This document shows, one piece after another, positions 1-64,000 of a DNA stretch of 64,000 nt. The position numbers were made by a program, and so were the translations under genes. The first letter of the stretch is position 1; every line of letters begins with the position of its first letter. The DNA is taken from positions 40,157-104,156 of the forward strand of contig JASGJI010000012.1 of NCBI GenBank assembly GCA_049840815.1, read 5' to 3'. A model generated the notes under the pieces. It ran no database searches and was not told where the DNA came from. It was given only the letters and a program-made list of their open reading frames with translations. This stretch comes from Thermomicrobiales bacterium (GTDB lineage: Bacteria; Chloroflexota; Chloroflexia; Thermomicrobiales; UBA6265).

Positions 1-408
1 TATGCGCCGATCCTCGCCGAGATCGAGCGTCGGGATCAGAACGCGGATGCACTCTCAGGTGATCCTCTGGCCCCAGCACCTTCCCACCGGAACAACGACC
101 TGATGGCTCTCGCCGCCGATCTGAAGGCAGCGTGGCCCATCGAGCAGTTCTGCGCCGACCTCCTGGCGATGCGGCTGGAAGGGCGAGGGGCTCGTCTGAA
201 GGGCCGGTGCCCACTCCCCGGACACAACGACGATGATCCCTCCTTCACGGTTTACGTCAGCGACAACCGAACATGGTGCTTCGGTTGCTGGCGCGGCGGC
301 GATGTCATCGACCTGACCCGCCATTACTTCGGCCTGAGCACGTTTCGAGAAGCCGTCGAGAAACTGCAAGACGAGACACGGACCTTCTTCGGGGAGGTTC
401 GCCGATGA
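1..408 (+). CDS. CHC2 zinc-finger primase-like protein (5'-partial or starting at ATG 103)
   Basis: Frame 1 is open from the window edge. CPLPGHNDDDPSFTVY...CFGCWRGGDVIDL matches the DnaG/P4-type CHC2 zinc finger. The stop overlaps the next start (ATGA at 405-408). Confidence 0.65.
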   Translation, partial: YAPILAEIERRDQNADALSGDPLAPAPSHRNNDLMALAADLKAAWPIEQFCADLLAMRLEGRGARLKGRCPLPGHNDDDPSFTVYVSDNRTWCFGCWRGGDVIDLTRHYFGLSTFREAVEKLQDETRTFFGEVRR

Positions 409-2006
409 TCTCCATCTCCGCCGAACAGGAGGCCGCACTGGCCCACCTGCGAGAACGCGATCGGGCGCTGGAGAAAACGGCGCTCACCGCAAATGACATG
501 GACCCGGTTACGGTTCCCCCTGCTCCGCCCTTCCGGATTGACATCCTCCCCGACAGGATCGCCGACTATGTTCGCGCGCAGGCGGCAGCGATCGGCGTCC
601 CAGTCGAGATGATCGCGCTGCCGCTGCTGGCGAACATCGGTGCCCTGATGGGGAATCGAATCGCCATCCAGTTGAAGGCCGGATTCCGCCAATACGCCGC
701 CCTGTGGGTAGGCATGATCGCCCCTCCGGGAGCAGCAAAGACCCCTGCGCTGAACGCGGGCCGCGCGCCACTCGATGTCCTTCAGGGTGAGTGGTATGAC
801 ACCTATCGGACGCAGCGCGCGGAGTACGAGGCCGATCTTGAGCGATGGAGTGCTGCCCCGAAAGGCGAGCGGGGCACCAAGCCCACCCCGCCATCGATGC
901 GTCACGCCTACTCGACGGATGCCACCATCGAGGCCATCGCGGCGATGTTGCAGACAACCTATGGCCTGAGCCTCCAGCACGACGAGCTGGTGTCGTTCAT
1001 TCGCGCGATGGATCAGTACCGAAGCGGCAAGGGTGCCGACAAGCAAAAGTTCCTGTCCTTCTGGGCCGGAACGCCTGCCAAGGTAGATCGGCGCACTGGT
1101 GAACCGATCTATATCCGGCACCCGGTGGTCTCGGTGGTTGGCGGCATTCAGCCGGACCTGATCGCTGACCTCCGCGACCGGAACGGGAAGGAGGACGGCT
1201 TCATTGACCGCTTCCTCCTGATCCGTCCGGATGTCATGCGGCGGGGCTGGTCTGAAGACGAAGCCGATCCGGCGCTGCTTGATGCGGTCGTCACCGATCT
1301 CCGCACGATCGACAAGAATCTCATGCCGGAACCAGATGCAAAGCCAGATCAATTCGAGACGGTACGGCTCCATTCGGAGGCCCGCCATTTGTGGATCGAC
1401 TGGTACAACACTAACGAACGCCGGGTCGCCGGGGCTATGGGACTCCATGCCGGCATCCTCGCGAAGCTACCACTTCAGGTTGCCCGGATCGCCCTCATCT
1501 TGAACACCATCTGGAATATCGAAGACCCTGGTCGGATGGTGTCGGCGTCGATCATGGAAGCAGCGATCTGGCTCGGTGAGTTCTGCCTGACTCACTGGGA
1601 ACGCGCACTGCCTCTGATCGGCCAGAGTGTCCCGGCGGTTGGTGAAAACCTCCCAACCCGGATCATCGCCATCCTGCGGGACGAAGCGACCGCCGAGAAC
1701 GACGGCTGGGTGTCCCGGAGCGTCGTGTACCGCCGACTGCGGAACGTGTCGCCGGAGGACCTGACAACCGCCCTTGACGCTCTCTATGCCGACGGTCTCG
1801 CCGATACCCAGACGATCGAGACCAACCGGAAACCCCGTGAAGAATGGCGAGCAACTGATAAATGCGAATCGCATTTATCGCATTTATCGGTTGCCGGAGG
1901 AATAAATGCGAATAATGCGATTCGCATTTATTCCCAGCACTCCGAAATCGATGTCAATGGTGTCGGGTACGAACCCGAGATTCGCGATGGCGTGGGGGTG
2001 TGGTGA
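405..2006 (+). CDS. DUF3987-like (P4-alpha/D5-associated) helicase-like replication protein
   Basis: 533 aa, translationally coupled to the Zn-finger gene. It has a P-loop-like APPGAAKT and a VVGGIQPD motif that I recall as typical of DUF3987. The 3' end contains repeat module A. Confidence 0.55.
   Translation: MISISAEQEAALAHLRERDRALEKTALTANDMDPVTVPPAPPFRIDILPDRIADYVRAQAAAIGVPVEMIALPLLANIGALMGNRIAIQLKAGFRQYAALWVGMIAPPGAAKTPALNAGRAPLDVLQGEWYDTYRTQRAEYEADLERWSAAPKGERGTKPTPPSMRHAYSTDATIEAIAAMLQTTYGLSLQHDELVSFIRAMDQYRSGKGADKQKFLSFWAGTPAKVDRRTGEPIYIRHPVVSVVGGIQPDLIADLRDRNGKEDGFIDRFLLIRPDVMRRGWSEDEADPALLDAVVTDLRTIDKNLMPEPDAKPDQFETVRLHSEARHLWIDWYNTNERRVAGAMGLHAGILAKLPLQVARIALILNTIWNIEDPGRMVSASIMEAAIWLGEFCLTHWERALPLIGQSVPAVGENLPTRIIAILRDEATAENDGWVSRSVVYRRLRNVSPEDLTTALDALYADGLADTQTIETNRKPREEWRATDKCESHLSHLSVAGGINANNAIRIYSQHSEIDVNGVGYEPEIRDGVGVW
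1827..1931. repeat. AT-rich palindromic iteron module, copy A (inverted partner at 13506-13639)
   Basis: Contains ATAAATGCGAaTCGCATTTAT (10-bp arms), tandem CGCATTTAT, and the nested palindrome GGAATAAATGCGA...TCGCATTTATTCC. The central ~95 nt differ from the reverse complement of copy B at 4 positions. Confidence 0.9.
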
Positions 2007-2374
2007 TGAATCCTCACGACATCCTCGCCGAGGTCTACTCGGTCAGCGCCGCGCTCGAACTCGACGATGACCGGATCACCTGTCCAACGGTCTACCGTCT
2101 CCCGCCCGACCTGCGCAAGGAGATCGGCGAGCACAAGGCGGCGCTGCTCGCCCTACTGCACGAAGCCCGCATCGGCGAGACCGACCACGGATTCTGGCTG
2201 CCGCGCCGGTTTGTTCCTCCCGCTGATTGCGAGAACGAACGGACCTGCGCCAGGCACGGGCTGTGTCCAGCGGCACTCGCGGGTGAACCATGCGCCCGCT
2301 CACCGGGAAACACGTTGTACCCACCTGCGAACTCCAGCGCGAACAGCTCCAACACGAAGGACAAAAGACAATGA
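2000..2374 (+). CDS. hypothetical protein
   Basis: The ORF abuts and overlaps the previous stop (GTG 2000/2003 or ATG 2006). Its stop overlaps the next ATG (ATGA at 2371-2374). Confidence 0.5.
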   Translation: MVMNPHDILAEVYSVSAALELDDDRITCPTVYRLPPDLRKEIGEHKAALLALLHEARIGETDHGFWLPRRFVPPADCENERTCARHGLCPAALAGEPCARSPGNTLYPPANSSANSSNTKDKRQ

Positions 2375-2919
2375 CCACTCGGGTGACGATCGAAATCGAG
2401 ATTGACGACAACGCAGACCTTCCAAATGAGCCATGCGGCGTTCCCGAGGCGACGTTCCTCGAACCCGACTTCTTCTACCCGATGCGCGCGGCACTCGACC
2501 TAGCGAAGGCATGTGGTGTCCTGCCCATTCCTCGTACCTGGGGGCCGGTGATGTGGCCCGCCTGGGCGCATGCATGCAGGATGCAATCGCTGCCGGAAGT
2601 CGTCGTGGTCACAGGAAGGGACGGTCGCAAGTCGGTGGATGTCACGATCGGTCACCTTCCGAACTCGGATCGGGCGCAATGGGAGAAGGCGGCGAAGTCC
2701 GTGCTGCCGGGACCATGCCCATGGAGACAAGGTGACTGCTCGTCCAAGTGGACGGTAGCTGTTGCCGAGGACGGGGACGCCTTCGCGCTGGCGTCGAAGG
2801 TGATTGCGGCGGGCGGGGGTTGGCCATACAGAGGAATGTCGCTCCAATTCGATTGGGGGCGGGCCCGTCGTCCATCGTGGCGCGCGGATCCGACATATGG
2901 CGTTCGCTACGTGGGCTGA
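2371..2919 (+). CDS. hypothetical protein
   Basis: 182-aa ORF coupled to the upstream gene and followed by a 21-bp-stem hairpin. Confidence 0.55.
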   Translation: MTTRVTIEIEIDDNADLPNEPCGVPEATFLEPDFFYPMRAALDLAKACGVLPIPRTWGPVMWPAWAHACRMQSLPEVVVVTGRDGRKSVDVTIGHLPNSDRAQWEKAAKSVLPGPCPWRQGDCSSKWTVAVAEDGDAFALASKVIAAGGGWPYRGMSLQFDWGRARRPSWRADPTYGVRYVG

Positions 2920-2926
2920 AGCTACG

Positions 2927-2975
2927 AACACCGAGAACCCCAGCAGGCACACAGCCTGCTGGGGTTCTCGGTGTT
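2927..2975 (+). terminator. Perfect 21-bp stem hairpin (terminator-like, no U-tract)
   Basis: AACACCGAGAACCCCAGCAGG / CCTGCTGGGGTTCTCGGTGTT with a 7-nt loop, immediately after the stop at 2919. Confidence 0.6.
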
Positions 2976-3183
2976 ACCGCAGTAGCTCGCCGTGCCTCCA
3001 TCCTTTTGCGGCGCTACATACTTGACTCCGTCCAGTCCCGCCTGCCACGATGCGGCGCATCACCTCGGGCACGGCGCAACGACAACGAGCCTCTCAACGG
3101 TTGGTCGGCGTCGACCTGGGCGGACTCGCCGCTCCAGCCTGAGCCGCTGTGCAATCGATAGCTTTCGTGAGCGAGAAACCAGC

Positions 3184-4077
3184 ATGAGCGACAACTTCGC
3201 CTGGGCAAGAGACCTCTATCCCCGGAAACGGCAGCCAGAAATTGGAGAACAGTGGGCGTACCGAGTCAAGCGGACGCTGGGGGAACCTGCCCAACGCGTG
3301 GAGGTTGTGCAGTTCGGTCCCCCTTCGTCCAAGAACAAGATGCGAATCAGGTTTCTCGACGGCGATTTTGCCGGTCTTGACGAGTGGGTGCCGAAGACAA
3401 GGTTGATCCTGCCGTGGGAAGAGCATGATGCCTGGTGGCAGGATGAGCTCAATCTGAAGGCCGCATGGGACTTCGAGGAGGAGATCGACTTCGTAGAATG
3501 GCGTGCGGTCAGCAAAGTATTCTCCGTCTACGGTGAGGGGCGTGTATTTCGCGTCGGGTTCAATCGGAAGGAATATGGCCTACTTGAAGTAAGGGACGAG
3601 GAAGAAGCCACGAAGGCTCTCAACGATCTCGGATTGCCGATCGAATCGCTTCCCATGATCTTCAAGGATCGGCACGGAGTTCATCGTGGCCCCTATTCCG
3701 CCGCTGTCATAGTCGCCAAGCATCTTTGTCAGCAGGCATCCTCAGTCATCGTTGAGGGCGTATCCAAAGATCAGCGACGAGACGAGCTTCACGCGGTTCG
3801 CGGGTGGCATTACGGCAAGGAGTCTCGATACTATGCCAGTCCTGAGTCGATGACCGAGCTTCTCAAGGAGCAAATGCCCATCTATGACCTCGTCCGCTCC
3901 TGGTGCAGCAGAGAGGTGGTTGAAGAGTTCAACAGGATAGATGCCCTCGAAGCTGAAGTAGCTCGTCTGCGCGTGATCATCGAGGATCAGGCTGAACTCT
4001 GGGAGAGGAGTGGAGACAAGCGCCGGGCCAAGCGGCTCCGCAACGAGCTCAATCTGCCGAAAGACACGAGTGATTAG
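3184..4077 (+). CDS. hypothetical protein (orphan, first gene of lower-GC cargo island)
   Basis: 297-aa ORF with an ATG start and coding-like composition. It has a C-terminal coiled-coil-like charged tail. No motif recognised. Confidence 0.55.
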   Translation: MSDNFAWARDLYPRKRQPEIGEQWAYRVKRTLGEPAQRVEVVQFGPPSSKNKMRIRFLDGDFAGLDEWVPKTRLILPWEEHDAWWQDELNLKAAWDFEEEIDFVEWRAVSKVFSVYGEGRVFRVGFNRKEYGLLEVRDEEEATKALNDLGLPIESLPMIFKDRHGVHRGPYSAAVIVAKHLCQQASSVIVEGVSKDQRRDELHAVRGWHYGKESRYYASPESMTELLKEQMPIYDLVRSWCSREVVEEFNRIDALEAEVARLRVIIEDQAELWERSGDKRRAKRLRNELNLPKDTSD

Positions 4078-4161
4078 CTCCTACTGCCTCACCTTTGTTG
4101 TGAGATACTTCGGCATCGGGTTCCACTCGTCCAATCGAATTAGTGAGGCACGGGCCAAACC

Positions 4162-4929
4162 ATGTCTGCTTACGCAAATTACTGGCGCACCATTCCCACC
4201 CTTCAGGCGACGCGAGAACTCGGCCCAGCCGAGGATGGCGTCTCCCGAGCAAGAGTAGTGGATACTCCCGCTGGTGAGTTCTATGTCAAGCACGACGCCT
4301 GGTCCGCGGAAACCGGAACACAGATCGTGGCCAATGAGTTTCTCTCTGCGGCGATCGCCAGTTCGATGAACGTTCCGATCCCAATGTTTGCCGTCGTCGT
4401 GGTGGACGGGAAGCGATGCTTTGGATGTCGCAGTGTCAGGCGGTCTGCACCATTTGTCGATGCCGCACGTCTGAGGGGGTGCAGGAATTTTGAGAGCCTG
4501 TACTCGCTGTTGGTGTTCGATGTCTGGCTGGACAATCACGATCGCCACAACGGGAACGTCATCATTGGACAAGACGGCGGGCGCACCGTTTTTTGGGCTA
4601 TCGATCATAGCCATTGTCCTTTTCCGCCTAGGCGGCTACCCCATCACCTTCCGGCATTGCATGGCCCTGAAGGCGCAGGCTCCTGCATTCCCAGCTGGTA
4701 CGCGCGCGAAGTGACCAGCATCCCCCTGCTACAACGGGCAATTGACGCAGCCAATACACTCTCCGATGATGAGATAGCGGACATTGTTCCAGGCGTCCCT
4801 GGGCAGGACTGGTCCGAAAGTGGTATCGCGCAGATCGTTGATTTCCTCGTGCATCGCCGAATCAATCTTCGGAAAATGCTAGACACGGCACGGTTTTCGC
4901 TCTCCAACCTGGAAGGAGGATCCCTGTGA
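4162..4929 (+). CDS. HipA-like (HipA_C / PI3/4-kinase-fold) serine/threonine kinase
   Basis: FDVWLDNHDRHNGNVII matches the HipA catalytic loop (D-x-H-x-x-N). WAIDHSHC is an Mg-binding D-like motif. The N-lobe has a FYVKHD lysine. Confidence 0.65.
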   Translation: MSAYANYWRTIPTLQATRELGPAEDGVSRARVVDTPAGEFYVKHDAWSAETGTQIVANEFLSAAIASSMNVPIPMFAVVVVDGKRCFGCRSVRRSAPFVDAARLRGCRNFESLYSLLVFDVWLDNHDRHNGNVIIGQDGGRTVFWAIDHSHCPFPPRRLPHHLPALHGPEGAGSCIPSWYAREVTSIPLLQRAIDAANTLSDDEIADIVPGVPGQDWSESGIAQIVDFLVHRRINLRKMLDTARFSLSNLEGGSL

Positions 4930-5756
4930 AGTCTGCTCGGTACAGCCTAATCAGATATATCCCCGACCTGGCGCGCAACGAGCCGGTCAATATCGGAATC
5001 GCAGCGTGGACCGATCACGAACTGTTGATCAAGCTATCAAAGGATGGTCTAGATCGAGCGTTTCACAGTGCACCGGACCTTTCACCTGGTGCCTTCGAAG
5101 GGTTTGAAGATTACCTGTGTGACCGGATTTCTCGACACTGGAAGACAAATCTCTCGACTCATTTCGAGGAGGCAGAGAGTCTTTTGGCGTCTTGCATTGA
5201 TCGCCCTGCCACCGTGACTCCTTCACTGTTCGTTGGAATCGATGAGAGCCGCCCCGAGCGTGAAGCGCTTGAGTTGGTGTGCGCGGAACTGGATGCTCGG
5301 CTGATCCGCCCCCCTCGAAGGTACTCTGGTCGTCGCTCTGAAGGGCTGGTCGAGTCGATGAGACGATCACTCTCGCCATTCCTGGCAGCTCACAAGGTCC
5401 ATATGGACCACGAGTTCAAGGAGACACGATCTGGCCTCCCCCAGACTGTTGACTTCTTCGTCAACTCGGGGTCCGATATCGCCCTCGACGTATTGGCCGT
5501 TCGATCAAACGCAGGGGCCGAGAGCATACTGTTGAGGTCGAGCGCGCAAGCCGCGAAGGTCATCGACATTCGCGGTTCCCAAGGAAAAACGCAAGTTTCC
5601 GAATTCCTTGTATACGCCCCAGTGGACCAGCGAGCAAACCTGGGAGACTACATCGACAAGGTGAGACAAAGCCTCTCAATAAGTGATTGCCGAGTCCTCA
5701 CCAGCCGAGACGAGGTCTTCGAAATCGTCCGCGATCAGGTGGGCGGACTCGTATAG
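4926..5756 (+). CDS. DUF3037-like protein
   Basis: The GTG start overlaps the kinase stop (GTGA at 4926-4929). The N-terminus YSLIRYIPDLARNEPVNIGIAAW resembles the DUF3037 signature as I recall it. Confidence 0.5.
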   Translation: MKSARYSLIRYIPDLARNEPVNIGIAAWTDHELLIKLSKDGLDRAFHSAPDLSPGAFEGFEDYLCDRISRHWKTNLSTHFEEAESLLASCIDRPATVTPSLFVGIDESRPEREALELVCAELDARLIRPPRRYSGRRSEGLVESMRRSLSPFLAAHKVHMDHEFKETRSGLPQTVDFFVNSGSDIALDVLAVRSNAGAESILLRSSAQAAKVIDIRGSQGKTQVSEFLVYAPVDQRANLGDYIDKVRQSLSISDCRVLTSRDEVFEIVRDQVGGLV

Positions 5757-6043
5757 GTCGTCATATCTAGGCGATCGTAAGGCAGGGAGTGTGCCCCTCC
5801 CGGTCCACCACACGCTCGCGCGCACCGGGCAGGAGCCCCACGCCAACCACGGCGACACACAGGCAAAGGCTGTGGCATACTCGGTCGAACGGGTCAGCCC
5901 ACAATCGAATCCACCATCCGGAGCCTGCCATGCGCCGTCTCGCCGACCTGATCCCCTACCCTCGCAGTCTCGCGCTCCTGGGCAACGCCGCCAGTGCAGT
6001 CAGCTCGGAGAAATGATGGACGCCCCTCCCAAATGCTGTTAGG

Positions 6044-6793
6044 GTGTGTTCCTCAGGGACGCTGGAACAGATTGACAAGCCGATTGGCAGACCTAACAAT
6101 AGCTACCGACATCCGTTCGTCACCCTCTTTGAAGCTGTAGCGAGGCACCAATCCGTGGAACTGCCAGTATCCGTCCTAGTGGTAGAGCTTCGGAGATTCG
6201 CGCCCAAGGTCCTCGACACGCGGGGTATTATCGCCCAGCAACTTGTTGATGCCTACCTTTCGGTAACGGTCGAAAGTGGTCCGGGTTCGCTCCTCGAAAC
6301 CATCGGCTTCAACAATGAGAGCGGTACGATCCGTGCGGCGGTAAGCGGGTACACCGCGACATATCAGGAGGCAACCCCGCCCGACTCGCTCGCTTTCGAG
6401 GTCGCTGCGCAATCGTTCTTGAAGCGCGTCGAGAAGATTGCCGATCCCGTGGAATACGAACGACTAGGCATCCTCGTGGGATTCCGAAGCTCTGTTCCCC
6501 GCTCAATAGTTGGGCGATTTCTCAACTCGCCGATTAGTCAGCATGCCGATCGTTGGCAAGTGACGGATGGACATATCCAGTTCATGCGAAACGACGACAA
6601 CCGTGGCGTCACCGTTGATTTCCGATTTCTCACGAGCACGAATCTCAATCCTGGCTCAAATCTGGCAGATATAGAAATCCAGGTTGATCAGTGGCACCTG
6701 CGGCCCGAAAAGCTGCACGCTCGCAACCCGAAGGTGAATCAGGCGGTTCAAGAAGCGCGACGGTTGGTTGCTGACTTGCTCAAGGAGGAGTAA
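6044..6793 (+). CDS. hypothetical protein (first gene of PIN operon)
   Basis: 249-aa ORF. The next ORF starts 3 nt after its stop. No motif confidently recognised. Confidence 0.5.
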   Translation: MCSSGTLEQIDKPIGRPNNSYRHPFVTLFEAVARHQSVELPVSVLVVELRRFAPKVLDTRGIIAQQLVDAYLSVTVESGPGSLLETIGFNNESGTIRAAVSGYTATYQEATPPDSLAFEVAAQSFLKRVEKIADPVEYERLGILVGFRSSVPRSIVGRFLNSPISQHADRWQVTDGHIQFMRNDDNRGVTVDFRFLTSTNLNPGSNLADIEIQVDQWHLRPEKLHARNPKVNQAVQEARRLVADLLKEE

Positions 6794-6795
6794 GC

Positions 6796-7206
6796 ATGGC
6801 ACTACAACATACACACGCCTATCCAGAAGACGAATCGAGATTGCTCTCGGGCACAACCGTGTTGCCCGATCCGACTAGAACAACTACGGGCACTCAGGAT
6901 CCTGCCGGAGGGCACTCTACGTTTGACAAGTCTTCGACGCAACTTCAGCAAGGTGGCACCTCAACGATCCGTCTCGGCAATACGTCGCCAACGGTAGCCT
7001 CTCCGATGTTCACGCCATCTGGACGATCCGTATACCTGAGACGCCGCCTTGAAGAGCAACGTCTCTACGCAACTCTAAAGTCTGAAGAGGGCAAGGATCC
7101 GATTCAAGAAATTGACCGAGTCGCTGAGGAACTTTTCGGGGATGTGGTTGGCTACGAGCTACTCGCGGAAGTCCTGGCCGGCGGTGATCTCGATCATGGC
7201 TGGTAA
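6796..7206 (+). CDS. hypothetical protein (possible antitoxin-like partner of PIN)
   Basis: 136 aa with a low-complexity N-terminal half and a helical C-terminal half. Its 3' end overlaps the PIN gene start by 11 nt. Confidence 0.45.
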   Translation: MALQHTHAYPEDESRLLSGTTVLPDPTRTTTGTQDPAGGHSTFDKSSTQLQQGGTSTIRLGNTSPTVASPMFTPSGRSVYLRRRLEEQRLYATLKSEEGKDPIQEIDRVAEELFGDVVGYELLAEVLAGGDLDHGW

Positions 7207-7807
7207 GGTCGTGGATCTAAGCAGCCAGCTTGACAGTATTCCCGAGTTCTGCGTTGTTGACACGAACGTCCTGATCTCGCTATTCGTCCCGGCCACATCT
7301 CCGACCAATGCGAGGCAACGCAGTCAATCCCAAGCCCTTCGGCAACATCTGGAACAGGAAGATAAAGGCGGGTTTGTCACTCCGACTACCGTTGCGGAAA
7401 TCGCACACCTGTTTGTCAAGCTGGAGTTCACGCGCGAACTGAAGAACAATCTTGTCAAGCACGAGGCGGACTTAAGAAATCGCTTCCCAGGCAAGGCCAG
7501 GTTCGACTGGCTAGATTTGTGCAAGGTCTATCCAAGGCCCTTCGAAGCTGCTGCAAAATCGCTTCAGACCGCCTGCAGCCAAATACGTACCAGCTTCGTC
7601 TTTCTTGAACCGTTTGACCTTAGCCCGAATGCACCGGGTACACACCAATTCACGGACCTTGCCGCCGCCATAAAGCGGTACCGCATGGACTCCAATGACG
7701 CATCAATTTTGATTGAAGCTCGGCGCGCAGGAATTTCGGCAATCGTTTCGCATGATGGTGATTTGCGCAGGGCCAGCAAAGACTTTGATGTCTATACGTG
7801 GCTCTAG
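7196..7807 (+). CDS. PIN-domain nuclease (VapC-like, enlarged)
   Basis: The acidic quartet is in PIN order: VVDTNVL, TVAEIAH, DSNDASI, SHDGDL. At 203 aa it is larger than a canonical VapC. Confidence 0.7.
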   Translation: MAGKVVDLSSQLDSIPEFCVVDTNVLISLFVPATSPTNARQRSQSQALRQHLEQEDKGGFVTPTTVAEIAHLFVKLEFTRELKNNLVKHEADLRNRFPGKARFDWLDLCKVYPRPFEAAAKSLQTACSQIRTSFVFLEPFDLSPNAPGTHQFTDLAAAIKRYRMDSNDASILIEARRAGISAIVSHDGDLRRASKDFDVYTWL

Positions 7808-7819
7808 TCCATAGGTCGT

Positions 7820-7851
7820 GAAAGCGTGGCAGGAGATGCTGCCACGCTTTC
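7820..7851. terminator. Bidirectional hairpin between convergent gene blocks
   Basis: GAAAGCGTGGCAG-gagat-GCTGCCACGCTTTC (about a 13-bp stem), located where the + and - gene arrays converge. Confidence 0.6.
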
Positions 7852-7885
7852 CGTTCACCTTACAGCCCGGTCCCTCGTGGGGAAG

Positions 7886-7999
7886 TTAGGTGGCCTCCCG
7901 ATCGATGACCGTCTCCGGTTCATACTCCATCTCGGCCAGGTATCCCCAGAAGAGTTGCAGCTTCGGGTTCCAGCGATCAGGACACGGCCCCTCACGCAT
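7886..7999 (-). CDS. small hypothetical protein (37 aa)
   Basis: The ATG overlaps the upstream stop (TGATG). The product is MREGPCPDRWNPKLQLFWGYLAEMEYEPETVIDREAT. It is below the ORF-track size cut-off. Confidence 0.35.
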   Translation of the reverse strand: MREGPCPDRWNPKLQLFWGYLAEMEYEPETVIDREAT

Positions 8000-8307
8000 C
8001 ACATACAGCCCGCTCTCGGCACTTCGCACCTGACGGCGAACACGAGATCGTAGCCGGTGTCGCTTGCATCCTCGTACGTGGCGTCCAGCACATCAAAGCC
8101 AACAACCCGCATCACAGGCGCGTCATCGTCTATCAGCTCGACTCTCGCAATGGTCGGATTGCCCGTCCAGCGGTCAAACAGGTCGCCGGAATCGATCGCG
8201 AATTCCACGGGCTGGGCCGCGGTCACGATGATCTGGGTCTCAGCCAGATCGTTGTATTCGGTGAATCCGGTCGGACAGGCGACCAGGACGTGATTGAGAT
8301 TCGTCAT
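7999..8307 (-). CDS. hypothetical protein (102 aa)
   Basis: Internal ATG at 8307 preceded by GGAGACC. The longer 219-aa track ORF overlaps the excisionase-like gene in another frame. Confidence 0.5.
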   Translation of the reverse strand: MTNLNHVLVACPTGFTEYNDLAETQIIVTAAQPVEFAIDSGDLFDRWTGNPTIARVELIDDDAPVMRVVGFDVLDATYEDASDTGYDLVFAVRCEVPRAGCM

Positions 8308-8360
8308 GACTTGGTCTCCTTGGAATCGTCGCCAGATTGACTCTTGCGGTGGATGAAATC

Positions 8361-8405
8361 GCCAACACCACGACCGGTGATGTTCACACCGGTCGTGGTG
8401 TTGGC
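8361..8405 (-). terminator. Perfect 19-bp stem hairpin with the upstream gene's stop codon in its loop
   Basis: GCCAACACCACGACCGGTG / CACCGGTCGTGGTGTTGGC with a 7-nt loop containing the stop at 8384-8386. Confidence 0.5.
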
Positions 8406-8563
8406 GACCAGCGACCGCGCAGGAAGTCCTCGAACGCCTCGTCAGGAATGGTGTAGGAACCGCCGATCTTGTAGCCCGGCAGCTCGCCGCGCTGGATTCC
8501 GGCATAGATCGTGTGCTTGTCCAGCCCGGTAACACGGATGAGGTCGGAGACTTTCTTCGGCAC
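8384..8563 (-). CDS. Excisionase-family helix-turn-helix DNA-binding protein (59 aa)
   Basis: GTG start with a GGAGGAA RBS. VSDLIRVTGLDKHTIYAGIQRGELPGYKIGGSYTIPDEAFEDFL fits the excisionase/MerR-like HTH pattern. It is missing from the ORF track because it is under 60 aa. Confidence 0.65.
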   Translation of the reverse strand: MPKKVSDLIRVTGLDKHTIYAGIQRGELPGYKIGGSYTIPDEAFEDFLRGRWSPTPRPV

Positions 8564-8710
8564 GACGGTTCCTCCTGACGGAAAAGCGGTGAGATGGTTC
8601 GGCAGCGAAAAGGTTGTGGGCGGATTGTACCAGAACAGATGTCCTCATCAACATGCATGCGCTGATACGCTGTCGTCCGCCCACACCCACCACGCGCGCC
8701 AGCAAGCCCG

Positions 8711-9019
8711 CTACGACGTAGAAGCCTTCTCCCTGGCGGGCATCTCCTTCGCGTACCTCGCGATCCGCTCAGCTATCACATGGCACATCGCATGATCGAT
8801 CGCCATCAATTCAATGAAGTACTGGACGTGCTCGGCAGGAATGCGCTTCGTGATGCGGGTGCCATCTGCCAGGTCGGCGATGAGTAGCATCGAGCCGTCC
8901 GCTTCGTGGTGAGTCTTCCAGTCGGTGAAGTGCGTTCCCGGCTGATCAGGATCGAATCGGATGAACATCAGTCGGGTGCCGTCGGGGATGGCAGCGTGCA
9001 GGCGGTCGCGCTTCTTCAT
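8711..9019 (-). CDS. hypothetical protein
   Basis: 102-aa ORF with an AAAGGA RBS 8 nt upstream of the ATG. Confidence 0.5.
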   Translation of the reverse strand: MKKRDRLHAAIPDGTRLMFIRFDPDQPGTHFTDWKTHHEADGSMLLIADLADGTRITKRIPAEHVQYFIELMAIDHAMCHVIAERIARYAKEMPAREKASTS

Positions 9020-9187
9020 GGTCGATGTCCTTTCGGAGAATGCGGGTACGGCGGGAGTGCTGCTGTGGATCGCCAGGAAGGCCGTCAGGCGGCGTTGTCC
9101 TCGCGCATGGAGGATCTATCGTTTATGTCACCTTGGACCTGCGTAGCCCCTCCCTGGCGGCGGTCATCGTGACCCTCTCCATCGAGT

Positions 9188-9218
9188 GGGCGCGTCAGCG
9201 GAAGAAGGCGACGCGCCC
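9188..9218 (-). terminator. Hairpin after Zn-ribbon gene
   Basis: GGGCGCGTC / GACGCGCCC (9-bp stem, 13-nt loop), 11 nt downstream of the stop at 9229. Confidence 0.45.
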
Positions 9219-9228
9219 ATGTCGCAGG

Positions 9229-9396
9229 TCAGGCGTGCAGGCGTCTCCCGCATTCCTCGCAGAAGAACCAGCGGGGGCCGATGGCGGTGCCACAGACTGG
9301 ACAGACCACGTCTTCACCGGCGAGCGGGTCGATGGCGTCCGCGTCCATGTGGCCGGGCTGCGGTCGGCGGAAGATGCGACGAAGGAAGGTCAGCAT
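9229..9396 (-). CDS. small zinc-ribbon protein
   Basis: CPVCG...CEECG double CxxC. The ATG at 9396 is preferred (GGAG 9 nt upstream). The track start at 9438 lies inside the big hairpin. Confidence 0.5.
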   Translation of the reverse strand: MLTFLRRIFRRPQPGHMDADAIDPLAGEDVVCPVCGTAIGPRWFFCEECGRRLHA

Positions 9397-9419
9397 GGGG
9401 GAGTTCTCCGGTGCCGATG

Positions 9420-9487
9420 ATGGACTCAAAAGGCTCAAAAGCCGGTTCGCTATAACAATCGGGAGGCTTTGAGCCTTTTGAGTCCAT
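9420..9487. repeat. Large intergenic inverted repeat (20-bp perfect arms, ~28-nt spacer)
   Basis: ATGGACTCAAAAGGCTCAAA ... TTTGAGCCTTTTGAGTCCAT. The arms are A/T-richer than their surroundings. Confidence 0.85.
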
Positions 9488-9505
9488 GAGCCTATGGTTC
9501 AGGGA

Positions 9506-9852
9506 TCAATCCGCGTGTGCCGAGAAGTTGGAGCCGGGCACCGTCTCGATACCGTTGACGCGGCTCCGTGCTTCGCGGAAGGCCTTCGCAGCCAGCCTGG
9601 TGGCTTCGTGGTACCCCAGCTGGTGCGATGCCTCGCGCTCGACCTCGCGGAAGGCGCGTTCGGCTTCGTTGCGAATGGCGCGGGCTTCTCCCTGGCCTTC
9701 CGGTCGAAGGGGTCAGTCGCCGCATACGCGGCGCGGGTAGCCAGCCATTCGGCCTGCGTCTCGACCAGCTGGCGGTACAGACCGGCGCGGTCATCGGTTG
9801 GGACGGTCGGGCTGACGATGAGCGTGAGATGTTGGCGGGCGACGGTTTCCAT
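9506..9852 (-). pseudogene. hypothetical gene split by a frameshift at a G4/C4 run (9709-9712)
   Basis: The start at ATG 9852 has an AGGAGG RBS (METVARQHLTL...AAYAATD). A protein-like continuation, PLRPEGQGEARAIRNEAERAFREVEREASHQLGYHEATRLAAKAFREARSRVNGIE...HAD, lies in the -1 frame and has no start codon of its own. Confidence 0.55.
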
Positions 9853-9927
9853 GACGATGGCCTCCTGAGCGGCTACACGGGCCGTTGTGGCGTGTTTCTG
9901 GTCACGATGGGTTGGGAGTCGTTCGAA

Positions 9928-9957
9928 CCTGTGAGCGCGTACGTACGCGCTCGCAGG
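9928..9957. repeat. 30-bp near-perfect palindrome after gene 9965-10303
   Basis: CCTGTGAGCGCGTAC|GTACGCGCTCGCAGG, 14 of 15 positions complementary. Confidence 0.8.
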
Positions 9958-9964
9958 AATTCGG

Positions 9965-10303
9965 TCAGGCCGCGCGACGGTGGGCGGTATGCCCGATGTA
10001 GGTGGGTCGGTGTGGCAGGCGAGCGGGGAGCGGAACGAACCCGTCTCGACGCTCCTGATCGCGGTAGGCATCTTCCTCGTCCAGCCACGCATCCATCGGG
10101 TAGTTGTCCAGCGCGTCGAGGTCAGCCGGGACAACGCTGGCCGATGTGAGGATCTTGCCCAGCGTCTCCGCCAGGGCCTCGGCCTCGCTCGCGAGGCTGT
10201 TGCAGCATGCTTCGTCCACGCTACTGGGAAGGGTTCCACCAACGGTGCGGGCGAGCGCGGCAAAGTGGGTCAGCCGATCGATGAGCGTTTCCGTGTCCGT
10301 CAT
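9965..10303 (-). CDS. hypothetical protein
   Basis: 112-aa ORF with a strong GAAGGAG RBS upstream of the ATG. Confidence 0.55.
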   Translation of the reverse strand: MTDTETLIDRLTHFAALARTVGGTLPSSVDEACCNSLASEAEALAETLGKILTSASVVPADLDALDNYPMDAWLDEEDAYRDQERRDGFVPLPARLPHRPTYIGHTAHRRAA

Positions 10304-10320
10304 GGGGTGCTCCTTCGGGG

Positions 10321-10349
10321 CGGGGAGTGTGCGAGCTGCACACTCCCCG
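10321..10349 (-). terminator. 12-bp stem hairpin between cistrons
   Basis: CGGGGAGTGTGC-gagct-GCACACTCCCCG, just downstream of the stop at 10360. Confidence 0.5.
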
Positions 10350-10359
10350 ACCGGCTGAA

Positions 10360-10917
10360 CTAGCCGAGATCGATACGGCGGGTCTCGGCGATGACGACGG
10401 TGGTGCCGTTGCCTGCCGTCGCGGCGATGGTTGCCCGGCGTTCAGCTCGGGCGGTGTCCCGACGTTCACGGGCGGCGTTAGCCACCGGGTTGTTCGGCTG
10501 CTTGCGCGGCGCGACCGGCGTGGGGTCCTGCTGCGGGTTCTTTCTCGCCTTCCGCTGAGCCTTCCAGGCGTCCGGCTCCCACGCCTTGCCGTGCTCGGCC
10601 TCCCAGTCGGAAATGCTCTCCGTCTGGGCGATGTCGAAGGCGCTGCCCAGGTTGAAGCGCGGGTGCAGGTCCATCTCTCCGGCGAGCATGCCGGCGGCGT
10701 GGTCAATGCTCGGTGCGTTGGCGATGTCGTCAGCGAGTCCATCGGCACTGCGGACCTTCGGCACAAAGATCTTGATCGCCTTTTCACCCTTCCTGATCTT
10801 CCGGCCACGCATGGCCCACTCGCTCGCGGGCAGCACGACGGTCGCGGTCGGGAACTGGGATGCGATCAATCGGGCATTGGTAACGCTGTAGCGTTCGGTG
10901 AAGAGAGGCATGTCCAC
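10360..10917 (-). CDS. ArdC-N-like (DUF1738-like) ssDNA-binding protein, no protease domain
   Basis: ASEWAMRGRKIRKGEKAIKIFVP resembles the ArdC N-terminal motif (W..G..V+KGEK). The C-terminal half is basic and low-complexity. GTG start with an AGGAAGGA RBS. Confidence 0.45.
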   Translation of the reverse strand: MDMPLFTERYSVTNARLIASQFPTATVVLPASEWAMRGRKIRKGEKAIKIFVPKVRSADGLADDIANAPSIDHAAGMLAGEMDLHPRFNLGSAFDIAQTESISDWEAEHGKAWEPDAWKAQRKARKNPQQDPTPVAPRKQPNNPVANAARERRDTARAERRATIAATAGNGTTVVIAETRRIDLG

Positions 10918-10974
10918 GGTCGATTCCTTCCTGCGGGAGCGGGGAGCAGCGGTGAACCGCTCCCGGCGGGCGAG

Positions 10975-11331
10975 CTAGGCGGCTTGGCTGTGGGGCTGGG
11001 TCGCCGCCGCGAGCTTGATCCGGGAGGCCTCGTAGTACCGCCAGACGCGGCAAGCGGCGCGGTTCAGGAACTCCGTAGAGGCGGAGCAATACTGGTGAAG
11101 CAGGAAGGCGGTGCCGTCCTTCCGGTATCCCCATGCCTCGACCTTCTGATCCCTCACGATGAGGAACCCGATACGCTCGCCGGTGGCCGGAATGCGGATG
11201 TCCTGCTGTACCGATGCGACGGGGTGACATGCGACGTTCTGGGTATCCACGATTGCCCTCCCTGGGCGTTGCCGGTCCGGCTGCAACCGGGTCCGGCGGC
11301 TGATGTAGGTGGAAGCCTTGCCGGTTTCCAT
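10975..11331 (-). CDS. hypothetical protein
   Basis: 118-aa ORF, first gene of the leftward array, divergent from the XRE gene. Confidence 0.45.
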   Translation of the reverse strand: METGKASTYISRRTRLQPDRQRPGRAIVDTQNVACHPVASVQQDIRIPATGERIGFLIVRDQKVEAWGYRKDGTAFLLHQYCSASTEFLNRAACRVWRYYEASRIKLAAATQPHSQAA

Positions 11332-11417
11332 TGGACTAATAGTAATCCATTACGTATCAAATAGCAATAGGGTAGTGGTAGAATAGTGGTAGTAATCGCC
11401 TATAACCCGGGAGAACT
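11332..11417. promoter_or_regulatory. AT-rich divergent promoter/operator region
   Basis: Locally AT-rich. Direct repeats TAGTGGTAG sit at 11373 and 11384 (11-bp spacing), with a TAGAAT -10-like hexamer 34 nt upstream of the XRE ATG. Confidence 0.5.
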
Positions 11418-11627
11418 ATGAAGACGATCGAGCAGATGAGGAAGTCCGCGGGCATGACGCAGATGCAGTTAGCCGTAGCGGTCGGTGTGTCGCTCGCCAC
11501 GGTGTACAACTGGGAAGCCCGCAAGACTGAGCCGAAAGCATCACAACTCCGGAAGGTTGCGACTCTCTTCGGGGTATCGATGGACGATATCGACTTCGAG
11601 CCAAGAGACAAAGTAGCCGCCGGGTGA
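11418..11627 (+). CDS. XRE-family helix-turn-helix transcriptional regulator
   Basis: MTQMQLAVAVGVSLATVYNWEARKTEP is a classic Cro/CI-type HTH. 69 aa. Confidence 0.85.
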   Translation: MKTIEQMRKSAGMTQMQLAVAVGVSLATVYNWEARKTEPKASQLRKVATLFGVSMDDIDFEPRDKVAAG

Positions 11628-11697
11628 TTGATCACTCGGCGGCTGGCAAGGCTCCCACCGTTTGCAGTCGGTGGAGGACATCGCCAGTGTAGCGGAT

Positions 11698-11776
11698 TCG
11701 TCCTTTCGTCCTTTCGTCCCGTTCCCTAGTGTGAAGCGGTTTGGGACGAATATCGGGACGAATCCGAACGGGACGA
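11698..11776. repeat. TCGTCC iteron array (3 direct with 8-bp period + 3 inverted)
   Basis: TCGTCC at 11698, 11706 and 11714. GGACGA at 11744, 11756 and 11771. Confidence 0.8.
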
Positions 11777-11851
11777 GAGGCAGGCGGGGCAACCCCATCC
11801 CTGTGCAGTTGAGACGCCAAGGACCCGGAGATCAGGCGTGGTACATACACC

Positions 11852-12040
11852 ATGCAGCCTATTGTCGTCCTGGTGCCCATCGTGATCGCCCTAGGCTTCT
11901 GGGGCTGGATGTTCAGCGATATGGAGAAGAACGCCGAGATCACACCGGAGCAACGGCAGTGGTGGCGGTTCGCCTTCCTGTTCGGCAACGTTGTCACCGC
12001 AGCGTTCTACTTCGGCTACGTGTACCTGCGGCGATCGTAA
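11852..12040 (+). CDS. small two-TM membrane protein (PLD-N-terminal-like)
   Basis: 62 aa with two hydrophobic segments and a W/F-rich pattern that resembles small PLDc_N-type proteins. The assignment is tentative. Confidence 0.5.
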   Translation: MQPIVVLVPIVIALGFWGWMFSDMEKNAEITPEQRQWWRFAFLFGNVVTAAFYFGYVYLRRS

Positions 12041-12047
12041 CCACCAC

Positions 12048-12167
12048 TCCGCCAAAGCGGTCCGCCAAATTCCCTATATATGGCGGAGTGGCGGACTGGC
12101 GGACCGCTCCCACCTGTCCGCCAAATCGGAGTACGGGGATTGCTGGCGGAGCGCTCTGGCTGGCGGA
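12048..12167. repeat. TCCGCCA/TGGCGGA iteron cluster (8 copies) around a TATATA core
   Basis: TCCGCCA at 12048, 12061 and 12117. TGGCGGA at 12081, 12089, 12097 (8-bp period), 12144 and 12161. The same heptamer recurs in repeat copy B (13524, 13568). Confidence 0.85.
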
Positions 12168-12259
12168 CTGGTATTCACGTGTTGCGTGACTATGAGGCTC
12201 GCCCATCCCGCTGGGCGAGCGGGACATACCGCGCGTTGCGGGGCCAGCAGGTACGCAGG

Positions 12260-12448
12260 GAGATGGGTGAGCAGGTGGACAGCACACCATCACGCGGGTG
12301 AGCGGGTAGGGGGTGAGCGGGTAGGCAGGTGGGGAGCGGGAGCGTCTGTCTGATTGTTGGTTGGTAGGTGAAGCGGTAGCGTGTGTTCTGTTTGGTGTTG
12401 TGGTAGGGGATTGTATTATTGGTTGGGATTGTGTTGTGTGATTGGGTG
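12260..12448. other. G-rich then G+T-rich, C-depleted tract (no ORF)
   Basis: Tandem GTGAGCGGGTAGG at 12298 and 12313, with several GGG runs. The tract 12351-12448 contains only 3 C in 98 nt. Confidence 0.8.
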
Positions 12449-12631
12449 CCCTACCCACCTGTCGATATGAATTACCCGAAAATCCTCCGAACCCGCCCAC
12501 AAGATCACGCTGCTTTCACGAATTATGTCTACCTGCTGCCCTGATCGGTCGTGTGCCGGTTGCGTAGTTTCCGGCCAGCAGGTGGTGATGGTGCACGGCA
12601 GGAGGTGTAGCAGCAAAGCAGCGTGACAACC

Positions 12632-12853
12632 TTATTCTGGATGCAGGGCAGGCAGGTGTTCCGGCGCTCGGGTGCCGACAATCGGAACGTCAGTAGCGCC
12701 GGTGCGGTCGGCATTGGTGAGGTATCGGGGCTTCCGTATTCTGGTTGAGGGGTGAACAGGTTGCGAAACGTAAGTGACAGCCTGTCGCCCTCTCGCGTAG
12801 CTCCGAAACCACTCGGCAGGCATTGTATACACAGCCGATACCCCCGATCGCAT
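12632..12853 (-). CDS. possible small basic protein (73 aa)
   Basis: The start overlaps the upstream stop as TAATG. The composition is only weakly coding-like. Confidence 0.25.
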   Translation of the reverse strand: MRSGVSAVYTMPAEWFRSYARGRQAVTYVSQPVHPSTRIRKPRYLTNADRTGATDVPIVGTRAPEHLPALHPE

Positions 12854-13077
12854 TATCCGGATTCCGCGATCAATTCCACCTGGCGACCTGGCAGCGGTAT
12901 AGGGCGCACGTCGCTGATGTCCCAGTCGCCGGACTCGACATGCTGAATGAGTTGGTCACCGTCAGGTTCGGCACGAAGTTGGTCAAGGAGTTTTGTGTGT
13001 TCCTTGAGTGCTGTTCGCGAGCTGTAGCCCACCGCCTTGGCGAGCTGGCCAGCGGTGGATCGGTCGTTCTTGGTCAC
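12853..13077 (-). CDS. hypothetical protein with HTH-like segment
   Basis: 74 aa. STAGQLAKAVGYSSRTALKEH looks like a helix-turn-helix. The gene overlaps the upstream gene's stop (13074-13077). Confidence 0.5.
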   Translation of the reverse strand: MTKNDRSTAGQLAKAVGYSSRTALKEHTKLLDQLRAEPDGDQLIQHVESGDWDISDVRPIPLPGRQVELIAESG

Positions 13078-13415
13078 GGTGGAGCCGGAACCGGCTCCAC
13101 CGTGACCGCGCCTCCTGCCTCCGCTTTGGCGATGAACTCATCGCGGATGATCTGCGGGGTGTTGTTGGAGGCGAGCGCATAGAGGGCTTTAGCAGGCAAA
13201 TTCGAAACGGTTTCGAATTTGCCTGAGAAATGCTCGGCAACATTCATGAAGTTGTTCGCCGTCTTCCAGCTCCACCCGAACTCCGCCTCCAGCCACGCGC
13301 CGAACTGCCCATGACCGAGCAAGCCCTTCACCCGGATCAGCTCGCGCCCCATCTCAATGATCTGCTCGCCGGTCTTGCGTTCGAGGAAGTGGAGGCGGTC
13401 GGTTGCCGCCTCCAC
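13074..13415 (-). CDS. DUF3102-like protein
   Basis: GRELIRVKGLLGHGQFGAWLEAEFGWSWKTANNFMNVA matches the DUF3102 signature (HG.F..WL...F..S.RTA..FM) common in plasmids and phages. Confidence 0.65.
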   Translation of the reverse strand: MEAATDRLHFLERKTGEQIIEMGRELIRVKGLLGHGQFGAWLEAEFGWSWKTANNFMNVAEHFSGKFETVSNLPAKALYALASNNTPQIIRDEFIAKAEAGGAVTVEPVPAPP

Positions 13416-13505
13416 GATGGTTCGCAGAGATCCTTAGGGGAGGCATGGAGAAAACACCAGAAAGGTCGTACGCCTCCAGAGGCCAGAGCTTTCTGGTGTT
13501 TCTGG

Positions 13506-13639
13506 CATATTCGCATTTGTCCCTCCGCCAACCGATAAATGCGAATCGCATTATTCGCATTTATTCCTCCGCCAACCGATAAATGCGATAAATGCGAATC
13601 GCATTTATCAGTTGCCCGCCATTCCTCACGAGGCTTCCG
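13506..13639. repeat. AT-rich palindromic iteron module, copy B (inverted relative to copy A, with one extra unit)
   Basis: The reverse complement of 13535-13630 matches 1836-1931 with 4 mismatches. There is an additional CCTCCGCCAACCGATAAATGCGA-like unit at 13506-13545. Confidence 0.9.
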
Positions 13640-13681
13640 AGTGATTATGGAGACGCGCACGATCTCGTTCACAGTACAGGC

Positions 13682-13981
13682 TCACTCAGACGCCAGCTTC
13701 GACGGTCCGTACTTCGCCAGCATGCGGCGGGTCACTTCATCCCGTCGCCGGATTGCCCGCTCCCGCGTGGCGGCGTCCATCACCGGCGCGATGACCGGTC
13801 GATCGCTGGCACCGTCCGCCTGTTTCGTCTCTGCCTCGGTCTTGGGATGCATCTTCCGCCAGGCCGCACCACAGCGACGGCTGCAGGTGAGATGGGTGCG
13901 CCAGCGTGTCGATGACTCATAGCGGCTCTTCGTGAAGGTCGCTCCGCAGATAGGGCAGCGGCGTTCCTGGTCGTCGGGCAT
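13682..13981 (-). CDS. zinc-ribbon protein
   Basis: MPDDQERRCPICG...CSRRCG. The ATG at 13981 is preferred over the longer track ORF. Confidence 0.5.
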   Translation of the reverse strand: MPDDQERRCPICGATFTKSRYESSTRWRTHLTCSRRCGAAWRKMHPKTEAETKQADGASDRPVIAPVMDAATRERAIRRRDEVTRRMLAKYGPSKLASE

Positions 13982-14141
13982 GTTTCCCCCTTGTCGTGGA
14001 ATTGAACATTCGAACTTTCTTTTGCGATTTCCGGGTGAACAGATGGCGAGCATCGCGCACCAGAAACACTATTATGTCTACTTGATCCGATACAATGGAG
14101 GTACCCGGATTCGCGGGGATCACCGTTGAAGAGGTCGCCCT

Positions 14142-17100
14142 GTGTCCCAGTACAACCAGTTCCTGAAGAACGCCGTGAACAACGCGCTGGCCGCGACGAA
14201 GCCGCAGACTGCCCTCTCCCCTGTGGCGCAGTCGCTGCTTGCCGCATCGCAGTCGGCGGCACAGCGGCAGGTCAGCCAGCCCGCGATGCCGTCCGTCGGC
14301 GCGCAGTCGGCAGCGTCGGCGACGAGCCGGTTTGGCGGGTTGCCTGATCCGACGGAACTGGGACGGCAGGCGGCACAGGCGATCCAGCAGAACGCCATCC
14401 AGAGGTCGATCGCCCAGCCGACACCTGCACCGCCGCTGAACGCTGGTGTCTTCGGTCAGAACGCCGCGACCAGTCGTGCTCGGTTCGATCAGCGCCCTGC
14501 GGCGCTCCCCTCGTCACAGAACGCCATGACCGGTGTGCTGACCGCGCAGCCGGTGATGGGCCTCTCACAGAAGGCAGCCCAGGCAGCGGTAAGCGAGGGC
14601 GCGGAGAACCGCCCCGGCTCGTCCACGGCGGCGAGTACTGGCGCGCCCCTCTCCCCGTCCGAACGGCTCGTCTCGGTCTACAGTCCGGATGGCAAGCTCG
14701 TCATCGTACCGGAATCGCGCGCGTCCACCCTGCCCACCGGCTGGCAGAAGGGGAGCGAGATCGAGGCGGGCAAGGTCGATCGCGCGAAGCAGAGTCCTGC
14801 CTATATCGACAATCAGGATGCCCAGACGCAGGCACAGTTCCCGGTGGCGACCCCTGTCGCTCCGGTTACTCCGGCTGCGTCCGGCGGCGCAACGCAGCAG
14901 ACTCAGATGAGCGGTATGGGCGGCGGCTCTGGCATGCAGCAGGAAGCCCCTGGGCCACATCCTGTGTCGGCCAAGGGCGATCCGGAGACGACATACGTCG
15001 TCGTCACCAGCTCGACCGACCCGAGCGCCCAGCCGGTCATCATGACCGAGTGGGAGTACTGGAACCTCTACGCCAACGATCCCGAGTATCAGGTTCTCTC
15101 GAATCAGCGGATGAACGCCGAGGTGGCGGCAAGTGGGCGCATGATCGACCAGGGCGACTACGTCGCCCAGCGCCAGAAGGGCGTCGAGCCGTCCGCCAAC
15201 ACCGGCAATCCCGGAGAGATCAGCTACGTCACCGACGCGGTTGGCAACGCCGCTGGCTACGCGGGCGACAAGATCGGCGAGGCAGCTAGCTACGTCGGCG
15301 GCAAGGTGGCCGACGGTGCCGGTGCCCTCTGGGGTGCGGTCCCCGATACGGTGAAGCACGGAGCAGCCGAAGCGGCGAAGAAGAGTGGGCAGGCCGTGCT
15401 CGAAAGCCGATGGGTGAAGAGTGCCGGCGCTGCGTGGGAATCGCTGCCACAGGGAGCGAAGGACTGGATCATCCAGCACAACATCGAGATCATCGACATG
15501 CCGCGCGGGTTCACCGTCGAGACGGGCACCGGAGCGATCTACAAGAAGTCACGAGGTGAAAGCCTCGACGGCGGCGACGTGGCCACGGCAACCTATCTCG
15601 ATTCGATGACCGTTGCCGCCACAGCCATCCCCGGAGGCGGCGACAAGTCGATCAGCGCCTACATCGAGGACAACCAGGACGAAGCCGATCGGGTCTACCG
15701 CTATGGCTGGGATGCCGACGGTGACGGGGTGGCCGACTACACCGGCGATCGGGCGATCTGGGAATGGTATGTGAACAGCCTGAGTGTCCCCGAGCGGATG
15801 TTCCTCGATACCGTCACCGACCCGCTCTCGGCCACCGGGGTGATGGGCAAGGCCGGTCGCGGGCTTCGGGTAGCAGGCCGTGCCGTGGAAGGGGCCGAGG
15901 ATGCCAGCATCGTGGAGAAGGCCATCGGAAAGGTCCTGACGGGGGCCGGTGCTGTCGCTGAGGCCCCCGAAGCGGTGTTCGACAAGCCGGTCGATTTCGT
16001 CTTCGACCACGCCGGCAGGGTCGTCGGCAAGGTCGTCAAGCGCACGCCGATGTCGGTCGGAGAGGAAAAGGCTGGCCAGGCAGCCGGTACGCTGGAGCAG
16101 GTCACCAAGCGGGACAGTATCGAGCGACGATCCGCTGGCGGTGAGGGCGGAGTTCCGCCGACGCCTGCCGGACCTGATGGGTCAGTGGCGGTTGGCTCGG
16201 CTGACGCCGAAGGCTACGTCTTGCAGGCCGACGGCACGCGCGCCAAGACCATTGGTAACCGGACGGTTGCTCGCCATCCGGATGGCACGATGGTCATCAC
16301 CCGCCAGAATGCCGACACGACGATCATCTACCCCGACGGCAGTCAGGTCACGATCTCGAAGGATCAGGCCGGGCCACTCGCGCCGACGGCTGGTACGCCG
16401 ACCGGGACGAATCCGTCGGGTGGCCCGACGCTTGCCGAAACGCCAGCCGGTCCGGAGGTCCCGAAGCCTCGCGGAGAGGACGTGCGAACGCCCGGCGGGG
16501 AAGGCGGCGCTCCTACCCATCCGGCATCGGCAGCATCGAAGACAGTGCCTGCCAGCACGGTGCCGGAAGATTGGGGAGCGCCGACCGTCACGACGACCGA
16601 TGGCGTGACGGAGTCCCGCTACCCGAACGGCACCACCCGCTATGTGGATGAGACCACGGGCGAGGCGGAGACGTATTACGCCGACGGCGTTCGCGTTGTC
16701 GAGACGCCCAACGCCGAGCCGCTGGTCGAGTACGAGTACCCCGACGGATCATTCCGCGAAACGCCGCCGACCGGGACGGCAGCGCGGGCCGGTCGGATCG
16801 ACACCCTCGAATACAACCAGGTCGCTCCCGCCCGTGTGGGTGACCGCTTCCCCACCGAGGGGTTGGACAAGCGCCAGGCGGAGGTTGTGACGGCCTTCAA
16901 CCAGCGGCTTTCCCGGCAGAACGCATCGAAGTACAAGACCTATATCGACAGGCCGGACTACTATCCAGCCCGGCAGGAAATTGACATTGCGACCGGCATT
17001 GCGGCGCAGGCCGACGAACTCGAATCGCGATTCGGGCGGATCACGCCGAGTGCTCCTCCCGCGGTTGGCAAGGCCTCTGTGCAGGGCAACGATGTGCGCA

Positions 17101-20100
17101 GGGTCCTGTATGAACCATGGGACACCACCGCGACGGAGCGCTCACGCCTCTACAAGAGCGGCGCGATATCCGCCGATTCCGCCCCGAATGGCCGTGCCCG
17201 CGAAGCGTACCGGAACCTCGTCGAATCCCATGCCCGCTTCGTTCCCGAGGATGTGGAGTACTCGGCAGACTTCCGTCGTGCGCTCGATCAGGCACGCGAC
17301 ATCTACACTGGAGGCAAGCCACGGATCGACCCCTATAGCAGCCGCCTAGCCACACGACGGCCCGGCAACGTTGGCATCGTGAGGAATCCCCGTGCCGAGG
17401 CCGAGGCTGCTGCGGGGCGAACGAGCAATCTCTTCGACCGCTATCGCGACTCCTATCGCGCCGTGCAGCGGGCAGAGCGCGAGAAGCACGTCGGTGCGGG
17501 CGGCTGGGTTGGGGATGGCAGTGCTGAACCGGTGATGGTTCGCGGTCGGGCGCTGGCTCCCAGCGAGTACCGCGACCTGACCGACGACGCGCTCGCCATG
17601 CCACGCGAGTTCTCCCAGGTCGATCATCGCGACAAGCGATGGGTCAAGGAGTGGGAGAAGGGTGAGCGTAAGGGGGTCGAGACGGAGACGCCGCTCGATC
17701 GCTGGGAACGCAAGGCCGACGAGTACGAGCGGCGCGGGCTTGATCCGCGCGCTGCCGATACACGAGCTGCCCAGGATGTCATCTCCGACATGAACCGGTG
17801 GAACGACCTGAAATACGGCATGATCAAGGGGCGAGCCACCGGCGAGCAGTCAACCGCGGCCATGAAGGCGTTCGATGTCTACCGGAACATGCAGCAGCTC
17901 TCGCGCGAGGGCATGCTGACTGGGCCAACGACCGGTCTCCGGTATGTGACGAATCAGGGCCTGGGCAACGCTGTGACGCTGATCATCACGCGCAACGGGG
18001 ACCCGCTGGACCTCCTGCGGTACACGTTCAACGTCCGTGGCCTGAAACGGAACTACGAGGACATCACGAAGCTGGCGAACTTCCAGCACACGCTGGATCA
18101 CCAGGCGGACGAGCTGCTCGGGCGGAAGGCGGCGAAGGACGGGATCTCGGTCGGAGAGTGGGTGCAGCTGTCCGACAAGTCGGATGTCCGCGCTTCCCGT
18201 GTGGGCTATCGCATCAGGAACGATGTCGAGACGCAGGTCCGCATGGAGATGGGGGACATCACCGCCTACCAGCGATCCGCGTGGGCAAAGCTGCTCGGGT
18301 CACCGTTCGCAGATGGCAGCACGGCGCAGCGCGTCGCCGACGTGGCTTCCCGTTTCGTTTCTGTGCCCGAGTTCGCCAAGGCAGCCGCCGCCTATGACAT
18401 GTATGCGCGGAAGTTCCTGCAGGAACGGATCGTCAAGCGCGAGTGGAGCAGCCTGCTCGACGACATCACCGAACGGGTGGTGAAGGAGACGAACGGTCGG
18501 GTCGGTCGCGAAGAAATGGCGGACTTCGTCGCGCGCACCGACGGCGGGTGGTTCTCGCAGGATGACCTGCGTGTCTTCCTGAAGGAGCAGGGCGTCAGCG
18601 ACGCGACCTCCGTTCGGGTTGGCAGTGCGTGGCAGGAAGGCGTCAACCGGGTCTACGACAAGGGCGCGCAGGAAGTGAAGCGCGTCATGTTCTACGGGCG
18701 GACGAATGCCGACGAGCTGATGGGGCACATCTTCGCCTTCCACTACTGGATGTCGCGCGCCAGCAAGCTCTATGCCCAGGAGTTGCTGAGCAACCCGGCC
18801 TACCTCGCGGCCTACATCCGGATGAACAAGGGCCTCGAACACATGGCCGAAGATGGCCGCTATCCCGCGTGGTTGCGCGGTACGATCCGGATCGGTCTCG
18901 GGTTGTTCCCTGGCTTCAACATCTACCTGAATCCCATGCAGTTCCTCCAGACGCTCGTGACGGGGCAGTACGGCGACACCTTCGATGACAAGGACGTGCC
19001 CACCTGGCGCAAGGTCCTGGAGGCCACAGGCCTGATGATGAGCCCGCCGCTGCAGACCGCGCTGGACATGGCCGGTCTTGGTGGTGACGGCCCGATTGCC
19101 GACCCGATCGGGGCTAGCGCAACGGTCGGCACAGCGGTCGATGCTGCCAACTTCGTGCAAGCCCAGACGAACCCGAGTGGTGGTGTGATTGCCGATCCCT
19201 ACCAGAAGGCATTGCGCTGGGGAGCGGAGAAGGTCTCTGCGGTGGCTGCGGAGGTGGGCATGCCTGGCGCGAAGCCGGTCGCACCGAAGACCGGCACCGA
19301 GCAGAAGAATCGCGAGATCAACGAGATGATCATCACGATCGCGGAAGAGAAGGGCATCATCTCATCTGACGTGGCCGAGCGGGCGCGACAGGCGGACGCG
19401 AACGGCCAGACGTTGCCGGATGAGGTCGTGACCGCGATGAACAACCCGGACGATCCGTTGTGGCAGGAGGCCTACCAGCGGGTCGCGGTGAAGGATGTCG
19501 TTCTGCGCACAACGAAGGCGACACCGTTCGGCGTCCTCTACCCCCAGGTGCGAACCGAGACGCGGGATGAGCGGTTGGCGATCACCGACCGTGGCAGCGA
19601 GGATCTGCCTGCATGGCAGGCCACCATCAACGACATCCTGTCGATCGCGCGGACCGGTCGTCCGGAACGGGATCGGCCTGCCAGCCCCGAAGTGATCGCG
19701 GATGGCGGCAAGGACCCGCAGACTGGGAACGTGTCCCTGAAGGAGCGGGCACTTCGCCAGTACTACGGCAGCGCCTACCAGTCCGGCACCAGCGAGGCCG
19801 ACCAGGCGTATGCCGAAGGGCGGATCACGAACTCGGCGACGAGCGAATCGGCTCAGCTGCAATCGGAAGTCGAGAAGGTCTATTCGGCGGGCACAAGCGA
19901 TCCCCGCGTGAAGGTTGCCGCCAATCGGGCGAACAGGATCGTCTATGGTGAGGACGATGGCAGCTTCAAGGGCGTCTTCGTGAAGGGGACGATCTACACC
20001 CCGGAGCAGCTGGCAAGCATGACCGATAGCCAGCGCCGCTCGCTCGCAGCCATGTGGCTGGACGAACAGGGCATGACTGCCGCTGTGAAGAAGAGCAAGG

Positions 20101-21005
20101 ACGACCGGGATGCCGCCCTCGTGGCCTCCAGCCCGCAGACGCAGCAGTTCTTCGACTGGCGGGGCAAGGCCTATCAGGCCGGGCCGGGCTACGCTGAGCA
20201 GCTGGCGCGTGAGAACCCAAGCTACGGAGCGTTCTACAACGGGCTGTCTGCCGAGCAGAAGCAGAAGCCGAATGTCCTCTTCGGGACGGACGGCTACCTC
20301 GCCATGATCGGCACGCAAAGCAAGTACAACGACCCGGCAGGCATGGCCACCCAAGACCCGGGCAAACGGGTTGCCGATCCGCTCAGCTCCAGTGGTTACT
20401 ACTCGCCCTATACCGAGGAACCGTCAGGATCGAAGAAGGGCAGCACAGGCACGTCCTCCAAGCCGCCGAAGACGCACGCTGACGCCGTACGGGAAGATCA
20501 GGCGGAGTACCAGCGCAAGGTCGAGCAGTGGCAGTGGCAGGCAGAGCTGGTGCTCGGGTACACGCCGCTGCCGGGCGCTACAAGCAAGGACGAGAAGACG
20601 GCGTTGAAGGCCGCCGGTGTGGATCAGGATGGTCCGAGCAAGTCCACCTACCAAAAGGATTACGAGTTCTGGGCGGGCCAGCAGTCCGCCGGGTCGGACA
20701 CCTCTCCCGAGGCGTACGAGGTGTGGCGGGTTGCGCAGGGCTACCAGGACGCCATCGTTGACCCGAACGCGCCGCCAGCCGGTACACCTATCGGCGGGTC
20801 GGCCAGTGCCAGCAGGACGCAGGGCAAGCGGAACACCTCCTTCGAGGCGCGAGCAAATATGATCAATGCGCTGCCGGTGCAGGAGCGCCAGCGGTGGATG
20901 TATGCCGCCGACGGCTCGCTCACCGACTTGGGCATCCTGCTTGCCGCCGAGGCGAAGCGAAACGGGTACAAGATCGCGTGGGATGGCAAGCTGGTGAAGA
21001 AGTGA
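14142..21005 (+). CDS. giant orphan protein (2,287 aa), cysteine-free, Q/A/S-rich N-terminus, HPDG/YPDG/YPNG repeats
   Basis: An uninterrupted 6.86-kb ORF with a GTG start and GAAGAGG 7 nt upstream. Reading the translation, I found no Cys. I recognised no catalytic motif (no HExxH, no P-loop). Confidence 0.8.
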   Translation: MSQYNQFLKNAVNNALAATKPQTALSPVAQSLLAASQSAAQRQVSQPAMPSVGAQSAASATSRFGGLPDPTELGRQAAQAIQQNAIQRSIAQPTPAPPLNAGVFGQNAATSRARFDQRPAALPSSQNAMTGVLTAQPVMGLSQKAAQAAVSEGAENRPGSSTAASTGAPLSPSERLVSVYSPDGKLVIVPESRASTLPTGWQKGSEIEAGKVDRAKQSPAYIDNQDAQTQAQFPVATPVAPVTPAASGGATQQTQMSGMGGGSGMQQEAPGPHPVSAKGDPETTYVVVTSSTDPSAQPVIMTEWEYWNLYANDPEYQVLSNQRMNAEVAASGRMIDQGDYVAQRQKGVEPSANTGNPGEISYVTDAVGNAAGYAGDKIGEAASYVGGKVADGAGALWGAVPDTVKHGAAEAAKKSGQAVLESRWVKSAGAAWESLPQGAKDWIIQHNIEIIDMPRGFTVETGTGAIYKKSRGESLDGGDVATATYLDSMTVAATAIPGGGDKSISAYIEDNQDEADRVYRYGWDADGDGVADYTGDRAIWEWYVNSLSVPERMFLDTVTDPLSATGVMGKAGRGLRVAGRAVEGAEDASIVEKAIGKVLTGAGAVAEAPEAVFDKPVDFVFDHAGRVVGKVVKRTPMSVGEEKAGQAAGTLEQVTKRDSIERRSAGGEGGVPPTPAGPDGSVAVGSADAEGYVLQADGTRAKTIGNRTVARHPDGTMVITRQNADTTIIYPDGSQVTISKDQAGPLAPTAGTPTGTNPSGGPTLAETPAGPEVPKPRGEDVRTPGGEGGAPTHPASAASKTVPASTVPEDWGAPTVTTTDGVTESRYPNGTTRYVDETTGEAETYYADGVRVVETPNAEPLVEYEYPDGSFRETPPTGTAARAGRIDTLEYNQVAPARVGDRFPTEGLDKRQAEVVTAFNQRLSRQNASKYKTYIDRPDYYPARQEIDIATGIAAQADELESRFGRITPSAPPAVGKASVQGNDVRRVLYEPWDTTATERSRLYKSGAISADSAPNGRAREAYRNLVESHARFVPEDVEYSADFRRALDQARDIYTGGKPRIDPYSSRLATRRPGNVGIVRNPRAEAEAAAGRTSNLFDRYRDSYRAVQRAEREKHVGAGGWVGDGSAEPVMVRGRALAPSEYRDLTDDALAMPREFSQVDHRDKRWVKEWEKGERKGVETETPLDRWERKADEYERRGLDPRAADTRAAQDVISDMNRWNDLKYGMIKGRATGEQSTAAMKAFDVYRNMQQLSREGMLTGPTTGLRYVTNQGLGNAVTLIITRNGDPLDLLRYTFNVRGLKRNYEDITKLANFQHTLDHQADELLGRKAAKDGISVGEWVQLSDKSDVRASRVGYRIRNDVETQVRMEMGDITAYQRSAWAKLLGSPFADGSTAQRVADVASRFVSVPEFAKAAAAYDMYARKFLQERIVKREWSSLLDDITERVVKETNGRVGREEMADFVARTDGGWFSQDDLRVFLKEQGVSDATSVRVGSAWQEGVNRVYDKGAQEVKRVMFYGRTNADELMGHIFAFHYWMSRASKLYAQELLSNPAYLAAYIRMNKGLEHMAEDGRYPAWLRGTIRIGLGLFPGFNIYLNPMQFLQTLVTGQYGDTFDDKDVPTWRKVLEATGLMMSPPLQTALDMAGLGGDGPIADPIGASATVGTAVDAANFVQAQTNPSGGVIADPYQKALRWGAEKVSAVAAEVGMPGAKPVAPKTGTEQKNREINEMIITIAEEKGIISSDVAERARQADANGQTLPDEVVTAMNNPDDPLWQEAYQRVAVKDVVLRTTKATPFGVLYPQVRTETRDERLAITDRGSEDLPAWQATINDILSIARTGRPERDRPASPEVIADGGKDPQTGNVSLKERALRQYYGSAYQSGTSEADQAYAEGRITNSATSESAQLQSEVEKVYSAGTSDPRVKVAANRANRIVYGEDDGSFKGVFVKGTIYTPEQLASMTDSQRRSLAAMWLDEQGMTAAVKKSKDDRDAALVASSPQTQQFFDWRGKAYQAGPGYAEQLARENPSYGAFYNGLSAEQKQKPNVLFGTDGYLAMIGTQSKYNDPAGMATQDPGKRVADPLSSSGYYSPYTEEPSGSKKGSTGTSSKPPKTHADAVREDQAEYQRKVEQWQWQAELVLGYTPLPGATSKDEKTALKAAGVDQDGPSKSTYQKDYEFWAGQQSAGSDTSPEAYEVWRVAQGYQDAIVDPNAPPAGTPIGGSASASRTQGKRNTSFEARANMINALPVQERQRWMYAADGSLTDLGILLAAEAKRNGYKIAWDGKLVKK

Positions 21006-21154
21006 CGGGGTGCGGCTGGGGAGAGAACGCGATCAGAGTGAACGGCATTCCCCCCAAGGCAGTCCGCGAGGCGACTCTGCGCCCAGCCGCGACGCGCATA
21101 TCGGCAGCGTCAGCGGCATGCGGTAGCCAACTGGTAGCCAGACACCCCAACACA

Positions 21155-21185
21155 AAAACGGCCAGTCACATCGACTGGCCGTTTT
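21155..21185. terminator. Bidirectional rho-independent-type terminator
   Basis: AAAACGGCCAGTC-acatc-GACTGGCCGTTTT, with an A-tract and a T-tract flanking a 9-bp GC-rich stem. Confidence 0.75.
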
Positions 21186-21206
21186 CCTTGATTTGACGGG
21201 GTTTTC

Positions 21207-21282
21207 TGGGGTGCCCTACGGGGCTCGAACCCGTAACCTCATGTTCCACAGACAAGCGCTCTGCCATTGAGCTAAGGGCACC
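21207..21282 (-). tRNA. tRNA-His (GTG)
   Basis: Cloverleaf with the extra G(-1), anticodon loop CTGTGGA, T-loop TTCGAGC, and an encoded CCA. Confidence 0.9.
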
Positions 21283-21300
21283 ATGAACACGCTGGACGAC

Positions 21301-21660
21301 GGAGAAGAAAGGGAGTGTAAGCCGAGTTCTGTTCCTGATGGTCATCTCTCTCGACCGATTGCTCGGTCGGTCACGTCGTCGCCTTCGTAACTGCTCTCGA
21401 CTTCCGGCCTCGGCGAGCAACCTGATAGCGGCCGATTCGGAGATTGCTGCGGGGAGGATTGCCCTTTTCAGTCCACCACCATGACGGCGGCGGCAATGGT
21501 CTCTGTTGCTCTCACGGTCCCGGAGGACCGCGCCAGTCTGGACTGTCGACGCGATCGCTCGCGCCTCCCTGGCTTTCACCAGGCACCCACGCTCTGTGCA
21601 GCTCGGACTTTCCTCTGACCCCAGAAGGGCCAGCGACCATCCATCCCGACTTTCCGCCAG
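21301..21660 (-). ncRNA. rnpB: RNase P RNA (bacterial type A); ends approximate
   Basis: The minus strand carries GAGGAAAGTCCGAGC (P4 5' strand) and ACAGAACTCGGCTTAC (P4 3' strand). A compensatory G>A / C>U change relative to the usual GGG/CCC preserves pairing. Confidence 0.85.
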
Positions 21661-21740
21661 CGTATCCGATTGGAAAGGTGCACGCCCCACTCAGGAACCG
21701 CAGGCCAGATCACTCATGGATTGCGTCGATGCTTGGGGAG

Positions 21741-21826
<86 letters not shown>

Positions 21827-21866
21827 TCGTCCGAGATTATCGCGCATCCAGCCTGGAGTTTCCAGG

Positions 21867-21939
21867 AGCCGACCGTCGGACTCGAACCGACGACCTGCTG
21901 TTTACGAAACAGCTGCTCTACCAACTGAGCTAGGCCGGC
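21867..21939 (-). tRNA. tRNA-Thr (CGT)
   Basis: Anticodon loop TTCGTAA and T-loop TTCGAGT. CCA is not encoded. Confidence 0.85.
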
Positions 21940-21965
21940 CTGCGCTCTCTTCCGGAGCGATGCGG

Positions 21966-21995
21966 AGTATAGCATCGTCTCGGGAGCCATGCCAA
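21966..21995 (-). promoter_or_regulatory. Putative sigma-70-type promoter of the tRNA-Thr/Leu/rnpB/His cluster
   Basis: On the minus strand, TTGGCA-N18-TATACT lies ~25 nt upstream of the tRNA-Thr 5' end. Confidence 0.45.
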
Positions 21996-22114
21996 GGGCG
22001 CTTCACGATCAGTTTCTGGTATGGTGAATCCCGGTCTGAACGTGCCATCCGTGGCCCCGATCAGGACCCGCTCCGTCCCGCCGCCATCACCGCCCCACCC
22101 GGAGAGCATCCGTC

Positions 22115-22846
22115 GTGCCCAACCAGGATCGCCCAGGGAAATCAACCACTCCACCGGCGCGCAAGCCCCAACCCCGTCCCCGACCGTCACGCCAGACGGA
22201 ACACGCGGACCCACCATCACCGCTCAGCCGTGCGAGCCGCTCCCAGATCGTCCTGATCGTCGTTTCCTCGCTCGTCGTCTGCTCCCTCATCCTTGCTGGC
22301 GTTGTCGCCATCGCCACCGACCAGCTCGGCCGCGGCGGCGACAGCACCCAGGCGCCATACACCGATCCGAATAAGGATGTCATCGCCGAGCAGCAGACCA
22401 AGGTCGCCCAGAATCCGGACGACTATTACGCCCTCACCCTGCTCGCCAACCTCCTCGGCAACACTGGACGCCTCACCGAAGCCATCCCGCTCTACGAAAA
22501 GGCGCTCCAGATGCGTCCGGATGATCAGGGCGTGCGCCTCGACTTCGCCCGCGCCCTCGCGGACGGTGGACACCGCTCCGACGCCGAGATCCAGTTCAGG
22601 AAGCTGATCGCCGACGACCCGAACAACCAGCAGGCCCACTACTATCTCGCCGAGATGTATCGCGTCTCCGCGCCGCCCCGCACCGACGAGGCAATTGCCG
22701 AGTACCAGAAAGCTGTCGCGATCGACCCGACTACTTACATGGCGCAGCAGGCGACCGAGCAACTAAAGATCCTCGGGATCACGGCCTCGCCCGTCGCTTC
22801 GCCATCATCCAGCACCCCGGCAGCAAACGCCTCCCCGCAGGGATGA
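22115..22846 (+). CDS. membrane-anchored TPR-repeat protein
   Basis: One TM segment ([23 protein letters not shown]) followed by TPR-like repeats ([43 protein letters not shown]). Confidence 0.7.
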
Positions 22847-22883
22847 GCGACCACGACGCAGCACGCACGACCCGAGCATCCAG

Positions 22884-22897
22884 CGAACACCTGTTCG
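22884..22897. promoter_or_regulatory. Cheo-type LexA (SOS) box upstream of ruvB
   Basis: CGAACacctGTTCG fits GAAC-N4-GTTC. It lies 23 nt upstream of the ruvB ATG and next to a TATACT -10-like hexamer (22908-22913). Confidence 0.55.
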
Positions 22898-22919
22898 CAT
22901 CACGCGGTATACTTGCCCC

Positions 22920-24014
22920 ATGAATGACGAATCCGGCGGTCCGAACCGCCCATTCACCTCCACGAAGACCGAACGGGAATCCTCCCGCCTCGTCACGCCC
23001 AAGCAGCGCGATGAGGACGGCGCGGCTGACAAGTCCCTGCGCCCCCGCAAGCTGGAGGATTATGTCGGGCAGGATCGCGTCAAGGACAACTTGAGCATCT
23101 TCATCCGCGCCGCGCTCGAACGCGAGGAAGCGCTCGATCACGTCCTGCTCTACGGCCCACCTGGCCTCGGCAAGACGACGCTTGCCGCGATCATCGCGAC
23201 CGAGATGGGTGTCAGCCTGCGCGTCACCTCCGGCCCCGCCATCGAGCGCCAGGGCGATCTCGTCTCGATCCTCACCAACCTCCAGCCAGGCGATGTCCTC
23301 TTCATCGACGAGATCCATCGGCTGAACCGCGTCGTGGAGGAAGTCCTCTACTCCGCGATGGAAGACTTCGCGGTCGACATCATCATCGGCAAGGGTCCGG
23401 CCGCCCGCACGATGCGGATCAACCTCCCGAAGTTCACGCTCGTCGGTGCCACAACCCGTCTGGCACTCCTGACCGGACCGCTGCGCGACCGCTTCGGCGC
23501 CGTCCTCCGCCTCGACTTCTACGATCAGGACGCGATGGAGCGCATCATCACGCGCTCCGCCTCGATCCTCCAGTTCCCGATCGACGAAACGGGCGCGAAA
23601 GCGCTCGCCGCCCGTTCACGCGGGACGCCGCGCATCGCAAACCGCCTACTCCGCCGCGTCCGCGACATCGCGCAGGTTTCCGGCGAGTCCGTCATCTCCG
23701 CCCCGATCGCCCACGCGGCGCTCGACCGGCTGGAGGTCGATCACATGGGTCTCGACGAGACCGACCGCCGCATCCTGCTCGCCGTCGTCGAGAAGTTCGA
23801 TGGCGGCCCGGTCGGCATCGACACCCTCTCTGCTGCGACCAGCGAGGAGACCGACACGATCATGGACGTCTACGAGCCGTACCTGATCCAGCTTGGCTTC
23901 CTCCAACGTACTCCTCGTGGCCGAATCGCCACCAAACGCGCCTACGAGCATCTCGGACTGGTCTTCCCGGCCTCCGTCTCTGCCCAGCAAGCCCTTTTCG
24001 AGGTCGACCAATGA
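22920..24014 (+). CDS. ruvB: Holliday junction branch-migration helicase RuvB
   Basis: [14 protein letters not shown] (Walker A), LFIDEIHRL (Walker B), and full-length colinearity with RuvB. Confidence 0.95.
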
Positions 24015-25102
24015 CCGAACCCGACGTCTCTGCGAGCCCGGACGCCATCCGCCACGCGATGGCGGACTTCGACTACGACTTGCCGCCTGAACTGATCGCC
24101 CAGGAACCCCTCGCCGACCGCGAGGCGAGCCGCCTGCTGCTGCTTCCACGCGATGGAAGCCCCTTCGAGCACCGATCCTTCCGTGAGCTGCCCGACCTGC
24201 TCGATCCCGGTGACCTTCTGGTCGTGAATGACAGCCGCGTGATTCCCGCCCGCCTGATCGGTCATCGCGAGACTGGCGCCGAGGTGGAGATCCTGCTCCT
24301 CCGCCGCGAGGAGAGCGGCCGTAGTCCGGGACTCTGGCGGGCGCTCGCCCGTCCCACCCGCCGCTTACGCATCGATGAGCGGATCGTCATTCCCGCGAAG
24401 ACCGCCGACGATACCGAGGCATTCGCCTACCTGCGCGAGAAGCTGGACGACGGCCAGGTGCTGGTCGAACTGGATGACGCGCTGACGACAGATCTCGACC
24501 ACTTCGGGCGTGTTCCACTGCCGCCCTACATCACGCATCACCTCGACGATGACGAGCGCTACCAGACGGTCTACTCCGCGCAGAAGGGGTCCGCTGCCGC
24601 CCCGACCGCCGGACTCCACTTCACGGACGACCTCTTCCGCCGTCTTGACGCAAAGGGCATCGGGCGCACGTCGGTGACGCTGCACGTCGGGCTGGACACC
24701 TTCCGTCCAGTCAACGAGGACTTCGCGGAGGACCACGTCATCCACCAGGAATGGTGCTCGGTCTCTCCCGAGGCGTGGGAGGCGATTGCCGCTGCCAGGG
24801 AACGGGGATCGCGCGTCGTCGCCGTGGGCACGACCGCCGCTCGCACGCTGGAGACGCTTGGGCAGCGGGTGAAAGCTGGCAATTCCGGCCCCTTCTCCGA
24901 CATGACGGGCATCTACATCACGCCGGGCTACGACTGGCAGATGGTCGATGCGCTCATCACGAACTTCCACTTGCCGAAATCGACGTTGTTGCTGATGATC
25001 AGCGCGTTCGCCGGACGCGATCACGTCTTCGCGGCCTATCGAGCCGCGACCGCAGAGCGCTATCGCTTCTTCTCCTTCGGCGACGCCATGCTCATCATCT
25101 GA
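24011..25102 (+). CDS. queA: S-adenosylmethionine:tRNA ribosyltransferase-isomerase
   Basis: [27 protein letters not shown] and [16 protein letters not shown] overlap with ruvB. Confidence 0.92.
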
Positions 25103-25155
25103 CTGGAGCGGCGGGCAGAGAGGCCACCGGTCCGGATTCATGCTGGAGATTCCCT

Positions 25156-25761
25156 GTGTCCGACGTTCCCTATCCTGAGCTGAATGGCAAGACCCGCGAA
25201 GAGACGTGGGCACTGCTGAACGAGTGGGTGAAGAGCCCCAGCCTGATCCAGCACTGCCTGGCCGTCGAGACTGCCACGCGCGCCTATGCCGTCAAGAACG
25301 GCGAGCCGGAAGAAGCGTGGGCCATCGTCGGCCTTATTCACGACTTCGACTACGAGAAGCACCCCACGCTGGATGAGCATCCGTACGTCGGCGCGGGCGT
25401 CCTGCGCGATCTTGGCTACCCGGATTGGGTGGTCCGCGCCGTGCTCAGCCATGCCGACGATCCGGCCTACCCGCGCGAGACGGATCTCGAAAAGACCCTC
25501 TTCGCGGTCGATGAGCTTACCGGGTTCATCTCCGCCGTCGCCCTCGTGCGCCCGTCGAAGGCCGTTGCCGATGTGAAGGCATCGTCGGTCAAGAAGAAAA
25601 TGAAGGACAAGGCGTTCGCCGCCGCCGTCAAGCGCGAGGACCTGATCTCCGGCGCCCAGGAGCTCGGGATCGACCTCGACGAGCACATCACCTTCGTGAT
25701 CGGGGCGATGACGGAAAACGCCGAGGCGCTCGGGTTATCCGGCGTCTCCGAAACCGCGTAA
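25156..25761 (+). CDS. HD-domain phosphohydrolase
   Basis: H...HD motif (QHCLAVE..., GLIHDFDYEKHP). The GTG start at 25156 is preferred over the long track ORF, which overlaps queA. Confidence 0.75.
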   Translation: MSDVPYPELNGKTREETWALLNEWVKSPSLIQHCLAVETATRAYAVKNGEPEEAWAIVGLIHDFDYEKHPTLDEHPYVGAGVLRDLGYPDWVVRAVLSHADDPAYPRETDLEKTLFAVDELTGFISAVALVRPSKAVADVKASSVKKKMKDKAFAAAVKREDLISGAQELGIDLDEHITFVIGAMTENAEALGLSGVSETA

Positions 25762-25969
25762 AGAGTCGCCGCTCCGCCACCTCGCAGCATGACGAGGGTG
25801 CCGGACTGGCCGCAGCCACCCCCGACCCCGCATAATCGGCGGGCAATTGGCTCGCGGGACCGGACCACACCTCGGTGTGGAACCCTCCTTGCGGAACTTC
25901 CCTGCCGGCAAGCCGCCGCCCGCTCGGGCAGGTCCGGACCCGGCAATGCACGAAAGGACCACGCCACTC

Positions 25970-26497
25970 ATGGCCAAGCAATGGAGCAAGCCCTTCGACA
26001 ACCAGCTCGACGCGGGCAAGTCGTATAGCGCAACGCTGGACACCAGCCACGGAACGATCACAATCGAGCTGTATCCGGAGGATGCACCGATCACGGTCAA
26101 CAACTTCGTGAGCCTCGCGCGTGAGGGCTTCTACGACGGCACGCCGTTCCACCGGATCGTCAAGGGCTTTGTCATCCAGGGTGGCGATCCCACCGGCACC
26201 GGCGCGGGCGGTCCTGGCTACAAGTTCCAGGACGAGAAGATCACCAAGGACTACGAAGAGGGCGTCGTCGCGATGGCGAACGCTGGCCCGAACACCAACG
26301 GCAGCCAGTTCTTCATCTGCCTCCGCGACCTGCGCGGCGGCCTCCCGAAGAACTACACCATCTTCGGCAAGGTGACCGAGGGCTTCGATGTCGCCAAGGC
26401 GATCGAGGCGGTCCCGACCACCTACGGCCGCAGCGGCGAGCCGTCCACCCCGACCGAGCCGGTGACGCTCAACTCCGTCACCATCACCGAGGCCTAG
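25970..26497 (+). CDS. ppiB: cyclophilin-type peptidyl-prolyl cis-trans isomerase
   Basis: FHRIVKGFVIQGGDPTGTGAGGPGY and MANAGPNTNGSQFFI. Confidence 0.92.
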   Translation: MAKQWSKPFDNQLDAGKSYSATLDTSHGTITIELYPEDAPITVNNFVSLAREGFYDGTPFHRIVKGFVIQGGDPTGTGAGGPGYKFQDEKITKDYEEGVVAMANAGPNTNGSQFFICLRDLRGGLPKNYTIFGKVTEGFDVAKAIEAVPTTYGRSGEPSTPTEPVTLNSVTITEA

Positions 26498-26584
26498 TCC
26501 GGGCAAGCCCGAGAGGAATACCTCGCGAAGACCCGCTCGATCACCAATTGGGGATCGAGCGGGTCTTCAATGATCGCGCCGGAA

Positions 26585-26824
26585 TCAGGCGGCGAGATCC
26601 CAGTCCTCAGCAGCGGCATCGTCCGTCGCGGTGAGCTGATCGGCCAGCACCTCGTACTGGCGTAGCAGGTCGATCCAGAACTCCTCCCACCGCGAGACAT
26701 CCACCCCATCGGCGATGCCCTCGTCGATCCGGCGGTAGCCATCGTCGAGCCGGCGTTCGAGCGTGCGGAGCGAGAGATCTGGCGAAAGCGGGGACAAGTG
26801 GGACGAAAGATGTCGAACGGCCAT
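26585..26824 (-). CDS. hypothetical protein
   Basis: 79-aa acidic ORF downstream of the Rad52-like gene on the same strand. Confidence 0.45.
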   Translation of the reverse strand: MAVRHLSSHLSPLSPDLSLRTLERRLDDGYRRIDEGIADGVDVSRWEEFWIDLLRQYEVLADQLTATDDAAAEDWDLAA

Positions 26825-26873
26825 GCGTACCTCCTCGCGCTTCAGCGCTGAACGATCGTCAGGTCGGGCGAAC

Positions 26874-27515
26874 TCAGGAGACGCGGCGATTTTCGCGCTC
26901 CTGCTGTCTCCCCTTCAGGGCCTCGATCACCACCGAGGCATCGCGCCGGGAAATCTGCTCGACATCGGCCTGCACCAACTCCTGGGTGAAGAGGTTCAGC
27001 GCCGCATCGTCCATCTTCAGTTCACGCGCAACACTGCGAATGAACGACATCTGCTTCGGCGACGGCGAATGATCGCGCGCGTCGTCGCGAACCGGCTGCG
27101 GACGTCCGTTGCCGAAGAGCGCCGTTGGCTGAGTACCACCACCACCCCGGTTCACCGGAGCGTCCACGACGTGCCCATCGGCCGCGCCATAGACCATGTC
27201 GTCGCAGAACTGGGTACCGAACCCAAGCGCGGCGAGCGCCCGCCCGATGGCCTTGGTCTCGGCCTTCTCGATGTAGTTCGGGAAGGTCGAAACGTCCTCG
27301 CTCCCCCATCCGGTCGCGCTGGCGCCGGACGGAAGTGTGACCTGGGCGCGGAAGATCGCCTGGTTGCCGGTGTGGGCGACGAGATCGGTCTCGATCGTGG
27401 CGTCCGGATGCTGATCGCGCAACCAGACAAGACGCCACTTGACTTCGAGGTAATCACTGCCCTTGACCTTGGTGAGATAGCGGCTGGGATCGAATGCGGT
27501 TGTGGGAAGGGCCAT
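26874..27515 (-). CDS. Rad52/Sak-like single-strand annealing protein (tentative)
   Basis: YIEKAETKAIGRALAALGFG resembles the conserved helix-hairpin of Rad52-family SSAPs (DdrA/Sak type). An SOS box lies upstream. Confidence 0.45.
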   Translation of the reverse strand: MALPTTAFDPSRYLTKVKGSDYLEVKWRLVWLRDQHPDATIETDLVAHTGNQAIFRAQVTLPSGASATGWGSEDVSTFPNYIEKAETKAIGRALAALGFGTQFCDDMVYGAADGHVVDAPVNRGGGGTQPTALFGNGRPQPVRDDARDHSPSPKQMSFIRSVARELKMDDAALNLFTQELVQADVEQISRRDASVVIEALKGRQQERENRRVS

Positions 27516-27540
27516 GAGTGCATCTCCGTGGGAACAGATC

Positions 27541-27554
27541 GGAACGTGTGTTCT
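27541..27554. promoter_or_regulatory. Cheo-type LexA (SOS) box upstream of the Rad52-like gene
   Basis: GGAACgtgtGTTCT fits GAAC-N4-GTTC and lies ~27 nt upstream of the start at 27515. A degenerate second site, AGAACaaacGATCT, is at 27575-27588. Confidence 0.55.
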
Positions 27555-27655
27555 GTTCTTCGTGTTCTGATTTTAGAACAAACGATCTATTCCGTCAACA
27601 GTCTGTGCCAAGAAGTCACTTCCGTGGCGCGCTCACGCCGAATCGCGCGGCGCGT

Positions 27656-28702
27656 TCACGCATCCCGACCATCCGGCGACACGATCCCGAGTTCGCCACG
27701 CGACATGCGAACTCGCCAACCTGCACCAATCTCGACGACCTTGCCCCCGTCGTTTCGCACGAGCAGGAGGCGCACAGCCTCTGTCCGGTCGAAGGTCAGA
27801 TCCACATCAGCTGCATTCGCCGCCACCCAACACCGCACCATCCGGCGCTGGATCGCCACCGGATGCGCCATCATCATGTCGCGGGCGAGACGCCCCTCCC
27901 CCTCACGCAGCCCAAGAAGCGCGATACCATCGAGCGCATCGTTGTCATCGGCGGCCCGCTGTGCCAAAGCGGCCAGGTTCCCTTCAGCACCCGGCACCAC
28001 GTCCTCCAGCACCGGCAGCACCCGATGCCGGACCGCATTCCGGCGATACACCTCCGAGCGATTGGAGGGATCGTCGATAACCGGCAGACCATGGGTCTCG
28101 ACCAGCGCCCGCAACATCGCCGGCTCTTCCCCCAACAGCGGACGCCAGAGCCGAACCGACGTGCGCGTTTCATCACGCGTCCACCATGGCACATCGACCG
28201 TCGCGATCTCCCGCATGCCACCCGCGCCCTGTAACCCCGCGCCACGCAGAAGATGCAGCAGGACTGTCTCAGCCTGGTCGCGGCGATGGTGGCCCGTCGC
28301 AATCACGTCCGCTCCCATTTGAGACGCGACCGCCGCCAGCAGGCGATACCGCTCGCGACGCATCGATTCCTCCACGCCCACCCCCCGATGCCGCGCGATC
28401 GCATCCGGCGCAATGACCTCGCTTCGGAAGGCAACACCGAGGCGAGCGACCACCTCGCCGACCGCAATGGCCTCGGCAGCCGATTCCGGGCGCGCACCGT
28501 GATCGACATGAACGGCGACCAGACGCAGCTCACCCAGACGATCGAGTTCACGAAGCAGGACGACGAGGGCGAGCGAATCCGCCCCTCCCGACAGCGCAGC
28601 GACCACGACCGGGATGCTCGTCTCATCGCCATCCCCAACTGACCGGCGCAGCCGCTCCAGCGCGCGTCGTACCCGTTGCAAGGCGCCCGATTCCGCCGTC
28701 AT
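27656..28702 (-). CDS. tilS: tRNA(Ile)-lysidine synthase
   Basis: PP-loop VVAALSGGADSLAL with TilS-length colinearity. The start at 28702 is preferred (the track gives 28771). Confidence 0.88.
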   Translation of the reverse strand: MTAESGALQRVRRALERLRRSVGDGDETSIPVVVAALSGGADSLALVVLLRELDRLGELRLVAVHVDHGARPESAAEAIAVGEVVARLGVAFRSEVIAPDAIARHRGVGVEESMRRERYRLLAAVASQMGADVIATGHHRRDQAETVLLHLLRGAGLQGAGGMREIATVDVPWWTRDETRTSVRLWRPLLGEEPAMLRALVETHGLPVIDDPSNRSEVYRRNAVRHRVLPVLEDVVPGAEGNLAALAQRAADDNDALDGIALLGLREGEGRLARDMMMAHPVAIQRRMVRCWVAANAADVDLTFDRTEAVRLLLVRNDGGKVVEIGAGWRVRMSRGELGIVSPDGRDA

Positions 28703-28877
28703 CCCCCTTGACCCTCCCCACTCCGCGATAACCCGTCCGAACACACACGACATTCGCAGCACGCCAGCCACCCATGTGGCACGATTCAGCGTACAGTTCG
28801 CCGATGGACGTCGATTGCAGGGATCTCCCGATCACATTTCCCGCAGCGTCCAGGCAAGGACACGTACCGTCGAGGCA

Positions 28878-30209
28878 ATGCGCCACCTGATGCACGTCTT
28901 GCTCGCGCGACTCCATGAAAAACGTCAGTATCCCGCCGTCACCCGCAGGACAGCCGTCCCCATCGAGAGACCAACCCCGCCCATGGCCGTTTCCCGCATC
29001 GACTCCCGCTCCGCCCGCATCGTGGCCCCGCTCGCCACCGCATCGACGCTGGCACTGCGGGCATCGTCTGCCCGCTCCGCAACCCCCACTCCGACCCCGG
29101 AAGCCAGCCCCAAAGCATCGCCGCAGGCGACCCCAGCGGCATCGCCCGTTGCCTCTCCGGCGGCGTCGCCAGTGGTCACAATGGACGATGCAGGCATCTC
29201 GAAGCGCATCTCCGCGCAGCTCAAGGGCGAGATCGGCGTCTACGGTGTCGTGATCGCGAGTGCCAGCGGAAAGATCCTGTGCAGCCGCAACAGCAACCTC
29301 CCGTTCATGACGGCCAGCCTCTATAAACTCATCCTGATGGCAGACATCTATCGCAAGATCGAGCGAGGTTCCCTCAGTCAGCAGGACGCGATCGAACTTG
29401 ACTGGTCGGTCTTCAGCGACGACGGCGAAGCGTATTTTGGCTGGGATCAGATCGGGAACGCCTACCCGATTCAGGAGTATCTGTATGCCACCGGCGCATA
29501 TTCCAGCAATGCCGGCGCATGGACCCTGCTCACGCTGACATCCGCCGACGATCTCGCCCAGACAGCGGCGGACATTGGACTCACTCGCACGTTCATCATG
29601 ACGGATCTGTCAACACTGCCGTCCTGGCCGTTCCCCGGTGGCGCCGACGCCATTGGGGACGACGACGATCTCGCGACGGCGTTCGTGGAGTCATGGTCGA
29701 ACTGGGATACCCTCACCAACATCACCACGCCGCGCGACATGGCGATCTACTTCCATGCCCTCATCACGAATACGCTGCTCTCTCCGTGGATCAGCAAGCA
29801 GATCGCGGACATCCTTTCTCAACAGCAGGTGCGCGACAGGATTCCCGCTCTCCTTCCAGCGAACACCGTGACGATCAACAAGACGGGAAACCTGGAGGGT
29901 ATCGTGAACGATGCCGGCATCGTCGAGTTGGCGAGCGGTCCCCGAATCATTGTCCTTCTCTCCGAAGCAATGCCGAGCGATACTCGCGCGACCCTGATCC
30001 TGCAGCGGCTGGCGCTGATCGCGACGGGCGTGACCGTGATTCCGCCACTCGACGTGCCCAATCCGGAAGGGCTGGACGCGATCGACAGCACCGATCCCGC
30101 CGCCTGGTATCCCGGTGCGAACGGGACCGACGGAGACGCTGAGGCGACGCCGGACGCCCCCGACGGGGACCAGAACGAACCTCCTGACGTCGACAACGAT
30201 GGCACCTGA
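28878..30209 (+). CDS. class-A beta-lactamase-like serine hydrolase with Pro/Ala/Ser-rich linker
   Basis: SxxK (TASLYK) and KTG (INKTGNLEG) motifs. N-terminal signal/linker (ASPKASPQATPAASPVASPAASP). The start is uncertain. Confidence 0.7.
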   Translation: MRHLMHVLLARLHEKRQYPAVTRRTAVPIERPTPPMAVSRIDSRSARIVAPLATASTLALRASSARSATPTPTPEASPKASPQATPAASPVASPAASPVVTMDDAGISKRISAQLKGEIGVYGVVIASASGKILCSRNSNLPFMTASLYKLILMADIYRKIERGSLSQQDAIELDWSVFSDDGEAYFGWDQIGNAYPIQEYLYATGAYSSNAGAWTLLTLTSADDLAQTAADIGLTRTFIMTDLSTLPSWPFPGGADAIGDDDDLATAFVESWSNWDTLTNITTPRDMAIYFHALITNTLLSPWISKQIADILSQQQVRDRIPALLPANTVTINKTGNLEGIVNDAGIVELASGPRIIVLLSEAMPSDTRATLILQRLALIATGVTVIPPLDVPNPEGLDAIDSTDPAAWYPGANGTDGDAEATPDAPDGDQNEPPDVDNDGT

Positions 30210-30228
30210 TCCCGGAGACAGGACAAGG

Positions 30229-30252
30229 CCCCCAGCGACTGATCGCTGGGGG
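30229..30252 (+). terminator. Terminator hairpin after the beta-lactamase-like gene
   Basis: CCCCCAGCGA-ctga-TCGCTGGGGG followed by TCTT. Confidence 0.6.
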
Positions 30253-30264
30253 TCTTGCGTTGAG

Positions 30265-30310
30265 TGGTGACGACGGCTGGATTCGAACCAGCGACCGAGG
30301 GCTTATGAGT
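30265..30310. repeat. att repeat (distal, displaced tRNA 3' fragment)
   Basis: TGGTGACGACGGCTGGATTCGAACCAGCGACCGAGGGCTTATGAGT is identical to the 3' 46 nt of the tRNA at 41562-41636, from the CCA end to the anticodon loop. Confidence 0.95.
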
Positions 30311-30393
30311 ACCCGACCACACCGTATCAGCGCATGCATCCGCGTGCATCCGTGTATCAGAAAGTCTTGATTCTCCGGGCATTTCTCGCCGAT

Positions 30394-31722
30394 TCATGAC
30401 ATCCCGTCCAATCCAGTGCTATCGGCTCTGGCGTCAGTTTTGGTGTCAACCTTCCCGGTTTTGGTGTCAGGATTGGTGTCGGATTCCGTGACCACGTCGC
30501 CCGTCTTGATCGCCCGATCGAGCCGATGCGCGGCCTCGTCGGAAATCTTCTTCATGAGGTGCCCGTACGTGTTCGCCGTCAAGCTGATCTGCGAGTGTCC
30601 CAAGACCTCCTTCACCACGAACAGGTCCATCCCCTCAGCGAGCAGGAGCGATGCGGTGCAGTGCCGAAGATCGTGGAAGCGCTGCTGCGGGATCGGCGAG
30701 CCGCTGATGAGTTCCCATACCACGCTGGCCTCCGCGATCGTCTTCCTGAGGCGATGCGTGACGGCGGTGTTGTCCGACGGCGTGCCGACCGTCGTGGGGA
30801 AGACCAGATCGAGGTCCACCCACCGATGCGCGGCCATCATCTCGTTCCGAGCATTGATCGCCTGCTGCCTCCGGAGGGCCTCCACAGCCGACACGGAGAG
30901 CTTCACGCTCCGTCGGCTCTCTTCCGTCTTCGGAGGCGTCAGGCGACGCCGTAGCGCTTCCTGCGGCGTGCTGGCGGCCTTCACCTCTTTGGGCGCGTAG
31001 TCCTCACTCAGCGTGTGGCGGATATGGATGTACCCGCCATGGAGATCGACATCATGGGACCACCGCAGCGCCAGAAGCTCCCCCTGCCGACATCCGGTCG
31101 CGATCGCGACGTGAATCAGCGGCCCATTGTCGAGGTCATGCGTCCAGGCAAGGAGCACCTGCACCTCATCCAGCTCCAGCGGCGTGATGCGCACCCGGTC
31201 CACCTTGCGGGGATCGGCGAGGGCGGCGACGTTCTGCGGCACATAGCCCCACTTCACCGCCGAGGCGAGCGCATTCCGAAGCGTGGCCCGGCAGCGGTTC
31301 GCAGTGCTGGGTGACTGGCCATTCTTCACCATGTCCGCCATGAGCCGGTTCACCTGCTGCACCGTGAGCGCCCGGAGCTTCACGCTCCCAATCGCCGGAT
31401 CGATGTACCGCTTCTTGTGGTTCCGGTAGATCGCCAGCGTCGAGGGCCGGACCCGTTGGGCTGCGGTATCCGTCAACCAGCGATCGAGGAACTGCGACAC
31501 CGTCACCGTCCGGAGGGAGAGATCGACCCCCTGCTCCATATCTCGGATGGCGTCCTTGGCTTTCGCCTTCGCCTCACGCTGGGTCTTGCCGTAGAACGCT
31601 TTTCGCTTCCCGTTGGGCAGCGTGATCCTCCACATGTAGCGACCATCCGTGCGCCAGCCGCCCGTGCCTTCACCGTGACCGCGTCTGGTGGCCTTCTTCG
31701 GTTGTGCAGGTACCTCATTCAT
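30394..31722 (-). CDS. int: tyrosine-type site-specific integrase
   Basis: The C-terminal catalytic region HDLRHCTASLLLAEG...VLGHSQISLTANTYGH gives the R..HxxR..Y pattern. An N-terminal SAM-like core-binding region is present. Confidence 0.92.
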   Translation of the reverse strand: MNEVPAQPKKATRRGHGEGTGGWRTDGRYMWRITLPNGKRKAFYGKTQREAKAKAKDAIRDMEQGVDLSLRTVTVSQFLDRWLTDTAAQRVRPSTLAIYRNHKKRYIDPAIGSVKLRALTVQQVNRLMADMVKNGQSPSTANRCRATLRNALASAVKWGYVPQNVAALADPRKVDRVRITPLELDEVQVLLAWTHDLDNGPLIHVAIATGCRQGELLALRWSHDVDLHGGYIHIRHTLSEDYAPKEVKAASTPQEALRRRLTPPKTEESRRSVKLSVSAVEALRRQQAINARNEMMAAHRWVDLDLVFPTTVGTPSDNTAVTHRLRKTIAEASVVWELISGSPIPQQRFHDLRHCTASLLLAEGMDLFVVKEVLGHSQISLTANTYGHLMKKISDEAAHRLDRAIKTGDVVTESDTNPDTKTGKVDTKTDARADSTGLDGMS

Positions 31723-31740
31723 ACATACATATACTTACTG

Positions 31741-31855
31741 TTGAAAACCGGTCCAATCGGTCCACTATAGGGAAAGACCCCGGAATGGCGCGGAAATCGA
31801 TGGACCGATGACCATTTCAGATCGGGCCAACTGCGGTCCAACCGGTCCCGGTCAT
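31741..31855. repeat. GGACCG/CGGTCC-rich block, inverted partner of 41232-41359
   Basis: Blocks 31741-31764 and 31780-31806 match the reverse complement of 41335-41359 and 41293-41319 (22/25 and 25/27 identical by eye). Confidence 0.8.
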
Positions 31856-32015
31856 CGGGCCAGCACCCTCCCGACGTGCATGGTCCCGAAATCCATGCAC
31901 AAAACACTCGGAACATGCCGACGTGCGACAATGCCCGCGCGGCGTTCCACCGAACGTCCGCATTGCCCTCACCGGCTGCAACCGGTGTCAGGCGTCTCGC
32001 TGGTGGCGTGCTCGT

Positions 32016-32228
32016 TCACGCCACCAGTTTTTTTGTGTCGCTTCCCTCCGCGATCGGAACCGGTCGCATCAGGGCTTCTACGTCCGACCTCCGAACCAGG
32101 CGCTCCCGGCGGTCGGCCTGCGATTGGAATGCTTCCAAGTCGCCTTCCTTCACCCGCCGCCAGACCGTTACCCTCGTAACGCCGAGCGCCTCCGCCGCCT
32201 GCCTGATTGTCATGAACTCGTTTTGCAT
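32016..32228 (-). CDS. xis: excisionase / MerR-like HTH DNA-binding protein
   Basis: MTIRQAAEALGVTRVTVWRRVKEGDLEAF. The ATG at 32228 has GGAGGTG 5 nt upstream. Confidence 0.8.
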   Translation of the reverse strand: MQNEFMTIRQAAEALGVTRVTVWRRVKEGDLEAFQSQADRRERLVRRSDVEALMRPVPIAEGSDTKKLVA

Positions 32229-32402
32229 CGTCACCTCCGTCAGCCCATCTTTCATGATTCATTCTAGCACGAACAGTCAATATAGGTTGCATTATCAGTT
32301 TCGATATGTTACATTGTGTATGTCAGGAATGAGACGCCTGACACCGATCACCAGCCGCCGGACCCCGTTTGCAGACGGCCCGGCAAGCCCACGGAGGGCA
32401 CC

Positions 32403-32927
32403 ATGACCACCCTTCTCCCCGCCGAAACCGCCGAGCTTCGTGCGCACGCCGAACGCGCCGCCAAGGCCCGGAAGGACGGCACGCAGCTCCTGCACGACCG
32501 CGCCACGAATGAGTACTTCGCGACCTCGAAGAGCCAGCCAGGCACCCTGCACCGCGTGACACTCGCCTCCTGCGATTGCCTCGGCTTCATCCGGCACCAG
32601 CACTGCAAGCACCATTCGGCGCTGACGATGGCGATGCTGCTCCAGGAGCACGGGCCACAGACGCCGGTACCCGATCCGAGCGGCATCACGACGGTCCGCG
32701 ATCGCGACGGCCAGACGCTCGGCATGACCTTCCAGCGCCCGGATGGCTGGTGGACGGTGCTGGTGACGACGCCGGAGGGCAACCGGAAGGTGAACGATCG
32801 CGGAAACGAACGCGCCGCCGTGAATGCAATCTGGGAATACGCCGACCGTCACCCGCTGGCGCTCGATCCTGCCGAAGACCCCGGCATCGACGCCTATGTG
32901 GAGCTGCTTCACCGCCACGCCGCCTGA
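32403..32927 (+). CDS. SWIM zinc-finger protein
   Basis: CDCLGFIRHQHCKHH fits the CxC-x(n)-CxH SWIM signature. RBS GGAGGG. Confidence 0.65.
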   Translation: MTTLLPAETAELRAHAERAAKARKDGTQLLHDRATNEYFATSKSQPGTLHRVTLASCDCLGFIRHQHCKHHSALTMAMLLQEHGPQTPVPDPSGITTVRDRDGQTLGMTFQRPDGWWTVLVTTPEGNRKVNDRGNERAAVNAIWEYADRHPLALDPAEDPGIDAYVELLHRHAA

Positions 32928-32979
32928 TGCCACCGGGGAGGGTGCGATCCTCCCCGCCACCCCGAACGGAGCGTCCACG

Positions 32980-33531
32980 ATGGACGACTACGAACCCGAT
33001 CTGTACGACGAATGGCGCGAGCAGCAGCGTATCGACCATGAGGCCATCACTCGGTACTGGACCGAGCAGGAGGCCGCGCACGCAGACGACGAAGACCCGT
33101 TTGACCTGATGGACACCCCCACGCACGAGGAACCAACCATGAACGACACCATCGGCGAATCCATCGACCTCTCCAACCCGATCGCGTTCGCCCAAGTCGC
33201 GGACAGCGTCGCCACCAACAACGAAGAGACCCCGGCGTGGATCGCGTTCGACCGCATCCGCGATCTGATCCCCGCCGAGGTGCGGGCGAGCATTGACACC
33301 GCCGATGCGTGGCAGGCCTTCAACGAGGCACTCTACCCGCTGCTCACCGAGGTCTACGATGCCGGACTCCGCCGAGGCGTCACGATCGAACGCTACCGGC
33401 AAGACCTGGTCGCTGGGGAACGTGAGTTTGACCGGAAGTGGGAAGCGATCGTCAGCAAGGGAGCGTCGATCGCGGAACGCCGGTCAGAGACGGGGAACGC
33501 CCTCGCCACCGTAGCGGAGGCTCCCCGATGA
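32980..33531 (+). CDS. hypothetical acidic protein
   Basis: 183-aa ORF. Its stop overlaps the next ATG (ATGA). Confidence 0.5.
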   Translation: MDDYEPDLYDEWREQQRIDHEAITRYWTEQEAAHADDEDPFDLMDTPTHEEPTMNDTIGESIDLSNPIAFAQVADSVATNNEETPAWIAFDRIRDLIPAEVRASIDTADAWQAFNEALYPLLTEVYDAGLRRGVTIERYRQDLVAGEREFDRKWEAIVSKGASIAERRSETGNALATVAEAPR

Positions 33532-33623
33532 CCGGCGGCATGCTGATCTTCCTCGTGATCCTCGTCGGCGCGCCGCTGCTCTACCGCGCCCTGAACCGGC
33601 ACACGCGGCACCGGCGTCGCTGA
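33528..33623 (+). CDS. small single-TM protein (31 aa)
   Basis: MTGGMLIFLVILVGAPLLYRALNRHTRHRRR. Translationally coupled to the upstream gene. Confidence 0.4.
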   Translation: MTGGMLIFLVILVGAPLLYRALNRHTRHRRR

Positions 33624-33634
33624 CCTGCGAATTG
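33610..33634. repeat. 25-bp direct repeat, copy 1
   Basis: ACCGGCGTCGCTGACCTGCGAATTG, identical to 34051-34075. Confidence 0.95.
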
Positions 33635-33784
33635 GTCTGCACCCCCCTGCTCGGCACATACCATCGAACCACGTCGCGAACTCGCCGGAAAGAGCTAGAC
33701 GCGGACATCTGGCCAGAGACCAATAGGCGTATAGAACGCAGTGAGTGTCAGCGTGACACTCACTGCCAACGGGAGGGCCTACCG

Positions 33785-34051
33785 ATGACGACCGGATTCC
33801 TGGTAACTAACGAAGACCTAATTGCGGGCACAACCACTGATATGGGCATCGTGTTCGATCACCTGCAAGCTGCCACATTCGCCGAAGAGCAATGTGAGAA
33901 AGCCGCTGAGTGGCTGATCGAGCAAGGCCACGAGGATGTTCAGAGGCACAAGCTCGATGGAGGCTGGCACTATAGCGTCAGTTCTTCCGGAGAGACCATC
34001 TATACCGTAACAATCGACGAAGTCGAGGTTGAAGACGAAGGGGAGGAATAA
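33785..34051 (+). CDS. hypothetical acidic protein (lower-GC cassette gene)
   Basis: 88-aa ORF, visibly A/T-richer than its neighbours and bracketed by the 25-bp direct repeats. Confidence 0.5.
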   Translation: MTTGFLVTNEDLIAGTTTDMGIVFDHLQAATFAEEQCEKAAEWLIEQGHEDVQRHKLDGGWHYSVSSSGETIYTVTIDEVEVEDEGEE

Positions 34052-34075
34052 CCGGCGTCGCTGACCTGCGAATTG
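34051..34075. repeat. 25-bp direct repeat, copy 2
   Basis: Identical to 33610-33634. It begins at the last base of the cassette gene's stop codon. Confidence 0.95.
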
Positions 34076-34153
34076 ATTACCCTTCGCCACCGGGCGCGTA
34101 GGCTGGAAACAGGCCACGTTCCCGGTGGCGTCGCGTTTCAGCCAGGAGCATCC

Positions 34154-34486
34154 ATGACACGCCCAACCACCCCGCTCGCCATCTGCGCCGCCGCCCTTCG
34201 CGCCGACCTCGCCGCCAGCTATCCCGATACCCGGTTCTCCGTCGCCTGCCGCCCGCGCAAGGCGCGCCCGATCATCACCGTTCGCTGGGAAGATGGCCCG
34301 ACCGAGTACGAGGTCCGCCGCCTCGCGGATCGCCTCACAGAAGGCCACGGCGCGTCGATCCCGTTCATCGACACCATCCGCTGGTGCAGCGGATCGGTGC
34401 GCTGCCGCCGGTGCGGCTCGCCACTCTTCGCCGAGGAGGTGCGGTGTCCCGACTGTGCCGCCCCCGCCCTCCGGCTGGTGGCGTGA
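34154..34486 (+). CDS. hypothetical protein with C-terminal zinc ribbon
   Basis: CRRCG...CPDC pair at the C-terminus. 110 aa. Confidence 0.5.
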   Translation: MTRPTTPLAICAAALRADLAASYPDTRFSVACRPRKARPIITVRWEDGPTEYEVRRLADRLTEGHGASIPFIDTIRWCSGSVRCRRCGSPLFAEEVRCPDCAAPALRLVA

Positions 34487-34526
34487 CCGAAGGCCACGCC
34501 GAAAGAACCTCGACAAGCGACGCGCC

Positions 34527-34745
34527 GTGGAAACGCTCCTGAACGACCCGGAATGGTCGGAGTGGAGCGACCATGAAATCGCGCGACGATGTGCAGTTAG
34601 TCAGCAGTTCGTCAGCAAGGTTCGACCGTCACTAACATCTGTTGTTAGTGACAATCCCACCCGAACCTACACCGACAAGCACGGCAACATCTCGACGGTG
34701 AACACGGCCAACATTGGACGCAAGTCCGACCCCGAACAGGACTGA
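34527..34745 (+). CDS. small HTH DNA-binding protein (start uncertain, 34455 or 34527)
   Basis: SDHEIARRCAVSQQFVSKVR is a typical helix-turn-helix. Confidence 0.45.
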   Translation: METLLNDPEWSEWSDHEIARRCAVSQQFVSKVRPSLTSVVSDNPTRTYTDKHGNISTVNTANIGRKSDPEQD

Positions 34746-34964
34746 ACCTTCGCCACCGTCATGCATCCCGGCCACCACGACCGCCGCCGAAATGAGAGGC
34801 TCGTTCCGTACCAAGACAACGACCCCTTACCAGCGGCGTGCGTGATGGCCCGAACGCGATAGCCCCTGTGGACCGCTACGCGCGCCACCACGCGCACGAA
34901 CAGGCGTTCTGGTGTATGGCGTCATCGGCGGGTCTGCGCGCGCGTGCCGGGGCATCCGGTTCCC

Positions 34965-35648
34965 CTACGCTCCATGCGGTCGCCCGTCCGCTCCGTGGTT
35001 GATCAGGCGATCCATATCGACGGCAATCGCGGCCCGCACGGCAGGGTCGGAAACGTGCTGCATCACGGCCTCGGACAGCGTCGTGACCAGCATCATCGCC
35101 TCATTGACCGAGAGCATCTGCTGCATGTCCACCCGCCGCTTCCGTTCGCTGTCCGCAGCCTTCCGGCGCTGGTCGGACAGCACCGCGATCTCCTTCCGTG
35201 CGGAGGCGTCCGCCGCGCCCTTGTCGATGATGACGGCGATCTTCGCCAACGCCGTCGCCAGCGCGTCGCGGTCCTGCGCCCGTTGGGCGACCTCGAACGC
35301 GGTCCACGCAGCCTCCAGGTCGAACCAGAGCTGCCCGGAGGCATCGGCGGCAAGGTTCGCGGCGGCATCGACAATCAGGGTATCGAGCAAGGCGATATTG
35401 CCGGTCAGGTTCAGCAGGTCGGGATCGGCTTCGGCGGTCTCGTACCGCTCGCGCAGCCGGGCGGGAAGATCCTTGCTGTATCGCCCATGCGTGGTGTTCG
35501 GATGGGCCATCCCCCGCTTCTGCGTTCCGCCGTGGTAGCGGCACGTCGTCCGTCCCTTCGCCGCCCACTGGCCGCAGCGTTCGCCCGTGCGCTTCGAGTG
35601 CGCCGTGCAGCGCCGGTCATCAGGAATGTCTTGCAGGTTGCTCGCCAT
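34965..35648 (-). CDS. Cys-rich N-terminal CRxHGG-motif protein (HGGxSTG-like) with helical C-terminal domain
   Basis: RRCTAHSKRTGERCGQWAAKGRTTCRYHGGTQKRGMAHPNTTHGRYS. The motif family name is recalled from memory. Last gene of the leftward operon. Confidence 0.5.
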   Translation of the reverse strand: MASNLQDIPDDRRCTAHSKRTGERCGQWAAKGRTTCRYHGGTQKRGMAHPNTTHGRYSKDLPARLRERYETAEADPDLLNLTGNIALLDTLIVDAAANLAADASGQLWFDLEAAWTAFEVAQRAQDRDALATALAKIAVIIDKGAADASARKEIAVLSDQRRKAADSERKRRVDMQQMLSVNEAMMLVTTLSEAVMQHVSDPAVRAAIAVDMDRLINHGADGRPHGA

Positions 35649-35707
35649 CTCGGTGGTGCTCCATTTCGAGGTCGAGCCGGGGCGATCGCACCACCCCGGC
35701 GAGCGCG

Positions 35708-36247
35708 TCAGCGCAGGATGTTGAGCATCTCGCGACCCATTTCGGCCTTCCAGGCGTCGAGGATCGCGGCCCGGAGCACCTCGTCCGGCTCCGGCTTGCG
35801 GAACGTCGCGCCCGGTGCGGTCAGGGTGAGGCGATACCCGTTTGATTCGACGCGGAAGCCGGGTGCGGTCATGCCGCTGAGCTGGGCGTAGTAGGCGCTG
35901 AAGACTTCGCTGAGCCGCTTGGCTTCGCGGAGGTAGACGCTCAGCGCCTCACGCATCGCGGCCTCGGCAGCGTGGACCGCCGTCAGGTCGAGGTCGCGGG
36001 CCATCGCCTCGCGGAGGGCCACGAGGTCGGCGGCGTGCGCCTCCTTCCGCCGTTCGGCCTGCACGACCGGATAGGCGTCAACTGCGGCCTTCGCGAGGTC
36101 GAGGGCATCCGCCAGCGTGCGGATGCGGGCCGGATCGACCGTGCGGCCACGGGCCACGTCGGTCGCCGCTTCGGAGTAGGCGATCTTCGCCCGATCGTAG
36201 GCGGCGGCAAGGTCGGCATAGCTGGGTGCGGTGATGGTGGCGCTCAT
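35708..36247 (-). CDS. hypothetical protein
   Basis: 179-aa ORF with an ATGA overlap to the upstream gene. Confidence 0.55.
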   Translation of the reverse strand: MSATITAPSYADLAAAYDRAKIAYSEAATDVARGRTVDPARIRTLADALDLAKAAVDAYPVVQAERRKEAHAADLVALREAMARDLDLTAVHAAEAAMREALSVYLREAKRLSEVFSAYYAQLSGMTAPGFRVESNGYRLTLTAPGATFRKPEPDEVLRAAILDAWKAEMGREMLNILR

Positions 36248-36582
36248 GATGCGGATTCTCCCAGGGCGACAGTCAGCGCCCGGATGATGCTGTCGCCGGA
36301 CCCGTCCGCTCGCAGGAGGTCGGCGAGTTGGTCGGCAGCGGCATGCTCCCGGATGGCCACTGCCAGCCGGGCGATGTCGCCATCCGTCAACGTGGATGGC
36401 GTCGCGGTCGCGGGCGTGGCCTCCGGCTGGAGGTAACCGAGTTGCATCCGCTGGACCGGCGTCACCATTTCGGGATGCTCGGCGGCAAGTCGCCGCAGCA
36501 GGTCGTCCGGGGTCAGCGCCGTCGATTGATCCGCCTGCTGTTCGGCGTAGTAGGCGCTCATGCGCTCAACGGGGGTCGTCAT
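36244..36582 (-). CDS. hypothetical protein
   Basis: The ATG at 36582 has an AAGGAGA RBS and an ATGA overlap with the upstream gene. Confidence 0.55.
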   Translation of the reverse strand: MTTPVERMSAYYAEQQADQSTALTPDDLLRRLAAEHPEMVTPVQRMQLGYLQPEATPATATPSTLTDGDIARLAVAIREHAAADQLADLLRADGSGDSIIRALTVALGESAS

Positions 36583-36884
36583 CGTGAAGTCTCCTTGCGC
36601 GGACCAGTCCACGGTCCGAGGTCGGTGGCGGTCTGGTCCTGCCGGAACCAGCCGGGGCGACCGGTGCGGAGTTCCCGCACCAGCGCGTCGATGTTGTCCG
36701 CCTCGCCGTCAGGACCGAAGGTGACATACGGCGCGATGGCGGCGATCACCGGCCCGGCGCGCAGGGCGTGATACCGGGTGCAGGCGGCGAAGGTGGCTTC
36801 CCGCGCCCGAAGCATCCGGGTGTAGTCGGGCGAGGTCTGAGGGATCGAGCCGGGATCGGCGATGTCGATACGGACGTGCACCAC
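36579..36884 (-). CDS. hypothetical protein
   Basis: GTG start preceded by AAGGAGA. 101 aa. Confidence 0.5.
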   Translation of the reverse strand: MVHVRIDIADPGSIPQTSPDYTRMLRAREATFAACTRYHALRAGPVIAAIAPYVTFGPDGEADNIDALVRELRTGRPGWFRQDQTATDLGPWTGPRKETSR

Positions 36885-36973
36885 GGTGGGTCTCCTTGTG
36901 CCGCGATCGGCGGCGGGTGAACGGCGAGCGGACGATGGTCGTCATGGCGGGCTGTGCGCCGCGTGCAGGTCGT

Positions 36974-37351
36974 TCATGCCGCGTCGTCCTCCATCGCCTC
37001 GGGATCGAGCATCAACACGGCGTCTGTCAGCCGCTCGCCGAGGGCGGCGAGCGCATCGGGCAGGTTCACGCCGCGCCCGGTTGCCGTCACCGGCGCGCGC
37101 CGGTTGCCGAAGGAGCGCGACGCCGTGACCGTCAACGAACCGCGCTGGCCGTGGGTGACCGCGACATCCCAGCCCCACATCACCAGCGCCGGGACGGTGT
37201 CCGTCACCTGCTGCCACAGCGTCGCCGTCTGCTCGCAGGGTGCCGCCCGTCGCCACTCCCGGACCGGGCCGAACGCCTCGCGGACCTCCGCCGCAATGGT
37301 CGTCAGCGGGTCCATCGCGGGGACCGCGTACCAGGTCGATCGTGCCGTCAT
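36974..37351 (-). CDS. hypothetical protein
   Basis: 125 aa. The start overlaps the stop of the helicase-like gene (ATGA). Confidence 0.5.
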   Translation of the reverse strand: MTARSTWYAVPAMDPLTTIAAEVREAFGPVREWRRAAPCEQTATLWQQVTDTVPALVMWGWDVAVTHGQRGSLTVTASRSFGNRRAPVTATGRGVNLPDALAALGERLTDAVLMLDPEAMEDDAA

Positions 37352-39330
37352 GCCACACTCTCCTTCGCCACTCCCGGCATCGCGCTCACTTGCCCCTGGG
37401 TACTACGCTCCTCTGGAAAGACGTGACTGAGCCGCAGGTGCCAGACACGCTGACGCCCTCCTGCCACAGAGATGCGGGATGTCGAGCGTGTAGGGTCGTT
37501 GGTCTGCAAGACCCCGCGCTCCTGCAAGCGCCGCCCCAGCGTCTTGTCACTGAGGTTCACGCGCCGTCCCGTGCGCTCACCCATCCCCTGCACCACAGAG
37601 AGCGCAGACGCTGGCGTGAGGTAAAGCGCGTCGTTTTCGTAGTCAACCCAGCCGATGCGCTCACCCTTGGCGCGGCTCACCTGCTCCAGACCGTCGCGGG
37701 TCCGGACCATCTCCGACTGCCACCCAAACCGCACAGCCTGCCGAGGTTCCGAATCGGAGTCCGCATCCGCAAGGTGTGCCCGCCCAGACGTGACCGCTGC
37801 CCGCAGGTGATCCACGAATGTCTGGATTGGGTCAAGCTCCTGCACGGCCTCCGCTTGCGCCAGACCCGCAGCAAGCAGGCCGCGTTCGATACGGGCGACC
37901 AACTCGTGACGCGCTTGTGGCGCGATCGCACCGAGAGCCACAAAGGCGTCGAACCACACCTCTGCGGACGCCGCGAACGCCGCGAGCGTTTCCGCAGTGC
38001 GCGGATGACCGAAGCTCCGCCCTCGATAGGTGTCCCGGTGGCGGTCGTACGCCGCCTCGAACGCCGCTTCAATATCGTCCCAGTGCCTGGCCGTGTACTG
38101 GATGAACGCAGCAGTCACGCGCCGGAAGACACCATCGGCGCACGCCTCCTGCATTCGTGTGAGAAGGGCGAGGTCCACCCGGTTCCGATCATGCCGGAGC
38201 GCGATCGCGCGGGCCGTCGCAGATTGGGAGCCGGACGTGTCCTCCCCCGTGATCGCAACGAGGCCTTGCGCCGCCGGTGCCTGTCGGAGATCGGCGTACT
38301 GATTCATCCGCGCGCGACCACCCCGATTGCCGACATTCCGCATGACCCGTTCGAGATCAGCGTGCTTACGTTGCGCGTCGTACTGCGATCCGCTGGGAAC
38401 GAAGTCATCCACCAGCGCGATCACGTCCTTCGTCCGCGCGAGCGCGCCCTCGATCGCATTCGCCGTCCCCGACCAGTTGAGCGGAGCGCGGTCGAACTGC
38501 CCGAAGTGTCCGAGCGCCAGCAGGTGCAACGTCGTCTTGAAGCTGCCCGTGAATCCGCTGGAGTAGATCGCGGCATCCTGAGGGTGAATCTCGCCCAGGA
38601 TGGCCCGAGCCGCCGACATCGCCAGGACCGCCGTGATGTCGTCAGTCGCGACATCCAATAGCTGCATCCAGATTGCAAAGTCAGCCGCGAGCGCGTCCCC
38701 GGCGCTTGGCTCGGTGCCGACGTAGCCCTCGAATCCGGCAGGCAGCTCAACCGTGATGTCATCGCGCACGCCATCGGCACCGATGCTCTTCTCTGCCAGC
38801 AGGAAGACCCGATCGCCGTCGATCTCCCTCCACCCGGTGTGACGGTAGACCGTCGCCTGCACGATGCCGCCCTCCCGCCGCTGGGAGTCGTGTTGGATGC
38901 AGGCGCGAATCTTGTCCAGCGTCGTGCGGCCCGGTGCTGGGATCACCTGCCGCCACTGGTAGCCGCTCGTGCTCAACCAGCGCATCGCCGTCCACTCGTC
39001 TGCCGGAACGACGATCCGGGGCAGGGCCACGTCACCGTCACGGGTGCCCGTGATGACAAGACGCCCAGACTGCGAGCCGTCGCTGTTCACGACAGTCACA
39101 TCCTCCACAATCCCGATCCGGGCATTCAGGAGGCGCTCCCAGACCTTGCCACGCCGTTCCACGTATCCGACATCATCGGCGGCGAGGGTGTCAGTCAGGA
39201 GGTCTTTCCGCTCTTCTGGCGGCGTGTCCTCGCTGCCATCGGGGAACGCACTCTCCTCCCCATCGCCAGCGGTCGCGGCGTCGATCTTCGCTATCTGCTC
39301 GGCGGTCTCGGGATCAATGACGGCGCTCAT
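37348..39330 (-). CDS. large helicase-like replication protein (DUF927/Cch-like, tentative) with atypical P-loop
   Basis: 660 aa, coupled to the Zn-finger gene. P-loop-like GFTGSFKT (Phe where the Gly before Lys is expected) and Walker-B-like VIALVDDF. The N-terminal HTGWREIDGDRVFLL motif is reminiscent of DUF927. Confidence 0.5.
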   Translation of the reverse strand: MSAVIDPETAEQIAKIDAATAGDGEESAFPDGSEDTPPEERKDLLTDTLAADDVGYVERRGKVWERLLNARIGIVEDVTVVNSDGSQSGRLVITGTRDGDVALPRIVVPADEWTAMRWLSTSGYQWRQVIPAPGRTTLDKIRACIQHDSQRREGGIVQATVYRHTGWREIDGDRVFLLAEKSIGADGVRDDITVELPAGFEGYVGTEPSAGDALAADFAIWMQLLDVATDDITAVLAMSAARAILGEIHPQDAAIYSSGFTGSFKTTLHLLALGHFGQFDRAPLNWSGTANAIEGALARTKDVIALVDDFVPSGSQYDAQRKHADLERVMRNVGNRGGRARMNQYADLRQAPAAQGLVAITGEDTSGSQSATARAIALRHDRNRVDLALLTRMQEACADGVFRRVTAAFIQYTARHWDDIEAAFEAAYDRHRDTYRGRSFGHPRTAETLAAFAASAEVWFDAFVALGAIAPQARHELVARIERGLLAAGLAQAEAVQELDPIQTFVDHLRAAVTSGRAHLADADSDSEPRQAVRFGWQSEMVRTRDGLEQVSRAKGERIGWVDYENDALYLTPASALSVVQGMGERTGRRVNLSDKTLGRRLQERGVLQTNDPTRSTSRISVAGGRQRVWHLRLSHVFPEERSTQGQVSAMPGVAKESVA

Positions 39331-39971
39331 CGGACACCGCCCTTCCGCATCCCCGCGAGTGACTCCAACACGTCGAGCGCCGCTAGGAAGTGCATGCCGG
39401 GCCGCTGGTCGCCGTGGAGGATCATGTCAATCTGATCGCCGTGGAAGCCGCAGCCGTAGCAGTGAACGCAGTCGGCATAGACCGTGAGCGACGGTGTGCG
39501 GTCATCCCCTCCGTGCGTCGGCATCGGACAGTTCGTGATGTAGTGATGGCCCGACTTCTGGATGATGCAGCCGAGATAGGATTCGGCCACCATAAGAGGG
39601 GAGACGACCGCCTTCGCGGCGGCGACGCGATCCCTGATGGCGGTGTCAACGCGCGGCCAGACTGGAACCTTCGGATCACCGACGGCCCGGCGACGTGCCT
39701 CTGTCCGGTGAGCGAGTTCCTGCACGAAGGCGGCTAGCTCCTCTTTCAGGGTGGCGAGGGCCAGTTCAGCATATCGGTAGTCGCAGCTCTCCGAGTCGTG
39801 GTCGAGCATCACGCGCTCATACACGCCTGCCATCTCGTGATACAGACACCGGAAGTGCTCGTACCGAAGCCTGAGCTCGTCATTCGTCAGCATCGCGAGG
39901 TCGCGCCGATAGAGGAGCATCGTCGCGATGTGGGGATAGTCGGGCGACTCCGCCCGTGATACCATGTCCAT
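39327..39971 (-). CDS. CHC2 zinc-finger primase-like protein
   Basis: CPMPTHGGDDRTPSLTVYADCVHCYGCGFHGDQIDM at the C-terminus. Confidence 0.65.
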   Translation of the reverse strand: MDMVSRAESPDYPHIATMLLYRRDLAMLTNDELRLRYEHFRCLYHEMAGVYERVMLDHDSESCDYRYAELALATLKEELAAFVQELAHRTEARRRAVGDPKVPVWPRVDTAIRDRVAAAKAVVSPLMVAESYLGCIIQKSGHHYITNCPMPTHGGDDRTPSLTVYADCVHCYGCGFHGDQIDMILHGDQRPGMHFLAALDVLESLAGMRKGGVR

Positions 39972-40019
39972 GCAAGTGGTTCTCCCGAAGCCCGGTCGAG
40001 TATGGCGCTCGACCGGGCT

Positions 40020-40316
40020 TCACTTTGCCGGCTGATCGCCGCCGTCGGCCTTCGTGCGCCCGAGCAGTGCATCCACGGCAGCGACGGAAACCACCATGCG
40101 CCGCCCCAGGCGAATCACCGGAACCGGCAGTTCGTCACGACGCGCAAGGTCGTAGGCCTTCATGCGGCTGATGCCGAGCATCTCAGCGAGCGGTTCAATA
40201 TTCATCGTCCGCCGGTCTGGAACTGTTGCGACCACGCTCGAACCCTCCATCGCTATAGCAGCGCCTATCACTGCGTACTTCCACGATAGGCGTGGGTTGC
40301 CACGCTGGCGGGACAT
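40020..40316 (-). CDS. excisionase-family HTH DNA-binding protein
   Basis: LAEMLGISRMKAYDLARRDELPVPVIRLGRRMVVSVAAVDALL. The start overlaps the upstream stop as TAATG. An internal ATG at 40205 is an alternative start. Confidence 0.65.
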   Translation of the reverse strand: MSRQRGNPRLSWKYAVIGAAIAMEGSSVVATVPDRRTMNIEPLAEMLGISRMKAYDLARRDELPVPVIRLGRRMVVSVAAVDALLGRTKADGGDQPAK

Positions 40317-41035
40317 TACTTTGCTCGTTTTCGACCAATGTTTTGTCTGCTCAGCGTGGGCGAGTCCAGGTGCATCGCATCGAGCAATCGCCGTCGTTGC
40401 TTGGCACTCAAGTCACCGGTATCCCGGCAGTCCCAGAGCCATGCGACGAGCGACGGCATGTTCTTCCCGACATTGGCCGGAACCCGTTTGGCCATCCCCA
40501 TCGTTCCGGTCACGTCGTGCATCTGGCGTCGGAGATCGTCGATGGCGCGGTCAAGCTGGGCATGTGCCTCCGCTCGCAACTCGTCCCAATCAGCGAAGGC
40601 GTTGACGCCGGTGCCGATCTTGGACAACTCCTCATGCTCCTGCCCATCGAGATCGCGAATGTAGCGATGAACGCTGGCCGATCCGAACGTGTCAGCCTTG
40701 ATGCCCAGCACCGTTGCGAGTTCAACGGCCTGAACACGAACCATCCGAGGCTGGCGGTGATCCAGCCGCACCAGGTCATGAATCTCGTGGAGGAAATAGT
40801 TGCTCGGCTCTCCCCGTTCGCACAGGCGGAGCTCGTCTCTCACGAAGGCGGTGATGGCCGTGGCGTAGTCAGAACCGCCAGGCACGTCGTCCCAGTTCAC
40901 GCTTCCCGACATCATCCCTAGCCGCATCCAGGCCAGGCGCAGATCCTGCCGCACGATGGCCTGAAACCTCGGGAGGGTCCGAAGGTAATCGAGGAGCGCC
41001 GACCGAAGCGCGAAGCTGTATTCGTCATCGGACAT
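40316..41035 (-). CDS. hypothetical protein (first gene of leftward replication operon)
   Basis: 239-aa ORF. No motif recognised. Confidence 0.5.
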   Translation of the reverse strand: MSDDEYSFALRSALLDYLRTLPRFQAIVRQDLRLAWMRLGMMSGSVNWDDVPGGSDYATAITAFVRDELRLCERGEPSNYFLHEIHDLVRLDHRQPRMVRVQAVELATVLGIKADTFGSASVHRYIRDLDGQEHEELSKIGTGVNAFADWDELRAEAHAQLDRAIDDLRRQMHDVTGTMGMAKRVPANVGKNMPSLVAWLWDCRDTGDLSAKQRRRLLDAMHLDSPTLSRQNIGRKRAK

Positions 41036-41231
41036 GTGGCGATAGCCGCCCTCCCGATAGTCGAACCGGTGGACGGGAATCCTGTCGATCGAATCGGGGT
41101 CCGAGTATTCTCTTCATGTGACCGCTCCTGTTCAGTGGTCATCGCCGCCCCGGCTGGTCCCACCCAGCGCGGGGCGTCTTCGTCTGTACGTACATTCAGT
41201 GTAGCGCCCGATCCGAACAGGCGTTCTCTGT

Positions 41232-41359
41232 CGGGCCGCTGGACCGGTTTTTCGACCTGGACCGCTGCCGGGACCGCTGAAATCGGCCCTCTGGTCCAGC
41301 GATTTCCGCGCCGTTCCGGGCCAAACTGGCCCGCTGGACCGATCGGACCGGTTTTTGAA
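41232..41359. repeat. GGACCG-rich block, inverted partner of 31741-31855
   Basis: TGGACCG, GGGACCG and CGGACCG motifs at 41240, 41258, 41270, 41334 and 41344. The conserved blocks are 41293-41319 and 41335-41359. Confidence 0.8.
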
Positions 41360-41561
41360 CACAACTCACTATTACTACGGGGTGGTGGCCTACTCGACCG
41401 TCTCCCACAGACGCGGCCAGACCTCTCCGAGTGCGCCAAACAGGCCCGCCGGAGCGGTTCTGAAATCGTTTTGGTGTCAGTTTTGGTGTCAGACGCCAAA
41501 AAGCACCGACCCACTCGGGGCCGATGCTCTTCGATTTCCGCGCCATTGCTGGCAATTGAGG

Positions 41562-41636
41562 TGGTGACGACGGCTGGATTCGAACCAGCGACCGAGGGCT
41601 TATGAGTCCCTAGCTCTGCCACTGAGCTACGTCGCC
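41562..41636 (-). tRNA. tRNA with CAT anticodon (elongator Met or Ile2); 3' 46 nt double as att
   Basis: GGCGACG acceptor with a G1-C72 pair (so not an initiator), anticodon loop CTCATAA, T-loop TTCGAAT, and an encoded CCA. Confidence 0.9.
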
Positions 41637-41828
41637 GTGCGTTTCAACGGCGCGTAGCTTACCAGATCGCCGCCGCCGCCGTCAAACCCGAGGTGGGCGA
41701 TGCAGTGCAGATCGACACCTCACCCGTTCCGAACACCCACCGCCTGAGTGCTACACTCGGGGCACGCCGCATCGCATCCGCGTCGTCTTGCCGCCCCTGT
41801 TTCAGCACGCCGAAGGTACCGCCCGATC

Positions 41829-44159
41829 ATGCCCGACCACGCCTCCCGTCTCCTCGAAGGCCTCAACGCCGACCAGCAGCGCGCCGTCACCACGACCGAA
41901 GGACCCGTCCTCGTCGTCGCGGGACCGGGCTCGGGGAAGACTCGCGTCCTCACCCACCGCATCGCCTGGCTGATCGAGGAGATGGGCGTCCACCCCGGCA
42001 GCATCCTCGCCGTCACCTTCACCAACAAGGCCGCCCGCGAGATGCGCGACCGCATCGATCGCCTCATTGGCGAGAACAGCACCAACAGCCTTGTCATGGG
42101 CACGTTCCACTCGCTCGGCGTCCGCATCCTGCGCCAGAATCCTGGCCTCGTCGCTGACCGGCTGAACCTGCTTCCGAACTTCCTGATCTACGATGACGGC
42201 GACCAGAACGAAACCGTCCGCCGCGCCATCGTCGCCATCGGGCAGGACCCGAAACAGATCACCCCGCGTCGCGTCCTCTCCCGCATCTCCGCCGCCAAGA
42301 GCCAGCTGATGACGCCGGAGGAGTTCGCCAACGAGGTCGCGTCCTACGATGACGAGGTCGCTGCCCGCGCCTACAAGGAGTACGAACGGCTCCTGCGTGC
42401 CAACAACGCCGTCGACTTCGACGATCTGCTCGGTCTCCCGATCCGCCTCTTCGACCACGCGCCGGGCCTCCTGGAGCGCTACCAGCAGCAATACCGCTAC
42501 ATCATGGTCGACGAGTATCAGGACACCAACCGCGTCCAGTACGTAATGGTCTCCGCCCTCTCCGAGTACTATCGCAACCTCTTCGTTGTCGGCGATCCGG
42601 ACCAGTCGATCTACGCCTGGCGACAGGCCGACATCCGGAACATCCTCGATTTCGAGAAGGACTATCCGGACCTTACCCAGATCAACCTCGAGATCAACTA
42701 CCGCTCTACCAAGCGCATCGTGCAGGCGGCAGATCGCCTGATCCGCGACAACGAACAGCGCATCGAGCGGAGGATCCGGACCGAGAATCCGGACGGCGAA
42801 CCGATCGCCCTGCGGGAACTGGCAGACCAGAATCACGAAGCGCAGTTCATCGTCTCCGAGATCCGGCGCATCCTCTCCAGCGGACGATTCCGCTCCGAGG
42901 ATATCGCCGTGATGTACCGCACCACTGCCCAGTCCCGCGTGATCGAGGAAGCGTTCCGCGTCACCGACATCCCCTACCGGATTGTCGGCGGCCTCCGCTT
43001 CTACGAGCGCAAGGAAGTGAAGGACATGCTGGCGGTCCTCCGCCTCCTCCACAACCCGGCGGACCGCCTCTCGCTGGAGCGGATGATCGACAACATGCCG
43101 ATCGGACGTGGCTTCGGTCCGAAGGCGCTGGAAGCCGCCGTGACCTGGGCGGCAGCGAACAACCGGCCCGTCATCGATGCCTTCCTGGCCGTCGGCCCCC
43201 GCGCGACACTCGATGCTGCCGAAAGCGGGCATCCCATCGAGCCGCCGGCCTTCTCCGGACCGGGTCGCACCGGAGCCGAGCGGATCGGCAAGGCGCTCGC
43301 GACCATGCGGGAGAAGGTCGGCACCGTCACCCTGGCCGAGCTCTTCGATGCCATCGTGGAGCAGACCGGCTACCGCAGCAGCTTCAACGAATCGAACGAC
43401 GAGGAACTCCAGCGCTGGGCGAACGTCCTCGAACTCCGCGCCGACCTCGAACACTACGATGATGTGGTGCCGGAGGAAGCCCTCGCCGCTTACCTGGAGC
43501 AGGTCTCGCTGGTTGCCGATGTCGACTCCATGAACGATGACGAACGCGGCCAGGTCACCCTCATCACGCTCCACTCGGCGAAGGGACTGGAGTTCCCCAT
43601 CGTCTTCATCGCGGGCGTCGAGGAGGGCTTGCTGCCGATCAGCCGCGCGGTCGAAGCCGAGGCCTTCGACAAGACCCCGATGGAAGAGGAGCGACGTCTC
43701 TTCTACGTTGGCGTCACACGCGCCGAGAAGCTGCTCTTCCTGACCTACGTCGCCAGCCGCCTCACCTATGGGCGCTTCCAGCAGGGCGTGCCGTCGCGCT
43801 TCCTCCAGAGCATTCCGGCGGAAGCGATCCGCGCGACCACCCGCATGAACCGGCGTCCCGGAAGCGGCAATGGACGCCAATCGTCCTTCGAGCCGGGCAA
43901 GTACTCCCGGCAGGTCGCGACACCCTTCACGTCGTCATCGTCGTCAGCATCATCCCCCGTGATGGCTGCCGCGACACCGAAGGTGGAGCTCCCTGAGTAC
44001 AAGGCGGGTCAGCGCGTCTTCCACCCGAAGTTCGGCGAAGGCACCATCATGGAGGCGCTTCCCCGCCGCGACGACATCGAGCTGGCCGTCCGCTTCCAGC
44101 GTCACGGCGACAAGCGCCTGATGGGCAGTCTCGCCCGCCTGGAAATCGTCAACGAGTAG
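41829..44159 (+). CDS. pcrA: ATP-dependent DNA helicase PcrA/UvrD
   Basis: VVAGPGSGKTRVLTHR, VDEYQDTN and TLHSAKGLEFPIVF. The ATG at 41829 is preferred. Confidence 0.93.
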   Translation: MPDHASRLLEGLNADQQRAVTTTEGPVLVVAGPGSGKTRVLTHRIAWLIEEMGVHPGSILAVTFTNKAAREMRDRIDRLIGENSTNSLVMGTFHSLGVRILRQNPGLVADRLNLLPNFLIYDDGDQNETVRRAIVAIGQDPKQITPRRVLSRISAAKSQLMTPEEFANEVASYDDEVAARAYKEYERLLRANNAVDFDDLLGLPIRLFDHAPGLLERYQQQYRYIMVDEYQDTNRVQYVMVSALSEYYRNLFVVGDPDQSIYAWRQADIRNILDFEKDYPDLTQINLEINYRSTKRIVQAADRLIRDNEQRIERRIRTENPDGEPIALRELADQNHEAQFIVSEIRRILSSGRFRSEDIAVMYRTTAQSRVIEEAFRVTDIPYRIVGGLRFYERKEVKDMLAVLRLLHNPADRLSLERMIDNMPIGRGFGPKALEAAVTWAAANNRPVIDAFLAVGPRATLDAAESGHPIEPPAFSGPGRTGAERIGKALATMREKVGTVTLAELFDAIVEQTGYRSSFNESNDEELQRWANVLELRADLEHYDDVVPEEALAAYLEQVSLVADVDSMNDDERGQVTLITLHSAKGLEFPIVFIAGVEEGLLPISRAVEAEAFDKTPMEEERRLFYVGVTRAEKLLFLTYVASRLTYGRFQQGVPSRFLQSIPAEAIRATTRMNRRPGSGNGRQSSFEPGKYSRQVATPFTSSSSSASSPVMAAATPKVELPEYKAGQRVFHPKFGEGTIMEALPRRDDIELAVRFQRHGDKRLMGSLARLEIVNE

Positions 44160-44235
44160 CGGTGAGAAGTGAGGACCGAGAAATGAGGAGCGAGGGCGGA
44201 ATGCATGGGGAGCGATCCCGAAGGATGGTGGCATC

Positions 44236-44256
44236 GGACCGACCCCGTGTCGGTCC
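44236..44256. repeat. REP-like palindrome GGACCGACCCCGTGTCGGTCC
   Basis: Identical 21-mer at 53597-53617, with a related copy at 46538-46559. A CCTAC...GTAGG hairpin (44256-44283) lies adjacent, and a partial copy sits at 44303-44319. Confidence 0.85.
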
Positions 44257-44474
44257 CTACAGACAGGATGTCCGTCCGTAGGAAGTCCTGAGCGACGCCG
44301 AAGGACTGCGTGTCGGTCCTGCCTCCCACCCGTCAAGCCAGGCATCCAAACACCCACCCTTCGCCCGGATTCGGCATAAACCCACAGAGAGACCCCGGGC
44401 AGCAACTTTTCTGGCATTGGCGCTCCCTCACTGCTCACTCCTGAGTCCTCACTCCTCGTCTGGAGGCACCCCGA

Positions 44475-46355
44475 ATGGCCCGTGACGCCGTCGCCGAAAT
44501 CCGGGACCGCATCGACATCGTCGATCTGGTGACTGGCTACGTCCCTTCGCTCAAGCGGACGGGACGCAGCTTCAAGGGGCTCTGCCCGTTCCATCAGGAG
44601 AAGACACCGTCGTTCATCGTCTTCCCCGATTCCCAGAACTTCCACTGCTTTGGCTGCGGCAAGGGCGGCGACATCTTCACGTTCTACATGGGTGTGGAAA
44701 ACGTCGAGTTCCGTGAGGCATTGCAGGAGCTCGCCAAGCGCGCGGGCGTCACCCTCACCGCAGGCCCAGCCCCGGTACCCGAACTCGACGCACACCGCCA
44801 GCGCCTCGTGGAAATCAACGAGCTGGCCGGCACGTTCTATCAGAACGTCCTCCGCAACAGCCGGCAGGGCGAAGCCGGTCGCCAGATGGCCGAGGATCGC
44901 CAGCTCTCGCCGGAGATGATCGAGGCGTTCGGCCTCGGGTTCGCGCCGGATTCCTGGGACGCCCTCCTGAACTTCATGGCCTCCCGTGATATCGCGGCCG
45001 ATCTGGTCGCCGAAGCTGGGCTCGCCTCCGAACGCGACTCCGGTGGCTACTACGACCGCTTCCGGAACCGCTTCATGTTCCCGATCCGCGATCGCGATGG
45101 TCACACTGTCGGCTTCGGCGGCCGCGCAATGGGCGACGCGAAGCCGAAATACCTCAACTCGCCCCAGTCCGCGATCTTCGACAAGAGCTCGCTCGTTTAC
45201 GGCCTCGACCTCGCGAAGGACGCGATCCGCAAGGCCGACGAGGTGGTCATCGTCGAAGGCTACATGGACGTGATCGCCGCCCATCAGTTCGGCTTCGCGA
45301 ACGTCGTCGGCGCCATGGGCACGGCGCTCACGGAATCGCAAGTCGGCCTCATCAAGCGCGGCAGCAAGCGGATCGTCCTCGCCCTCGACGCCGACGCCGC
45401 CGGTCAAATGGCGACGATGCGCGGCCTCGAAACGATGCGCGACTCCCTCGACGGCGAGGATCAGCCTGTCCCCGACGCGATGGGCATCATCCGCTTCGAG
45501 CGCAAGCTGAACACGGAGATCGCCATCGTCCAGCTGCCGGAAGGCAAGGACCCGGACGAACTAATCCGCCGCCGCGCCGAGCAGTGGCCGGAGATCGTGC
45601 GCAACGCCAAGCCGTTCATGGACTTCGCGATCGACACCCTCACACGCGATGTCTCGATGGATGATGCCCGCGCGAAGTCGGAAGCCGTGAAGCGCATCGC
45701 ACCGCTCCTGCATGGCATTCCGGACCGGATCGTGCAGGGCCACTACATCGGCCTGCTCTCCCGGCGACTGATGCTGGACGAACGCCTGGTATTGGCAGAG
45801 GTCCGCCGCAGCACGGTCAGCGGTCGCCAGAGCGCGTCCCGCCGCACCGTCGCGGAGCCAACGCCCGAGAAGCAGCGGCCGCGCTCGAAGGAGGATTTCC
45901 TCGTCGCCCTTCTGCTGAAACACCATCAATTGACCGTCGACATCGCGACCAGGATTCCCCTGGACGACATCAACGACGCGCGCAATCGCGAGCTGATCCG
46001 CCTCCTCGCCGACCCGGAGCTGATCGACCTCACCGCCGAGCAGCTCATCGTCGGACTGGACGACGACCTCGCCGATCACGCCGAGACCCTGCTCGACATG
46101 CTCAAGGGCCGGCCGGAAGCCTTTCCGGGCAACATCCAGACGGAGGCGAGCCAGGTTCTGGAGAACATCGGCAAGGAGCGCTTCACCTTCCTCTTCCGGC
46201 AACTCCAGGCCTCCATGCAGGAGGCAGCCCGCGAGCAGGACCCGGAACAGATCGATCTCGTGAAGCACCAGATCGCGCAGCTCTCCGAGCGTCACCAGCT
46301 CTTCTACCCCGCGCCGAGCCCCTACTTTCAGGATAGTCGCACGCAACGACGCTAG
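44475..46355 (+). CDS. dnaG: DNA primase
   Basis: CPFHQEKTPSFIVFPDSQNFHCFGCGKGGDIFTF (CHC2 finger), Toprim EGYMDVIA, and 626 aa. Confidence 0.95.
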   Translation: MARDAVAEIRDRIDIVDLVTGYVPSLKRTGRSFKGLCPFHQEKTPSFIVFPDSQNFHCFGCGKGGDIFTFYMGVENVEFREALQELAKRAGVTLTAGPAPVPELDAHRQRLVEINELAGTFYQNVLRNSRQGEAGRQMAEDRQLSPEMIEAFGLGFAPDSWDALLNFMASRDIAADLVAEAGLASERDSGGYYDRFRNRFMFPIRDRDGHTVGFGGRAMGDAKPKYLNSPQSAIFDKSSLVYGLDLAKDAIRKADEVVIVEGYMDVIAAHQFGFANVVGAMGTALTESQVGLIKRGSKRIVLALDADAAGQMATMRGLETMRDSLDGEDQPVPDAMGIIRFERKLNTEIAIVQLPEGKDPDELIRRRAEQWPEIVRNAKPFMDFAIDTLTRDVSMDDARAKSEAVKRIAPLLHGIPDRIVQGHYIGLLSRRLMLDERLVLAEVRRSTVSGRQSASRRTVAEPTPEKQRPRSKEDFLVALLLKHHQLTVDIATRIPLDDINDARNRELIRLLADPELIDLTAEQLIVGLDDDLADHAETLLDMLKGRPEAFPGNIQTEASQVLENIGKERFTFLFRQLQASMQEAAREQDPEQIDLVKHQIAQLSERHQLFYPAPSPYFQDSRTQRR

Positions 46356-46390
46356 AAAAATCCGCGTACGTACGCACTCGTTCATGGACC

Positions 46391-46443
46391 GAGCATCAGA
46401 AAGCCCTCCGCGCACCCAATGCGCGGAGGGCTTTCTGATGCTC
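46391..46443 (+). terminator. 24-bp perfect stem hairpin after dnaG
   Basis: GAGCATCAGAAAGCCCTCCGCGCA-cccaa-TGCGCGGAGGGCTTTCTGATGCTC. Confidence 0.6.
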
Positions 46444-46537
46444 GAATGGCCGAGGCACACACGCCCGTGGAGGAAGCGGCAGCCCACGTGGGACTGCCCT
46501 CCCTACGACCAGTCATCACGCTGCGTTTCGTTCGTAG

Positions 46538-46559
46538 GGCGGGACCAGCGTGTCCCGCC
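46538..46559. repeat. REP-like palindrome variant GGCGGGACCAGCGTGTCCCGCC
   Basis: The architecture matches 44236 and 53597, with an adjacent CCCTACGA...TCGTAGGG hairpin at 46501-46539. Confidence 0.6.
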
Positions 46560-46796
46560 TCATTGGGACGCAAGAGCCGAGCAACGTGCCGCGTCGCAGT
46601 CAGCCACCACAGCAGGCAGGGGTATCGTTCGAGGTGGCCCACAACCGTGAATCACGCCGATCACCCCTGCATGGCCCAGGACGCCTCACACAGCTTCCTC
46701 CCGGGCGAAGACTTCAGGTGCCAAAACTGCCGCGATGCGGGATCTCTACGGACATCGAATCGCCGATTGGCCAGGACCTCATGACATTTCGGGCAT

Positions 46797-46825
46797 GCAA
46801 AAAGGGAGTGGCTATAGCCACTCCC
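46797..46825 (-). terminator. rho-independent terminator of tRNA-Pro
   Basis: On the minus strand, GGGAGTGGC-tata-GCCACTCCC is followed by TTTTT. Confidence 0.75.
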
Positions 46826-46832
46826 TTCAGGG

Positions 46833-46907
46833 TCGGGGAGAGAGGATTCGAACCTCCGACCTCAGCGTCCCGAACGCTGCGCGCTAACCGGGCTGCGCCA
46901 CTCCCCG
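46833..46907 (-). tRNA. tRNA-Pro (CGG)
   Basis: Acceptor CGGGGAG/CTCCCCG, anticodon loop TTCGGGA, T-loop TTCGAAT. Confidence 0.9.
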
Positions 46908-47225
46908 CGACGGACGAGAGAATAGCATGCCCCCTTCACGCCGTGCAACCTTTCGAGCCACATTCATCCAGATCCGTCGCAGCCTCCCATCCGCACCGCG
47001 ATCCCTGCCCAGTTTGCCCCTCCACGCGTCGCATGGATACGCTCTCGCCGTACATCTCCGACACCTTGTCCACCGCTACGCCAGCCGAACTGTCGTCCGG
47101 AATCGCAATTCTCCACACCGAATGCGGGAAGTGGCGCGCCACAACATGCATTGAAGCACGCAACAACACGTCATCGGTCATGTTTCGCGGGAACGCCTGT
47201 GGTACGATCGATTCGTCGCCGGGAT

Positions 47226-47301
47226 GCTCGCGTAGCTCAGTGGATAGAGCGCCACCGTCCTAAGGTGGGCGTCGGGGGTTCGAGTCCCTCCGCGGGCGCC
47301 A
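47226..47301 (+). tRNA. tRNA-Arg (CCT)
   Basis: Acceptor GCTCGCG/CGCGGGC, anticodon stem CCACC/GGTGG with loop GTCCTAA, and an encoded CCA. Confidence 0.9.
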
Positions 47302-47584
47302 ACCGGCACTTCCCTCCCCCAGTTCCTTCATGCTCCGACCATCCGAACCGGCCTATCGAAGGCGACACCTTGACGTGGTAGCCTTCACAGGAACAAGCGT
47401 GCCCCGATGCATCACCGCCAACGGAAGCCCGATCGGCTTCTGGCGACGCTGCACCCGGTGCGTTTGGAGGCTGACGTCGGAACCGGTCGGGCTCCCCTTG
47501 TTCACGCCCTTCCCCGTCGTCGGCACCTGATTGCCGCCGAATCCGCCCACTCACGGTCGGATTCCCATTGATTCGGGGGAACGT

Positions 47585-48178
47585 ATGGATCTGCAAGTTC
47601 GGACGATCGGCACCACGGTCACGGACGAGTTGCAGGAACTGATCGATCGCAAGGTCTCGCGCCTCGATCGCCTTGCGCACAAGGTCGTGGACGCTCAACT
47701 GGAGCTCCGCACCGTTCCACTCGGCCCCAATTCCGAAAGCACCAAGGCACAGCTCACCCTCCAGACTGGCCGCGATGTCCTCCGCGCCGAAGTCCGCGAT
47801 CCTGAGCCGGGCAAGGCCATCGACGCCGCCTTTGAAAAGCTCATCACCCAGGTCCGCAAGGTCAACGACAAGCGCCAGACCCGACGACGCCAATCCGGTG
47901 TCGAGCTTGGCGAGATCCGCGATCACATCCCTGCGCTCGCCGATGCCGCGGAGGATCTGATCATGGAGCAGGAGGGCGACAACATTGAGGAAGAAGCGGA
48001 GGGACGCGTCGTCCGTCGCAAGCGCTTCCCGATGAAGCCGATGCCGGTCGAGGAAGCCATCGACCAGATGGAACTGATCGGCCATGACTTCTTCCTCTTC
48101 CTCAACATCGAGGGGAACCAGTACAACGTGCTCTACCGCCGCAAGGACGGGGACTACGGTCTGCTGATGACATCCTGA
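47585..48178 (+). CDS. hpf: ribosome hibernation promoting factor (long form)
   Basis: An N-terminal S30AE/YfiA-like domain plus the C-terminal dimerisation motif RFPMKPMPVEEAIDQMELIGHDFFLFLN. Confidence 0.9.
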   Translation: MDLQVRTIGTTVTDELQELIDRKVSRLDRLAHKVVDAQLELRTVPLGPNSESTKAQLTLQTGRDVLRAEVRDPEPGKAIDAAFEKLITQVRKVNDKRQTRRRQSGVELGEIRDHIPALADAAEDLIMEQEGDNIEEEAEGRVVRRKRFPMKPMPVEEAIDQMELIGHDFFLFLNIEGNQYNVLYRRKDGDYGLLMTS

Positions 48179-48262
48179 TTCCCCGACGCTGACCACGAAC
48201 AACGAACACCCTCCCGGCTGCATGAGCCGGGAGGGTGTTTCGCGATGTGCGAGACGCGAAGC

Positions 48263-48598
48263 CTACTTCTTCGCGTCCTTCAGATCCTTGTAGTACTTCT
48301 TGGTCTTCGGAAGTGGCTTCGCATCCTCGGCATCCCGTTGTGCGCGGAACGCCTCGGCCCGCTGCTCCAATCCGGCCTCGACCTGAATCAGGTCGTCGTA
48401 CACGTCCGGATTCGCGTCGGCCACCGGACTCCGCATCAGCATCCGCGTCAACTGCAGCAGCGAGTTCGCGTTCGCCCCGGATGCCGATGGCACCGATGCC
48501 CGCTTGATCACCCCGTCCACCAACGCCAGCGTCTGCGCGCTCGCCCCGTTCTCCACCAGTCGTCCCCGAATCTCGAGGAGTCCATCCTTCACGTTCAT
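48263..48598 (-). CDS. hypothetical protein
   Basis: 111 aa from the ATG at 48598, with a Lys-rich C-terminus. No motif recognised. Confidence 0.5.
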   Translation of the reverse strand: MNVKDGLLEIRGRLVENGASAQTLALVDGVIKRASVPSASGANANSLLQLTRMLMRSPVADANPDVYDDLIQVEAGLEQRAEAFRAQRDAEDAKPLPKTKKYYKDLKDAKK

Positions 48599-48809
48599 TC
48601 GGCGATCCCTCCGCTTCGTCGTGGCCCGCGTCTGCGTCCGAGACCGGCGCAGGGCTTCATGCTTCGCTTCCAGTATAGCGGCGTCCGGTTTCCTTCCCTG
48701 GCCGAATGCGCGGGACGGGCAGGCGGAGGCTGGTATCATCGCGCCATCACGATCCGCCACCGTTCGCCCCGCCATCGTGGCGGGAGACCCCAGCACCGGA
48801 GCATCCTCC

Positions 48810-49658
48810 ATGACCAGCACCACCACAAACACGCCGCTCCCGAAGGCCATGACCATCGCAGGCTCGGATTCGGGGGCCGGCGCCGGCATCCAGGCCGATC
48901 TCAAGACCTTCGCCGCACTCGGTGTCTATGGGACCTCGATCCTCACCGCCGTCACCGCCCAGAACACCGTCGAGGTCGCCGCCATCGCCGAAGTGCCAGA
49001 GGAAGTCGTGATCGCGCAGATCGACGGCGTCTTCGAGGACATCGGCGCCACCGCCGTCAAGACCGGGATGCTCAGCGGCAAGGCGATCATCCAGAATGTT
49101 GCCGACAGGCTGGAAGCCTGGGGGCCGCGCTGGCTCGTCGTCGATCCGGTGATGATGTCGAAGGGCGGGGCTCCCCTCCTCCAACGCGACGCGATGGGCG
49201 CGCTGAAACGTGACCTGCTGCCACTCGCCAGCATCATCACGCCAAATATCCCCGAAGCCGAGATCCTGAGCGGCATCAAGATCGCCACTGGCGACGATGC
49301 ACGCGACGCTGCCCGCAAGATTCACGCGCTCGGGCCACGATGGGTCATCGTGAAGGGCGGGCATCTCGACGGCCCGGCAGTCGATCTCGTGTTCGATGGC
49401 GAGGCGTTCACGCCGGTGGAGGGGGAACGCATCCAGACCACGAACACCCACGGGACGGGCTGCACGTACTCCGCCGCGATGACCGCCTTCCTCGCGCACG
49501 GGCTGGAGCCGATGGATGCCATCCGCCTCGCCAAGCGCTATATCGAGGCTGCCCTCCGCGACTCCTACGCGATCGGAGAAGGGCACTCCCCGGTCAACCA
49601 CTTCACGCCGCAGGCCGCCGCGATCCTCGCCGATGCGCTCGCCACCGTGCAGCGATGA
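48810..49658 (+). CDS. thiD: hydroxymethylpyrimidine/phosphomethylpyrimidine kinase
   Basis: MTIAGSDSGAGAGIQADLKTF and TTNTHGTGCTYSAA. Confidence 0.92.
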   Translation: MTSTTTNTPLPKAMTIAGSDSGAGAGIQADLKTFAALGVYGTSILTAVTAQNTVEVAAIAEVPEEVVIAQIDGVFEDIGATAVKTGMLSGKAIIQNVADRLEAWGPRWLVVDPVMMSKGGAPLLQRDAMGALKRDLLPLASIITPNIPEAEILSGIKIATGDDARDAARKIHALGPRWVIVKGGHLDGPAVDLVFDGEAFTPVEGERIQTTNTHGTGCTYSAAMTAFLAHGLEPMDAIRLAKRYIEAALRDSYAIGEGHSPVNHFTPQAAAILADALATVQR

Positions 49659-50290
49659 GCCCGGACGCCACACGCGACGCCCTGCGTCTCTACCTCGTGC
49701 TCGATCCGGACTTCCTTGTGGGAGAGCCTGGCGAGACCCTACACGCCGCACTTGCGGGCGGCGCGACGATGGTCCAACTGCGCTCGAAAGGGCGTACGGA
49801 TCGCGAGACGCTCGCCATCGGACGACCGCTACGTGCAATCTGCACCGAGGCCGGCGTCCCATTCGTCGTGAACGACCGGCTGGACCTCGCACTTGCCCTT
49901 AACGCCGAGGGCATCCATCTCGGCGTCGATGACCTGCCGATCGAGGATGCTCGCCGTCTCGCCGGCCCGGAATTCCTGATCGGATACTCGCCCGAGACCG
50001 ACGAGCAGGCGCGTTCGGCGAGCGAGCGCGGCGCGGACTACCTCGGGATCGGACCCGTCTTCGATACGGCAACGAAATCTGACGCCGGCGATGCGCTCGG
50101 CGTGACCGAATTCTCCCGCCGCCGCGCACTGACGGACCTGCCGGTGGTTGCCATCGGGGGCATCGGCGTGGCGAATGCGCGTGCAGCGATCGCTGCCGGG
50201 GCGAATGGCGTCTCGGTCGTCTCCGCGATCCTGCGCGCGTCCGATCCGGAAGCTGCCTCGCGATCGCTCGCCGCGGCGGTCAGGGAGTAA
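49655..50290 (+). CDS. thiE: thiamine-phosphate synthase
   Basis: ATGA overlap with thiD. LYLVLDP, FVVNDRLDLALAL, YLGIGPVFDTATK, VVAIGGI. Confidence 0.9.
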   Translation: MSPDATRDALRLYLVLDPDFLVGEPGETLHAALAGGATMVQLRSKGRTDRETLAIGRPLRAICTEAGVPFVVNDRLDLALALNAEGIHLGVDDLPIEDARRLAGPEFLIGYSPETDEQARSASERGADYLGIGPVFDTATKSDAGDALGVTEFSRRRALTDLPVVAIGGIGVANARAAIAAGANGVSVVSAILRASDPEAASRSLAAAVRE

Positions 50291-50741
50291 CGTCCACGAT
50301 CCGGAACGGCGCGTCACCGTCGAGGTCGTCCGCAATGTCCGGAAGCTCGTCGTCCGCCATCGCGGTTCCCGACTTTCGGTAGAGACGGTCAATGGCCGGA
50401 TCGGCGGATGGGTCCCACAGAACCTTCGTTATGTCCACGATGTAGCCGTCAAGATCCTTGAACGGCACACCCTCCGCCAGCAAGCGGTCTCGCATGATGT
50501 CCGGATGACCGAAGTGCCAGCCGCCCGAGAGAAAGCCCTGCCGATTCACGACGCGATGCGCCGGCAACGACCGTCCGTCCGGCGTGCGTAGCAGAGCACC
50601 GCCCACGATCCGCGCTGATCGGGGCGATCCCAACGCCCGCGCGATCAGCCCATACGTCGTCACCCGACCGTAGGGAATCGCGTCCACGACGGCATAGACC
50701 CGCTCCGCGAAGTCCTTCGGGTCGGTCGGATTTTCGGTCAT
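50280..50741 (-). CDS. alkyltransferase-like (ATL) protein of the MGMT/Ogt family lacking the acceptor Cys
   Basis: IPYGRVTTYGLIA...PAHRVVNRQG. The PCHRV active-site Cys is replaced by Ala. Confidence 0.75.
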   Translation of the reverse strand: MTENPTDPKDFAERVYAVVDAIPYGRVTTYGLIARALGSPRSARIVGGALLRTPDGRSLPAHRVVNRQGFLSGGWHFGHPDIMRDRLLAEGVPFKDLDGYIVDITKVLWDPSADPAIDRLYRKSGTAMADDELPDIADDLDGDAPFRIVDVTP

Positions 50742-50870
50742 CGCCCTGCTCGCATGGGGGAAGCTCGGTGGTTCCTGAGTGTGTTGCGCCCGGAAGTATA
50801 CTTGCTCCCGAGTCGATCATCGCTCAGTGTGCCCTGCGTTGCCGGGTACATCCCCTGGAGAAACACAACC

Positions 50871-53465
<2,595 letters not shown>

Positions 53466-53596
53466 GGCGCAAGAGCGTTCCCATCACTACCTCTCGCACG
53501 CGGAAGCGGCGGCATCCGGAATGGATGCCGCCGCTCTTCCGTGCCGATCCGAACGAGGTTCAGTATGGCGTCCTACGTACGAACGCGATTTCGTAG

Positions 53597-53617
53597 GGAC
53601 CGACCCCGTGTCGGTCC
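53597..53617. repeat. REP-like palindrome GGACCGACCCCGTGTCGGTCC
   Basis: Identical to 44236-44256. Preceded by a CCTACG...CGTAGG hairpin (53570-53597). Confidence 0.85.
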
Positions 53618-53777
53618 GAGCTAAGCGATCAAGAATGTTAGGTAAGGCGAGACAAAACACCGAGTGGAGACGTGGCGATGGCCACCATCAGCAGCCCACC
53701 GGCCGCAGCGAAGAATGACATCGGGAGAGAACTCTTCGCATGGCCATCTGCATGCCAAGTAGAGTGGGACACACCAG

Positions 53778-55076
53778 TCAGGACGTGAACTCGCCGTCGT
53801 GTCCGCGCATGTCCTTGATCAGCTCTACCGTCCCGGACGCAACCGCCTTCGACTTCTCCTTCACCCACTGCCGCTGCTCGTCCTTCAGCAGGCCCGCGTA
53901 GACGACCGCCCCAGCCGCGCCCAGCCAGAGCAAGGACGCACCAGCGTTCTTGCCGCCCTCCTTCGCCTGCACGCCAGCCTCGACAACGTGGGCCTGCGCG
54001 GTGCCAACCTTGTCCGTCGCGGAACCGCGCCACTCCTCCAATGCCTTCTCGGCGTGCGCGAGGCTCTCCGCGAAGCGCTTCCCAAGATCCTCACTGGAGA
54101 CCTTCGCCGCGCCCTCGGACGACGAATCGACCACGTCGCTGGCGAGATGCGCCGCTCGCTGCCGCAACTCGTTCAGGCGCGGCATCAGGTGCTCGTCGAC
54201 CAGCGCCTTCAACTCCGGCGCGGAGTCCTTTCCGGAATCGGTCAGCCCGGCGATCAGGTTGCTTGCCTCCGCCGAGAGGTCCTTCAGCGACGGAAACGAG
54301 TGCTCGGACGCCATCGCCGAGAGCGTCGGCAGCGCACCGGGCAGCGAGTCGACCCGCTCCTTGCCCTTGTCCACCGCGTCCGTCAGCGCCGACGAGGCGC
54401 TCTCCTTGAGATCCTTCGCTTTCGGTGCGAGGTCGGCCTGCGATTCCTTGGCCTTCGCCGCGAGCTTCTCGCGCCACTGCTTGCCCAGCTCGCTGTCCGG
54501 ATGCATCAATCCCGCCACATCGACCTCCGCCGGGTTGATCCCCCGCTTCTCCAGCTCGCCCTTCGCGACCTCAACCCAGTCCTTGCCGGAAGCCCTGGCA
54601 TCCGCCGCCTTCGCGGCGACCTGATCGAGCGCCTTGCGCACCTTCTTCGAATCCAGATCGAGCGTCACGCCCCGCTTTTCCAGCTCCTTGCGCGCCCGCT
54701 CGCTCTCGGCGGATGCCAACTGGGTCAGTTCGGCGAGCTTGGCAGAGGCATCCTCCTTGGCTGCCTTCAGGTACTCCGGGCCCTGCGTCTGGGCCGTCTG
54801 CGCGACCTGCTTGCCTGCCGCCTTGAGATGCTTCGCCGCCTCGGACACCTCGGCCCGCGCGTCGCCGACCGCCGCGCTGGATGCCTGTGCGACGCCGAGC
54901 GATGAAGCGGTCGCCTCATGCACGTCCTCGCCGTGCTTGCGGATGCCGTTCAGGAGCGCCGCGACGCCGCCGATCGCCCCAGCAACAAGTCCTGCCGAGA
55001 GCAGCACCTCGCCGTTCGAGCGCGTGGAATCAGCGGATGCTGCCGATTCGTTCTCTGGGTTCGGTAGGGTTGCCAT
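53778..55076 (-). CDS. membrane-anchored alpha-helical repeat (apolipoprotein/LEA-like) protein
   Basis: Two TM-like segments (N-terminal VLLSAGLVAGAIGGVAALL, C-terminal SLLWLGAAGAVVYAGLL) flank ~330 aa of A/K/E/L-rich amphipathic repeats. Confidence 0.6.
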   Translation of the reverse strand: MATLPNPENESAASADSTRSNGEVLLSAGLVAGAIGGVAALLNGIRKHGEDVHEATASSLGVAQASSAAVGDARAEVSEAAKHLKAAGKQVAQTAQTQGPEYLKAAKEDASAKLAELTQLASAESERARKELEKRGVTLDLDSKKVRKALDQVAAKAADARASGKDWVEVAKGELEKRGINPAEVDVAGLMHPDSELGKQWREKLAAKAKESQADLAPKAKDLKESASSALTDAVDKGKERVDSLPGALPTLSAMASEHSFPSLKDLSAEASNLIAGLTDSGKDSAPELKALVDEHLMPRLNELRQRAAHLASDVVDSSSEGAAKVSSEDLGKRFAESLAHAEKALEEWRGSATDKVGTAQAHVVEAGVQAKEGGKNAGASLLWLGAAGAVVYAGLLKDEQRQWVKEKSKAVASGTVELIKDMRGHDGEFTS

Positions 55077-55220
55077 CTGTCCATTCCTCCTTGCGCGGAG
55101 CGCCGATCCGGCCTCTCCGGAGCGCTGGGTCCGTGTCGTATGCTTGAAACTATAGCCACTTGCATGCCAGAACTCGACGGCTGCAGGCACGTTCCCCCGC
55201 ATCTACCCCGAGCAGACCCG

Positions 55221-57221
55221 ATGACCTCCCCCACTCCCTCGTCAAAATCCACCTACGATGTCGTCGTGATCGGCTCCGGCCATGCCGGCTGCGAGGCAGG
55301 GCTCGCCGCAGCCCGCGCGGGAGCACGCACGCTCGTCGTCTCGCCGAACCTCGACCGCACTGGCTACATGCCCTGCAACCCTTCCATCGGCGGTCCGGGC
55401 AAGTCGCAAATCGTGGCGGATGTCGACGCGCTCGGCGGCGCCATGGCACGCATCGCCGACCGCACCGCCGTCCAGGCGCGGGAACTCAATACCAGCAAGG
55501 GGCCTGCCGTCCGCGCCGTTCGCCTCCAATGCGACAAGTCGCTCTACGCAATGGCAATGAAAGAGGAACTGGAGACCCAGGACGGCCTCGACCTCCTGCA
55601 GGACGAGGCCATCGGGCTCCTGCTCGAACCGGGCGACGGCACGGACCACCACGTCGCAACTGGCGTCCGCCTCCGCCTGCTGGGCGAGGTTCGTGCGCGG
55701 TCGGTGGTCGTCACGGCAGGCACCTTCCTGCGTGCCCGGATGATCGCCGGAGAATCCCGCGCGGAGGGCGGTCGCGCAGGAGACAGTACCGACAGCCGCC
55801 TCGCGACCTCCATCGATGCCGTCGGCCTGCGCCTGCGCCGCTTCAAGACCGGCACCCCGCCCCGCATCGACGCCCGCACCGTGGACGTCGACCGCTGTAT
55901 GGTCCAGCCGGGCGGCGACCATCCGCTCTTCCTCAGCCGCGATGGCAAGCTGGGGCGACTCGATCAATTCCTCGTCCCGCCTGCCCGCGACGGCATCTTC
56001 GCGACCGTCGATGACCTCGGCGGACGTCGCCAGCTCCGCTGCTTCCAGACATGGACGACTCCGGAGGCCCACGCGGTGATCCGTGCCAATCTCGACCGGG
56101 CGCCGATGTACAACGGCGGCATCGAGGGGACGGGACCGCGCTACTGCCCCTCCATCGAGGACAAGGTCGGCCGCTTCGCCGACAAGGAGAGCCACCCGCT
56201 CTACCTCGAACCAGAATGCTGGCGCTCGCACGAGATCTATATCCAGGGCCTCAGCACCAGTCTTCCCGCCGACGTGCAGGAAGCCGTGCTCCACGCCATC
56301 CCCGGTCTGGAGCATGCCCGCATCACCCGCTTCGGATACGCCGTCGAATACGACGCGCTCGATCCCACCGAACTTCTGCCCACGCTGGAAGCACGCCGCA
56401 TCGCCGGTCTCTTCACCGCCGGGCAGGTGAATGGCACATCGGGCTATGAGGAGGCCGCTGGCCAGGGCATCGTCGCGGGCGCGAATGCCGCCGCCCACGC
56501 GCAGGATCGCGCTCCGATGCACCTGCTCCGCAGCGACGCCTACATCGGCGTGATGCTGGACGATCTCGTCTCCAAGCCGTTCACCGAGCCGTACCGGATG
56601 CTCACCTCCCGTGCGGAATACCGGCTGGTATTGCGCAGCGACAACGCCGCCCAGCGCCTCACCGACATTGCGGCATCCATGCACCTCCTGCCAGACGAGG
56701 AACGACGCGAGCGCGAGGACGAGAACGCCGAAGTGGCATCCATCGCGGATCGCCTGCCGGCCATCTGGCTGGGCGACAACCCACGCCACGCCGCTGCCCT
56801 CCTTGCGGCTGGTCTCGATCCTGCCTCCCGTTCGATGAGTGCCCTGGAGCTGGTGCGGAGGCCCGGTGCGACGTTCACGCAGGTTCTGGCCGCACTGAAT
56901 GCGCTCGGCCTCTGGGATGGCCCCCTTCCGACCTCACCCGTGGTGATCGAACGAGCGGAGATCGCGGCGAAGTACAGCGCGTTCATCGCGAAGGAGGAGA
57001 AGGAGGTCGAGCGGTTTCGCGCACACGATGCCCATACCATCCCGGACTCGCTCGGCTTCGACGCCGTGATCGGCCTCCGCGTGGAGGCGGCGCAGGCACT
57101 CTCCCGCGCTCGCCCCACCACCATCGGGCAGGCGTCGCGGACGGCCGGCGTCGCCCCATCGGACATCGGTGCGCTGCTCATCCACCTGAAACGCCGGGAA
57201 GGCGCCGTTCTTGCATCGTGA
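55221..57221 (+). CDS. mnmG: tRNA uridine 5-carboxymethylaminomethyl modification enzyme MnmG
   Basis: YDVVVIGSGHAGCEAGLAAAR (FAD fold), RFKTGTPPRID, GPRYCPSIEDK. Confidence 0.95.
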   Translation: MTSPTPSSKSTYDVVVIGSGHAGCEAGLAAARAGARTLVVSPNLDRTGYMPCNPSIGGPGKSQIVADVDALGGAMARIADRTAVQARELNTSKGPAVRAVRLQCDKSLYAMAMKEELETQDGLDLLQDEAIGLLLEPGDGTDHHVATGVRLRLLGEVRARSVVVTAGTFLRARMIAGESRAEGGRAGDSTDSRLATSIDAVGLRLRRFKTGTPPRIDARTVDVDRCMVQPGGDHPLFLSRDGKLGRLDQFLVPPARDGIFATVDDLGGRRQLRCFQTWTTPEAHAVIRANLDRAPMYNGGIEGTGPRYCPSIEDKVGRFADKESHPLYLEPECWRSHEIYIQGLSTSLPADVQEAVLHAIPGLEHARITRFGYAVEYDALDPTELLPTLEARRIAGLFTAGQVNGTSGYEEAAGQGIVAGANAAAHAQDRAPMHLLRSDAYIGVMLDDLVSKPFTEPYRMLTSRAEYRLVLRSDNAAQRLTDIAASMHLLPDEERREREDENAEVASIADRLPAIWLGDNPRHAAALLAAGLDPASRSMSALELVRRPGATFTQVLAALNALGLWDGPLPTSPVVIERAEIAAKYSAFIAKEEKEVERFRAHDAHTIPDSLGFDAVIGLRVEAAQALSRARPTTIGQASRTAGVAPSDIGALLIHLKRREGAVLAS

Positions 57222-57371
57222 CCCGGGAATCCGGCGAGCTGGACAGGCCGAACGGACTCCCCGAACGCGTTCATCCGACATTGACACGGGGACTTGCGCG
57301 AAGGACTACAATAAGGGTCGACACGCACAACCGAAGCACGTAAGATTCGCGGTTGCGCGTATCCTTGCTGG

Positions 57372-57929
57372 ATGTTCCAGTACGGACTCTCTCCTATGAA
57401 GGAATCTCACTTGGTCAGTCTGCGTCAAGCATTTCGACCAGTTCCTGCCGACCGCACCGTTCCCGACTCCAGGCGCATCCTGGTCCCCGTCTCCGGCGGG
57501 CCAAGCGACGACCGCCTGTTGAAGTTCGTCGAGAAGATCGCTCGCAAGCAGAACTCGAATGTCACCCTTATCTATGTCGTGGAAGTCCAGCAGTCCATGC
57601 CCCTCGATGCCGAGTTGCCGCTCGAGATCGAGCGCGGCGAGCAGGTACTCCACCACGCCGAGAAGATCGGCATGACCTGCGTCGATGGGCGTGCCGCGAG
57701 TCTCTCGACCGAACTCCTCCAGGCTCGCTCGGCAGGCGCCGCCATCGTCGACGAAGCCATCGACCGCAACTCCGACGTCATCGTCATGGGCACCACGATC
57801 AAGCGGAAGTTCGGTCGCCCCACCATTGGGGAAACGGTCGACTACGTTCTCAAGAACGCCCCCTGCGAAGTGCTCGTCGTTCGCCCCGCCATGCCGGACT
57901 GGCTGGCGGATACCATGGAGGGCGCATGA
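57372..57929 (+). CDS. universal stress protein family
   Basis: ILVPVSGGPSD..., VIVMGT..., GETVDYVLKNAPCEVLVVR. The start is either 57372 or 57396. Confidence 0.8.
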   Translation: MFQYGLSPMKESHLVSLRQAFRPVPADRTVPDSRRILVPVSGGPSDDRLLKFVEKIARKQNSNVTLIYVVEVQQSMPLDAELPLEIERGEQVLHHAEKIGMTCVDGRAASLSTELLQARSAGAAIVDEAIDRNSDVIVMGTTIKRKFGRPTIGETVDYVLKNAPCEVLVVRPAMPDWLADTMEGA

Positions 57930-58345
57930 ACGTCATCATCATGGGATGCGGCCGGGTCGGCGCGCGCGTCGCATCGCTGCTCGACCAGAACGGGCACACC
58001 GTCACGGTGATCGACACCAACTCCGCCGCCTTCAAACGCCTTTCTCCCGACTTTGCCGGTGAGGCGATCATCGGCACGGGCATCGACGAGGATGTCCTCC
58101 GATCCGCCGGGATCGAAGACGCCCATGCCTTCGTCGCCGTCACGAATGGAGACAACCGGAACATCATGGCGGCGCAGGTGGCCCGCACGGTCTTCAAGGT
58201 GCCGCAGGTGATCTGCCGCATCTACGATCCGGTGCGCGAGGACACCTATCGCCGGCTTGGACTTTCCACCGTCTGCCCGACCACCACGGTCTCCGCGCTG
58301 ATCATCGATCAGGTGATCTCCGCGGCCGATTCACTCCGCGCCTGA
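57926..58345 (+). CDS. trkA: TrkA-N (NAD-binding) potassium transport regulatory protein
   Basis: MNVIIMGCGRVGARVA is a Rossmann GxGxxG motif. ATGA overlap with usp. Confidence 0.85.
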   Translation: MNVIIMGCGRVGARVASLLDQNGHTVTVIDTNSAAFKRLSPDFAGEAIIGTGIDEDVLRSAGIEDAHAFVAVTNGDNRNIMAAQVARTVFKVPQVICRIYDPVREDTYRRLGLSTVCPTTTVSALIIDQVISAADSLRA

Positions 58346-58361
58346 GGAAGGACTGCATTTC

Positions 58362-59021
58362 GTGTACATCATCGTCGTTGGTGGCGGCAAGGTCGGCTAC
58401 TACCTTACGAAGACCCTTGTCAACGAGGGGCACGAGGTCCTGCTCATCGAGCGCGATCCGTCCAAAGTGGAGATCTACGCCGAGCGCTTCGGCTCGGTGG
58501 TGCTCGCGGGGGATGGCGCTGAGGCAGCGGTGCTGGCCGCCGCCGGAGCAGCCCGCGCGGATGTCGTGATCGCCGTGACCGGCGAGGACGAGGACAACCT
58601 CGTCGTCTGCCAGGTCGCGAAGACGAAGTTCCACGTCGGACGGACCATCGCCCGCGTGAACAACCCGAAGAACGAACAGCTCTTCCGGGTGCTCGGGGTG
58701 GATGTCACGGTCAGTCAGACGAACTTCATCCTCAACCTGATCGAACAGGCGATCCCGGAGCGGAACTTCATCCACCTCCTCAGCTTGCGGCACGCCGATC
58801 TCAGCATCGTGGAGGCCTCCGTCTCAGAGGATTCGCCGATCGCGAACCAGACGCTGGATGAGATCGAGTTGCCGGTCGATTGCGTGATCGCCGCCATCGC
58901 CCGCGGCGTCGAGGTGATCGTCCCGCGAGGATCGACTCGCATCGAGCCGGGCGACGAGGTGATCGCCATCACCCACCGCGCCGAGGAAGACGAGCTGCGC
59001 CGCCTGCTCGTCTCGGAGTAG
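58362..59021 (+). CDS. trkA: TrkA-N + TrkA-C potassium transport regulatory protein
   Basis: IIVVGGGKVGYYL and a C-terminal TrkA-C-like region (IEPGDEVIAI). Confidence 0.85.
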   Translation: MYIIVVGGGKVGYYLTKTLVNEGHEVLLIERDPSKVEIYAERFGSVVLAGDGAEAAVLAAAGAARADVVIAVTGEDEDNLVVCQVAKTKFHVGRTIARVNNPKNEQLFRVLGVDVTVSQTNFILNLIEQAIPERNFIHLLSLRHADLSIVEASVSEDSPIANQTLDEIELPVDCVIAAIARGVEVIVPRGSTRIEPGDEVIAITHRAEEDELRRLLVSE

Positions 59022-59062
59022 CGTCCTCGTCCTCTCGCCGCGCTACAGCCGCCCCCGAATCT

Positions 59063-59091
59063 GGACGGGCGATCGTGAGGATCGCCCGTCC
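59063..59091 (+). terminator. 12-bp stem hairpin after trkA
   Basis: GGACGGGCGATC-gtgag-GATCGCCCGTCC. Confidence 0.55.
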
Positions 59092-59118
59092 ATGACCAGA
59101 TAGTGATTCCGGACGCTG

Positions 59119-59162
59119 CCCGAAACCCCACCGCCGACTCACATCGGGGGTGGGGTTTCGGG
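59119..59162 (-). terminator. 14-bp stem hairpin after gdh
   Basis: CCCGAAACCCCACC ... GGTGGGGTTTCGGG with a 16-nt loop. Confidence 0.5.
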
Positions 59163-59185
59163 TCACGTGGCCCGCAGACCAACTG

Positions 59186-60475
59186 CTATGGGTAGACGCC
59201 TCGCAGCTTGGAGAACTCGGCGACACGTTCGATCGCCCGAACCAGCGCGCCAGTCCGCATGTGAACGTCGTACTTCTGGGAGGTCTCGAAGACAGCCTGA
59301 TACGACTGCCGCATGATGTTCCGCAGCCGCTCATTCACCTCGCGCTCCGTCCAGGCGAACGACTGAAGCGATTGCACCCACTCGAAGTAGGACACCGTCA
59401 CGCCGCCCGCGTTCGCGAGGATGTCCGGCAACACCAGCACGCCCCGGTCGTGGAGGATATCATCCGCGGCAGGTGTGGTCGGACCGTTGGCAGCCTCGGC
59501 GATCAACCACGCCTTCACGTCCGGCGCGTTGTCCTCCGTGATTTGCCCCTCCAGCGCCGCCGGAATCAATACATCGCAGTCGATGGTAAGCAGTTCCTCG
59601 TTCGAGATGGCATCCGCGCCGGGGAATCCGGCGACGGAACCCGTCTCCGCCTTGAACGCGAGCACGGCAGCAATGTCGAGTCCGGACGGAGAACCAATGC
59701 CTCCGCGAGAGTCGCTGACCGCGACGATCAGCGCCCCCTGCTGGTCCAGCAACTCCGCCGCAATCGCCCCGGCATTGCCGAATCCCTGAATGGCGACGCG
59801 TGCGCCTTCCAGCGGCTTGCCCGCGTTCCGGTACGCCTCCTCGATCACGAAGACACACCCTCGCGCGGTCGCCTCGTTGCGGCCGGCGGAACCACCAAGC
59901 GAGATCGGCTTGCCTGTCACGACACTCGGAGAGAACTCCCCGACATTCTTCGAGTATGTGTCGACGATCCAGGCCATCACTTGGGGAGTCGTATTGACAT
60001 CCGGTGCCGGAATGTCGCGATAGGGGCCGATGATCGGCTGGATCTCCGTCGTATAGCGACGGGTGAGCCGCTCGAGTTCTCCCACCGACAACTGCTTGGG
60101 ATCGACTTCGACCCCACCCTTTGCCCCGCCATAGGGAAGTCCGACGACAGCACACTTCCAGGTCATCCACATGGCGAGCGCCTTGACCTCGGAGATCGAG
60201 ACGTTCTGATGGTAGCGAATGCCGCCCTTGGTTGGACCTGGCGCGCTGTTGTGCTGGACTCGGTGACCAGTAATCACATGAACCGATCCATCGTCCATCA
60301 CAACCGGGAAGTTGACGGTCAGCTCGCGCTGGCAGGTGGTGAGGACGCGCCGGATGTTGTCGTCGAGGCCGATCACGTCCGCCGCAATCGAGAACTGCTC
60401 GACCGCTGTCTGGAAGAGGTTCTCGCTTACATCCCTCCCGACTGTCGGACGCATCGGGATGAATTCGCTCCGCAA
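59186..60475 (-). CDS. gdhA: NAD(P)-specific glutamate dehydrogenase
   Basis: GPTKGGIRYH, GLPYGGAKGGV and QGFGNAGAIAAELL. Confidence 0.93.
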   Translation of the reverse strand: MRSEFIPMRPTVGRDVSENLFQTAVEQFSIAADVIGLDDNIRRVLTTCQRELTVNFPVVMDDGSVHVITGHRVQHNSAPGPTKGGIRYHQNVSISEVKALAMWMTWKCAVVGLPYGGAKGGVEVDPKQLSVGELERLTRRYTTEIQPIIGPYRDIPAPDVNTTPQVMAWIVDTYSKNVGEFSPSVVTGKPISLGGSAGRNEATARGCVFVIEEAYRNAGKPLEGARVAIQGFGNAGAIAAELLDQQGALIVAVSDSRGGIGSPSGLDIAAVLAFKAETGSVAGFPGADAISNEELLTIDCDVLIPAALEGQITEDNAPDVKAWLIAEAANGPTTPAADDILHDRGVLVLPDILANAGGVTVSYFEWVQSLQSFAWTEREVNERLRNIMRQSYQAVFETSQKYDVHMRTGALVRAIERVAEFSKLRGVYP

Positions 60476-60639
60476 CGGTTGCCATGCTGAATCTCCTGTT
60501 ATGCAATGAGGCTAACGACCATTTTCATCTTTGGTCTCATTGCCCATATACGCGAGGAGAATCATACCCGCGTTCTGGCAATGTGGGCGATTCCGGGGCA
60601 TCGACGATCCGGCCAACCAACGACAACGGGACGGCTCGT

Positions 60640-62173
60640 TCAGAGCCGCCCCGTTCGCTGTCGTGTGCCGGTGATGAGAGGACGCTCAGCCAAGCAACTC
60701 GAGCAGTGTGGCGCGCACTGCATCCGGTCGCGCCCGTCCCCCGTGCGCTTCATCGTCTCACCGATCAGGCGACCGAGCGCGGCCTGCTTGCCACCTCGGA
60801 AATCCTCGGCCACGGCCGGGTTGGCGTCGATCGCCTCCTGCGCGGCGGTGCGGACGGCATCGCCGTCGTCGATGGAGAGGAGGTTCAGTCGGGCTGCTGC
60901 AACCGAGGGCAGTTCACCATCCTCGATCTGCGGAAGGAGATCCTTGGCCGCGCGCCCCGTCAGCTTGCCGCTCTGCACGGCATCCACAAGGTCTGCAATC
61001 TGGGCAGCCGAGAAGGGCAGCGTGTCGACCGCCATGCTGCGCGCCCGAGCCAGGCCCATCACGTCGTTCACGATCCAGTTCGCAGTGGCGCGGCGGGTCT
61101 CCGCGTCGTCCTTGCCGGCAATCGCCTCCTGGTACAGGTCCGCGATCGGGCGCTCGTCGGTGAGGATCGCGGCGTCGTTCGGCGCGAGGCCGTAGTTGGC
61201 AACGAACCGGGCACGACGGGCAGCCGGCAGTTCCGGCATCTGGTCGCGCACCTGCTGGACTGCCTCCTGGGCGATCTTCAGTGGCGGCAGGTCCGGCTCC
61301 GGGAAGTACCGATAATCGTGGGCGGCTTCCTTGGTGCGCTGGGAGGTGGTCTCCCCTCGCCCGTCGTTCCAGCCGCGCGTCTCCTGCACGAGGGTGCCAC
61401 CGGCGGTAACGACCTCGCGCTGGCGGATTTCCTCGTAGCGGAGCGCCCGCTCGACGGCGCGGAACGAATTCATGTTCTTGATCTCGACCTTCGGGCCGAT
61501 ATAGGAGCCATCGAAGGCACGGATCGAAATGTTGGCGTCGCAGCGGAAAGCGCCGTCCTCCATGTTCGCGGTGGACGCGCCGATGTAACGCAGGATCTGT
61601 CGCAGGGCAACGAGGTACTCCCGCGCTTCTTCCGGCGAACGCAGGTCCGGCTCGCCGACGATCTCCATCAGCGGCACGCCCGAGCGGTTGAGGTCCACAA
61701 GGCTGGCGCTACCGCCAAACGACTCATCGTGAACGAGCCTGCCCGGTGTCTTCCTCGATATGCACGCGCGTGATGCCGGCCGTCTTCTCGTAGCCGTCCA
61801 CGAAGAAGGTCAGCGTGCCATCGATGCAGAGCGGCAGATCGTATTGCGAGATCTGGTAGCCCTTGGGCAGGTCGGGGTAGACGTAGTTCTTGCGGTCCAT
61901 CTTGCAGTGATCGGGCACGTCGCAGTTCAGCGCCAGGCCGGTACGAATCACCGTATCGATCGCGGCGCGATTGATGACCGGAAGCGCGCCCGGCAGGCCG
62001 AGGCAGACCGGGCAAACGTGCGTGTTCGGGGCCGCGTTCGCATAGTCGGCGGAACACCCGCAATACATCTTGCTCTTCGTCAGCACCTGGGCGTGGACTT
62101 CGAGCCCGATGATGGTCTGGAATCCGGCGGCGGTCGAAGCCTCCGGAACGGCGGTGGTTGCTGCGGCAGACAC
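60640..62173 (-). pseudogene. gatB: Asp/Glu-tRNA amidotransferase subunit B, reading frame broken by 1 nt at 61742-61744
   Basis: The N-terminal part (61724-62173) ends ...[14 protein letters not shown]. The continuation [32 protein letters not shown]... lies in the adjacent frame. Removing one C from the CCC run restores EEDTGRLVH. Confidence 0.85.
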
Positions 62174-62734
62174 GCGGCAAGCTCCCTTTCGGTCATGGTC
62201 GAGTCAGCGAACCCGCGCGTGGCCATTGCCATGCGGCGGGCAGGATCAGGAGGGCCAGCGGCAGCAACGATAGACACCCATGCGCAGCCGCGGCGCCAGT
62301 CAGGAACAGCATACCCTGCGCAGCCAGCAGAAGTGCGTGCCGGACATGCGTATTACCCGGGACCGCTTCTCTGAAGCTTGGGCCGGAGCACCGTCACCTC
62401 GATCCTCCGGCCGGAACGGTCGGGAATGCCCTGCCTGCCTGCCCAAACACCGTCCACCGCGAGATTCCCGCCAGTTTCGATAGGAATGACTCCTACCTGA
62501 ACAGGATACGCACCTGTTGGTGTGATACCATTTTCACGATCCAACGGGCAGTTCCGGAGATTTCCGGAATCGCTCGCGGGGCGATCGGGGCACCGCCCTC
62601 GGAGCAGGAGACCCCTCCGCCCGTTGCTCGCGATCGCCCGCATCCGGAGCGCCGGGGCCCTCGATGACGAGACGCATATCCCGACCGCATCCGCTGAACC
62701 GACCGCGCTGTGCCGACGGAGGCATTTCCCAGAC

Positions 62735-64000
62735 ATGGTCACCACCACGCAGCAGAAGATGGTCACGGGCAAGATCAACGGCCAAGATGTGACCGTCCCC
62801 GCTGGCACCCAGATTCTCGAGGCGGCGCGCCTCGTCGGCATCGAGATTCCGAATCTCTGCTACCAGCCACTCCTGCGGCCATGGGGATCGTGCCGCATCT
62901 GCACGGTGGAGATCCTCGGGCGACGCGGCGGCCTCATCGAGTCCTGCGCCACCCCGCTCGGCGACGGCATGGAAGTACTCACCCACTCGCCGGAGGCCCT
63001 CCAGGCGCGTCAGTACATCCTCCAGATGTACCTGATCGACCACGCGCTGGACTGCCCCACCTGCGACAAATCGGGCGAGTGTTACTTGCAGGACAACACC
63101 TACCTGCACAACATCAACGCCAACCCGTATCGCCGTCCCAAGTTCTCGCAGCCATACGAGCACTTCAGCGCCACCATTGATTACAAGTGGGACCGCTGCA
63201 TCATGTGCAACCGCTGCACGCGGACCTGCGACGAGGTAATCGGCGTCCTCGCCATCGAATCTGCCAACCGCAGCCTCGAGGCGACGATCACCCCGGCCTT
63301 CGGCATGGACCTGAGCGAGACGGACTGCACGAACTGCGGCATGTGCATCGCAGTCTGCCCCGTCGGCGCGCTCACGGATCGCCATTTCGGTCACCACCCG
63401 TGGGAGCTTGACTCCACCGAGACGATCTGCGGTTTCTGCGATGGTGGTTGCACCATCAATGTCGAGTCCAACAAGGGCATCGTCCGCCGCGTCAGCCACC
63501 TCTGGGAACGTGGTGTCAACCACGGCTACACCTGCGAGAAGGGCAAATGGGGTCACGAGACCATCCAATCCCCGGACCGCATCTTCTACCCGCGCCTGCG
63601 GGAAGCGAACGGCCAGGTCTACGAGACCGGCTGGGACGAGATCGTTGCCCACGTCGCCGATCAGTTCGGCCACTACCAGGGCAACAGGTTCGCCGCGCTG
63701 GCTTCCGGGGAGAACACCAACGAGGAGGCCTATGCCCTCCAGCAGTTCTCCCGCGCCGTCATGCAGTCCAACAGCGTCAACCGCCTGCTCTCCCCGGCCC
63801 AGATGGCCGTCGAGCGCACGACGCGGCAGGCATTCGGGCACGATGTCGCCAGCACGAACAACCTGCAGGAACTCTTCACCGCTGCCAAGAATGTCCTGGT
63901 AGTCGGGCCGTCGATCTTCGAGCACTCGCCCATCGTCTCCTACTGGATCAACCACGCCCGCCTCTATCGTGAGGCCCGCATCGTCGTGGTGAGCACGGAG
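62735..64000 (+). CDS. nuoG: NuoG / formate-dehydrogenase-alpha-like Fe-S molybdopterin oxidoreductase subunit (3'-partial)
   Basis: Absent from the ORF track because it has no stop in the window. The ATG at 62735 has a GACGGAGG RBS. 2Fe-2S CYQPLLRPWGSCRICTV, HALDCPTCDKSGEC, CIMCNRCTRTC, CTNCGMCIAVCP, then CGFCDGGC. Confidence 0.88.
   Translation, partial: MVTTTQQKMVTGKINGQDVTVPAGTQILEAARLVGIEIPNLCYQPLLRPWGSCRICTVEILGRRGGLIESCATPLGDGMEVLTHSPEALQARQYILQMYLIDHALDCPTCDKSGECYLQDNTYLHNINANPYRRPKFSQPYEHFSATIDYKWDRCIMCNRCTRTCDEVIGVLAIESANRSLEATITPAFGMDLSETDCTNCGMCIAVCPVGALTDRHFGHHPWELDSTETICGFCDGGCTINVESNKGIVRRVSHLWERGVNHGYTCEKGKWGHETIQSPDRIFYPRLREANGQVYETGWDEIVAHVADQFGHYQGNRFAALASGENTNEEAYALQQFSRAVMQSNSVNRLLSPAQMAVERTTRQAFGHDVASTNNLQELFTAAKNVLVVGPSIFEHSPIVSYWINHARLYREARIVVVSTE

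Follow-up and report, generated by a model that had tools for sequence, protein, structure and literature searches.

The closest described counterparts of the locus analysed here are the rep-ori modules of SaPI and PICI elements (Rep, PriRep, SCCmec Cch and the pri-rep-ori of EcCICFT073), which are self-loading initiator helicases with their origins. SaPI Rep and Cch bind, via a C-terminal winged helix, opposed sets of iterons immediately downstream of rep (PMC9371898), and in PICIs the origin lies immediately 3′ of rep, the pri-rep-ori unit driving plasmid replication (PMC6092414). In the Bacillus phage SPP1, oriL is located inside the initiator gene and oriR, of the same repeat organisation, in non-coding DNA about 13 kb away, and one protein binds both (PMC6316719). 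An origin within the initiator or helicase gene is an already known design. The lambda origin consists of initiator-bound iterons within a flexible region of gene O, whose product is not a helicase; there is one origin, with direct repeats and an adjacent A+T-rich region. The alpha primase-helicase of P4 (D5/SF3-type) binds short iterons via its C-terminal DNA-binding domain, and its ori and crr clusters are several kb apart, with crr required in cis. Extra clusters of initiator sites in iteron plasmids (P1 incA/incC, F incB/incC, R6K alpha/beta/gamma) serve copy control, handcuffing and long-range activation, and looping between distant iterons of the R6K type is established.

We analysed a 64-kb stretch of DNA (the window, part of a 238-kb contig) from the chromosome of a Thermomicrobiales (Chloroflexota) MAG with an island that contains a CHC2 zinc-finger gene and a DUF3987 helicase gene. 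The window appears to hold an integrated mobile element, the replication module of which resembles that of phage-inducible chromosomal islands. As in SaPI/PICI elements, relatives have the genes in the order integrase, AlpA/HTH_17, primase-like and helicase; of their replication module (HTH_17/AlpA-like, CHC2 zinc-finger, DUF3987 helicase) the last two alone are present in the window. The zinc-ribbon gene product is 53% identical to the C-terminal half of 198-aa Zn_ribbon_DnaG proteins of three related loci (L001, L002, L004); the window begins within this gene, as the reading frame is already open at base 1, and the gene's stop overlaps the helicase gene start. Other assemblies of the element were searched for and none was found. 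With a probability of roughly 0.6, we read a repeat module at the 3′ end of the helicase gene (module A) as the element's origin, bound by the DUF3987 initiator helicase, and a second module (B) as a duplicate that is probably still bound. The features around module A are as follows.

1..408, + strand: CHC2 zinc-ribbon (DnaG-type) gene, 3′ part (Pfam Zn_ribbon_DnaG, E=2.6e-12)
405..2006, + strand: DUF3987 helicase and putative initiator gene, 533 aa (Pfam DUF3987, E=2.9e-64)
1650..1853, + strand: predicted C-terminal winged helix, codons 416-483, ending in conserved KPREEWR (model secondary structure; alignment with relatives)
1827..1931, + strand: module A, 31 nt from the winged-helix coding part and iteron array, proposed origin (repeat and half-site searches, fold)
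1858..1887, no strand: module A left arm, half-sites 1858-1867 (+), 1869-1878 (-) and 1878-1887 (-)
1888..1901, no strand: G+C-rich 14-nt spacer CGGTTGCCGGAGGA (in copy B CGGTTGGCGGAGGA/G, twice)
1902..1931, no strand: module A right arm, half-sites 1902-1911 (+), 1912-1920 (+, degenerate ATAATGCGA) and 1922-1931 (-)
1932..2006, + strand: distal tail codons and C-terminal tip (…DGVGVW) (sequence; relatives; low pLDDT)
2006..2374, + strand: small gene with TubC_N-like docking domain (Pfam; a gene with this domain is also 3′ of the helicase in L087 and L088)

Alignment bears out the two near-identical inverted copies reported in the preliminary description: 1827-1931 and the reverse complement of 13535-13639 share 99 of 105 nt (blastn, 94.3% over 105 nt, E=9e-42), and an inverted-repeat search returned the same arms as 105 nt of 94% complementarity, 11,603 nt apart, including uninterrupted matches of 25 and 37 nt. 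The six differences (1832, 1835, 1841, 1850, 1868 and 1894), four of which fall in the last 95 nt as had been counted before, are more frequent in the flank (4/31) than in the repeat part (2/74). A search of the 64 kb for the ATAAATGCGA half-site (≤1 mismatch) gave 11 sites, each of them within one of the two modules; about 1.3 would be expected by chance, and none of 100 shuffles reached 11. Neither the 8-mer cores AAATGCGA and ATAAATGC nor the spacer CGGTTGSCGGAGG was found elsewhere in the window. The palindromic and tandem arrangement proposed earlier could be mapped precisely: copy A has one forward and two reverse half-sites, a 14-nt spacer, and two forward and one reverse half-site, which gives a palindrome of 30+14+30 nt containing perfect 21-bp palindromes (ATAAATGCGA-N-TCGCATTTAT), and in its left arm half-sites 1869-1878 and 1878-1887 stand in tandem at 9-nt spacing. 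The extra unit ascribed to copy B is a third, partial 44-nt unit, with ACAAATGCGA, that follows A's two units and extends to 13508. Both modules are A+T-rich, as had been noted (GC 38-47% in 60-nt windows vs 61% for the helicase gene), and fold strongly as ssDNA (z=-8.7 for A and z=-8.2 for B).

The helicase is 100% identical to an NCBI protein from a Thermomicrobiales MAG (P0001). Its AF2 model (pLDDT 87.7) was matched by Foldseek to MCM2-7, SCCmec Cch (5dgk), ORC/Cdc6 and phage DUF3987 helicases, and on this basis the protein is predicted to be MCM/Cch-like with a C-terminal winged helix, made of three helices and a two-strand wing in the model (H416-425, H438-445, H450-462, E466-471, E478-483). 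Tail residues 495-533 are modelled as disordered (pLDDT <50). Copy A, correctly assigned before to the 3′ end of this gene, occupies codons 475-509 of 533, and its iterons begin directly past the winged-helix codons, in the disordered tail. The helicase stop TGA (2004-2006) overlaps the ATG of the next gene at 2006. Since relatives also have acidic/hydrophobic C-terminal tips and overlapping stop and start codons, translation seems to run through the origin.

Comparison with relatives makes it likely that copy A is the origin of the integrated element, lying inside the last codons of its helicase gene. Iterons specific to the lineage stand at this point in about 20 distant DUF3987 loci and in one 7.6-kb plasmid, and their tandem spacing is often 9 nt as well. 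Among 80 DUF3987 loci from other phyla, 22 contained at least four copies of a 9-mer repeat, and in 11 of these the densest cluster lay between -450 and +350 nt relative to the helicase stop, vs about 1.3 expected (binomial P≈1e-8); the iteron differs by lineage, with tandem 9-nt spacing and opposed sets as in module A. In the complete plasmid pOSC7112.05 (7,645 bp), the sole named gene encodes a DUF3987 protein, and at least 12 GTCCACA iterons in both orientations lie within the 3′ part of this ORF. In six sister elements, with helicases 57-60% identical, some 75 nt are conserved at the corresponding place in the tail and show no codon periodicity. Third positions are invariant among them at 13/25 in this stretch, 0/19 in the distal tail and 5/15 at the winged-helix end (Fisher P=1e-4 and 4e-3), which at the level of the alignment shows constraint on the DNA itself. 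From the predicted winged helix, the iterons of relatives and plasmid and the sister-element constraint we infer that the helicase-like protein binds both modules as iterons. Several observations count against the origin reading: the close relatives L087 and, in part, L088 lack a clear tail repeat, neither of the catalytic primase domains TOPRIM and AEP turned up beside the helicase gene, and the element ends, integrase and excision genes are outside the window or without placement.

Copy A is best read as an origin of the SaPI/PICI type. In common are the C-terminal winged helix of the helicase and opposed, element-specific iterons immediately past its coding part (PMC9371898, PMC6092414). 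At the same time, the 10-nt half-sites form perfect palindromes here, and the module centre is the G+C-rich 14-nt spacer, whereas an A+T-rich melting region separates the SaPI/PICI iteron sets, which also counts against the origin reading. Here, moreover, the origin would lie inside the ORF and not after its stop, there is a second inverted copy, the host phylum is Chloroflexota, and the helicase belongs to DUF3987, unlike the D5_N/DUF5906 protein of EcCICFT073. SPP1 oriL/oriR offers a similar geometry, with one copy inside the initiator gene and the second about 13 kb away in non-coding DNA; however, SPP1 is lytic, its origin-binding protein, gp38, requires a DnaB-type helicase as well as a separate loader, and relative orientation and repeat type differ. 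P4 is likewise a satellite-type integrative element with two short-iteron clusters several kb apart and a C-terminal DNA-binding domain, but neither of its clusters duplicates the 3′ end of the primase-helicase gene, and no in-cis requirement for B is indicated here. With lambda the locus shares iterons embedded in a flexible region of the initiator's own coding sequence, and it differs in having a helicase as the putative initiator and two copies of palindromic repeats. Iteron plasmids also have an extra cluster of initiator-site type outside the origin, yet they use RepA/pi-type Rep proteins with the host helicase loaded separately, and there is no sign of copy control here.

In the mechanism that we propose, the DUF3987 protein would be an MCM/Cch-like hexameric helicase doubling as initiator. 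The 200 nt directly preceding the iterons code for the protein's C-terminal winged helix, which would recognise the ATAAATGCGA half-sites, and the two opposed three-site arrays (module A, 1858-1931) would load two hexamers head to head. These would melt the A+T-rich iteron DNA, and replication would start after excision. The origin would be formed by codons of the disordered tail, between the winged helix and the short conserved C-terminal tip; the tip would still have to be translated, because the helicase stop is coupled to the start of the next gene. Module B could be a second origin or an accessory site, acting by pairing with A or by fork arrest, like SPP1 oriR or P4 crr. Its features are given below.

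13074..13415, - strand: DUF3102 gene, first of a leftward gene string to about 8 kb, downstream of module B
13337..13672, - strand: ORF created by module B, 111 aa, same peptide as copy A (translation)
13451..13501, - strand: hairpin with 13-bp stem (AGAAACACCAGAAAG … CTTTCTGGTGTTT), between module B and the DUF3102 gene (fold z=-4.0)
13508..13639, - strand: module B, inverted duplicate of A with third partial 44-nt unit (repeat and half-site searches, fold)
13599-13608 (-), 13588-13597 (+), 13579-13588 (+), 13555-13564 (-), 13546-13554 (degenerate), 13535-13544 (+): module B half-sites, units 1-2
13511-13520, - strand: module B half-site, third unit, 1 mismatch
13682..14053, - strand: Zn-ribbon ORF of 123 aa, its end 42 nt short of module B

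Judged from the alignment, copy B duplicates the helicase 3′ end and includes 31 nt of its coding sequence, and an inverted second copy 11.6 kb off is an unusual extra. None of the six A/B differences falls within the 58 nt of half-sites (P=0.007), and five occupy third codon positions when read in the helicase frame. As B has kept every half-site, it is probably still bound by the helicase, and we lean slightly towards its being a functional helicase-binding site, although intact half-sites could also reflect recent duplication or gene conversion among many copies instead of selection. It is rather unlikely that only A works and that B is a functionless relic, left when a second related element recombined with this one or decayed, or when the helicase 3′ end underwent segmental duplication. 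Similarity does begin abruptly within the winged-helix codons (RKPREEW) with no helicase remnant beside B, the flank is more diverged than the repeats, B's third unit shows decay (ACAAATGCGA…ATATGCC), and the cargo from A to B is mosaic in G+C (55 to 67%); neutral decay, however, would be expected to strike the half-sites, and all five perfect ones are intact in B together with both spacers. Second clusters are rare, which also suits a relic: 21 of the 22 relatives with a recognisable cluster have no other within about 10 kb. This suggests that B may be dispensable and is not a family-wide requirement, and it does not support an obligatory two-part origin of the P4 ori/crr type, in which replication fires only with both clusters in cis, joined through a loop by the helicase. 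Such an origin is improbable: the single GTCCACA cluster of the 7.6-kb plasmid speaks against it, and the 31 nt of helicase coding sequence in B look like a duplication by-product and not a designed partner site, even if identical half-sites are intact in both clusters, in one relative, L008, the linker between primase and helicase contains a second mini-cluster of that locus's iteron at a distance of 1.5 kb from the tail cluster, and P4 ori/crr and R6K-type looping provide precedents. Of the bipartite, helicase-bound origin suggested in the preliminary description, the helicase-site and origin part is thus retained for A, supported by the winged helix, the iterons of relatives and plasmid and the sister-element constraint, and the two-part aspect is not.

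The perfect 21-bp palindromes also have the classic shape of dimeric repressor operators, which counts against the origin reading, and the modules might be operators or promoters for a dimeric regulator, or for the helicase as repressor, controlling the genes rightward from 2006 and leftward from 13415. Each module faces a downstream gene in the same relative orientation, and homologues of the DUF3102 gene in S. thermophilus phages lie directly 3′ of a cro-like repressor gene. We nevertheless regard this as quite improbable. A sigma-70-like promoter was sought in both modules and not found; the gene after A, here and in relatives, is translationally coupled to the helicase and so needs no promoter; a hairpin stands between B and the DUF3102 start; no repressor-type HTH gene was found among the 20 larger ORFs of 1-21 kb; and 9-nt tandem spacing with opposed sets is the general iteron pattern after DUF3987 genes. 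The inverted arms with their uninterrupted matches could in principle bound a programmed invertible or recombining 11.6-kb segment, and occasional homologous inversion is physically possible, but this is very improbable given that no invertase, integrase or transposase domain was found in the ORFs of 2-14 kb and that the arms consist of iterons of the kind generally found after DUF3987 genes. The strong hairpin potential (z about -8) would fit a REP/MITE-like repeat that is scattered through the genome and independent of the element, yet this seems very improbable: the other 62 kb of the window contain no copies, viral contigs gave no related matches, JGI metagenome contigs gave one unrelated single palindrome only, and one copy lies exactly where relatives have their own iterons.

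As described before, copy B is intergenic and creates a spurious ORF with the peptide of copy A. This ORF (13337-13672) fails the filter on third-position G+C by which coding ORFs are recognised in this DNA, had no protein match in a 5.8-billion set and is annotated by no source, so it is probably not a gene. The Zn-ribbon ORF at 13682-14053 shares its frame, with one stop codon between the two. The hairpin at 13451..13501 gave a partial terminator-like call.

A repeat search of the window revealed two inverted arms of 105 nt, at 1827-1931 (module A) and 13535-13639 (module B), which are 94% complementary and separated by 11,603 nt. The two modules matched in blastn with E=9e-42, confirming the inverted two-copy repeat claimed in the preliminary description, and the six mismatches between them were located at 1832, 1835, 1841, 1850, 1868 and 1894. 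Both modules are made up of a 10-nt half-site, ATAAATGCGA. When up to one mismatch was allowed, it was found 11 times in the window vs. approximately 1.3 times expected by chance, each time within module A or B (11/11), and none of the shuffles reached 11. The 8-mer cores and the spacer CGGTTGSCGGAGG were absent from the window outside the two modules. Copy A is a palindrome of 30+14+30 nt, and its half-sites are arranged as follows:

1858 (+), half-site
1869 (-), half-site
1878 (-), half-site
14-nt G+C-rich spacer
1902 (+), half-site
1912 (+), degenerate half-site
1922 (-), half-site

The iteron sets are thus opposed (→ ← ← spacer → → ←), with the G+C-rich spacer at the centre and the A+T-richness residing in the iterons themselves. 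Copy B contains both copy A units and a third, partial 44-nt unit reaching 13508, which accounts for the extra unit described earlier. The A+T-richness reported for both copies also held, as G+C drops to 38-47% at the modules vs. 61% for the helicase gene. Single-stranded DNA of the two modules folds strongly (z=-8.7 and -8.2), as their symmetry implies. In agreement with the earlier placement, copy A occupies codons 475-509 of the helicase gene and copy B is intergenic.

The leftmost 14-21 kb of the window belongs to a mobile element, in which we distinguished the following components:

cut by the window start, CHC2 zinc-ribbon gene
405-2006 (+), DUF3987 helicase gene, 533 aa
ATG overlapping the helicase stop, small TubC_N-like gene
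mosaic cargo, HipA-like kinase with DUF3037, PIN protein, ArdC-like protein and DUF3102 protein

No TOPRIM or AEP domain was found upstream of the helicase, where the CHC2 zinc-ribbon protein stands alone. A protein in NCBI from a Thermomicrobiales MAG (P0001), on a 238-kb contig, matches the helicase with 100% identity; among the GTDB representatives, which do not include the MAG of the window, the best match has 42% identity. Relatives with 42-60% identical helicases are islands of 9-11 kb with the gene order integrase, HTH_17 (AlpA-like), Zn_ribbon_DnaG (198 aa), DUF3987 and small genes; a terminase is present in one of them (L087) and defence cargo in some. Phage-inducible chromosomal islands and related satellites are laid out in this way, and DUF3987 is one marker ‘primase’ gene for the detection of PICMI satellites (PMC10803314). 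The zinc-finger and helicase genes are the only ones common to the window element and the fetched loci.

An AlphaFold model of the helicase, built from 67 homologues, reached a pLDDT of 87.7 and a pTM of 0.80. Its C-terminal part (residues 416-483) is predicted to form a winged helix of three helices and a two-strand wing, closed by a KPREEWR motif that is conserved in the helicase alignment, and the tail from residue 495 has a pLDDT below 50. Foldseek comparison with the PDB returned MCM2-7 subunits, SCCmec Cch (5dgk) and ORC/Cdc6 (E=6.5e-6 to 6.8e-4) with low TM-scores of approximately 0.3, and comparison with viral models returned phage DUF3987 helicases fused to primase-polymerases. Sequence search of solved structures gave nothing significant, and DUF3987 was the sole Pfam domain. 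The protein is thus predicted, from the model, to be an AAA+ hexameric helicase-initiator with a C-terminal winged-helix DNA-binding domain. The first half-site of copy A begins 4 nt past the codon of residue 483, the end of the modelled winged helix.

Iterons were observed at the equivalent place in approximately 20 relatives and in plasmid pOSC7112.05. Exact 9-mers were examined on both strands of 80 DUF3987 loci from other phyla, and the densest cluster in each was located. Of the 22 loci with four or more copies, 11 had their top cluster between -450 and +350 nt of the helicase stop, vs. approximately 1.3 loci expected from position alone (P≈1e-8). The clusters are lineage-specific (GACAAAACC in Ruegeria, TAGTGCCAA in Geminicoccus, ACGAGGAAA in an actinobacterial MAG, CCTATAACC in Amniculibacterium) and in distant relatives typically consist of 9-nt-spaced tandem copies with one opposed set, a signature that the window shares (TCGCATTTATCGCATTTAT). 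In several loci with ORFs running past the winged helix (L008, L010, L036, L049, L053 and L058), the cluster is inside the ORF itself. One of these, the Thermomicrobiales MAG locus L008, encodes a fused primase-helicase of 806 aa and carries the iteron TTCATATCTTCAT at two coding places, both of which encode SSYLH(F/V)F:

9909-9940, primase-helicase linker
11379-11437, C-terminal tail

The complete plasmid pOSC7112.05 (7,645 bp) has the DUF3987 gene as its sole named gene. The 3′ part of that ORF contains GTCCACA iterons in either orientation, at least 12 in all, a natural indication that a DUF3987 gene and its iterons form a replicon unit. The same plasmid (L095, NC_019732.1) holds a second repeat family at 48-645, GGTTACAGA, in at least six copies of both orientations and partly within the first annotated ORF; these repeats could be a partition or control site.

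The occurrence of iterons at a family-wide position argues for copy A as the replication origin of the element, a reading to which we assign a probability of about 0.8. Comparable arrangements are known from the self-loading helicases of SaPI and SCCmec elements, whose C-terminal winged helix binds opposed sets of iterons immediately downstream of rep (PMC9371898). Gram-negative PICIs have the same organisation, and their pri-rep-ori supports plasmid replication (PMC6092414). Our inspection of EcCICFT073 bore this out, with CTGTCTACC iterons directly 3′ of the stop. The validated Pri-Rep of EcCICFT073 was considered as a DUF3987 protein and rejected, since its domains are D5_N, DUF5906 and Pox_D5; as it comes from another family, the comparison concerns layout and not family membership. 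The window has, like SaPIs and PICIs, an iteron cluster immediately 3′ of the DNA-binding domain of the initiator. Those elements have an A+T-rich melting region between the opposed sets, whereas copy A has its G+C-rich 14-nt spacer there. SaPI/PICI replicons also come with an adjacent or fused primase and with an integrase, an AlpA/Xis regulator and defined att sites; the window begins within the zinc-finger gene, and in relatives an integrase and HTH_17 lie upstream of it. The locus is best read as a rep-ori module of the SaPI/PICI style whose helicase is a DUF3987 protein, here in Chloroflexota. It has two twists: the origin is placed within codons of the helicase tail, and a second copy exists in inverted orientation.

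Six sister elements have helicase tails of similar length with a G+C dip at the homologous place and short repeats of their own (CCCAATGGGA and GGATTWTCCC). In their alignment, the 75-nt zone had invariant positions at codon positions 1, 2 and 3 in 16/25, 13/26 and 13/25 cases, i.e., with no codon periodicity. The flanking regions showed the usual protein-coding pattern, with 11/15, 12/15 and 5/15 for the winged-helix end and 9/19, 10/18 and 0/19 for the distal tail (Fisher tests on these counts, P=1e-4 and 4e-3). The tail is translated, because its acidic/hydrophobic tip (…DDWEVIV and …DNEVVF in relatives, …DGVGVW in the window) and the overlap between the helicase stop and the start of the next gene are both conserved. 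Constraint at the DNA level within a translated tail points to a putative origin that is genuinely dual-coded in the helicase codons, likened in spirit to lambda ori in gene O and SPP1 oriL in gene 38.

Copy B holds the 31 nt that encode RKPREEWRATD in copy A, and was therefore copied from a helicase 3′ end. A tblastn alignment over aa 420-509 (90 aa, E=9e-17) was considered as a helicase pseudogene beside copy B and rejected; real similarity starts from RKPREEW, the match rests on the identical part, and no helicase remnant lies next to the module. None of the six differences between the copies touches the 58 nt of half-sites (P=0.007), five of them are third codon positions in the helicase frame, and divergence is higher in the flank (4/31) than in the repeat part (2/74; P=0.06). 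The pattern fits a not-very-recent duplication with half-sites kept, so that the helicase is probably still able to bind copy B. A second cluster within approximately 10 kb was absent from 21 of the 22 relatives; L008, with a mini-cluster in the primase-helicase linker, is the only exception. Of the bipartite origin proposed in the preliminary description, the origin idea is upheld for copy A, and a two-part requirement is unsupported across the relatives.

Two separated clusters of one iteron, here 11.6 kb apart, resemble P4 ori and crr. In P4, however, crr is required in cis, in contrast to the relatives lacking a second cluster, and the primase-helicase is of the alpha-type D5_N/SF3 kind, unlike the DUF3987 protein with its MCM/Cch-like fold. 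In SPP1, one of two similar origins lies in the initiator gene and the other, kilobases distant, in non-coding DNA (PMC6316719), as copy A lies in helicase codons and copy B between genes. Yet the SPP1 origin-binding protein, loader and DnaB-type helicase are separate, whereas here a single DUF3987 helicase bears the winged helix itself, and the ORFs of 1-21 kb showed neither a DnaB nor a loader domain. For copy B, candidate roles are those of a second origin, of an accessory or pairing site, and of a fork barrier like the one proposed for SPP1 oriR (PMC6316719); it may also have none. We regard it as rather improbable that A and B act as a pair, with B-bound helicase bridging to A or arresting A-derived forks, and with the 105-nt arms possibly also flipping the 11.6-kb cargo. 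Bridging would then mean looping or handcuffing that sets copy number, and fork arrest at B would correspond to a theta-to-concatemer switch of the kind proposed for SPP1 oriR. Such a pair would make this a two-site origin system in a PICI-like Chloroflexota island, dual-coded in the disordered tail of the initiator.

The perfect palindromes would also suit operators. This reading is weakened by the translational coupling of the gene after copy A to the helicase, by the lack of promoter-like sites at either module, by the absence of a repressor gene from the 20 larger ORFs of 1-21 kb, and by the family-wide iteron pattern. Inverted arms could likewise mark the ends of a programmed inversion segment, but Hin/Gin systems and shufflons have a site-specific recombinase gene beside short inverted crossover sites and occur as both isomers, and none of the ORFs scanned from 2 to 14 kb has a recombinase domain to support it. 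As for a dispersed repeat, neither the window nor public collections showed further module copies; an exact 21-mer scan gave no match in viral contigs. A 21-mer match in an A+T-rich JGI contig (L085) was rejected as one single, unrelated palindrome.

The preferred reading of copy A as an origin would extend the pairing of an initiator helicase with directly following iterons, known from SaPIs and PICIs, to the DUF3987 family and to Chloroflexota. With iterons readable directly after, or within, the 3′ end of DUF3987 genes across phyla, there would be a simple route to predicting origins and their specificity determinants in the thousands of islands, satellites and small plasmids that are still uncharacterised. 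A candidate minimal replicon for a phylum with few genetic tools would consist of the zinc-finger and helicase genes plus approximately 75 bp. One stretch serving as both origin and disordered-tail codons would be a clean case of overlapping constraints, and the duplicated copy B offers a natural experiment on how additional initiator sites might modulate replication.

Copy B is flanked by a Zn-ribbon ORF and by a leftward gene string headed by the DUF3102 gene, from which a 13-bp-stem hairpin separates it. The DUF3102 protein is without a close homologue, and phage homologues of the gene stand directly after a cro-like repressor gene. The Zn-ribbon ORF (13682-14053) and the ORF created by module B (13337-13672), both on the (-) strand, share one frame with a single TGA and 9 nt between them, which is probably a coincidence but may reflect read-through or a recently split gene. 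A peptide search with the latter ORF gave no match, in a search so insensitive that it also missed the window's own helicase.

Cargo ORFs had almost no matches in PADLOC and NCBIfam, Rfam over 1-22 kb returned nothing but tRNAs, and the tRNA region has no att-like duplicate in any part of the window. The HipA_2-like kinase gene, with weak PADLOC candidate-system matches (PDC-M03A), and after it an overlapping ORF that weakly matches DUF3037 lie at 4162-5756, with a PIN-domain gene farther along (7112-7807); together these look like toxin or defence cargo. The cargo region contains three perfect hairpins, at 2927-2975, 8359-8407 and 9420-9487 (stems of 22, 21 and 20 bp; loops of 5, 7 and 28 nt). 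The first marks exactly where the conserved small genes give way to the cargo of low G+C. The second falls within the nominal ORF 7999-8658, so that this ORF may not be a gene. Between module B and the tRNA-His/Leu/Thr cluster (21.2-21.9 kb) sits an ORF of 2,287 aa (14142-21005, (+)) with a strong coding signature (third-position G+C 0.81), for which Pfam, PADLOC and NCBIfam gave no significant match apart from a sub-threshold Tcp10_C repeat match. A terminator-like hairpin, GGCCAGTCACATCGACTGGCC followed by TTTT, separates it from tRNA-His (21155-21185). From 22 kb rightward the window consists of ordinary chromosome (RuvB, QueA, DnaG, UvrD, SecA) with a second, unrelated integrated element at 30394-41636, which ends beside tRNA-Met (41562-41636) and encodes a tyrosine integrase (30394-31722, (-)) and a DUF927 helicase-like protein (37348-39330, (-)). 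The 12-mer GTTTTGGTGTCA occurs twice at each of its ends (30437, 30458, 41468 and 41480), and these copies may be integrase arm-type sites.

What the first reader, a model, noticed from the sequence alone, without database searches (positions are those of the whole stretch)
4162..5756. Overlapping HipA-like kinase + DUF3037-like gene pair in mobile-element cargo: candidate uncharacterised toxin/antitoxin or anti-phage module
Seen in the sequence:
- A 255-aa ORF carries a HipA-type catalytic loop (DNHDRHNGN) and a downstream IDH motif.
- Its stop overlaps the GTG start of a 276-aa ORF (GTGA at 4926-4929), which implies co-translation and fixed stoichiometry.
- The second protein begins YSLIRYIPDLARNEPVNIGI, which I recognise as DUF3037-like, a family with no assigned function.
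- Both genes sit in a visibly lower-GC island inside an integrated element, between replication genes and a PIN operon.
- No HipB-like HTH antitoxin is adjacent.

Established: HipA-family kinases are growth-arresting toxins that phosphorylate aminoacyl-tRNA synthetases, and toxin kinases are recurrent in defence islands.

Inference: the DUF3037-like protein is the cognate antitoxin, sensor or substrate of a two-gene abortive-infection-type system.
Basis: partly seen in the sequence, partly recalled or inferred. Interest (0 to 1): 0.72.

Follow-up and report, generated by a model that had tools for sequence, protein, structure and literature searches.

The report
Known HipA-kinase/DUF3037 defence pair, divergent copy
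The two overlapping genes are real and form a conserved kinase-toxin plus DUF3037-antitoxin cassette, but this cassette type (PDC-M66, also called DS-6 or HipAD) has already been described and shown to protect E. coli from phage, so this is a distant Chloroflexota copy of a known system and not a new one.

Summary
A 255-aa HipA_2-family kinase gene (4162-4929) overlaps a 276-aa DUF3037 gene (4926-5756) by GTGA. A GGAGG ribosome-binding site sits in the last codons of the kinase gene. The pair lies in a modest low-GC stretch between replication genes and a PIN operon.

The window proteins match the Pfam and PADLOC models only weakly. Family-level evidence is strong:
- An exhaustive profile search found about 144 representative relatives of the second protein; 74 of 76 tested carry DUF3037.
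- In all 11 related loci with enough upstream DNA, a kinase homologue sits directly upstream, almost always with the same 4-nt overlap.
- Profile-profile comparison with the experimentally validated E. coli system DS-6 gives 98.7% probability for the kinase and 96.6% for the DUF3037 protein, over nearly its full length.

Published work shows that the DS-6 kinase catalytic Asp is needed for defence. In the Retron-Sda1 homologue, deleting the DUF3037 gene is toxic and deleting the kinase abolishes defence.

What is new is modest: a rare, very divergent clade from Chloroflexota and Actinomycetota metagenomes, in which the restriction-endonuclease-like C-terminal domain has its own conserved residues.

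The parts
4162..4929 (+). Gene A: a 255-aa minimal HipA_2-family Ser/Thr kinase, the putative toxin or effector. It lacks the N-terminal subdomain of classical HipA.
   Evidence: ORF. Pfam HipA_2 29.3 bits, above the cutoff of 27. phrog_3162 E 5e-13. All 11 clade kinases hit HipA_2, best E 1.6e-13. hhalign against DS-6A gives 97.3% and against the DS-6A clade 98.7%, E 1.7e-16.
4531..4557 (+). Catalytic loop DNHDRHNGN (residues 124-132). D127 is the predicted catalytic Asp and N132 a predicted Mg/ATP ligand.
   Evidence: Read from the sequence. N125, D127, R128, H129 and N132 are invariant in 11 clade kinases. In the hhalign alignment D127 falls on DS-6A D139, the residue whose D139A mutant loses defence.
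4600..4608 (+). IDH motif (residues 147-149). D148 is the predicted Mg-binding Asp, equivalent to the DFG Asp of other kinases.
   Evidence: D148 and H149 are invariant in the clade. They align with the invariant D164-H165 of the DS-6A clade. The PI3_PI4_kinase model matches residues 112-152.
4913..4920 (+). Shine-Dalgarno-like AAGGAGGA for gene B, embedded in the codons for E-G-G at the kinase C-terminus. Its last G is 6 nt before the GTG start.
   Evidence: Read from the sequence. A purine-rich GGAGG or GGGAG stretch lies at the same place in nearly all of the 16 junctions examined.
4926..4929 (+). GTGA stop/start overlap, implying translational coupling of A and B.
   Evidence: An NTGA overlap is present at all 16 junctions from both clades. 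DS-6 has the same 4-nt overlap, at coordinates 2415-2418.
4926..5756 (+). Gene B: a 276-aa two-domain DUF3037 protein, the putative antitoxin and possibly a sensor.
   Evidence: ORF. About 144 representative relatives, mostly full length. AF2 model with mean pLDDT 92. hhalign against the DS-6B clade gives 96.6%, E 5.8e-10, over 241 columns.
4926..5327 (+). B N-terminal domain (residues 1-134): DUF3037, with invariant D14, E19, N22 and G24.
   Evidence: Pfam DUF3037 matches residues 6-32 of the window protein and 74 of 76 relatives. Invariant columns. Domain limits from the model.
5340..5753 (+). B C-terminal domain (residues 139-276): a restriction-endonuclease-like alpha-beta-beta-beta-alpha-beta fold. 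D188, K211 and D214 are nearly invariant within this clade.
   Evidence: Secondary structure. Foldseek hits to restriction endonuclease, DUF1828/1829-type, DUF2726 and DUF559 proteins in BFVD. Weak PDB hits to Can2, Cas4, XisH and Exo5. Conserved residues. DS-6B carries a DUF1829 (PDDEXK clan) call at the equivalent place.
4078..4161 (+). The 84-nt intergenic region upstream of gene A, presumed to hold the promoter and any operator. It contains an 8-nt inverted repeat, TGCCTCAC (4085-4092) and GTGAGGCA (4143-4150).
   Evidence: No promoter-like site was called here. The repeat is short and is not conserved in L001, so it may be chance.

Best explanation
The locus is a divergent member of the HipA_2-kinase/DUF3037 two-gene system known as PADLOC PDC-M66, DS-6 or HipAD. 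This is a toxin-antitoxin-type anti-phage module carried as cargo of a mobile element in a Thermomicrobiales (Chloroflexota) genome.

Shown here:
- Gene A encodes a minimal kinase with an intact catalytic loop (D127, N132) and Mg-binding Asp (D148).
- Gene B encodes a DUF3037 domain fused to a restriction-endonuclease-like domain.
- The two genes are translationally coupled, with an NTGA overlap and an embedded Shine-Dalgarno sequence.
- The pair moves as a self-contained cassette between unrelated genomic contexts.
- Both proteins are homologous to the validated DS-6 proteins.

Inferred by homology:
- Free kinase A arrests growth by phosphorylating an essential target that has not been identified.
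- B binds and neutralises A.
- Phage infection removes or overrides B. How is unknown: shut-off of its synthesis, degradation, or sequestration by a phage product or phage nucleic acid are all possible.
- The freed kinase then stops the infected cell or the phage.

The C-terminal domain of B lacks residues shared with the DS-6 clade. It therefore more likely acts as a binding or sensing module than as a conserved nuclease.
For: Family membership:
- Pfam HipA_2 above its cutoff.
- Paired PADLOC hits, PDC-M66A with PDC-M66B, for the window proteins and more strongly for the 54-56%-identical sister pair.
- 73 of 76 B relatives hit PDC-M66B.
- hhalign 98.7% (kinase) and 96.6% (B, 241 columns) against DS-6 clade profiles built from the published DS-6 sequences and annotated plasmid homologues.

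Architecture matches DS-6: the kinases are 255 and 249 aa, the B proteins 276 and 275 aa, the gene order is the same, and both have a 4-nt overlap.

Conserved pairing: a kinase lies directly upstream in 11 of 11 related loci with enough DNA, and all 16 junctions have an NTGA overlap, nearly all with a Shine-Dalgarno-like stretch.

Cassette behaviour: flanks differ between loci and include integrases, excisionase-type HTH proteins, a methylase, Mrr, IS elements and phage tail genes.

Function in homologues:
- DS-6 defends E. coli and needs D139.
- In the Retron-Sda1 operon, loss of the kinase abolishes defence against phage Bas51 and loss of the DUF3037 gene is toxic.
- AF3 predicts an A-B complex for DS-6, ipTM 0.76-0.79.

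Both window proteins also match phage protein families, phrog_3162 and phrog_5137.
Against: - Nothing about function was tested for this locus, and the host is an uncultured MAG.
- Similarity to the validated system is remote: about 13-20% identity in the hhalign alignments.
- The window B protein alone fails the Pfam DUF3037 cutoff and hits PDC-M66B only at E 1.8e-3 over 36 residues.
- The C-terminal half of B shows no similarity to DS-6B as a single sequence (hhalign 0.4%). Only profile-profile comparison bridges it, with moderate column confidence.
- The conserved C-terminal residues differ between the clades (D188/K211/D214 here, K186/P187/H201/W205 in the DS-6 clade), so the way A is neutralised or phage is sensed could differ.
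- No complex prediction was possible, and the kinase model was unusable (pLDDT 39).
- The kinase target and the phage trigger are not reported for the family in the papers read here.
Confidence: 0.78

Rival explanations
1. The pair is mainly an addiction or stabilisation (post-segregational killing) toxin-antitoxin module for the mobile element. Any anti-phage effect would be secondary or absent in this host.
For: The pair sits among element maintenance genes: primase zinc finger, DUF3987/helicase, HTH_17, an ArdC-N-like gene and an XRE regulator. Relatives are on plasmids and next to IS elements or integrases. Loss of the DUF3037 gene is toxic in a homologue, which is the behaviour expected of an addiction module. 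Toxin-antitoxin modules are known to stabilise mobile elements (abstract of PMC8262856).
Against: Two independent homologues give measurable phage defence that depends on the kinase. The two roles are not mutually exclusive.
Confidence: 0.12
2. B is not only an antitoxin. Its restriction-endonuclease-like C-terminal domain would be an active nuclease or a nucleic-acid sensor that serves as effector or trigger. The kinase would then regulate B by phosphorylation, or be released when B binds phage DNA.
For: The C-terminal domain has a restriction-endonuclease-like fold. D188, K211 and D214 are nearly invariant in the clade. The weak top PDB hits are sensor-plus-nuclease proteins, Can2 and Cdn1. 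AF3 predicted a weaker DS-6B-DNA contact, ipTM 0.67.
Against: - No canonical D...(D/E)xK arrangement is present: D188 lies at the end of the third strand and K211/D214 lie in the following helix.
- D176 on the second strand is not conserved.
- The conserved residues are not shared with the DS-6 clade.
- No PDB hit reaches E 1e-3.
- Loss of the DUF3037 gene is toxic and loss of the kinase abolishes defence in the homologue, which places the toxic activity in the kinase.
Confidence: 0.08
3. The pair is a classical HipBA-type persistence module whose HTH antitoxin lies elsewhere, and the DUF3037 gene is only a neighbour.
For: The kinase shares the HipA catalytic core. There is a weak HipA_C hit for the window kinase, and 7 of 11 clade kinases hit HipA_C.
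Against: No HTH gene is adjacent. The kinase lacks the HipA N-terminal subdomain (255 aa, HipA_2 model). The DUF3037 gene is coupled to the kinase by a 4-nt overlap in every locus examined.
Confidence: 0.02

Closest known systems
DS-6 / HipAD of E. coli (DS-6A WP_000389051.1 + DS-6B WP_000210934.1; DeWeirdt et al., Science 2026, PMC13092281; Brenes & Laub, Cell Host Microbe 2025, not readable here)
   Same: - Same gene order: a kinase of about 250 aa, then a DUF3037 protein of about 275 aa.
- Same 4-nt overlap.
- The catalytic Asp aligns (D127 with D139).
- B has the same DUF3037 N-terminal domain followed by a PDDEXK-clan-like C-terminal domain.
- No HipB-like HTH protein.
- Carried on mobile elements.

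   Different: - Very low sequence identity, about 13-20% in the hhalign alignments.
- Chloroflexota host, not Enterobacteria.
- The kinase C-terminal motif is LxGGxL, against FW[SE]xI in the DS-6 clade.
- Different conserved residues in the C-terminal domain of B.
- No experimental data for this clade.

PADLOC candidate system PDC-M66 (models PDLC04766 for A and PDLC04767 for B)
   Same: Both window proteins hit the A and B models as a pair. The sister pair and 73 of 76 B relatives also hit.
   Different: The hits are weak: E 4e-4 and 1.8e-3 for the window proteins, and the best in the clade is 3e-8. For the window protein the B hit covers only the first 36 residues. By my inference, an automated PADLOC run might therefore miss the locus.
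HipA-like/DUF3037 pair in the Retron-Sda1 operon (PLoS Biol 2025, PMC12548924)
   Same: A stand-alone kinase plus DUF3037 module. The genetics there define the roles: loss of the kinase abolishes defence, and loss of the DUF3037 gene is toxic.
   Different: That copy sits beside a type III retron reverse transcriptase and ncRNA, and its DUF3037 C-terminus resembles a retron DNA-binding protein. No retron reverse-transcriptase domain was hit among the window ORFs tested around the pair.
Classical HipBA / HipBST toxin-antitoxin systems
   Same: A kinase toxin of the HipA superfamily with a D-x-H-x-x-N catalytic loop, neutralised by a protein partner.
   Different: - No HTH antitoxin.
- Reversed order, with the toxin gene first.
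- No HipA N-subdomain-1 and no HipS.
- The Hip phylogeny paper (PMC8262856) is not among the papers that mention DUF3037 (the paper was read).
- GltX and TrpS are the targets of HipA and HipT only.

Membership tests
HipAD / DS-6 / PDC-M66 two-gene system | Gene A is a short kinase of the HipA_2 family, homologous to DS-6A, with the catalytic Asp intact | tested here: met
   HipA_2 29.3 bits against a cutoff of 27. hhalign 97.3% against DS-6A and 98.7% against its clade. D127 aligns with D139. The catalytic-loop residues are invariant in the clade.
HipAD / DS-6 / PDC-M66 two-gene system | Gene B carries an N-terminal DUF3037 domain homologous to that of DS-6B | tested here: met
   The window protein alone is below the cutoff (18.7 against 22.6 bits). 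The sister protein scores 33.4 bits, 74 of 76 relatives match, and hhalign against the DS-6B clade gives 96.6%.
HipAD / DS-6 / PDC-M66 two-gene system | Kinase gene immediately upstream of the DUF3037 gene, same strand, translationally coupled | tested here: met
   GTGA overlap at 4926-4929. Paired in 11 of 11 related loci. NTGA at all 16 junctions. DS-6 coordinates 2415-2418 overlap in the same way.
HipAD / DS-6 / PDC-M66 two-gene system | C-terminal domain of B is of the DUF1829 / PDDEXK-clan type, as in DS-6B | tested here: inconclusive
   The model and Foldseek hits indicate a restriction-endonuclease-like fold, and the profile-profile alignment extends through this domain. Against that, no member hits Pfam DUF1829, comparison with DS-6B as a single sequence fails, and the conserved residues differ.
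HipAD / DS-6 / PDC-M66 two-gene system | Kinase-dependent anti-phage protection; toxicity when B is absent | not testable with these tools
   Known only for homologues.
Classical HipBA type II toxin-antitoxin | HipB-like HTH antitoxin encoded upstream of, and overlapping, the kinase gene | tested here: not met
   The upstream ORF 3184-4077 and the downstream ORF 6044-6793 have no HTH hit. The nearest HTH genes are more than 2.6 kb away.
Classical HipBA type II toxin-antitoxin | Full-length HipA (about 440 aa) with the N-terminal subdomain and a HipA_C match | tested here: not met
   The protein is 255 aa, and HipA_C gives E 0.17 and 11.9 bits against a cutoff of 30.5.
PD-(D/E)xK nucleases (C-terminal domain of B) | Catalytic D on strand 2 and (D/E)xK on strand 3 of the alpha-beta-beta-beta-alpha-beta core | tested here: not met
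   The core topology is present. However, D176 on strand 2 is variable, strand 3 has only D188 at its end, and K211 and D214 lie in the following helix. Model coordinates could not be inspected, so a non-canonical active site is not excluded.

The most novel reading that the evidence does not exclude
In this Chloroflexota/Actinomycetota clade, the restriction-endonuclease-like C-terminal domain of the DUF3037 protein, with its clade-specific near-invariant D188/K211/D214, would be a working nucleic-acid sensor or nuclease. B would then be the phage sensor or a second effector as well as an inhibitor, and the way the kinase is released would differ from the E. coli DS-6/HipAD system.
Probability: 0.12. 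Interest if true: 0.5.

Novelty: new member of a known kind. Interest (0 to 1): 0.22.

Why it matters
The value is mostly corrective. A locus flagged as a candidate new defence system belongs to a family that has already been catalogued and tested, so it should not be pursued as a discovery.

There is some residual value:
- It extends the HipA_2/DUF3037 system to a rare, deeply divergent clade from environmental Chloroflexota and Actinomycetota. The standard models barely detect this clade, and the source record names both window genes 'hypothetical protein'.
- It shows that translational coupling (an NTGA overlap with a Shine-Dalgarno sequence embedded in the conserved kinase C-terminus) is common to both clades examined.
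- It shows that the C-terminal domain of the DUF3037 protein keeps a restriction-endonuclease-like fold while its conserved residues change between clades. That contrast could help map the kinase-binding or sensing surface.

In the papers read here, the kinase target and the phage trigger are not reported.

Tried and rejected
- Word-indexed protein searches returned only the self hit, one 54-56%-identical relative, and one distant hit. The exhaustive profile search was needed to find the family.
A tighter 8-sequence subset worked but found nothing in viral contigs.
- `look-up of encoding contigs` has no record of the window protein, so the left flank of the element could not be read.
The 2-sequence job gave pLDDT 39, which is unusable, so no fold search was run on it.
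- phmmer of the kinase against PDB sequences gave only chance hits.
- tblastn of both window proteins against the phage collection gave no match.
- The C-terminal half of B compared with DS-6B as a single sequence showed no similarity. Only the clade-profile comparison bridged it.
- An 8-nt inverted repeat upstream of the kinase gene was considered as an operator. I set it aside because it is short (by my estimate about 0.2 expected by chance in 161 nt) and is not conserved in L001.
- The primary HipAD paper (pmid 40409266) is not held. The Payne et al. preprint does not mention M66 or HipA.
- No integrase or att-type direct repeat was found in 1-24 kb, so 'integrated element' stays an inference from gene content.
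Full report
**1. What is in the sequence**

ORF A (4162..4929, +, ATG, 255 aa) and ORF B (4926..5756, +, GTG, 276 aa) exist as described. They overlap by GTGA at 4926-4929.

- The kinase carries DNHDRHNGN at residues 124-132 (nt 4531-4557) and IDH at residues 147-149 (nt 4600-4608).
- B starts MKSARYSLIRYIPDLARNEPVNIGI.
- The last kinase codons (GAA GGA GGA) form AAGGAGGA at 4913-4920, ending 6 nt before the GTG start of B. This is a Shine-Dalgarno sequence embedded in coding sequence.
- GC is 0.54-0.58 over 3501-8000 and about 0.60-0.68 on either side.
- The source record names both proteins 'hypothetical protein' of a Thermomicrobiales MAG, locus tags QM753_11870 and QM753_11875, on a 238-kb contig.

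**2. Profile searches on the window proteins**

The window proteins alone give weak matches.

- Kinase: Pfam HipA_2 scores 29.3 bits against a cutoff of 27. PI3_PI4_kinase matches the catalytic loop. HipA_C fails. The strongest single-sequence hit is the phage family phrog_3162, E 5e-13, nearly full length.
- B: DUF3037 scores 18.7 bits, below the cutoff of 22.6, and covers only residues 6-32. phrog_5137 gives E 4e-6.
- PADLOC gives paired hits to the two components of one candidate system: PDC-M66A (E 4e-4) and PDC-M66B (E 1.8e-3).
- NCBIfam adds nothing.

**3. Family-level evidence**

- Only one close relative pair exists in 5.8 billion clustered proteins (54-56% identity, Logan contig L001). 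It has the same overlap and different neighbours. That pair passes DUF3037 (33.4 bits) and hits PDC-M66A and PDC-M66B at about 1e-7.
- An exhaustive HMM search with the two-sequence B profile found 144 representatives at E<=1e-3, and 95 at E<=1e-10. Most are 255-285 aa and match end to end.
- Of 76 aligned members, 74 carry DUF3037 and 73 hit PDC-M66B, with a best E of only 3e-8. This is a distinct, divergent clade.
- The members with names come from Chloroflexota and Solirubrobacteraceae MAGs, and the clusters are tiny.

**4. Conserved pairing**

- Eleven loci encoding B relatives were fetched: three Chloroflexota MAGs and eight metagenome contigs.
- In every locus with enough upstream DNA, a kinase homologue lies directly upstream on the same strand (hmmsearch E 1e-27 to 1e-36), and one further contig holds a truncated copy.
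- All 11 clade kinases hit HipA_2, with a best E of 1.6e-13.
- E59, N125, D127, R128, H129, N132, D148 and H149 are invariant.
- All 16 junctions examined, including five proteobacterial plasmid loci, have an NTGA overlap, and nearly all have a GGAGG- or GGGAG-like stretch 5-9 nt upstream. That stretch is encoded by the conserved kinase C-terminal motif: LxGGxL in this clade and FW[SE]xI in the DS-6 clade.
- Flanking genes differ from locus to locus. They include three tyrosine integrases, two HTH_17 proteins, an N6/N4 methylase, Mrr_cat, NA-iREase1 and AAA_21, alongside housekeeping genes. The pair therefore behaves as an autonomous cassette, often on integrative elements.

**5. Structure of B**

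- AlphaFold2 with the 76-sequence alignment gives a mean pLDDT of 92.2 and two domains joined by a disordered linker at 135-138.
- The C-terminal domain (139-276) has an alpha-beta-beta-beta-alpha-beta core.
- Foldseek against the PDB finds nothing at E<=1e-3. The weak list is nonetheless rich in restriction-endonuclease-like folds: Can2, Cdn1, Cas4 SSO0001, XisH, Exo5, the R2 endonuclease domain and CdiA-CT DNases.
- Against BFVD, two unnamed viral proteins match over the full length (E 1e-10 and 4e-9). They are followed by a DUF1828-domain protein, a cyanophage restriction endonuclease, and DUF2726 and DUF559 proteins.
- The clade's near-invariant C-terminal residues are D188, K211 and D214. 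They do not form a canonical D...(D/E)xK arrangement: D176 on strand 2 is variable, and K211 and D214 lie in the helix after strand 3.

**6. Prior knowledge**

A full-text search for DUF3037 led to three descriptions of this pair.

- In the Retron-Sda1 operon, DUF3037 is 'strongly associated' with HipA-like kinases, and PADLOC calls the pair PDC-M66. Deleting the kinase abolishes defence against phage Bas51, deleting the DUF3037 gene is toxic, and the retron parts are dispensable (PMC12548924).
- DefensePredictor validated DS-6. DS-6A is a HipA-related kinase, and DS-6B is DUF3037 plus DUF1829. A catalytic mutant loses defence, and AF3 predicts an A-B complex with a weaker DNA contact. The authors state they had independently found the same system and renamed it HipAD (PMC13092281). 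The reference is Brenes & Laub 2025, which could not be read here.
- The supplement gives the DS-6 sequences. DS-6A is 249 aa and DS-6B is 275 aa, with a 4-nt overlap, a D139A mutant, and DUF1829 (PDDEXK clan) assigned at residues 163-260 with HHpred probability 0.78.

RefSeq already annotates the pair on Pantoea, Pseudomonas, Photobacterium and Vibrio plasmids as 'HipA family kinase' plus 'DUF3037 domain-containing protein'. All annotated examples have the 4-nt overlap and lie next to IS elements, integrases or phage tail genes. The 2021 Hip-kinase phylogeny is not among the papers that mention DUF3037.

**7. Direct comparison with the validated system**

- Kinase clade profile against DS-6A: 97.3%, E 1.7e-11.
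- Kinase clade profile against a six-member DS-6A clade profile: 98.7%, E 1.7e-16, over 196 columns. D127 aligns with D139.
- B clade profile against DS-6B alone: 75%, N-terminal region only. The C-terminal halves compared alone give 0.4%.
- B clade profile against the six-member DS-6B clade profile: 96.6%, E 5.8e-10, over 241 columns, reaching to about residue 262 of 276.
- In that alignment the conserved C-terminal residues are not shared. D188 falls opposite K186, and K211 and D214 fall opposite basic residues. This argues against a common catalytic site and for a clade-specific interaction surface; that reading is my inference.

**8. Interpretation**

The locus is a divergent member of the HipA_2/DUF3037 (PDC-M66, DS-6, HipAD) system.

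- Shown: homology of both proteins, identical architecture, translational coupling, cassette mobility, and intact kinase catalytic residues.
- Inferred from the homologues: A is the toxic or defensive kinase, B neutralises it, and infection releases A. In the papers read here, the target of the kinase and the trigger are not reported.
- Rivals, all less likely: an element-stabilisation role; B acting as a nuclease or sensor effector; a classical HipBA system with a distant HTH antitoxin. The last is contradicted by the strict coupling of the pair.

**9. Surroundings**

- Upstream: a CHC2 primase zinc finger (103-408), overlapping by ATGA a DUF3987/phage-helicase-like gene (405-2006; phrog_2373, E 7e-40). 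Then come unknown ORFs at 2290-2919 and about 3184-4077.
- Downstream: three tightly packed co-directional genes, 6044-6793, 6796-7206 and a PIN-domain gene at 7196-7807. The first and third gave no PADLOC hit; the second was not tested against PADLOC.
- Further on, on the minus strand: HTH_17 (8384-8563) and an ArdC-N-like gene (10360-10917, just below the Pfam cutoff). There is also an XRE HTH gene at 11418-11627.
- Host-type genes appear after a tRNA cluster at 21.2-21.9 kb: a TPR protein, RuvB and QueA.
- No integrase lies in the visible part. 'Integrated element' is a reasonable but unproven reading.

**10. Verdict**

- The novelty claim is refuted.
- Novelty class: new member of a known kind.
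- Interest: low, 0.22.

Noticed in passing
window 1852-1940 and 13508-13617: The 10-mer ATAAATGCGA, often arranged as the palindrome ATAAATGCGAATCGCATTTAT, occurs 11 times in the 64-kb window, with shuffles giving a mean of 1.3 and a maximum of 5. All copies lie in two clusters 11.6 kb apart. One cluster is inside the 3' end of the DUF3987/helicase gene and the other is near 13.5 kb. Together they bracket the kinase/DUF3037 pair, the PIN operon and the regulatory genes. The segments 1852-1893 and 13573-13614 are near reverse complements of each other. They are candidate origin iterons or element-end repeats.
   Followed up: partly
window 6044-7807: Three co-directional, tightly packed genes lie directly downstream of the pair in the same low-GC stretch: 6044-6793 (249 aa), 6796-7206 (136 aa), and a PIN-domain protein at 7196-7807 with a large insertion in the domain. 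The first two have no significant Pfam or PHROG match. The first and the PIN protein gave no PADLOC hit; the middle one was not tested against PADLOC. This could be a second toxin-antitoxin or defence module.
   Followed up: partly
window 4906-4929 and the equivalent junctions in L001-L011 and L013-L017: The extreme C-terminus of the kinase is conserved: LxGGxL in the Chloroflexota clade and FW[SE]xI in the DS-6 clade. In both, the codons spell a Shine-Dalgarno-like GGAGG or GGGAG 5-9 nt before the overlapping start of the DUF3037 gene. Part of this protein conservation may therefore reflect a constraint from translation initiation.
   Followed up: yes
window 103-408 and 405-2006: The CHC2 primase zinc-finger ORF ends in an ATGA overlap with the likely true start (M45 of the listed ORF) of the DUF3987/phage-helicase-like gene. 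Primase and helicase functions therefore appear to be split between two coupled genes.
   Followed up: partly
window 14142-21005: A 2287-aa ORF in high-GC sequence (0.63-0.68), between the element-like genes and the tRNA cluster. It has no Pfam domain above threshold; only Tcp10_C appears, at 29 bits against a cutoff of 36.
   Followed up: no
BFVD entries A0A516KTX2 (261 aa) and A0A516KZK0 (287 aa): Two unnamed viral proteins match the model of the DUF3037 protein over its full length (Foldseek E 1e-10 and 4e-9). A DUF1828-domain phage protein also aligns over the full length (E 6e-4). This hints that DUF3037-plus-endonuclease-like proteins and DUF1828/DUF1829 proteins share a two-domain plan.
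   Followed up: no
L001 3641-3955 (minus strand): In the only close relative locus, an XRE-type HTH gene (HTH_31, E 6e-16) lies convergent, 30 nt downstream of the DUF3037 gene. No such gene is adjacent in the window.
   Followed up: partly
window 10360-10917 (minus strand): A 185-aa ORF matches the N-terminal ssDNA-binding domain of the anti-restriction protein ArdC, just below the Pfam cutoff (22.2 against 22.6 bits). This fits a transferable element.
   Followed up: no

Follow-up and report, generated by a model that had tools for sequence, protein, structure and literature searches.

An intact gene for a probable giant ejection-type phage protein, alone on a chromosomal island of a Thermomicrobiales bacterium

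The window analysed here is a 64-kb stretch (64,000 nucleotides) of a Thermomicrobiales contig. One ORF of 2,287 amino acids occupies positions 14142-21005 of its forward strand, which the initial annotation had described as a cysteine-free orphan gene at the end of an element. The ORF was confirmed by the ORF list, by homology, by a ribosome-binding site, and by a strong coding signal from end to end, with a GC3 of 0.73-0.85 in each 600-nt block and a host-gene-like GC3 of 0.81 overall. The start codon is GTG, with GAAGAGG (14128-14134) placed 7 nt before it, and this start is also backed by homology, since the N-terminal YNQFL fits the family motif. As read from the sequence, the 160-bp intergenic region upstream (13982-14141, forward strand) holds this ribosome-binding site and lies between the giant gene and a divergent small Zn-ribbon gene on the reverse strand; no sigma-70 consensus promoter was scored in it. 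Downstream, a 13-bp GC-rich hairpin with an A-run on one side and a T-run on the other (21155-21185, no strand assigned) is common to the giant gene (forward) and a convergent tRNA Thr-Leu-His cluster (reverse). The tRNA-His(GTG) gene (21207-21281, reverse strand) has its 3′ end facing the giant gene and forms the right edge of the island. The hairpin and the tRNA-His had been reported as a clean bidirectional terminator and a junction; both features are present, while the hairpin was scored as a terminator on the forward strand only and its symmetry was read directly from the sequence. The giant gene is terminal in position, but the element is not otherwise delimited: neither an integrase or AlpA-type regulator nor an att repeat or packaging site was found in the window, no repeat copy of the tRNA-His 3′ end lies within positions 1-21000, and on its left the island runs on past the edge of the window.

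The island neighbours encode a CHC2 Zn-ribbon protein, a DUF3987 helicase, a HipA-like/DUF3037 protein, a PIN protein, an ArdC-N-like protein (E=1.7e-4, just short of the Pfam cut-off), and a DUF3102 protein; toxin-like genes are thus among the neighbours. The island also carries two iteron-like 105-nt repeats, its segments form a compositional mosaic (GC3 of 0.61-0.65, 0.72-0.78, and 0.81), and some stretches have no convincing ORFs (for example, 11.4-13.0 kb). Terminase, portal, lysin, scaffold, and capsid genes were all absent from the 64-kb window, even as fragments. The 6.9-kb giant ORF is free of stops and frameshifts and keeps all five conserved blocks of its family. The window copy is intact but solitary.

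The lack of cysteine was confirmed: with a mean of 0.63% Cys in 14 other window genes, the probability of zero Cys in 2,287 residues is about 5e-7. The absence of a P-loop and HExxH also holds, as neither Walker A nor HExxH was found in the protein, and no enzyme domain was recognised in it. A hydrophobic patch had been pointed out and is real, but the maximum Kyte-Doolittle 19-residue mean of 1.07 excludes a transmembrane segment. Neither a signal peptide, a transmembrane segment, nor a membrane-spanning N-terminal domain was predicted, and the proposal of a surface protein gained no support, given the lack of a signal peptide or transmembrane segment. The gene has a dN/dS of about 0.35 against its closest relative, the 52%-identical P0002, a value that mostly records history predating the stranding of the window gene.

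The label of orphan does not hold for the giant gene: when residues 1090-2287 were used in an exhaustive phmmer search, 296 cluster representatives were retrieved at E<=1e-3 (209 at E<=1e-10 and 24 at E<=1e-30), nearly all of them 1,700-3,270 aa in length with a median of 2,008 aa. Its product belongs to a large and widespread family of giant proteins of uncultured tailed phages, which is unnamed and uncharacterised. Cys exclusion extends over the whole family, with 41 Cys in 286,011 residues and 108 Cys-free giants among 119. Clear homology to a characterised class did not emerge: no sequence or fold relative of the family was detected among characterised proteins, and the family profile and models found no homology to N4 gp50, SU10 gp24, or solved structures.

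The window protein has all of the family blocks N, A, B, C, and D, which lie on the forward strand. By family consensus and composition, the N-terminal motif MSQYNQFL is followed by P/A/Q/S-rich low-complexity sequence (14142-15041), and P, A, Q, G, S, and T make up 64% of the first ~300 aa, as had been described. The N-terminal consensus M-x(1-4)-[FY]-[DN]-x-F-L is found in 44 of the 119 giant members, against a background rate of 1.75%. Block A (aa 505-680; 15654-16181), defined by alignment A1 and per-position conservation, has the consensus GYDxxxDGxxFTGGRAVWExY...DPLN with invariant N511, G522, G535, W540, E541, D560, and P561. Block B (aa 1170-1290; 17649-18011) was taken from the family alignment and has the consensus RExxLYNxxTGxRYxxTQxVGNxxT. 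The family core is block C (aa 1400-1830; 18339-19631), present in 149 of 150 matches. Its motif TNxDE-x7-FHYWMSRA...NP...GFNIF...DP is the most conserved of the family and corresponds to the hydrophobic patch; the invariant residues are D1524, R1539, P1552, G1591, P1598, G1645, and D1654. Block C is predicted to be all-alpha, and for its AF2 model (pLDDT 73) neither PDB nor BFVD gave a fold match. Block D (aa 1890-2200; 19809-20741), also from the family alignment, is a helical C-terminal region. A model of residues 1140-2287 (pLDDT 74, pTM 0.60) likewise has no PDB match.

Some members carry inserted domains: M23 in three cases, SLT, Amidase_2 (4.5e-29), SH3, ADPrib_exo_Tox, and Mod_ADP_RT. 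A ParB-like insert occupies the middle region of 22 of 150 members, and the giant of locus L004 has a DNA-methyltransferase-like stretch there. In about three quarters of the members scanned, the window protein among them, no enzyme domain could be recognised.

Where is the gene located in phages? In the uncultured phage contigs (from IMG/VR, JGI, and Logan), the homologue invariably lies within the head module, in the order large terminase, portal-sized gene, ~240-aa gene, ~140-aa gene, SLT/M23 lysin, giant, scaffold-like gene, and SU10-type capsid protein. The terminase was matched in PHROGs (3e-9), the lysin in Pfam (SLT 3e-22, M23 3e-14) and by phrog_342, "internal virion protein with endolysin domain", and SU10_MCP (PF17236) was recorded in L008, L010, L011, and L012. 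Sequence comparison gave no confirmation of the ~710-aa portal-sized neighbour as a portal. The four genes from the ~240-aa gene to the giant, which is last and largest, form a Cys-free block: in seven phage loci, Cys accounts for 0%, 0%, 0.17% (lysin), and 0.01% (giant), compared with 0.77% in the terminase and 0.56% in the portal-sized protein. In these contigs the giant gene abuts the lysin stop codon; the window copy instead has its 160-bp 5′ region. Downstream of the capsid gene lies a short-tail-like set (an Ig-like decoration protein, then 380-700 aa proteins and fibres). At least one relative belongs to a provirus, found on a contig of 107.7 kb; thus, the lineage includes temperate phages. 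A linkage to DUF3987/primase elements, raised in the initial annotation, is not a property of the family, as no homologues of island genes were found in the readable flanks of its members.

Known ejection systems resemble this arrangement. In Schitoviridae, Cys suppression has been documented for the ejection operon, including the ~3,500-aa virion RNA polymerase (PMC11445570), and the giant protein must cross a tail channel of 30-45 Å, presumably unfolded (PMC13434306). I found no Cys in N4 gp52 (150 aa), gp51 (644 aa), or gp50 (3,500 aa). The N4/DEV operon (gp52/gp73 of ~150 aa, gp51/gp72 of ~570-640 aa, and gp50/gp71 of ~3,400-3,500 aa) shares with the giant family a contiguous small-medium-giant block with the giant last and Cys nearly eliminated. 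In contrast, there is no detectable sequence or fold similarity, and the giant family lacks an RNA-polymerase domain and a predicted membrane-spanning N-terminal domain. Its block has an SLT/M23 lysin as the middle protein and an additional ~240-aa member, and is flanked by the portal-sized gene on one side and the scaffold/capsid genes on the other.

For the Kuravirus SU10, ejection was shown experimentally: gp20-24 are present in the virion and gone after genome release (PMC9509320). All five proteins contain no Cys. As in the giant-family block, the SU10 block includes a peptidoglycan hydrolase (gp20, a transglycosylase) and ends with its largest protein (gp24, 1,473 aa, last in the operon), which in SU10 is followed by a terminator; the phages of the relatives also share the SU10-type major capsid protein. 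However, when the family profile was compared with gp24 by hhalign, the probability was below 1%, the SU10 ejection block follows tail genes rather than adjoining the portal gene, and the capsid proteins of the relatives' phages are only distant kin of those of cultured phages (24% identity). The proteins gp14-gp15-gp16 of T7 and gp7-gp20-gp16 of P22 are capsid-internal, are ejected before the DNA, and form a conduit across the envelope. An SLT domain is present in T7 gp16, as it is in the lysin adjoining the giant gene, but these proteins are far smaller, and the giant has no PHROG or PDB match.

Polyvalent proteins occur in phages and conjugative elements and are linked to terminase-portal phages (Iyer, Burroughs, Anand, de Souza, and Aravind 2017; PMC5512222). 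They resemble the giant family in their very large size, predicted injection with the invading DNA, and disparate inserts (lysozyme/peptidase-type peptidoglycan hydrolases, ADP-ribosyltransferase, ParB-like, and methyltransferase-like). They differ in that the common part of the family is a conserved scaffold of ~1,500 aa with an unknown fold, not a string of known domains, that most scanned members have no recognisable enzyme domain, and that no polyvalent-protein-associated (LPD) or ArdC-N domain was matched in 41 proteins scanned with Pfam.

Because of the head-module position, the Cys-free block, the Cys-free ejection proteins of SU10 and N4, and the enzyme inserts, the family most likely consists of giant ejection proteins (internal virion proteins) built on a polyvalent scaffold. 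Of the roles initially offered, an ejected virion protein is thus favoured, and the proposed connection between the lack of Cys and ejection holds up in the homologues. I estimate a probability of roughly 0.68 that the window gene is an intact gene of this ejection type that was split from its head module and stands alone on a chromosomal island. By analogy with the N4/DEV, SU10, and T7 operons, a few copies of the giant would be packed in the capsid, possibly via the conserved N-terminal FDxFL-type motif. At infection, the giant, for the most part in an unfolded state, may pass through the narrow channel of the tail in company with the lysin, either before the DNA or along with it, and may refold into an all-alpha assembly aiding genome passage across the envelope. 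Some members would deliver their inserted peptidoglycan hydrolases, ParB-like domains, or Alt/Mod-type ADP-ribosyltransferases. The need to unfold and to cross an oxidising compartment may select against Cys. The window gene stands alone where the mosaic island borders on tRNA-His, and has a 5′ region and a terminator to itself. In the simplest account, it would derive from a temperate phage of the same lineage and would have been kept on, or picked up by, an integrated element. Since the partner genes are missing within 64 kb, the canonical action is impossible in this genome unless the partners are encoded elsewhere.

Two motif scans of 185,579 species-representative genomes found no relatives; therefore, chromosomal copies are rare, and the window copy could be decaying. 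It may be the last piece of a degraded prophage, functionless now, in which disabling mutations have yet to accumulate. The absence of every partner gene, the mosaic GC3 and ORF-poor stretches, and the provirus relative speak for such a remnant, which I nevertheless consider unlikely: the ORF is unbroken with its five blocks and zero Cys maintained, its ribosome-binding site and terminator are still there, and the dN/dS, mostly historical though it is, points the same way. Less probable again, the island may represent a phage satellite or a comparable hitchhiker that replicates by the DUF3987 helicase and whose own giant protein would be packed in helper capsids and favour satellite delivery or establishment. 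The island adjoins a tRNA gene and lacks capsid, terminase, and portal genes, the repeats could be replication origins, and the giant gene, which is equipped with its own regulatory region, is intact and shows purifying selection. Moreover, DUF3987 (PF13148) is among the marker "primase" families defining PICMI satellites (PMC10803314). On the other hand, an integrase, an AlpA-type regulator, an att repeat, and a packaging site are missing from the window, no helper phage is known, and P0002 lies on a 6-kb contig that is silent about context. An ejection protein is not known from any described satellite.

I give little credence to a tape measure protein of a long-tailed phage. Such proteins are likewise long, helical, Cys-poor, and ejected, often with M23 or SLT, which recalls the all-alpha prediction and the peptidoglycan-hydrolase inserts, and tape-measure entries are among the weak, non-significant BFVD matches (E>2). 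However, the gene sits between the portal-sized and scaffold/capsid genes rather than with tail chaperones and distal tail genes, the post-capsid genes resemble a short-tail set, no such Pfam or PHROG match was found for the window giant or among 40 scanned members, and hundreds of P-rich low-complexity residues and globular inserts are ill suited to a length ruler. It is just as improbable that a polyvalent or escort protein is moved with the DNA of a conjugative or mobilisable element by a type IV secretion system. The ArdC-N-like and DUF3102 genes nearby and the presence of polyvalent proteins in conjugative elements and phages alike (PMC5512222) suggest it, but the window contains no relaxase, coupling protein, or type IV secretion gene, tblastn against 72,556 plasmids gave no match, and all homologues with a readable context belong to a phage head module. 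Finally, a virion-associated RNA polymerase or other enzyme concealed in the core is the least probable reading: N4 gp50 is similar in size class, Cys suppression, and end position in its block, and D, H, and R are among the invariant residues of the core, but hhalign against gp50 gave a probability of 0.3%, the family profile found no RNA polymerase in PDB, Foldseek with two models found no polymerase, 40 members had no RNA-polymerase Pfam match, and the core is all-alpha.

The window protein also has a lineage-specific variable region (aa ~690-880; 16209-16781, forward strand) with P/T/G-rich linkers. A Tcp10_C match to the giant protein (29.1 bits) stayed under the Pfam cut-off of 36. The beta-hairpin-like repeats of the initial annotation were recovered in the variable region as four [YH]P[DN]G units at residues 712, 730, 827, and 866, and under a strict pattern these YPDG-type units are unique to the window protein.

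The giant ORF occupies positions 14142-21005 (+) as a single reading frame of 2,287 codons, with a GTG start codon and a GAAGAGG ribosome-binding site 7 nt before it. Since GC3 stays at 0.73-0.85 across all 600-nt blocks, the ORF is a genuine gene rather than a frame left open by chance in GC-rich sequence. The features that the initial annotation had read from the sequence (the length, the lack of cysteine, the low-complexity N-terminus, the hairpin units, and the lack of a P-loop or HExxH signature) were all confirmed. P, A, Q, G, S, and T make up 64% of residues 1-300, the hairpin pattern [YH]P[DN]G occurs four times, at aa 712, 730, 827, and 866, and the Walker A and HExxH motifs were looked for in the protein and are absent. 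None of the 2,287 residues is a cysteine. The mean cysteine content of 14 other window genes is 0.63%, which gives a probability of ~5e-7 for zero cysteines in this length. The terminator-like hairpin and the tRNA-His junction noted downstream also exist: a 13-bp hairpin with A and T runs at its flanks lies at 21155-21185, and the convergent tRNA-His gene at 21207-21281 (-). Both gene boundaries lie in intact intergenic DNA, where a ribosome-binding site and a terminator are found, and GC3 is host-like; on these grounds, rather than from mapped reads, an assembly chimera was judged unlikely.

The window protein has no domain above the cut-off in Pfam, NCBIfam, PHROGs, or PADLOC, and a PDB sequence search was likewise empty. 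A match to Tcp10_C (PF07202) over two stretches (29.1 bits, E=7.8e-7) stays under the Pfam gathering threshold of 36 bits, and this G-box likeness is one of short beta-hairpin units only. The surface-protein option was discarded on hydropathy and the N-terminal sequence: the best 19-residue hydropathy mean is 1.07, which leaves no transmembrane segment, and the N-terminus is not signal-like. The hydrophobic patch is there, but it is the most conserved family motif within the core and not a membrane segment. Internal large-scale repeats were also looked for and rejected.

Is the protein really an orphan, as was first supposed? I performed an exhaustive phmmer search with aa 1090-2287 against 1.84 billion cluster representatives. 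The orphan status was refuted by 296 matches at E<=1e-3, of which 209 reach E<=1e-10 and 24 reach E<=1e-30, with a median length of 2,008 aa and a maximum of 3,270 aa. A core of ~400 aa (aa 1400-1830 of the window protein) was found in 149 of the 150 best matches, with the motifs TNxDE...FHYWMSRA...GFNIF...DP. Seven core columns are invariant among 27 diverse members, and the window protein has all of them (D1524, R1539, P1552, G1591, P1598, G1645, and D1654); the core HMM scores 446.8 bits against its aa 1400-1817. Full-length alignment revealed shared blocks outside the core at aa 505-680, 1170-1290, and 1890-2200, and the window protein aligns over every block with an occupancy of 0.9-1.0. 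At the N-terminus, 44 of 119 giants share the motif M-x(1-4)-[FY]-[DN]-x-F-L, for which the background rate is 1.75%; the window version is MSQYNQFL, whose YNQFL fits the FDxFL type. Thus, the full architecture of N-terminal motif, P-rich region, and blocks A, B, C (the core), and D is present in the window protein.

Other searches were far less productive. A word-indexed protein search with the full-length query returned only the window protein itself, on a MAG contig of 238,479 bp (locus tag QM753_11950), and with aa 290-1089 or the core alignment it returned nothing because low-complexity words filled the candidate list. With the giant as tblastn query, 50,697 phage and 72,556 plasmid records gave no match. 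For the homologue on locus L004, the sole match was to a DNA-methyltransferase stretch in Salisaeta phage SSIP-1. Viral contigs scanned with the giant and also with the DUF3987 protein contained no close relative, and a first metagenome scan was empty. Two motif-based scans of 185,579 species-representative genomes, among which the source MAG is not included, found no relative; thus, chromosomal copies are uncommon. A solo chromosomal copy is unusual. The apparent orphan is an entry to a dark-matter protein family of at least 296 clusters at 50% identity, which is not modelled in Pfam, PHROGs, or NCBIfam and lacks a structural relative. For the closest relative (P0002, positions 1-5861 of locus L009, a 6.1-kb contig), the gene calls give two overlapping genes, 1-1242 and 1239-5861, and this split is either a frameshift or an assembly error inside the giant gene. 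Downstream of P0002 lie a hairpin and another gene, with no tRNA.

The homologue loci, drawn from IMG/VR, JGI, and Logan assemblies, share a single conserved gene order. A small MerR-like gene is followed by the large terminase gene (PHROG match, 3e-9), a portal-sized gene of 673-759 aa (assigned as portal by size and position only), a ~240-aa gene (p240), a ~140-aa gene (p140), a gene for a 444-692-aa lysin with SLT (3e-22) and M23 (3e-14) domains, the giant gene, a scaffold-like gene of 257-273 aa, and the gene for an SU10-type major capsid protein (PF17236). An Ig-like protein comes next, followed by larger genes for the tail and fibres, one of them a collagen-like fibre. The head-module position of the giant gene, after the SLT/M23 lysin and before scaffold and capsid, was found in L001-L006, L008, L010-L012, and L022. 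In all readable phage loci, the SLT/M23 protein adjoins the giant, and the phage giant genes abut the stop codon of the lysin gene. The lineage is uncultured, since its capsid protein shares only ~24% identity with its counterpart in any cultured phage. One relative belongs to a predicted 44.6-kb provirus on a 107.7-kb contig, so that at least some members are temperate. Extension along the IMG/VR contig towards its lysogeny and replication modules yielded only 2 kb more. Comparisons of the ~710-aa neighbour with portal models and solved portals were negative. The portal-sized proteins of L003-L011 carry long P/M/G-rich low-complexity tails at both ends and, if they are portals, would be highly divergent. 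In the same loci, p240 and p140 have no cysteine and no Pfam or PHROG match, and the p140 proteins share a C-terminal ...QRGE...RW..R motif. These two are candidates for small ejection proteins forming a membrane pore.

Cysteine exclusion is a family-wide trait. The 150 best matches comprise 286,011 residues, of which 41 are cysteines (0.014%). Of the 119 members that reach 1,500 aa, 108 are entirely cysteine-free, and the few cysteines that exist cluster in seemingly inserted segments. Across seven phage loci, the cysteine content is 0% in p240 and p140, 0.17% in the lysin, and 0.01% in the giant; in the same loci, it is 0.77% in the terminase and 0.56% in the portal-sized protein. Characterised phages with short tails behave alike. 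In N4-like phages, the ejection operon including the ~3,500-aa vRNAP is cysteine-suppressed, which has been attributed to passage through the periplasm (PMC11445570). In N4 itself (EF056009, 9524-22524), gp50-52 have zero cysteines in 4,294 aa (gp52, 150 aa; gp51, 644 aa; gp50, 3,500 aa), and their small-medium-giant order gp52-gp51-gp50 is the order of p140, lysin, and giant in the homologue loci. Cysteine is likewise lacking in all five SU10 proteins gp20-24 (KM044272, 21102-30095; 2,956 aa), against 0.25-1.75% in other virion proteins of this phage. Virions contain gp20-24, but after release of the genome these proteins are gone (PMC9509320). In SU10 and N4, the cysteine-free genes coincide exactly with the proteins that the cited studies name as ejection proteins. 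As the family shows, near-absolute cysteine exclusion over a contiguous gene block is a mark of ejection proteins far outside the N4-like phages; such a block looks suitable for predicting ejection genes in general and offers a cheap annotation rule for metagenomic phages.

A minority of the 40 members scanned have inserted domains: M23 (three members), SLT, Amidase_2 (4.5e-29), SH3, and ADP-ribosyltransferase, and the 3,270-aa member has a Mod_ADP_RT match as well. A ParB-like domain occurs in 22 of 150 members and a methyltransferase-like stretch in one. These activities suit the first moments of infection, and the mix follows the logic of injected polyvalent proteins (PMC5512222). The scaffold stays constant while peptidoglycan hydrolase, ParB-like, and Alt/Mod-type ADP-ribosyltransferase domains are inserted sporadically, which suggests a modular vehicle that delivers early-acting effectors. 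The window protein has no internal hydrolase domain, and its gene has no adjacent lysin.

Modelling in AlphaFold with family alignments gave all-alpha structures. For the core, the pLDDT is 73, and for aa 1140-2287 it is 74, with a pTM of 0.60; the most conserved motif has low confidence in the core-only model. Neither model gave a Foldseek match with E<0.5 in PDB or BFVD (PDB matches, E>0.9). The family profile compared with N4 gp50 and SU10 gp24 by hhalign gave probabilities below 1%, phmmer found no match, and against PDB the family profile found only ParB. No homology in sequence or fold to T7 gp14-16, P22 gp7/20/16, N4 gp50-52, or SU10 gp20-24 was detected, and the family does not detectably belong to any characterised family of ejection proteins. 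Judged by all the indirect criteria at hand, it nevertheless works like an ejection protein, given the cysteine pattern, the SU10 and N4 parallels, the inserted domains, and the all-alpha models. An uncultured phage lineage probably uses it as its main protein for genome delivery. A giant cysteine-free phage-ejected protein is a known kind; this family has no name, is large, and lacks a structural match.

The reading that I prefer, with a probability of roughly two in three (0.68), is that the window gene encodes an intact giant cysteine-excluded ejection-type protein of an uncultured phage lineage, which is now solitary on an integrated mosaic island beside tRNA-His. The protein would be packaged in the capsid and ejected, and the cysteine exclusion may have its reason in that route, as was proposed for N4-like phages; the window copy would have come to the island from the phage lineage. 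When the window was searched in six frames by tblastn with the phage-locus ORFs and by profiles, the giant gene was the sole match, and the large terminase, portal, p240, p140, lysin, scaffold, and major capsid protein were absent from the 64 kb. The window copy is thus outside a head-module position throughout the 64 kb searched. It has its own 160-bp upstream region, in contrast to the phage giant genes that abut the lysin stop codon.

Alternatively, the solitary copy may be a decaying remnant, as the lack of partner genes could suggest. The gene is intact with all five blocks retained, and comparison with P0002 (52% identity) gives a dN/dS of ~0.35, with dS saturated. I consider decay unlikely.

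Another possibility, which I regard as quite unlikely, is a satellite-type element that retains the giant gene on purpose. DUF3987 is a satellite marker family (PMC10803314), and upstream of the giant gene the island has a DUF3987 helicase gene (2.3e-64), together with genes for a CHC2 Zn-ribbon, a PIN domain (7112-7807), DUF3102, and an ArdC-N-like protein (1.7e-4, marginally below the cut-off). A small Zn-ribbon gene is divergent from the giant gene. The supposed linkage of homologues to DUF3987 elements did not hold, as the readable flanks of giant homologues contain no counterpart to any of 17 island ORFs. SatelliteFinder-type models such as PICMI call for an integrase, an AlpA-type regulator, and a DUF3987/DUF5906 primase in one small island. 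No AlpA-type regulator was found among the ORFs scanned, and no integrase or att repeat is visible in the window; the left end of the island lies outside the window. In an extended and similarly doubtful form, a phage-parasitic or phage-derived island would deliberately keep the giant ejection protein of its helper lineage alone, either co-packaged and ejected for its own entry or expressed in the host to interfere with ejection-channel assembly by incoming phages of that lineage. At the family level, the conserved 1,500-aa scaffold would be a new and structurally unrelated genome-delivery solution across an uncultured phage lineage, carrying swappable effector domains. An intact copy standing alone on a DUF3987 island of a Thermomicrobiales genome is an oddity, and it could reveal how ejection machinery comes to be reused by satellites or hosts.

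A tape measure protein, which had been named as a known class to be checked, is very improbable: no tape-measure family matched the window protein or the scanned members, and the gene order of relatives is portal-sized gene, giant, scaffold, and capsid. It is just as improbable that the gene encodes a polyvalent protein transferred by a T4SS. Some relatives have one or two domains of disparate activity, but the window protein lacks the two or more that define polyvalent proteins (PMC5512222). A polymerase hidden in the giant is hardly credible, as no T7-like single-subunit RNA polymerase domain was found by PDB profile, hhalign, Foldseek, or phmmer.

The island to which the preferred reading assigns this ejection-type gene is a mosaic, since GC3 is 0.61-0.65 in the 3-7.8-kb segment and 0.81 in the giant gene. 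Because host genes have a GC3 of 0.76-0.87, the same comparison suggests that the 3-7.8-kb block is recently acquired toxin or defence cargo. A HipA_2-like kinase gene (HipA_2, 6.3e-7) overlaps a DUF3037 gene by 4 nt within 4162-5756, upstream of the giant gene, and has weak matches to the PADLOC candidate-defence models PDC-M03A and PDC-M66A.

The right island border is formed by tRNA genes His-GTG, Leu-CAG, and Thr-CGT in a row (21207-21939, -), with an unannotated gap of ~460 bp between tRNA-His and tRNA-Leu. Between 11400 and 13000, no ORF has a convincing coding signal or family match, and Rfam at the gathering threshold found nothing; the stretch may hold pseudogenes or non-coding elements. 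A 105-nt inverted repeat (arms 1827-1931 and 13535-13639, 94% complementary) duplicates the 3′ end of the DUF3987 helicase gene in inverted orientation. The peptide RKPREEWRATDKC[ED]SHLSHLSV[AG]GGINANNAIRIY is encoded by both arms, each of which contains several copies of the AT-rich palindrome ATAAATGCGAATCGCATTTAT, and the arms bracket an 11.6-kb segment with the lower-GC cargo genes. The arms could represent two iteron/origin clusters that serve the helicase, for which the ori and crr of P4 offer a comparison, or they could be the termini of a segment that is invertible or was transposed.
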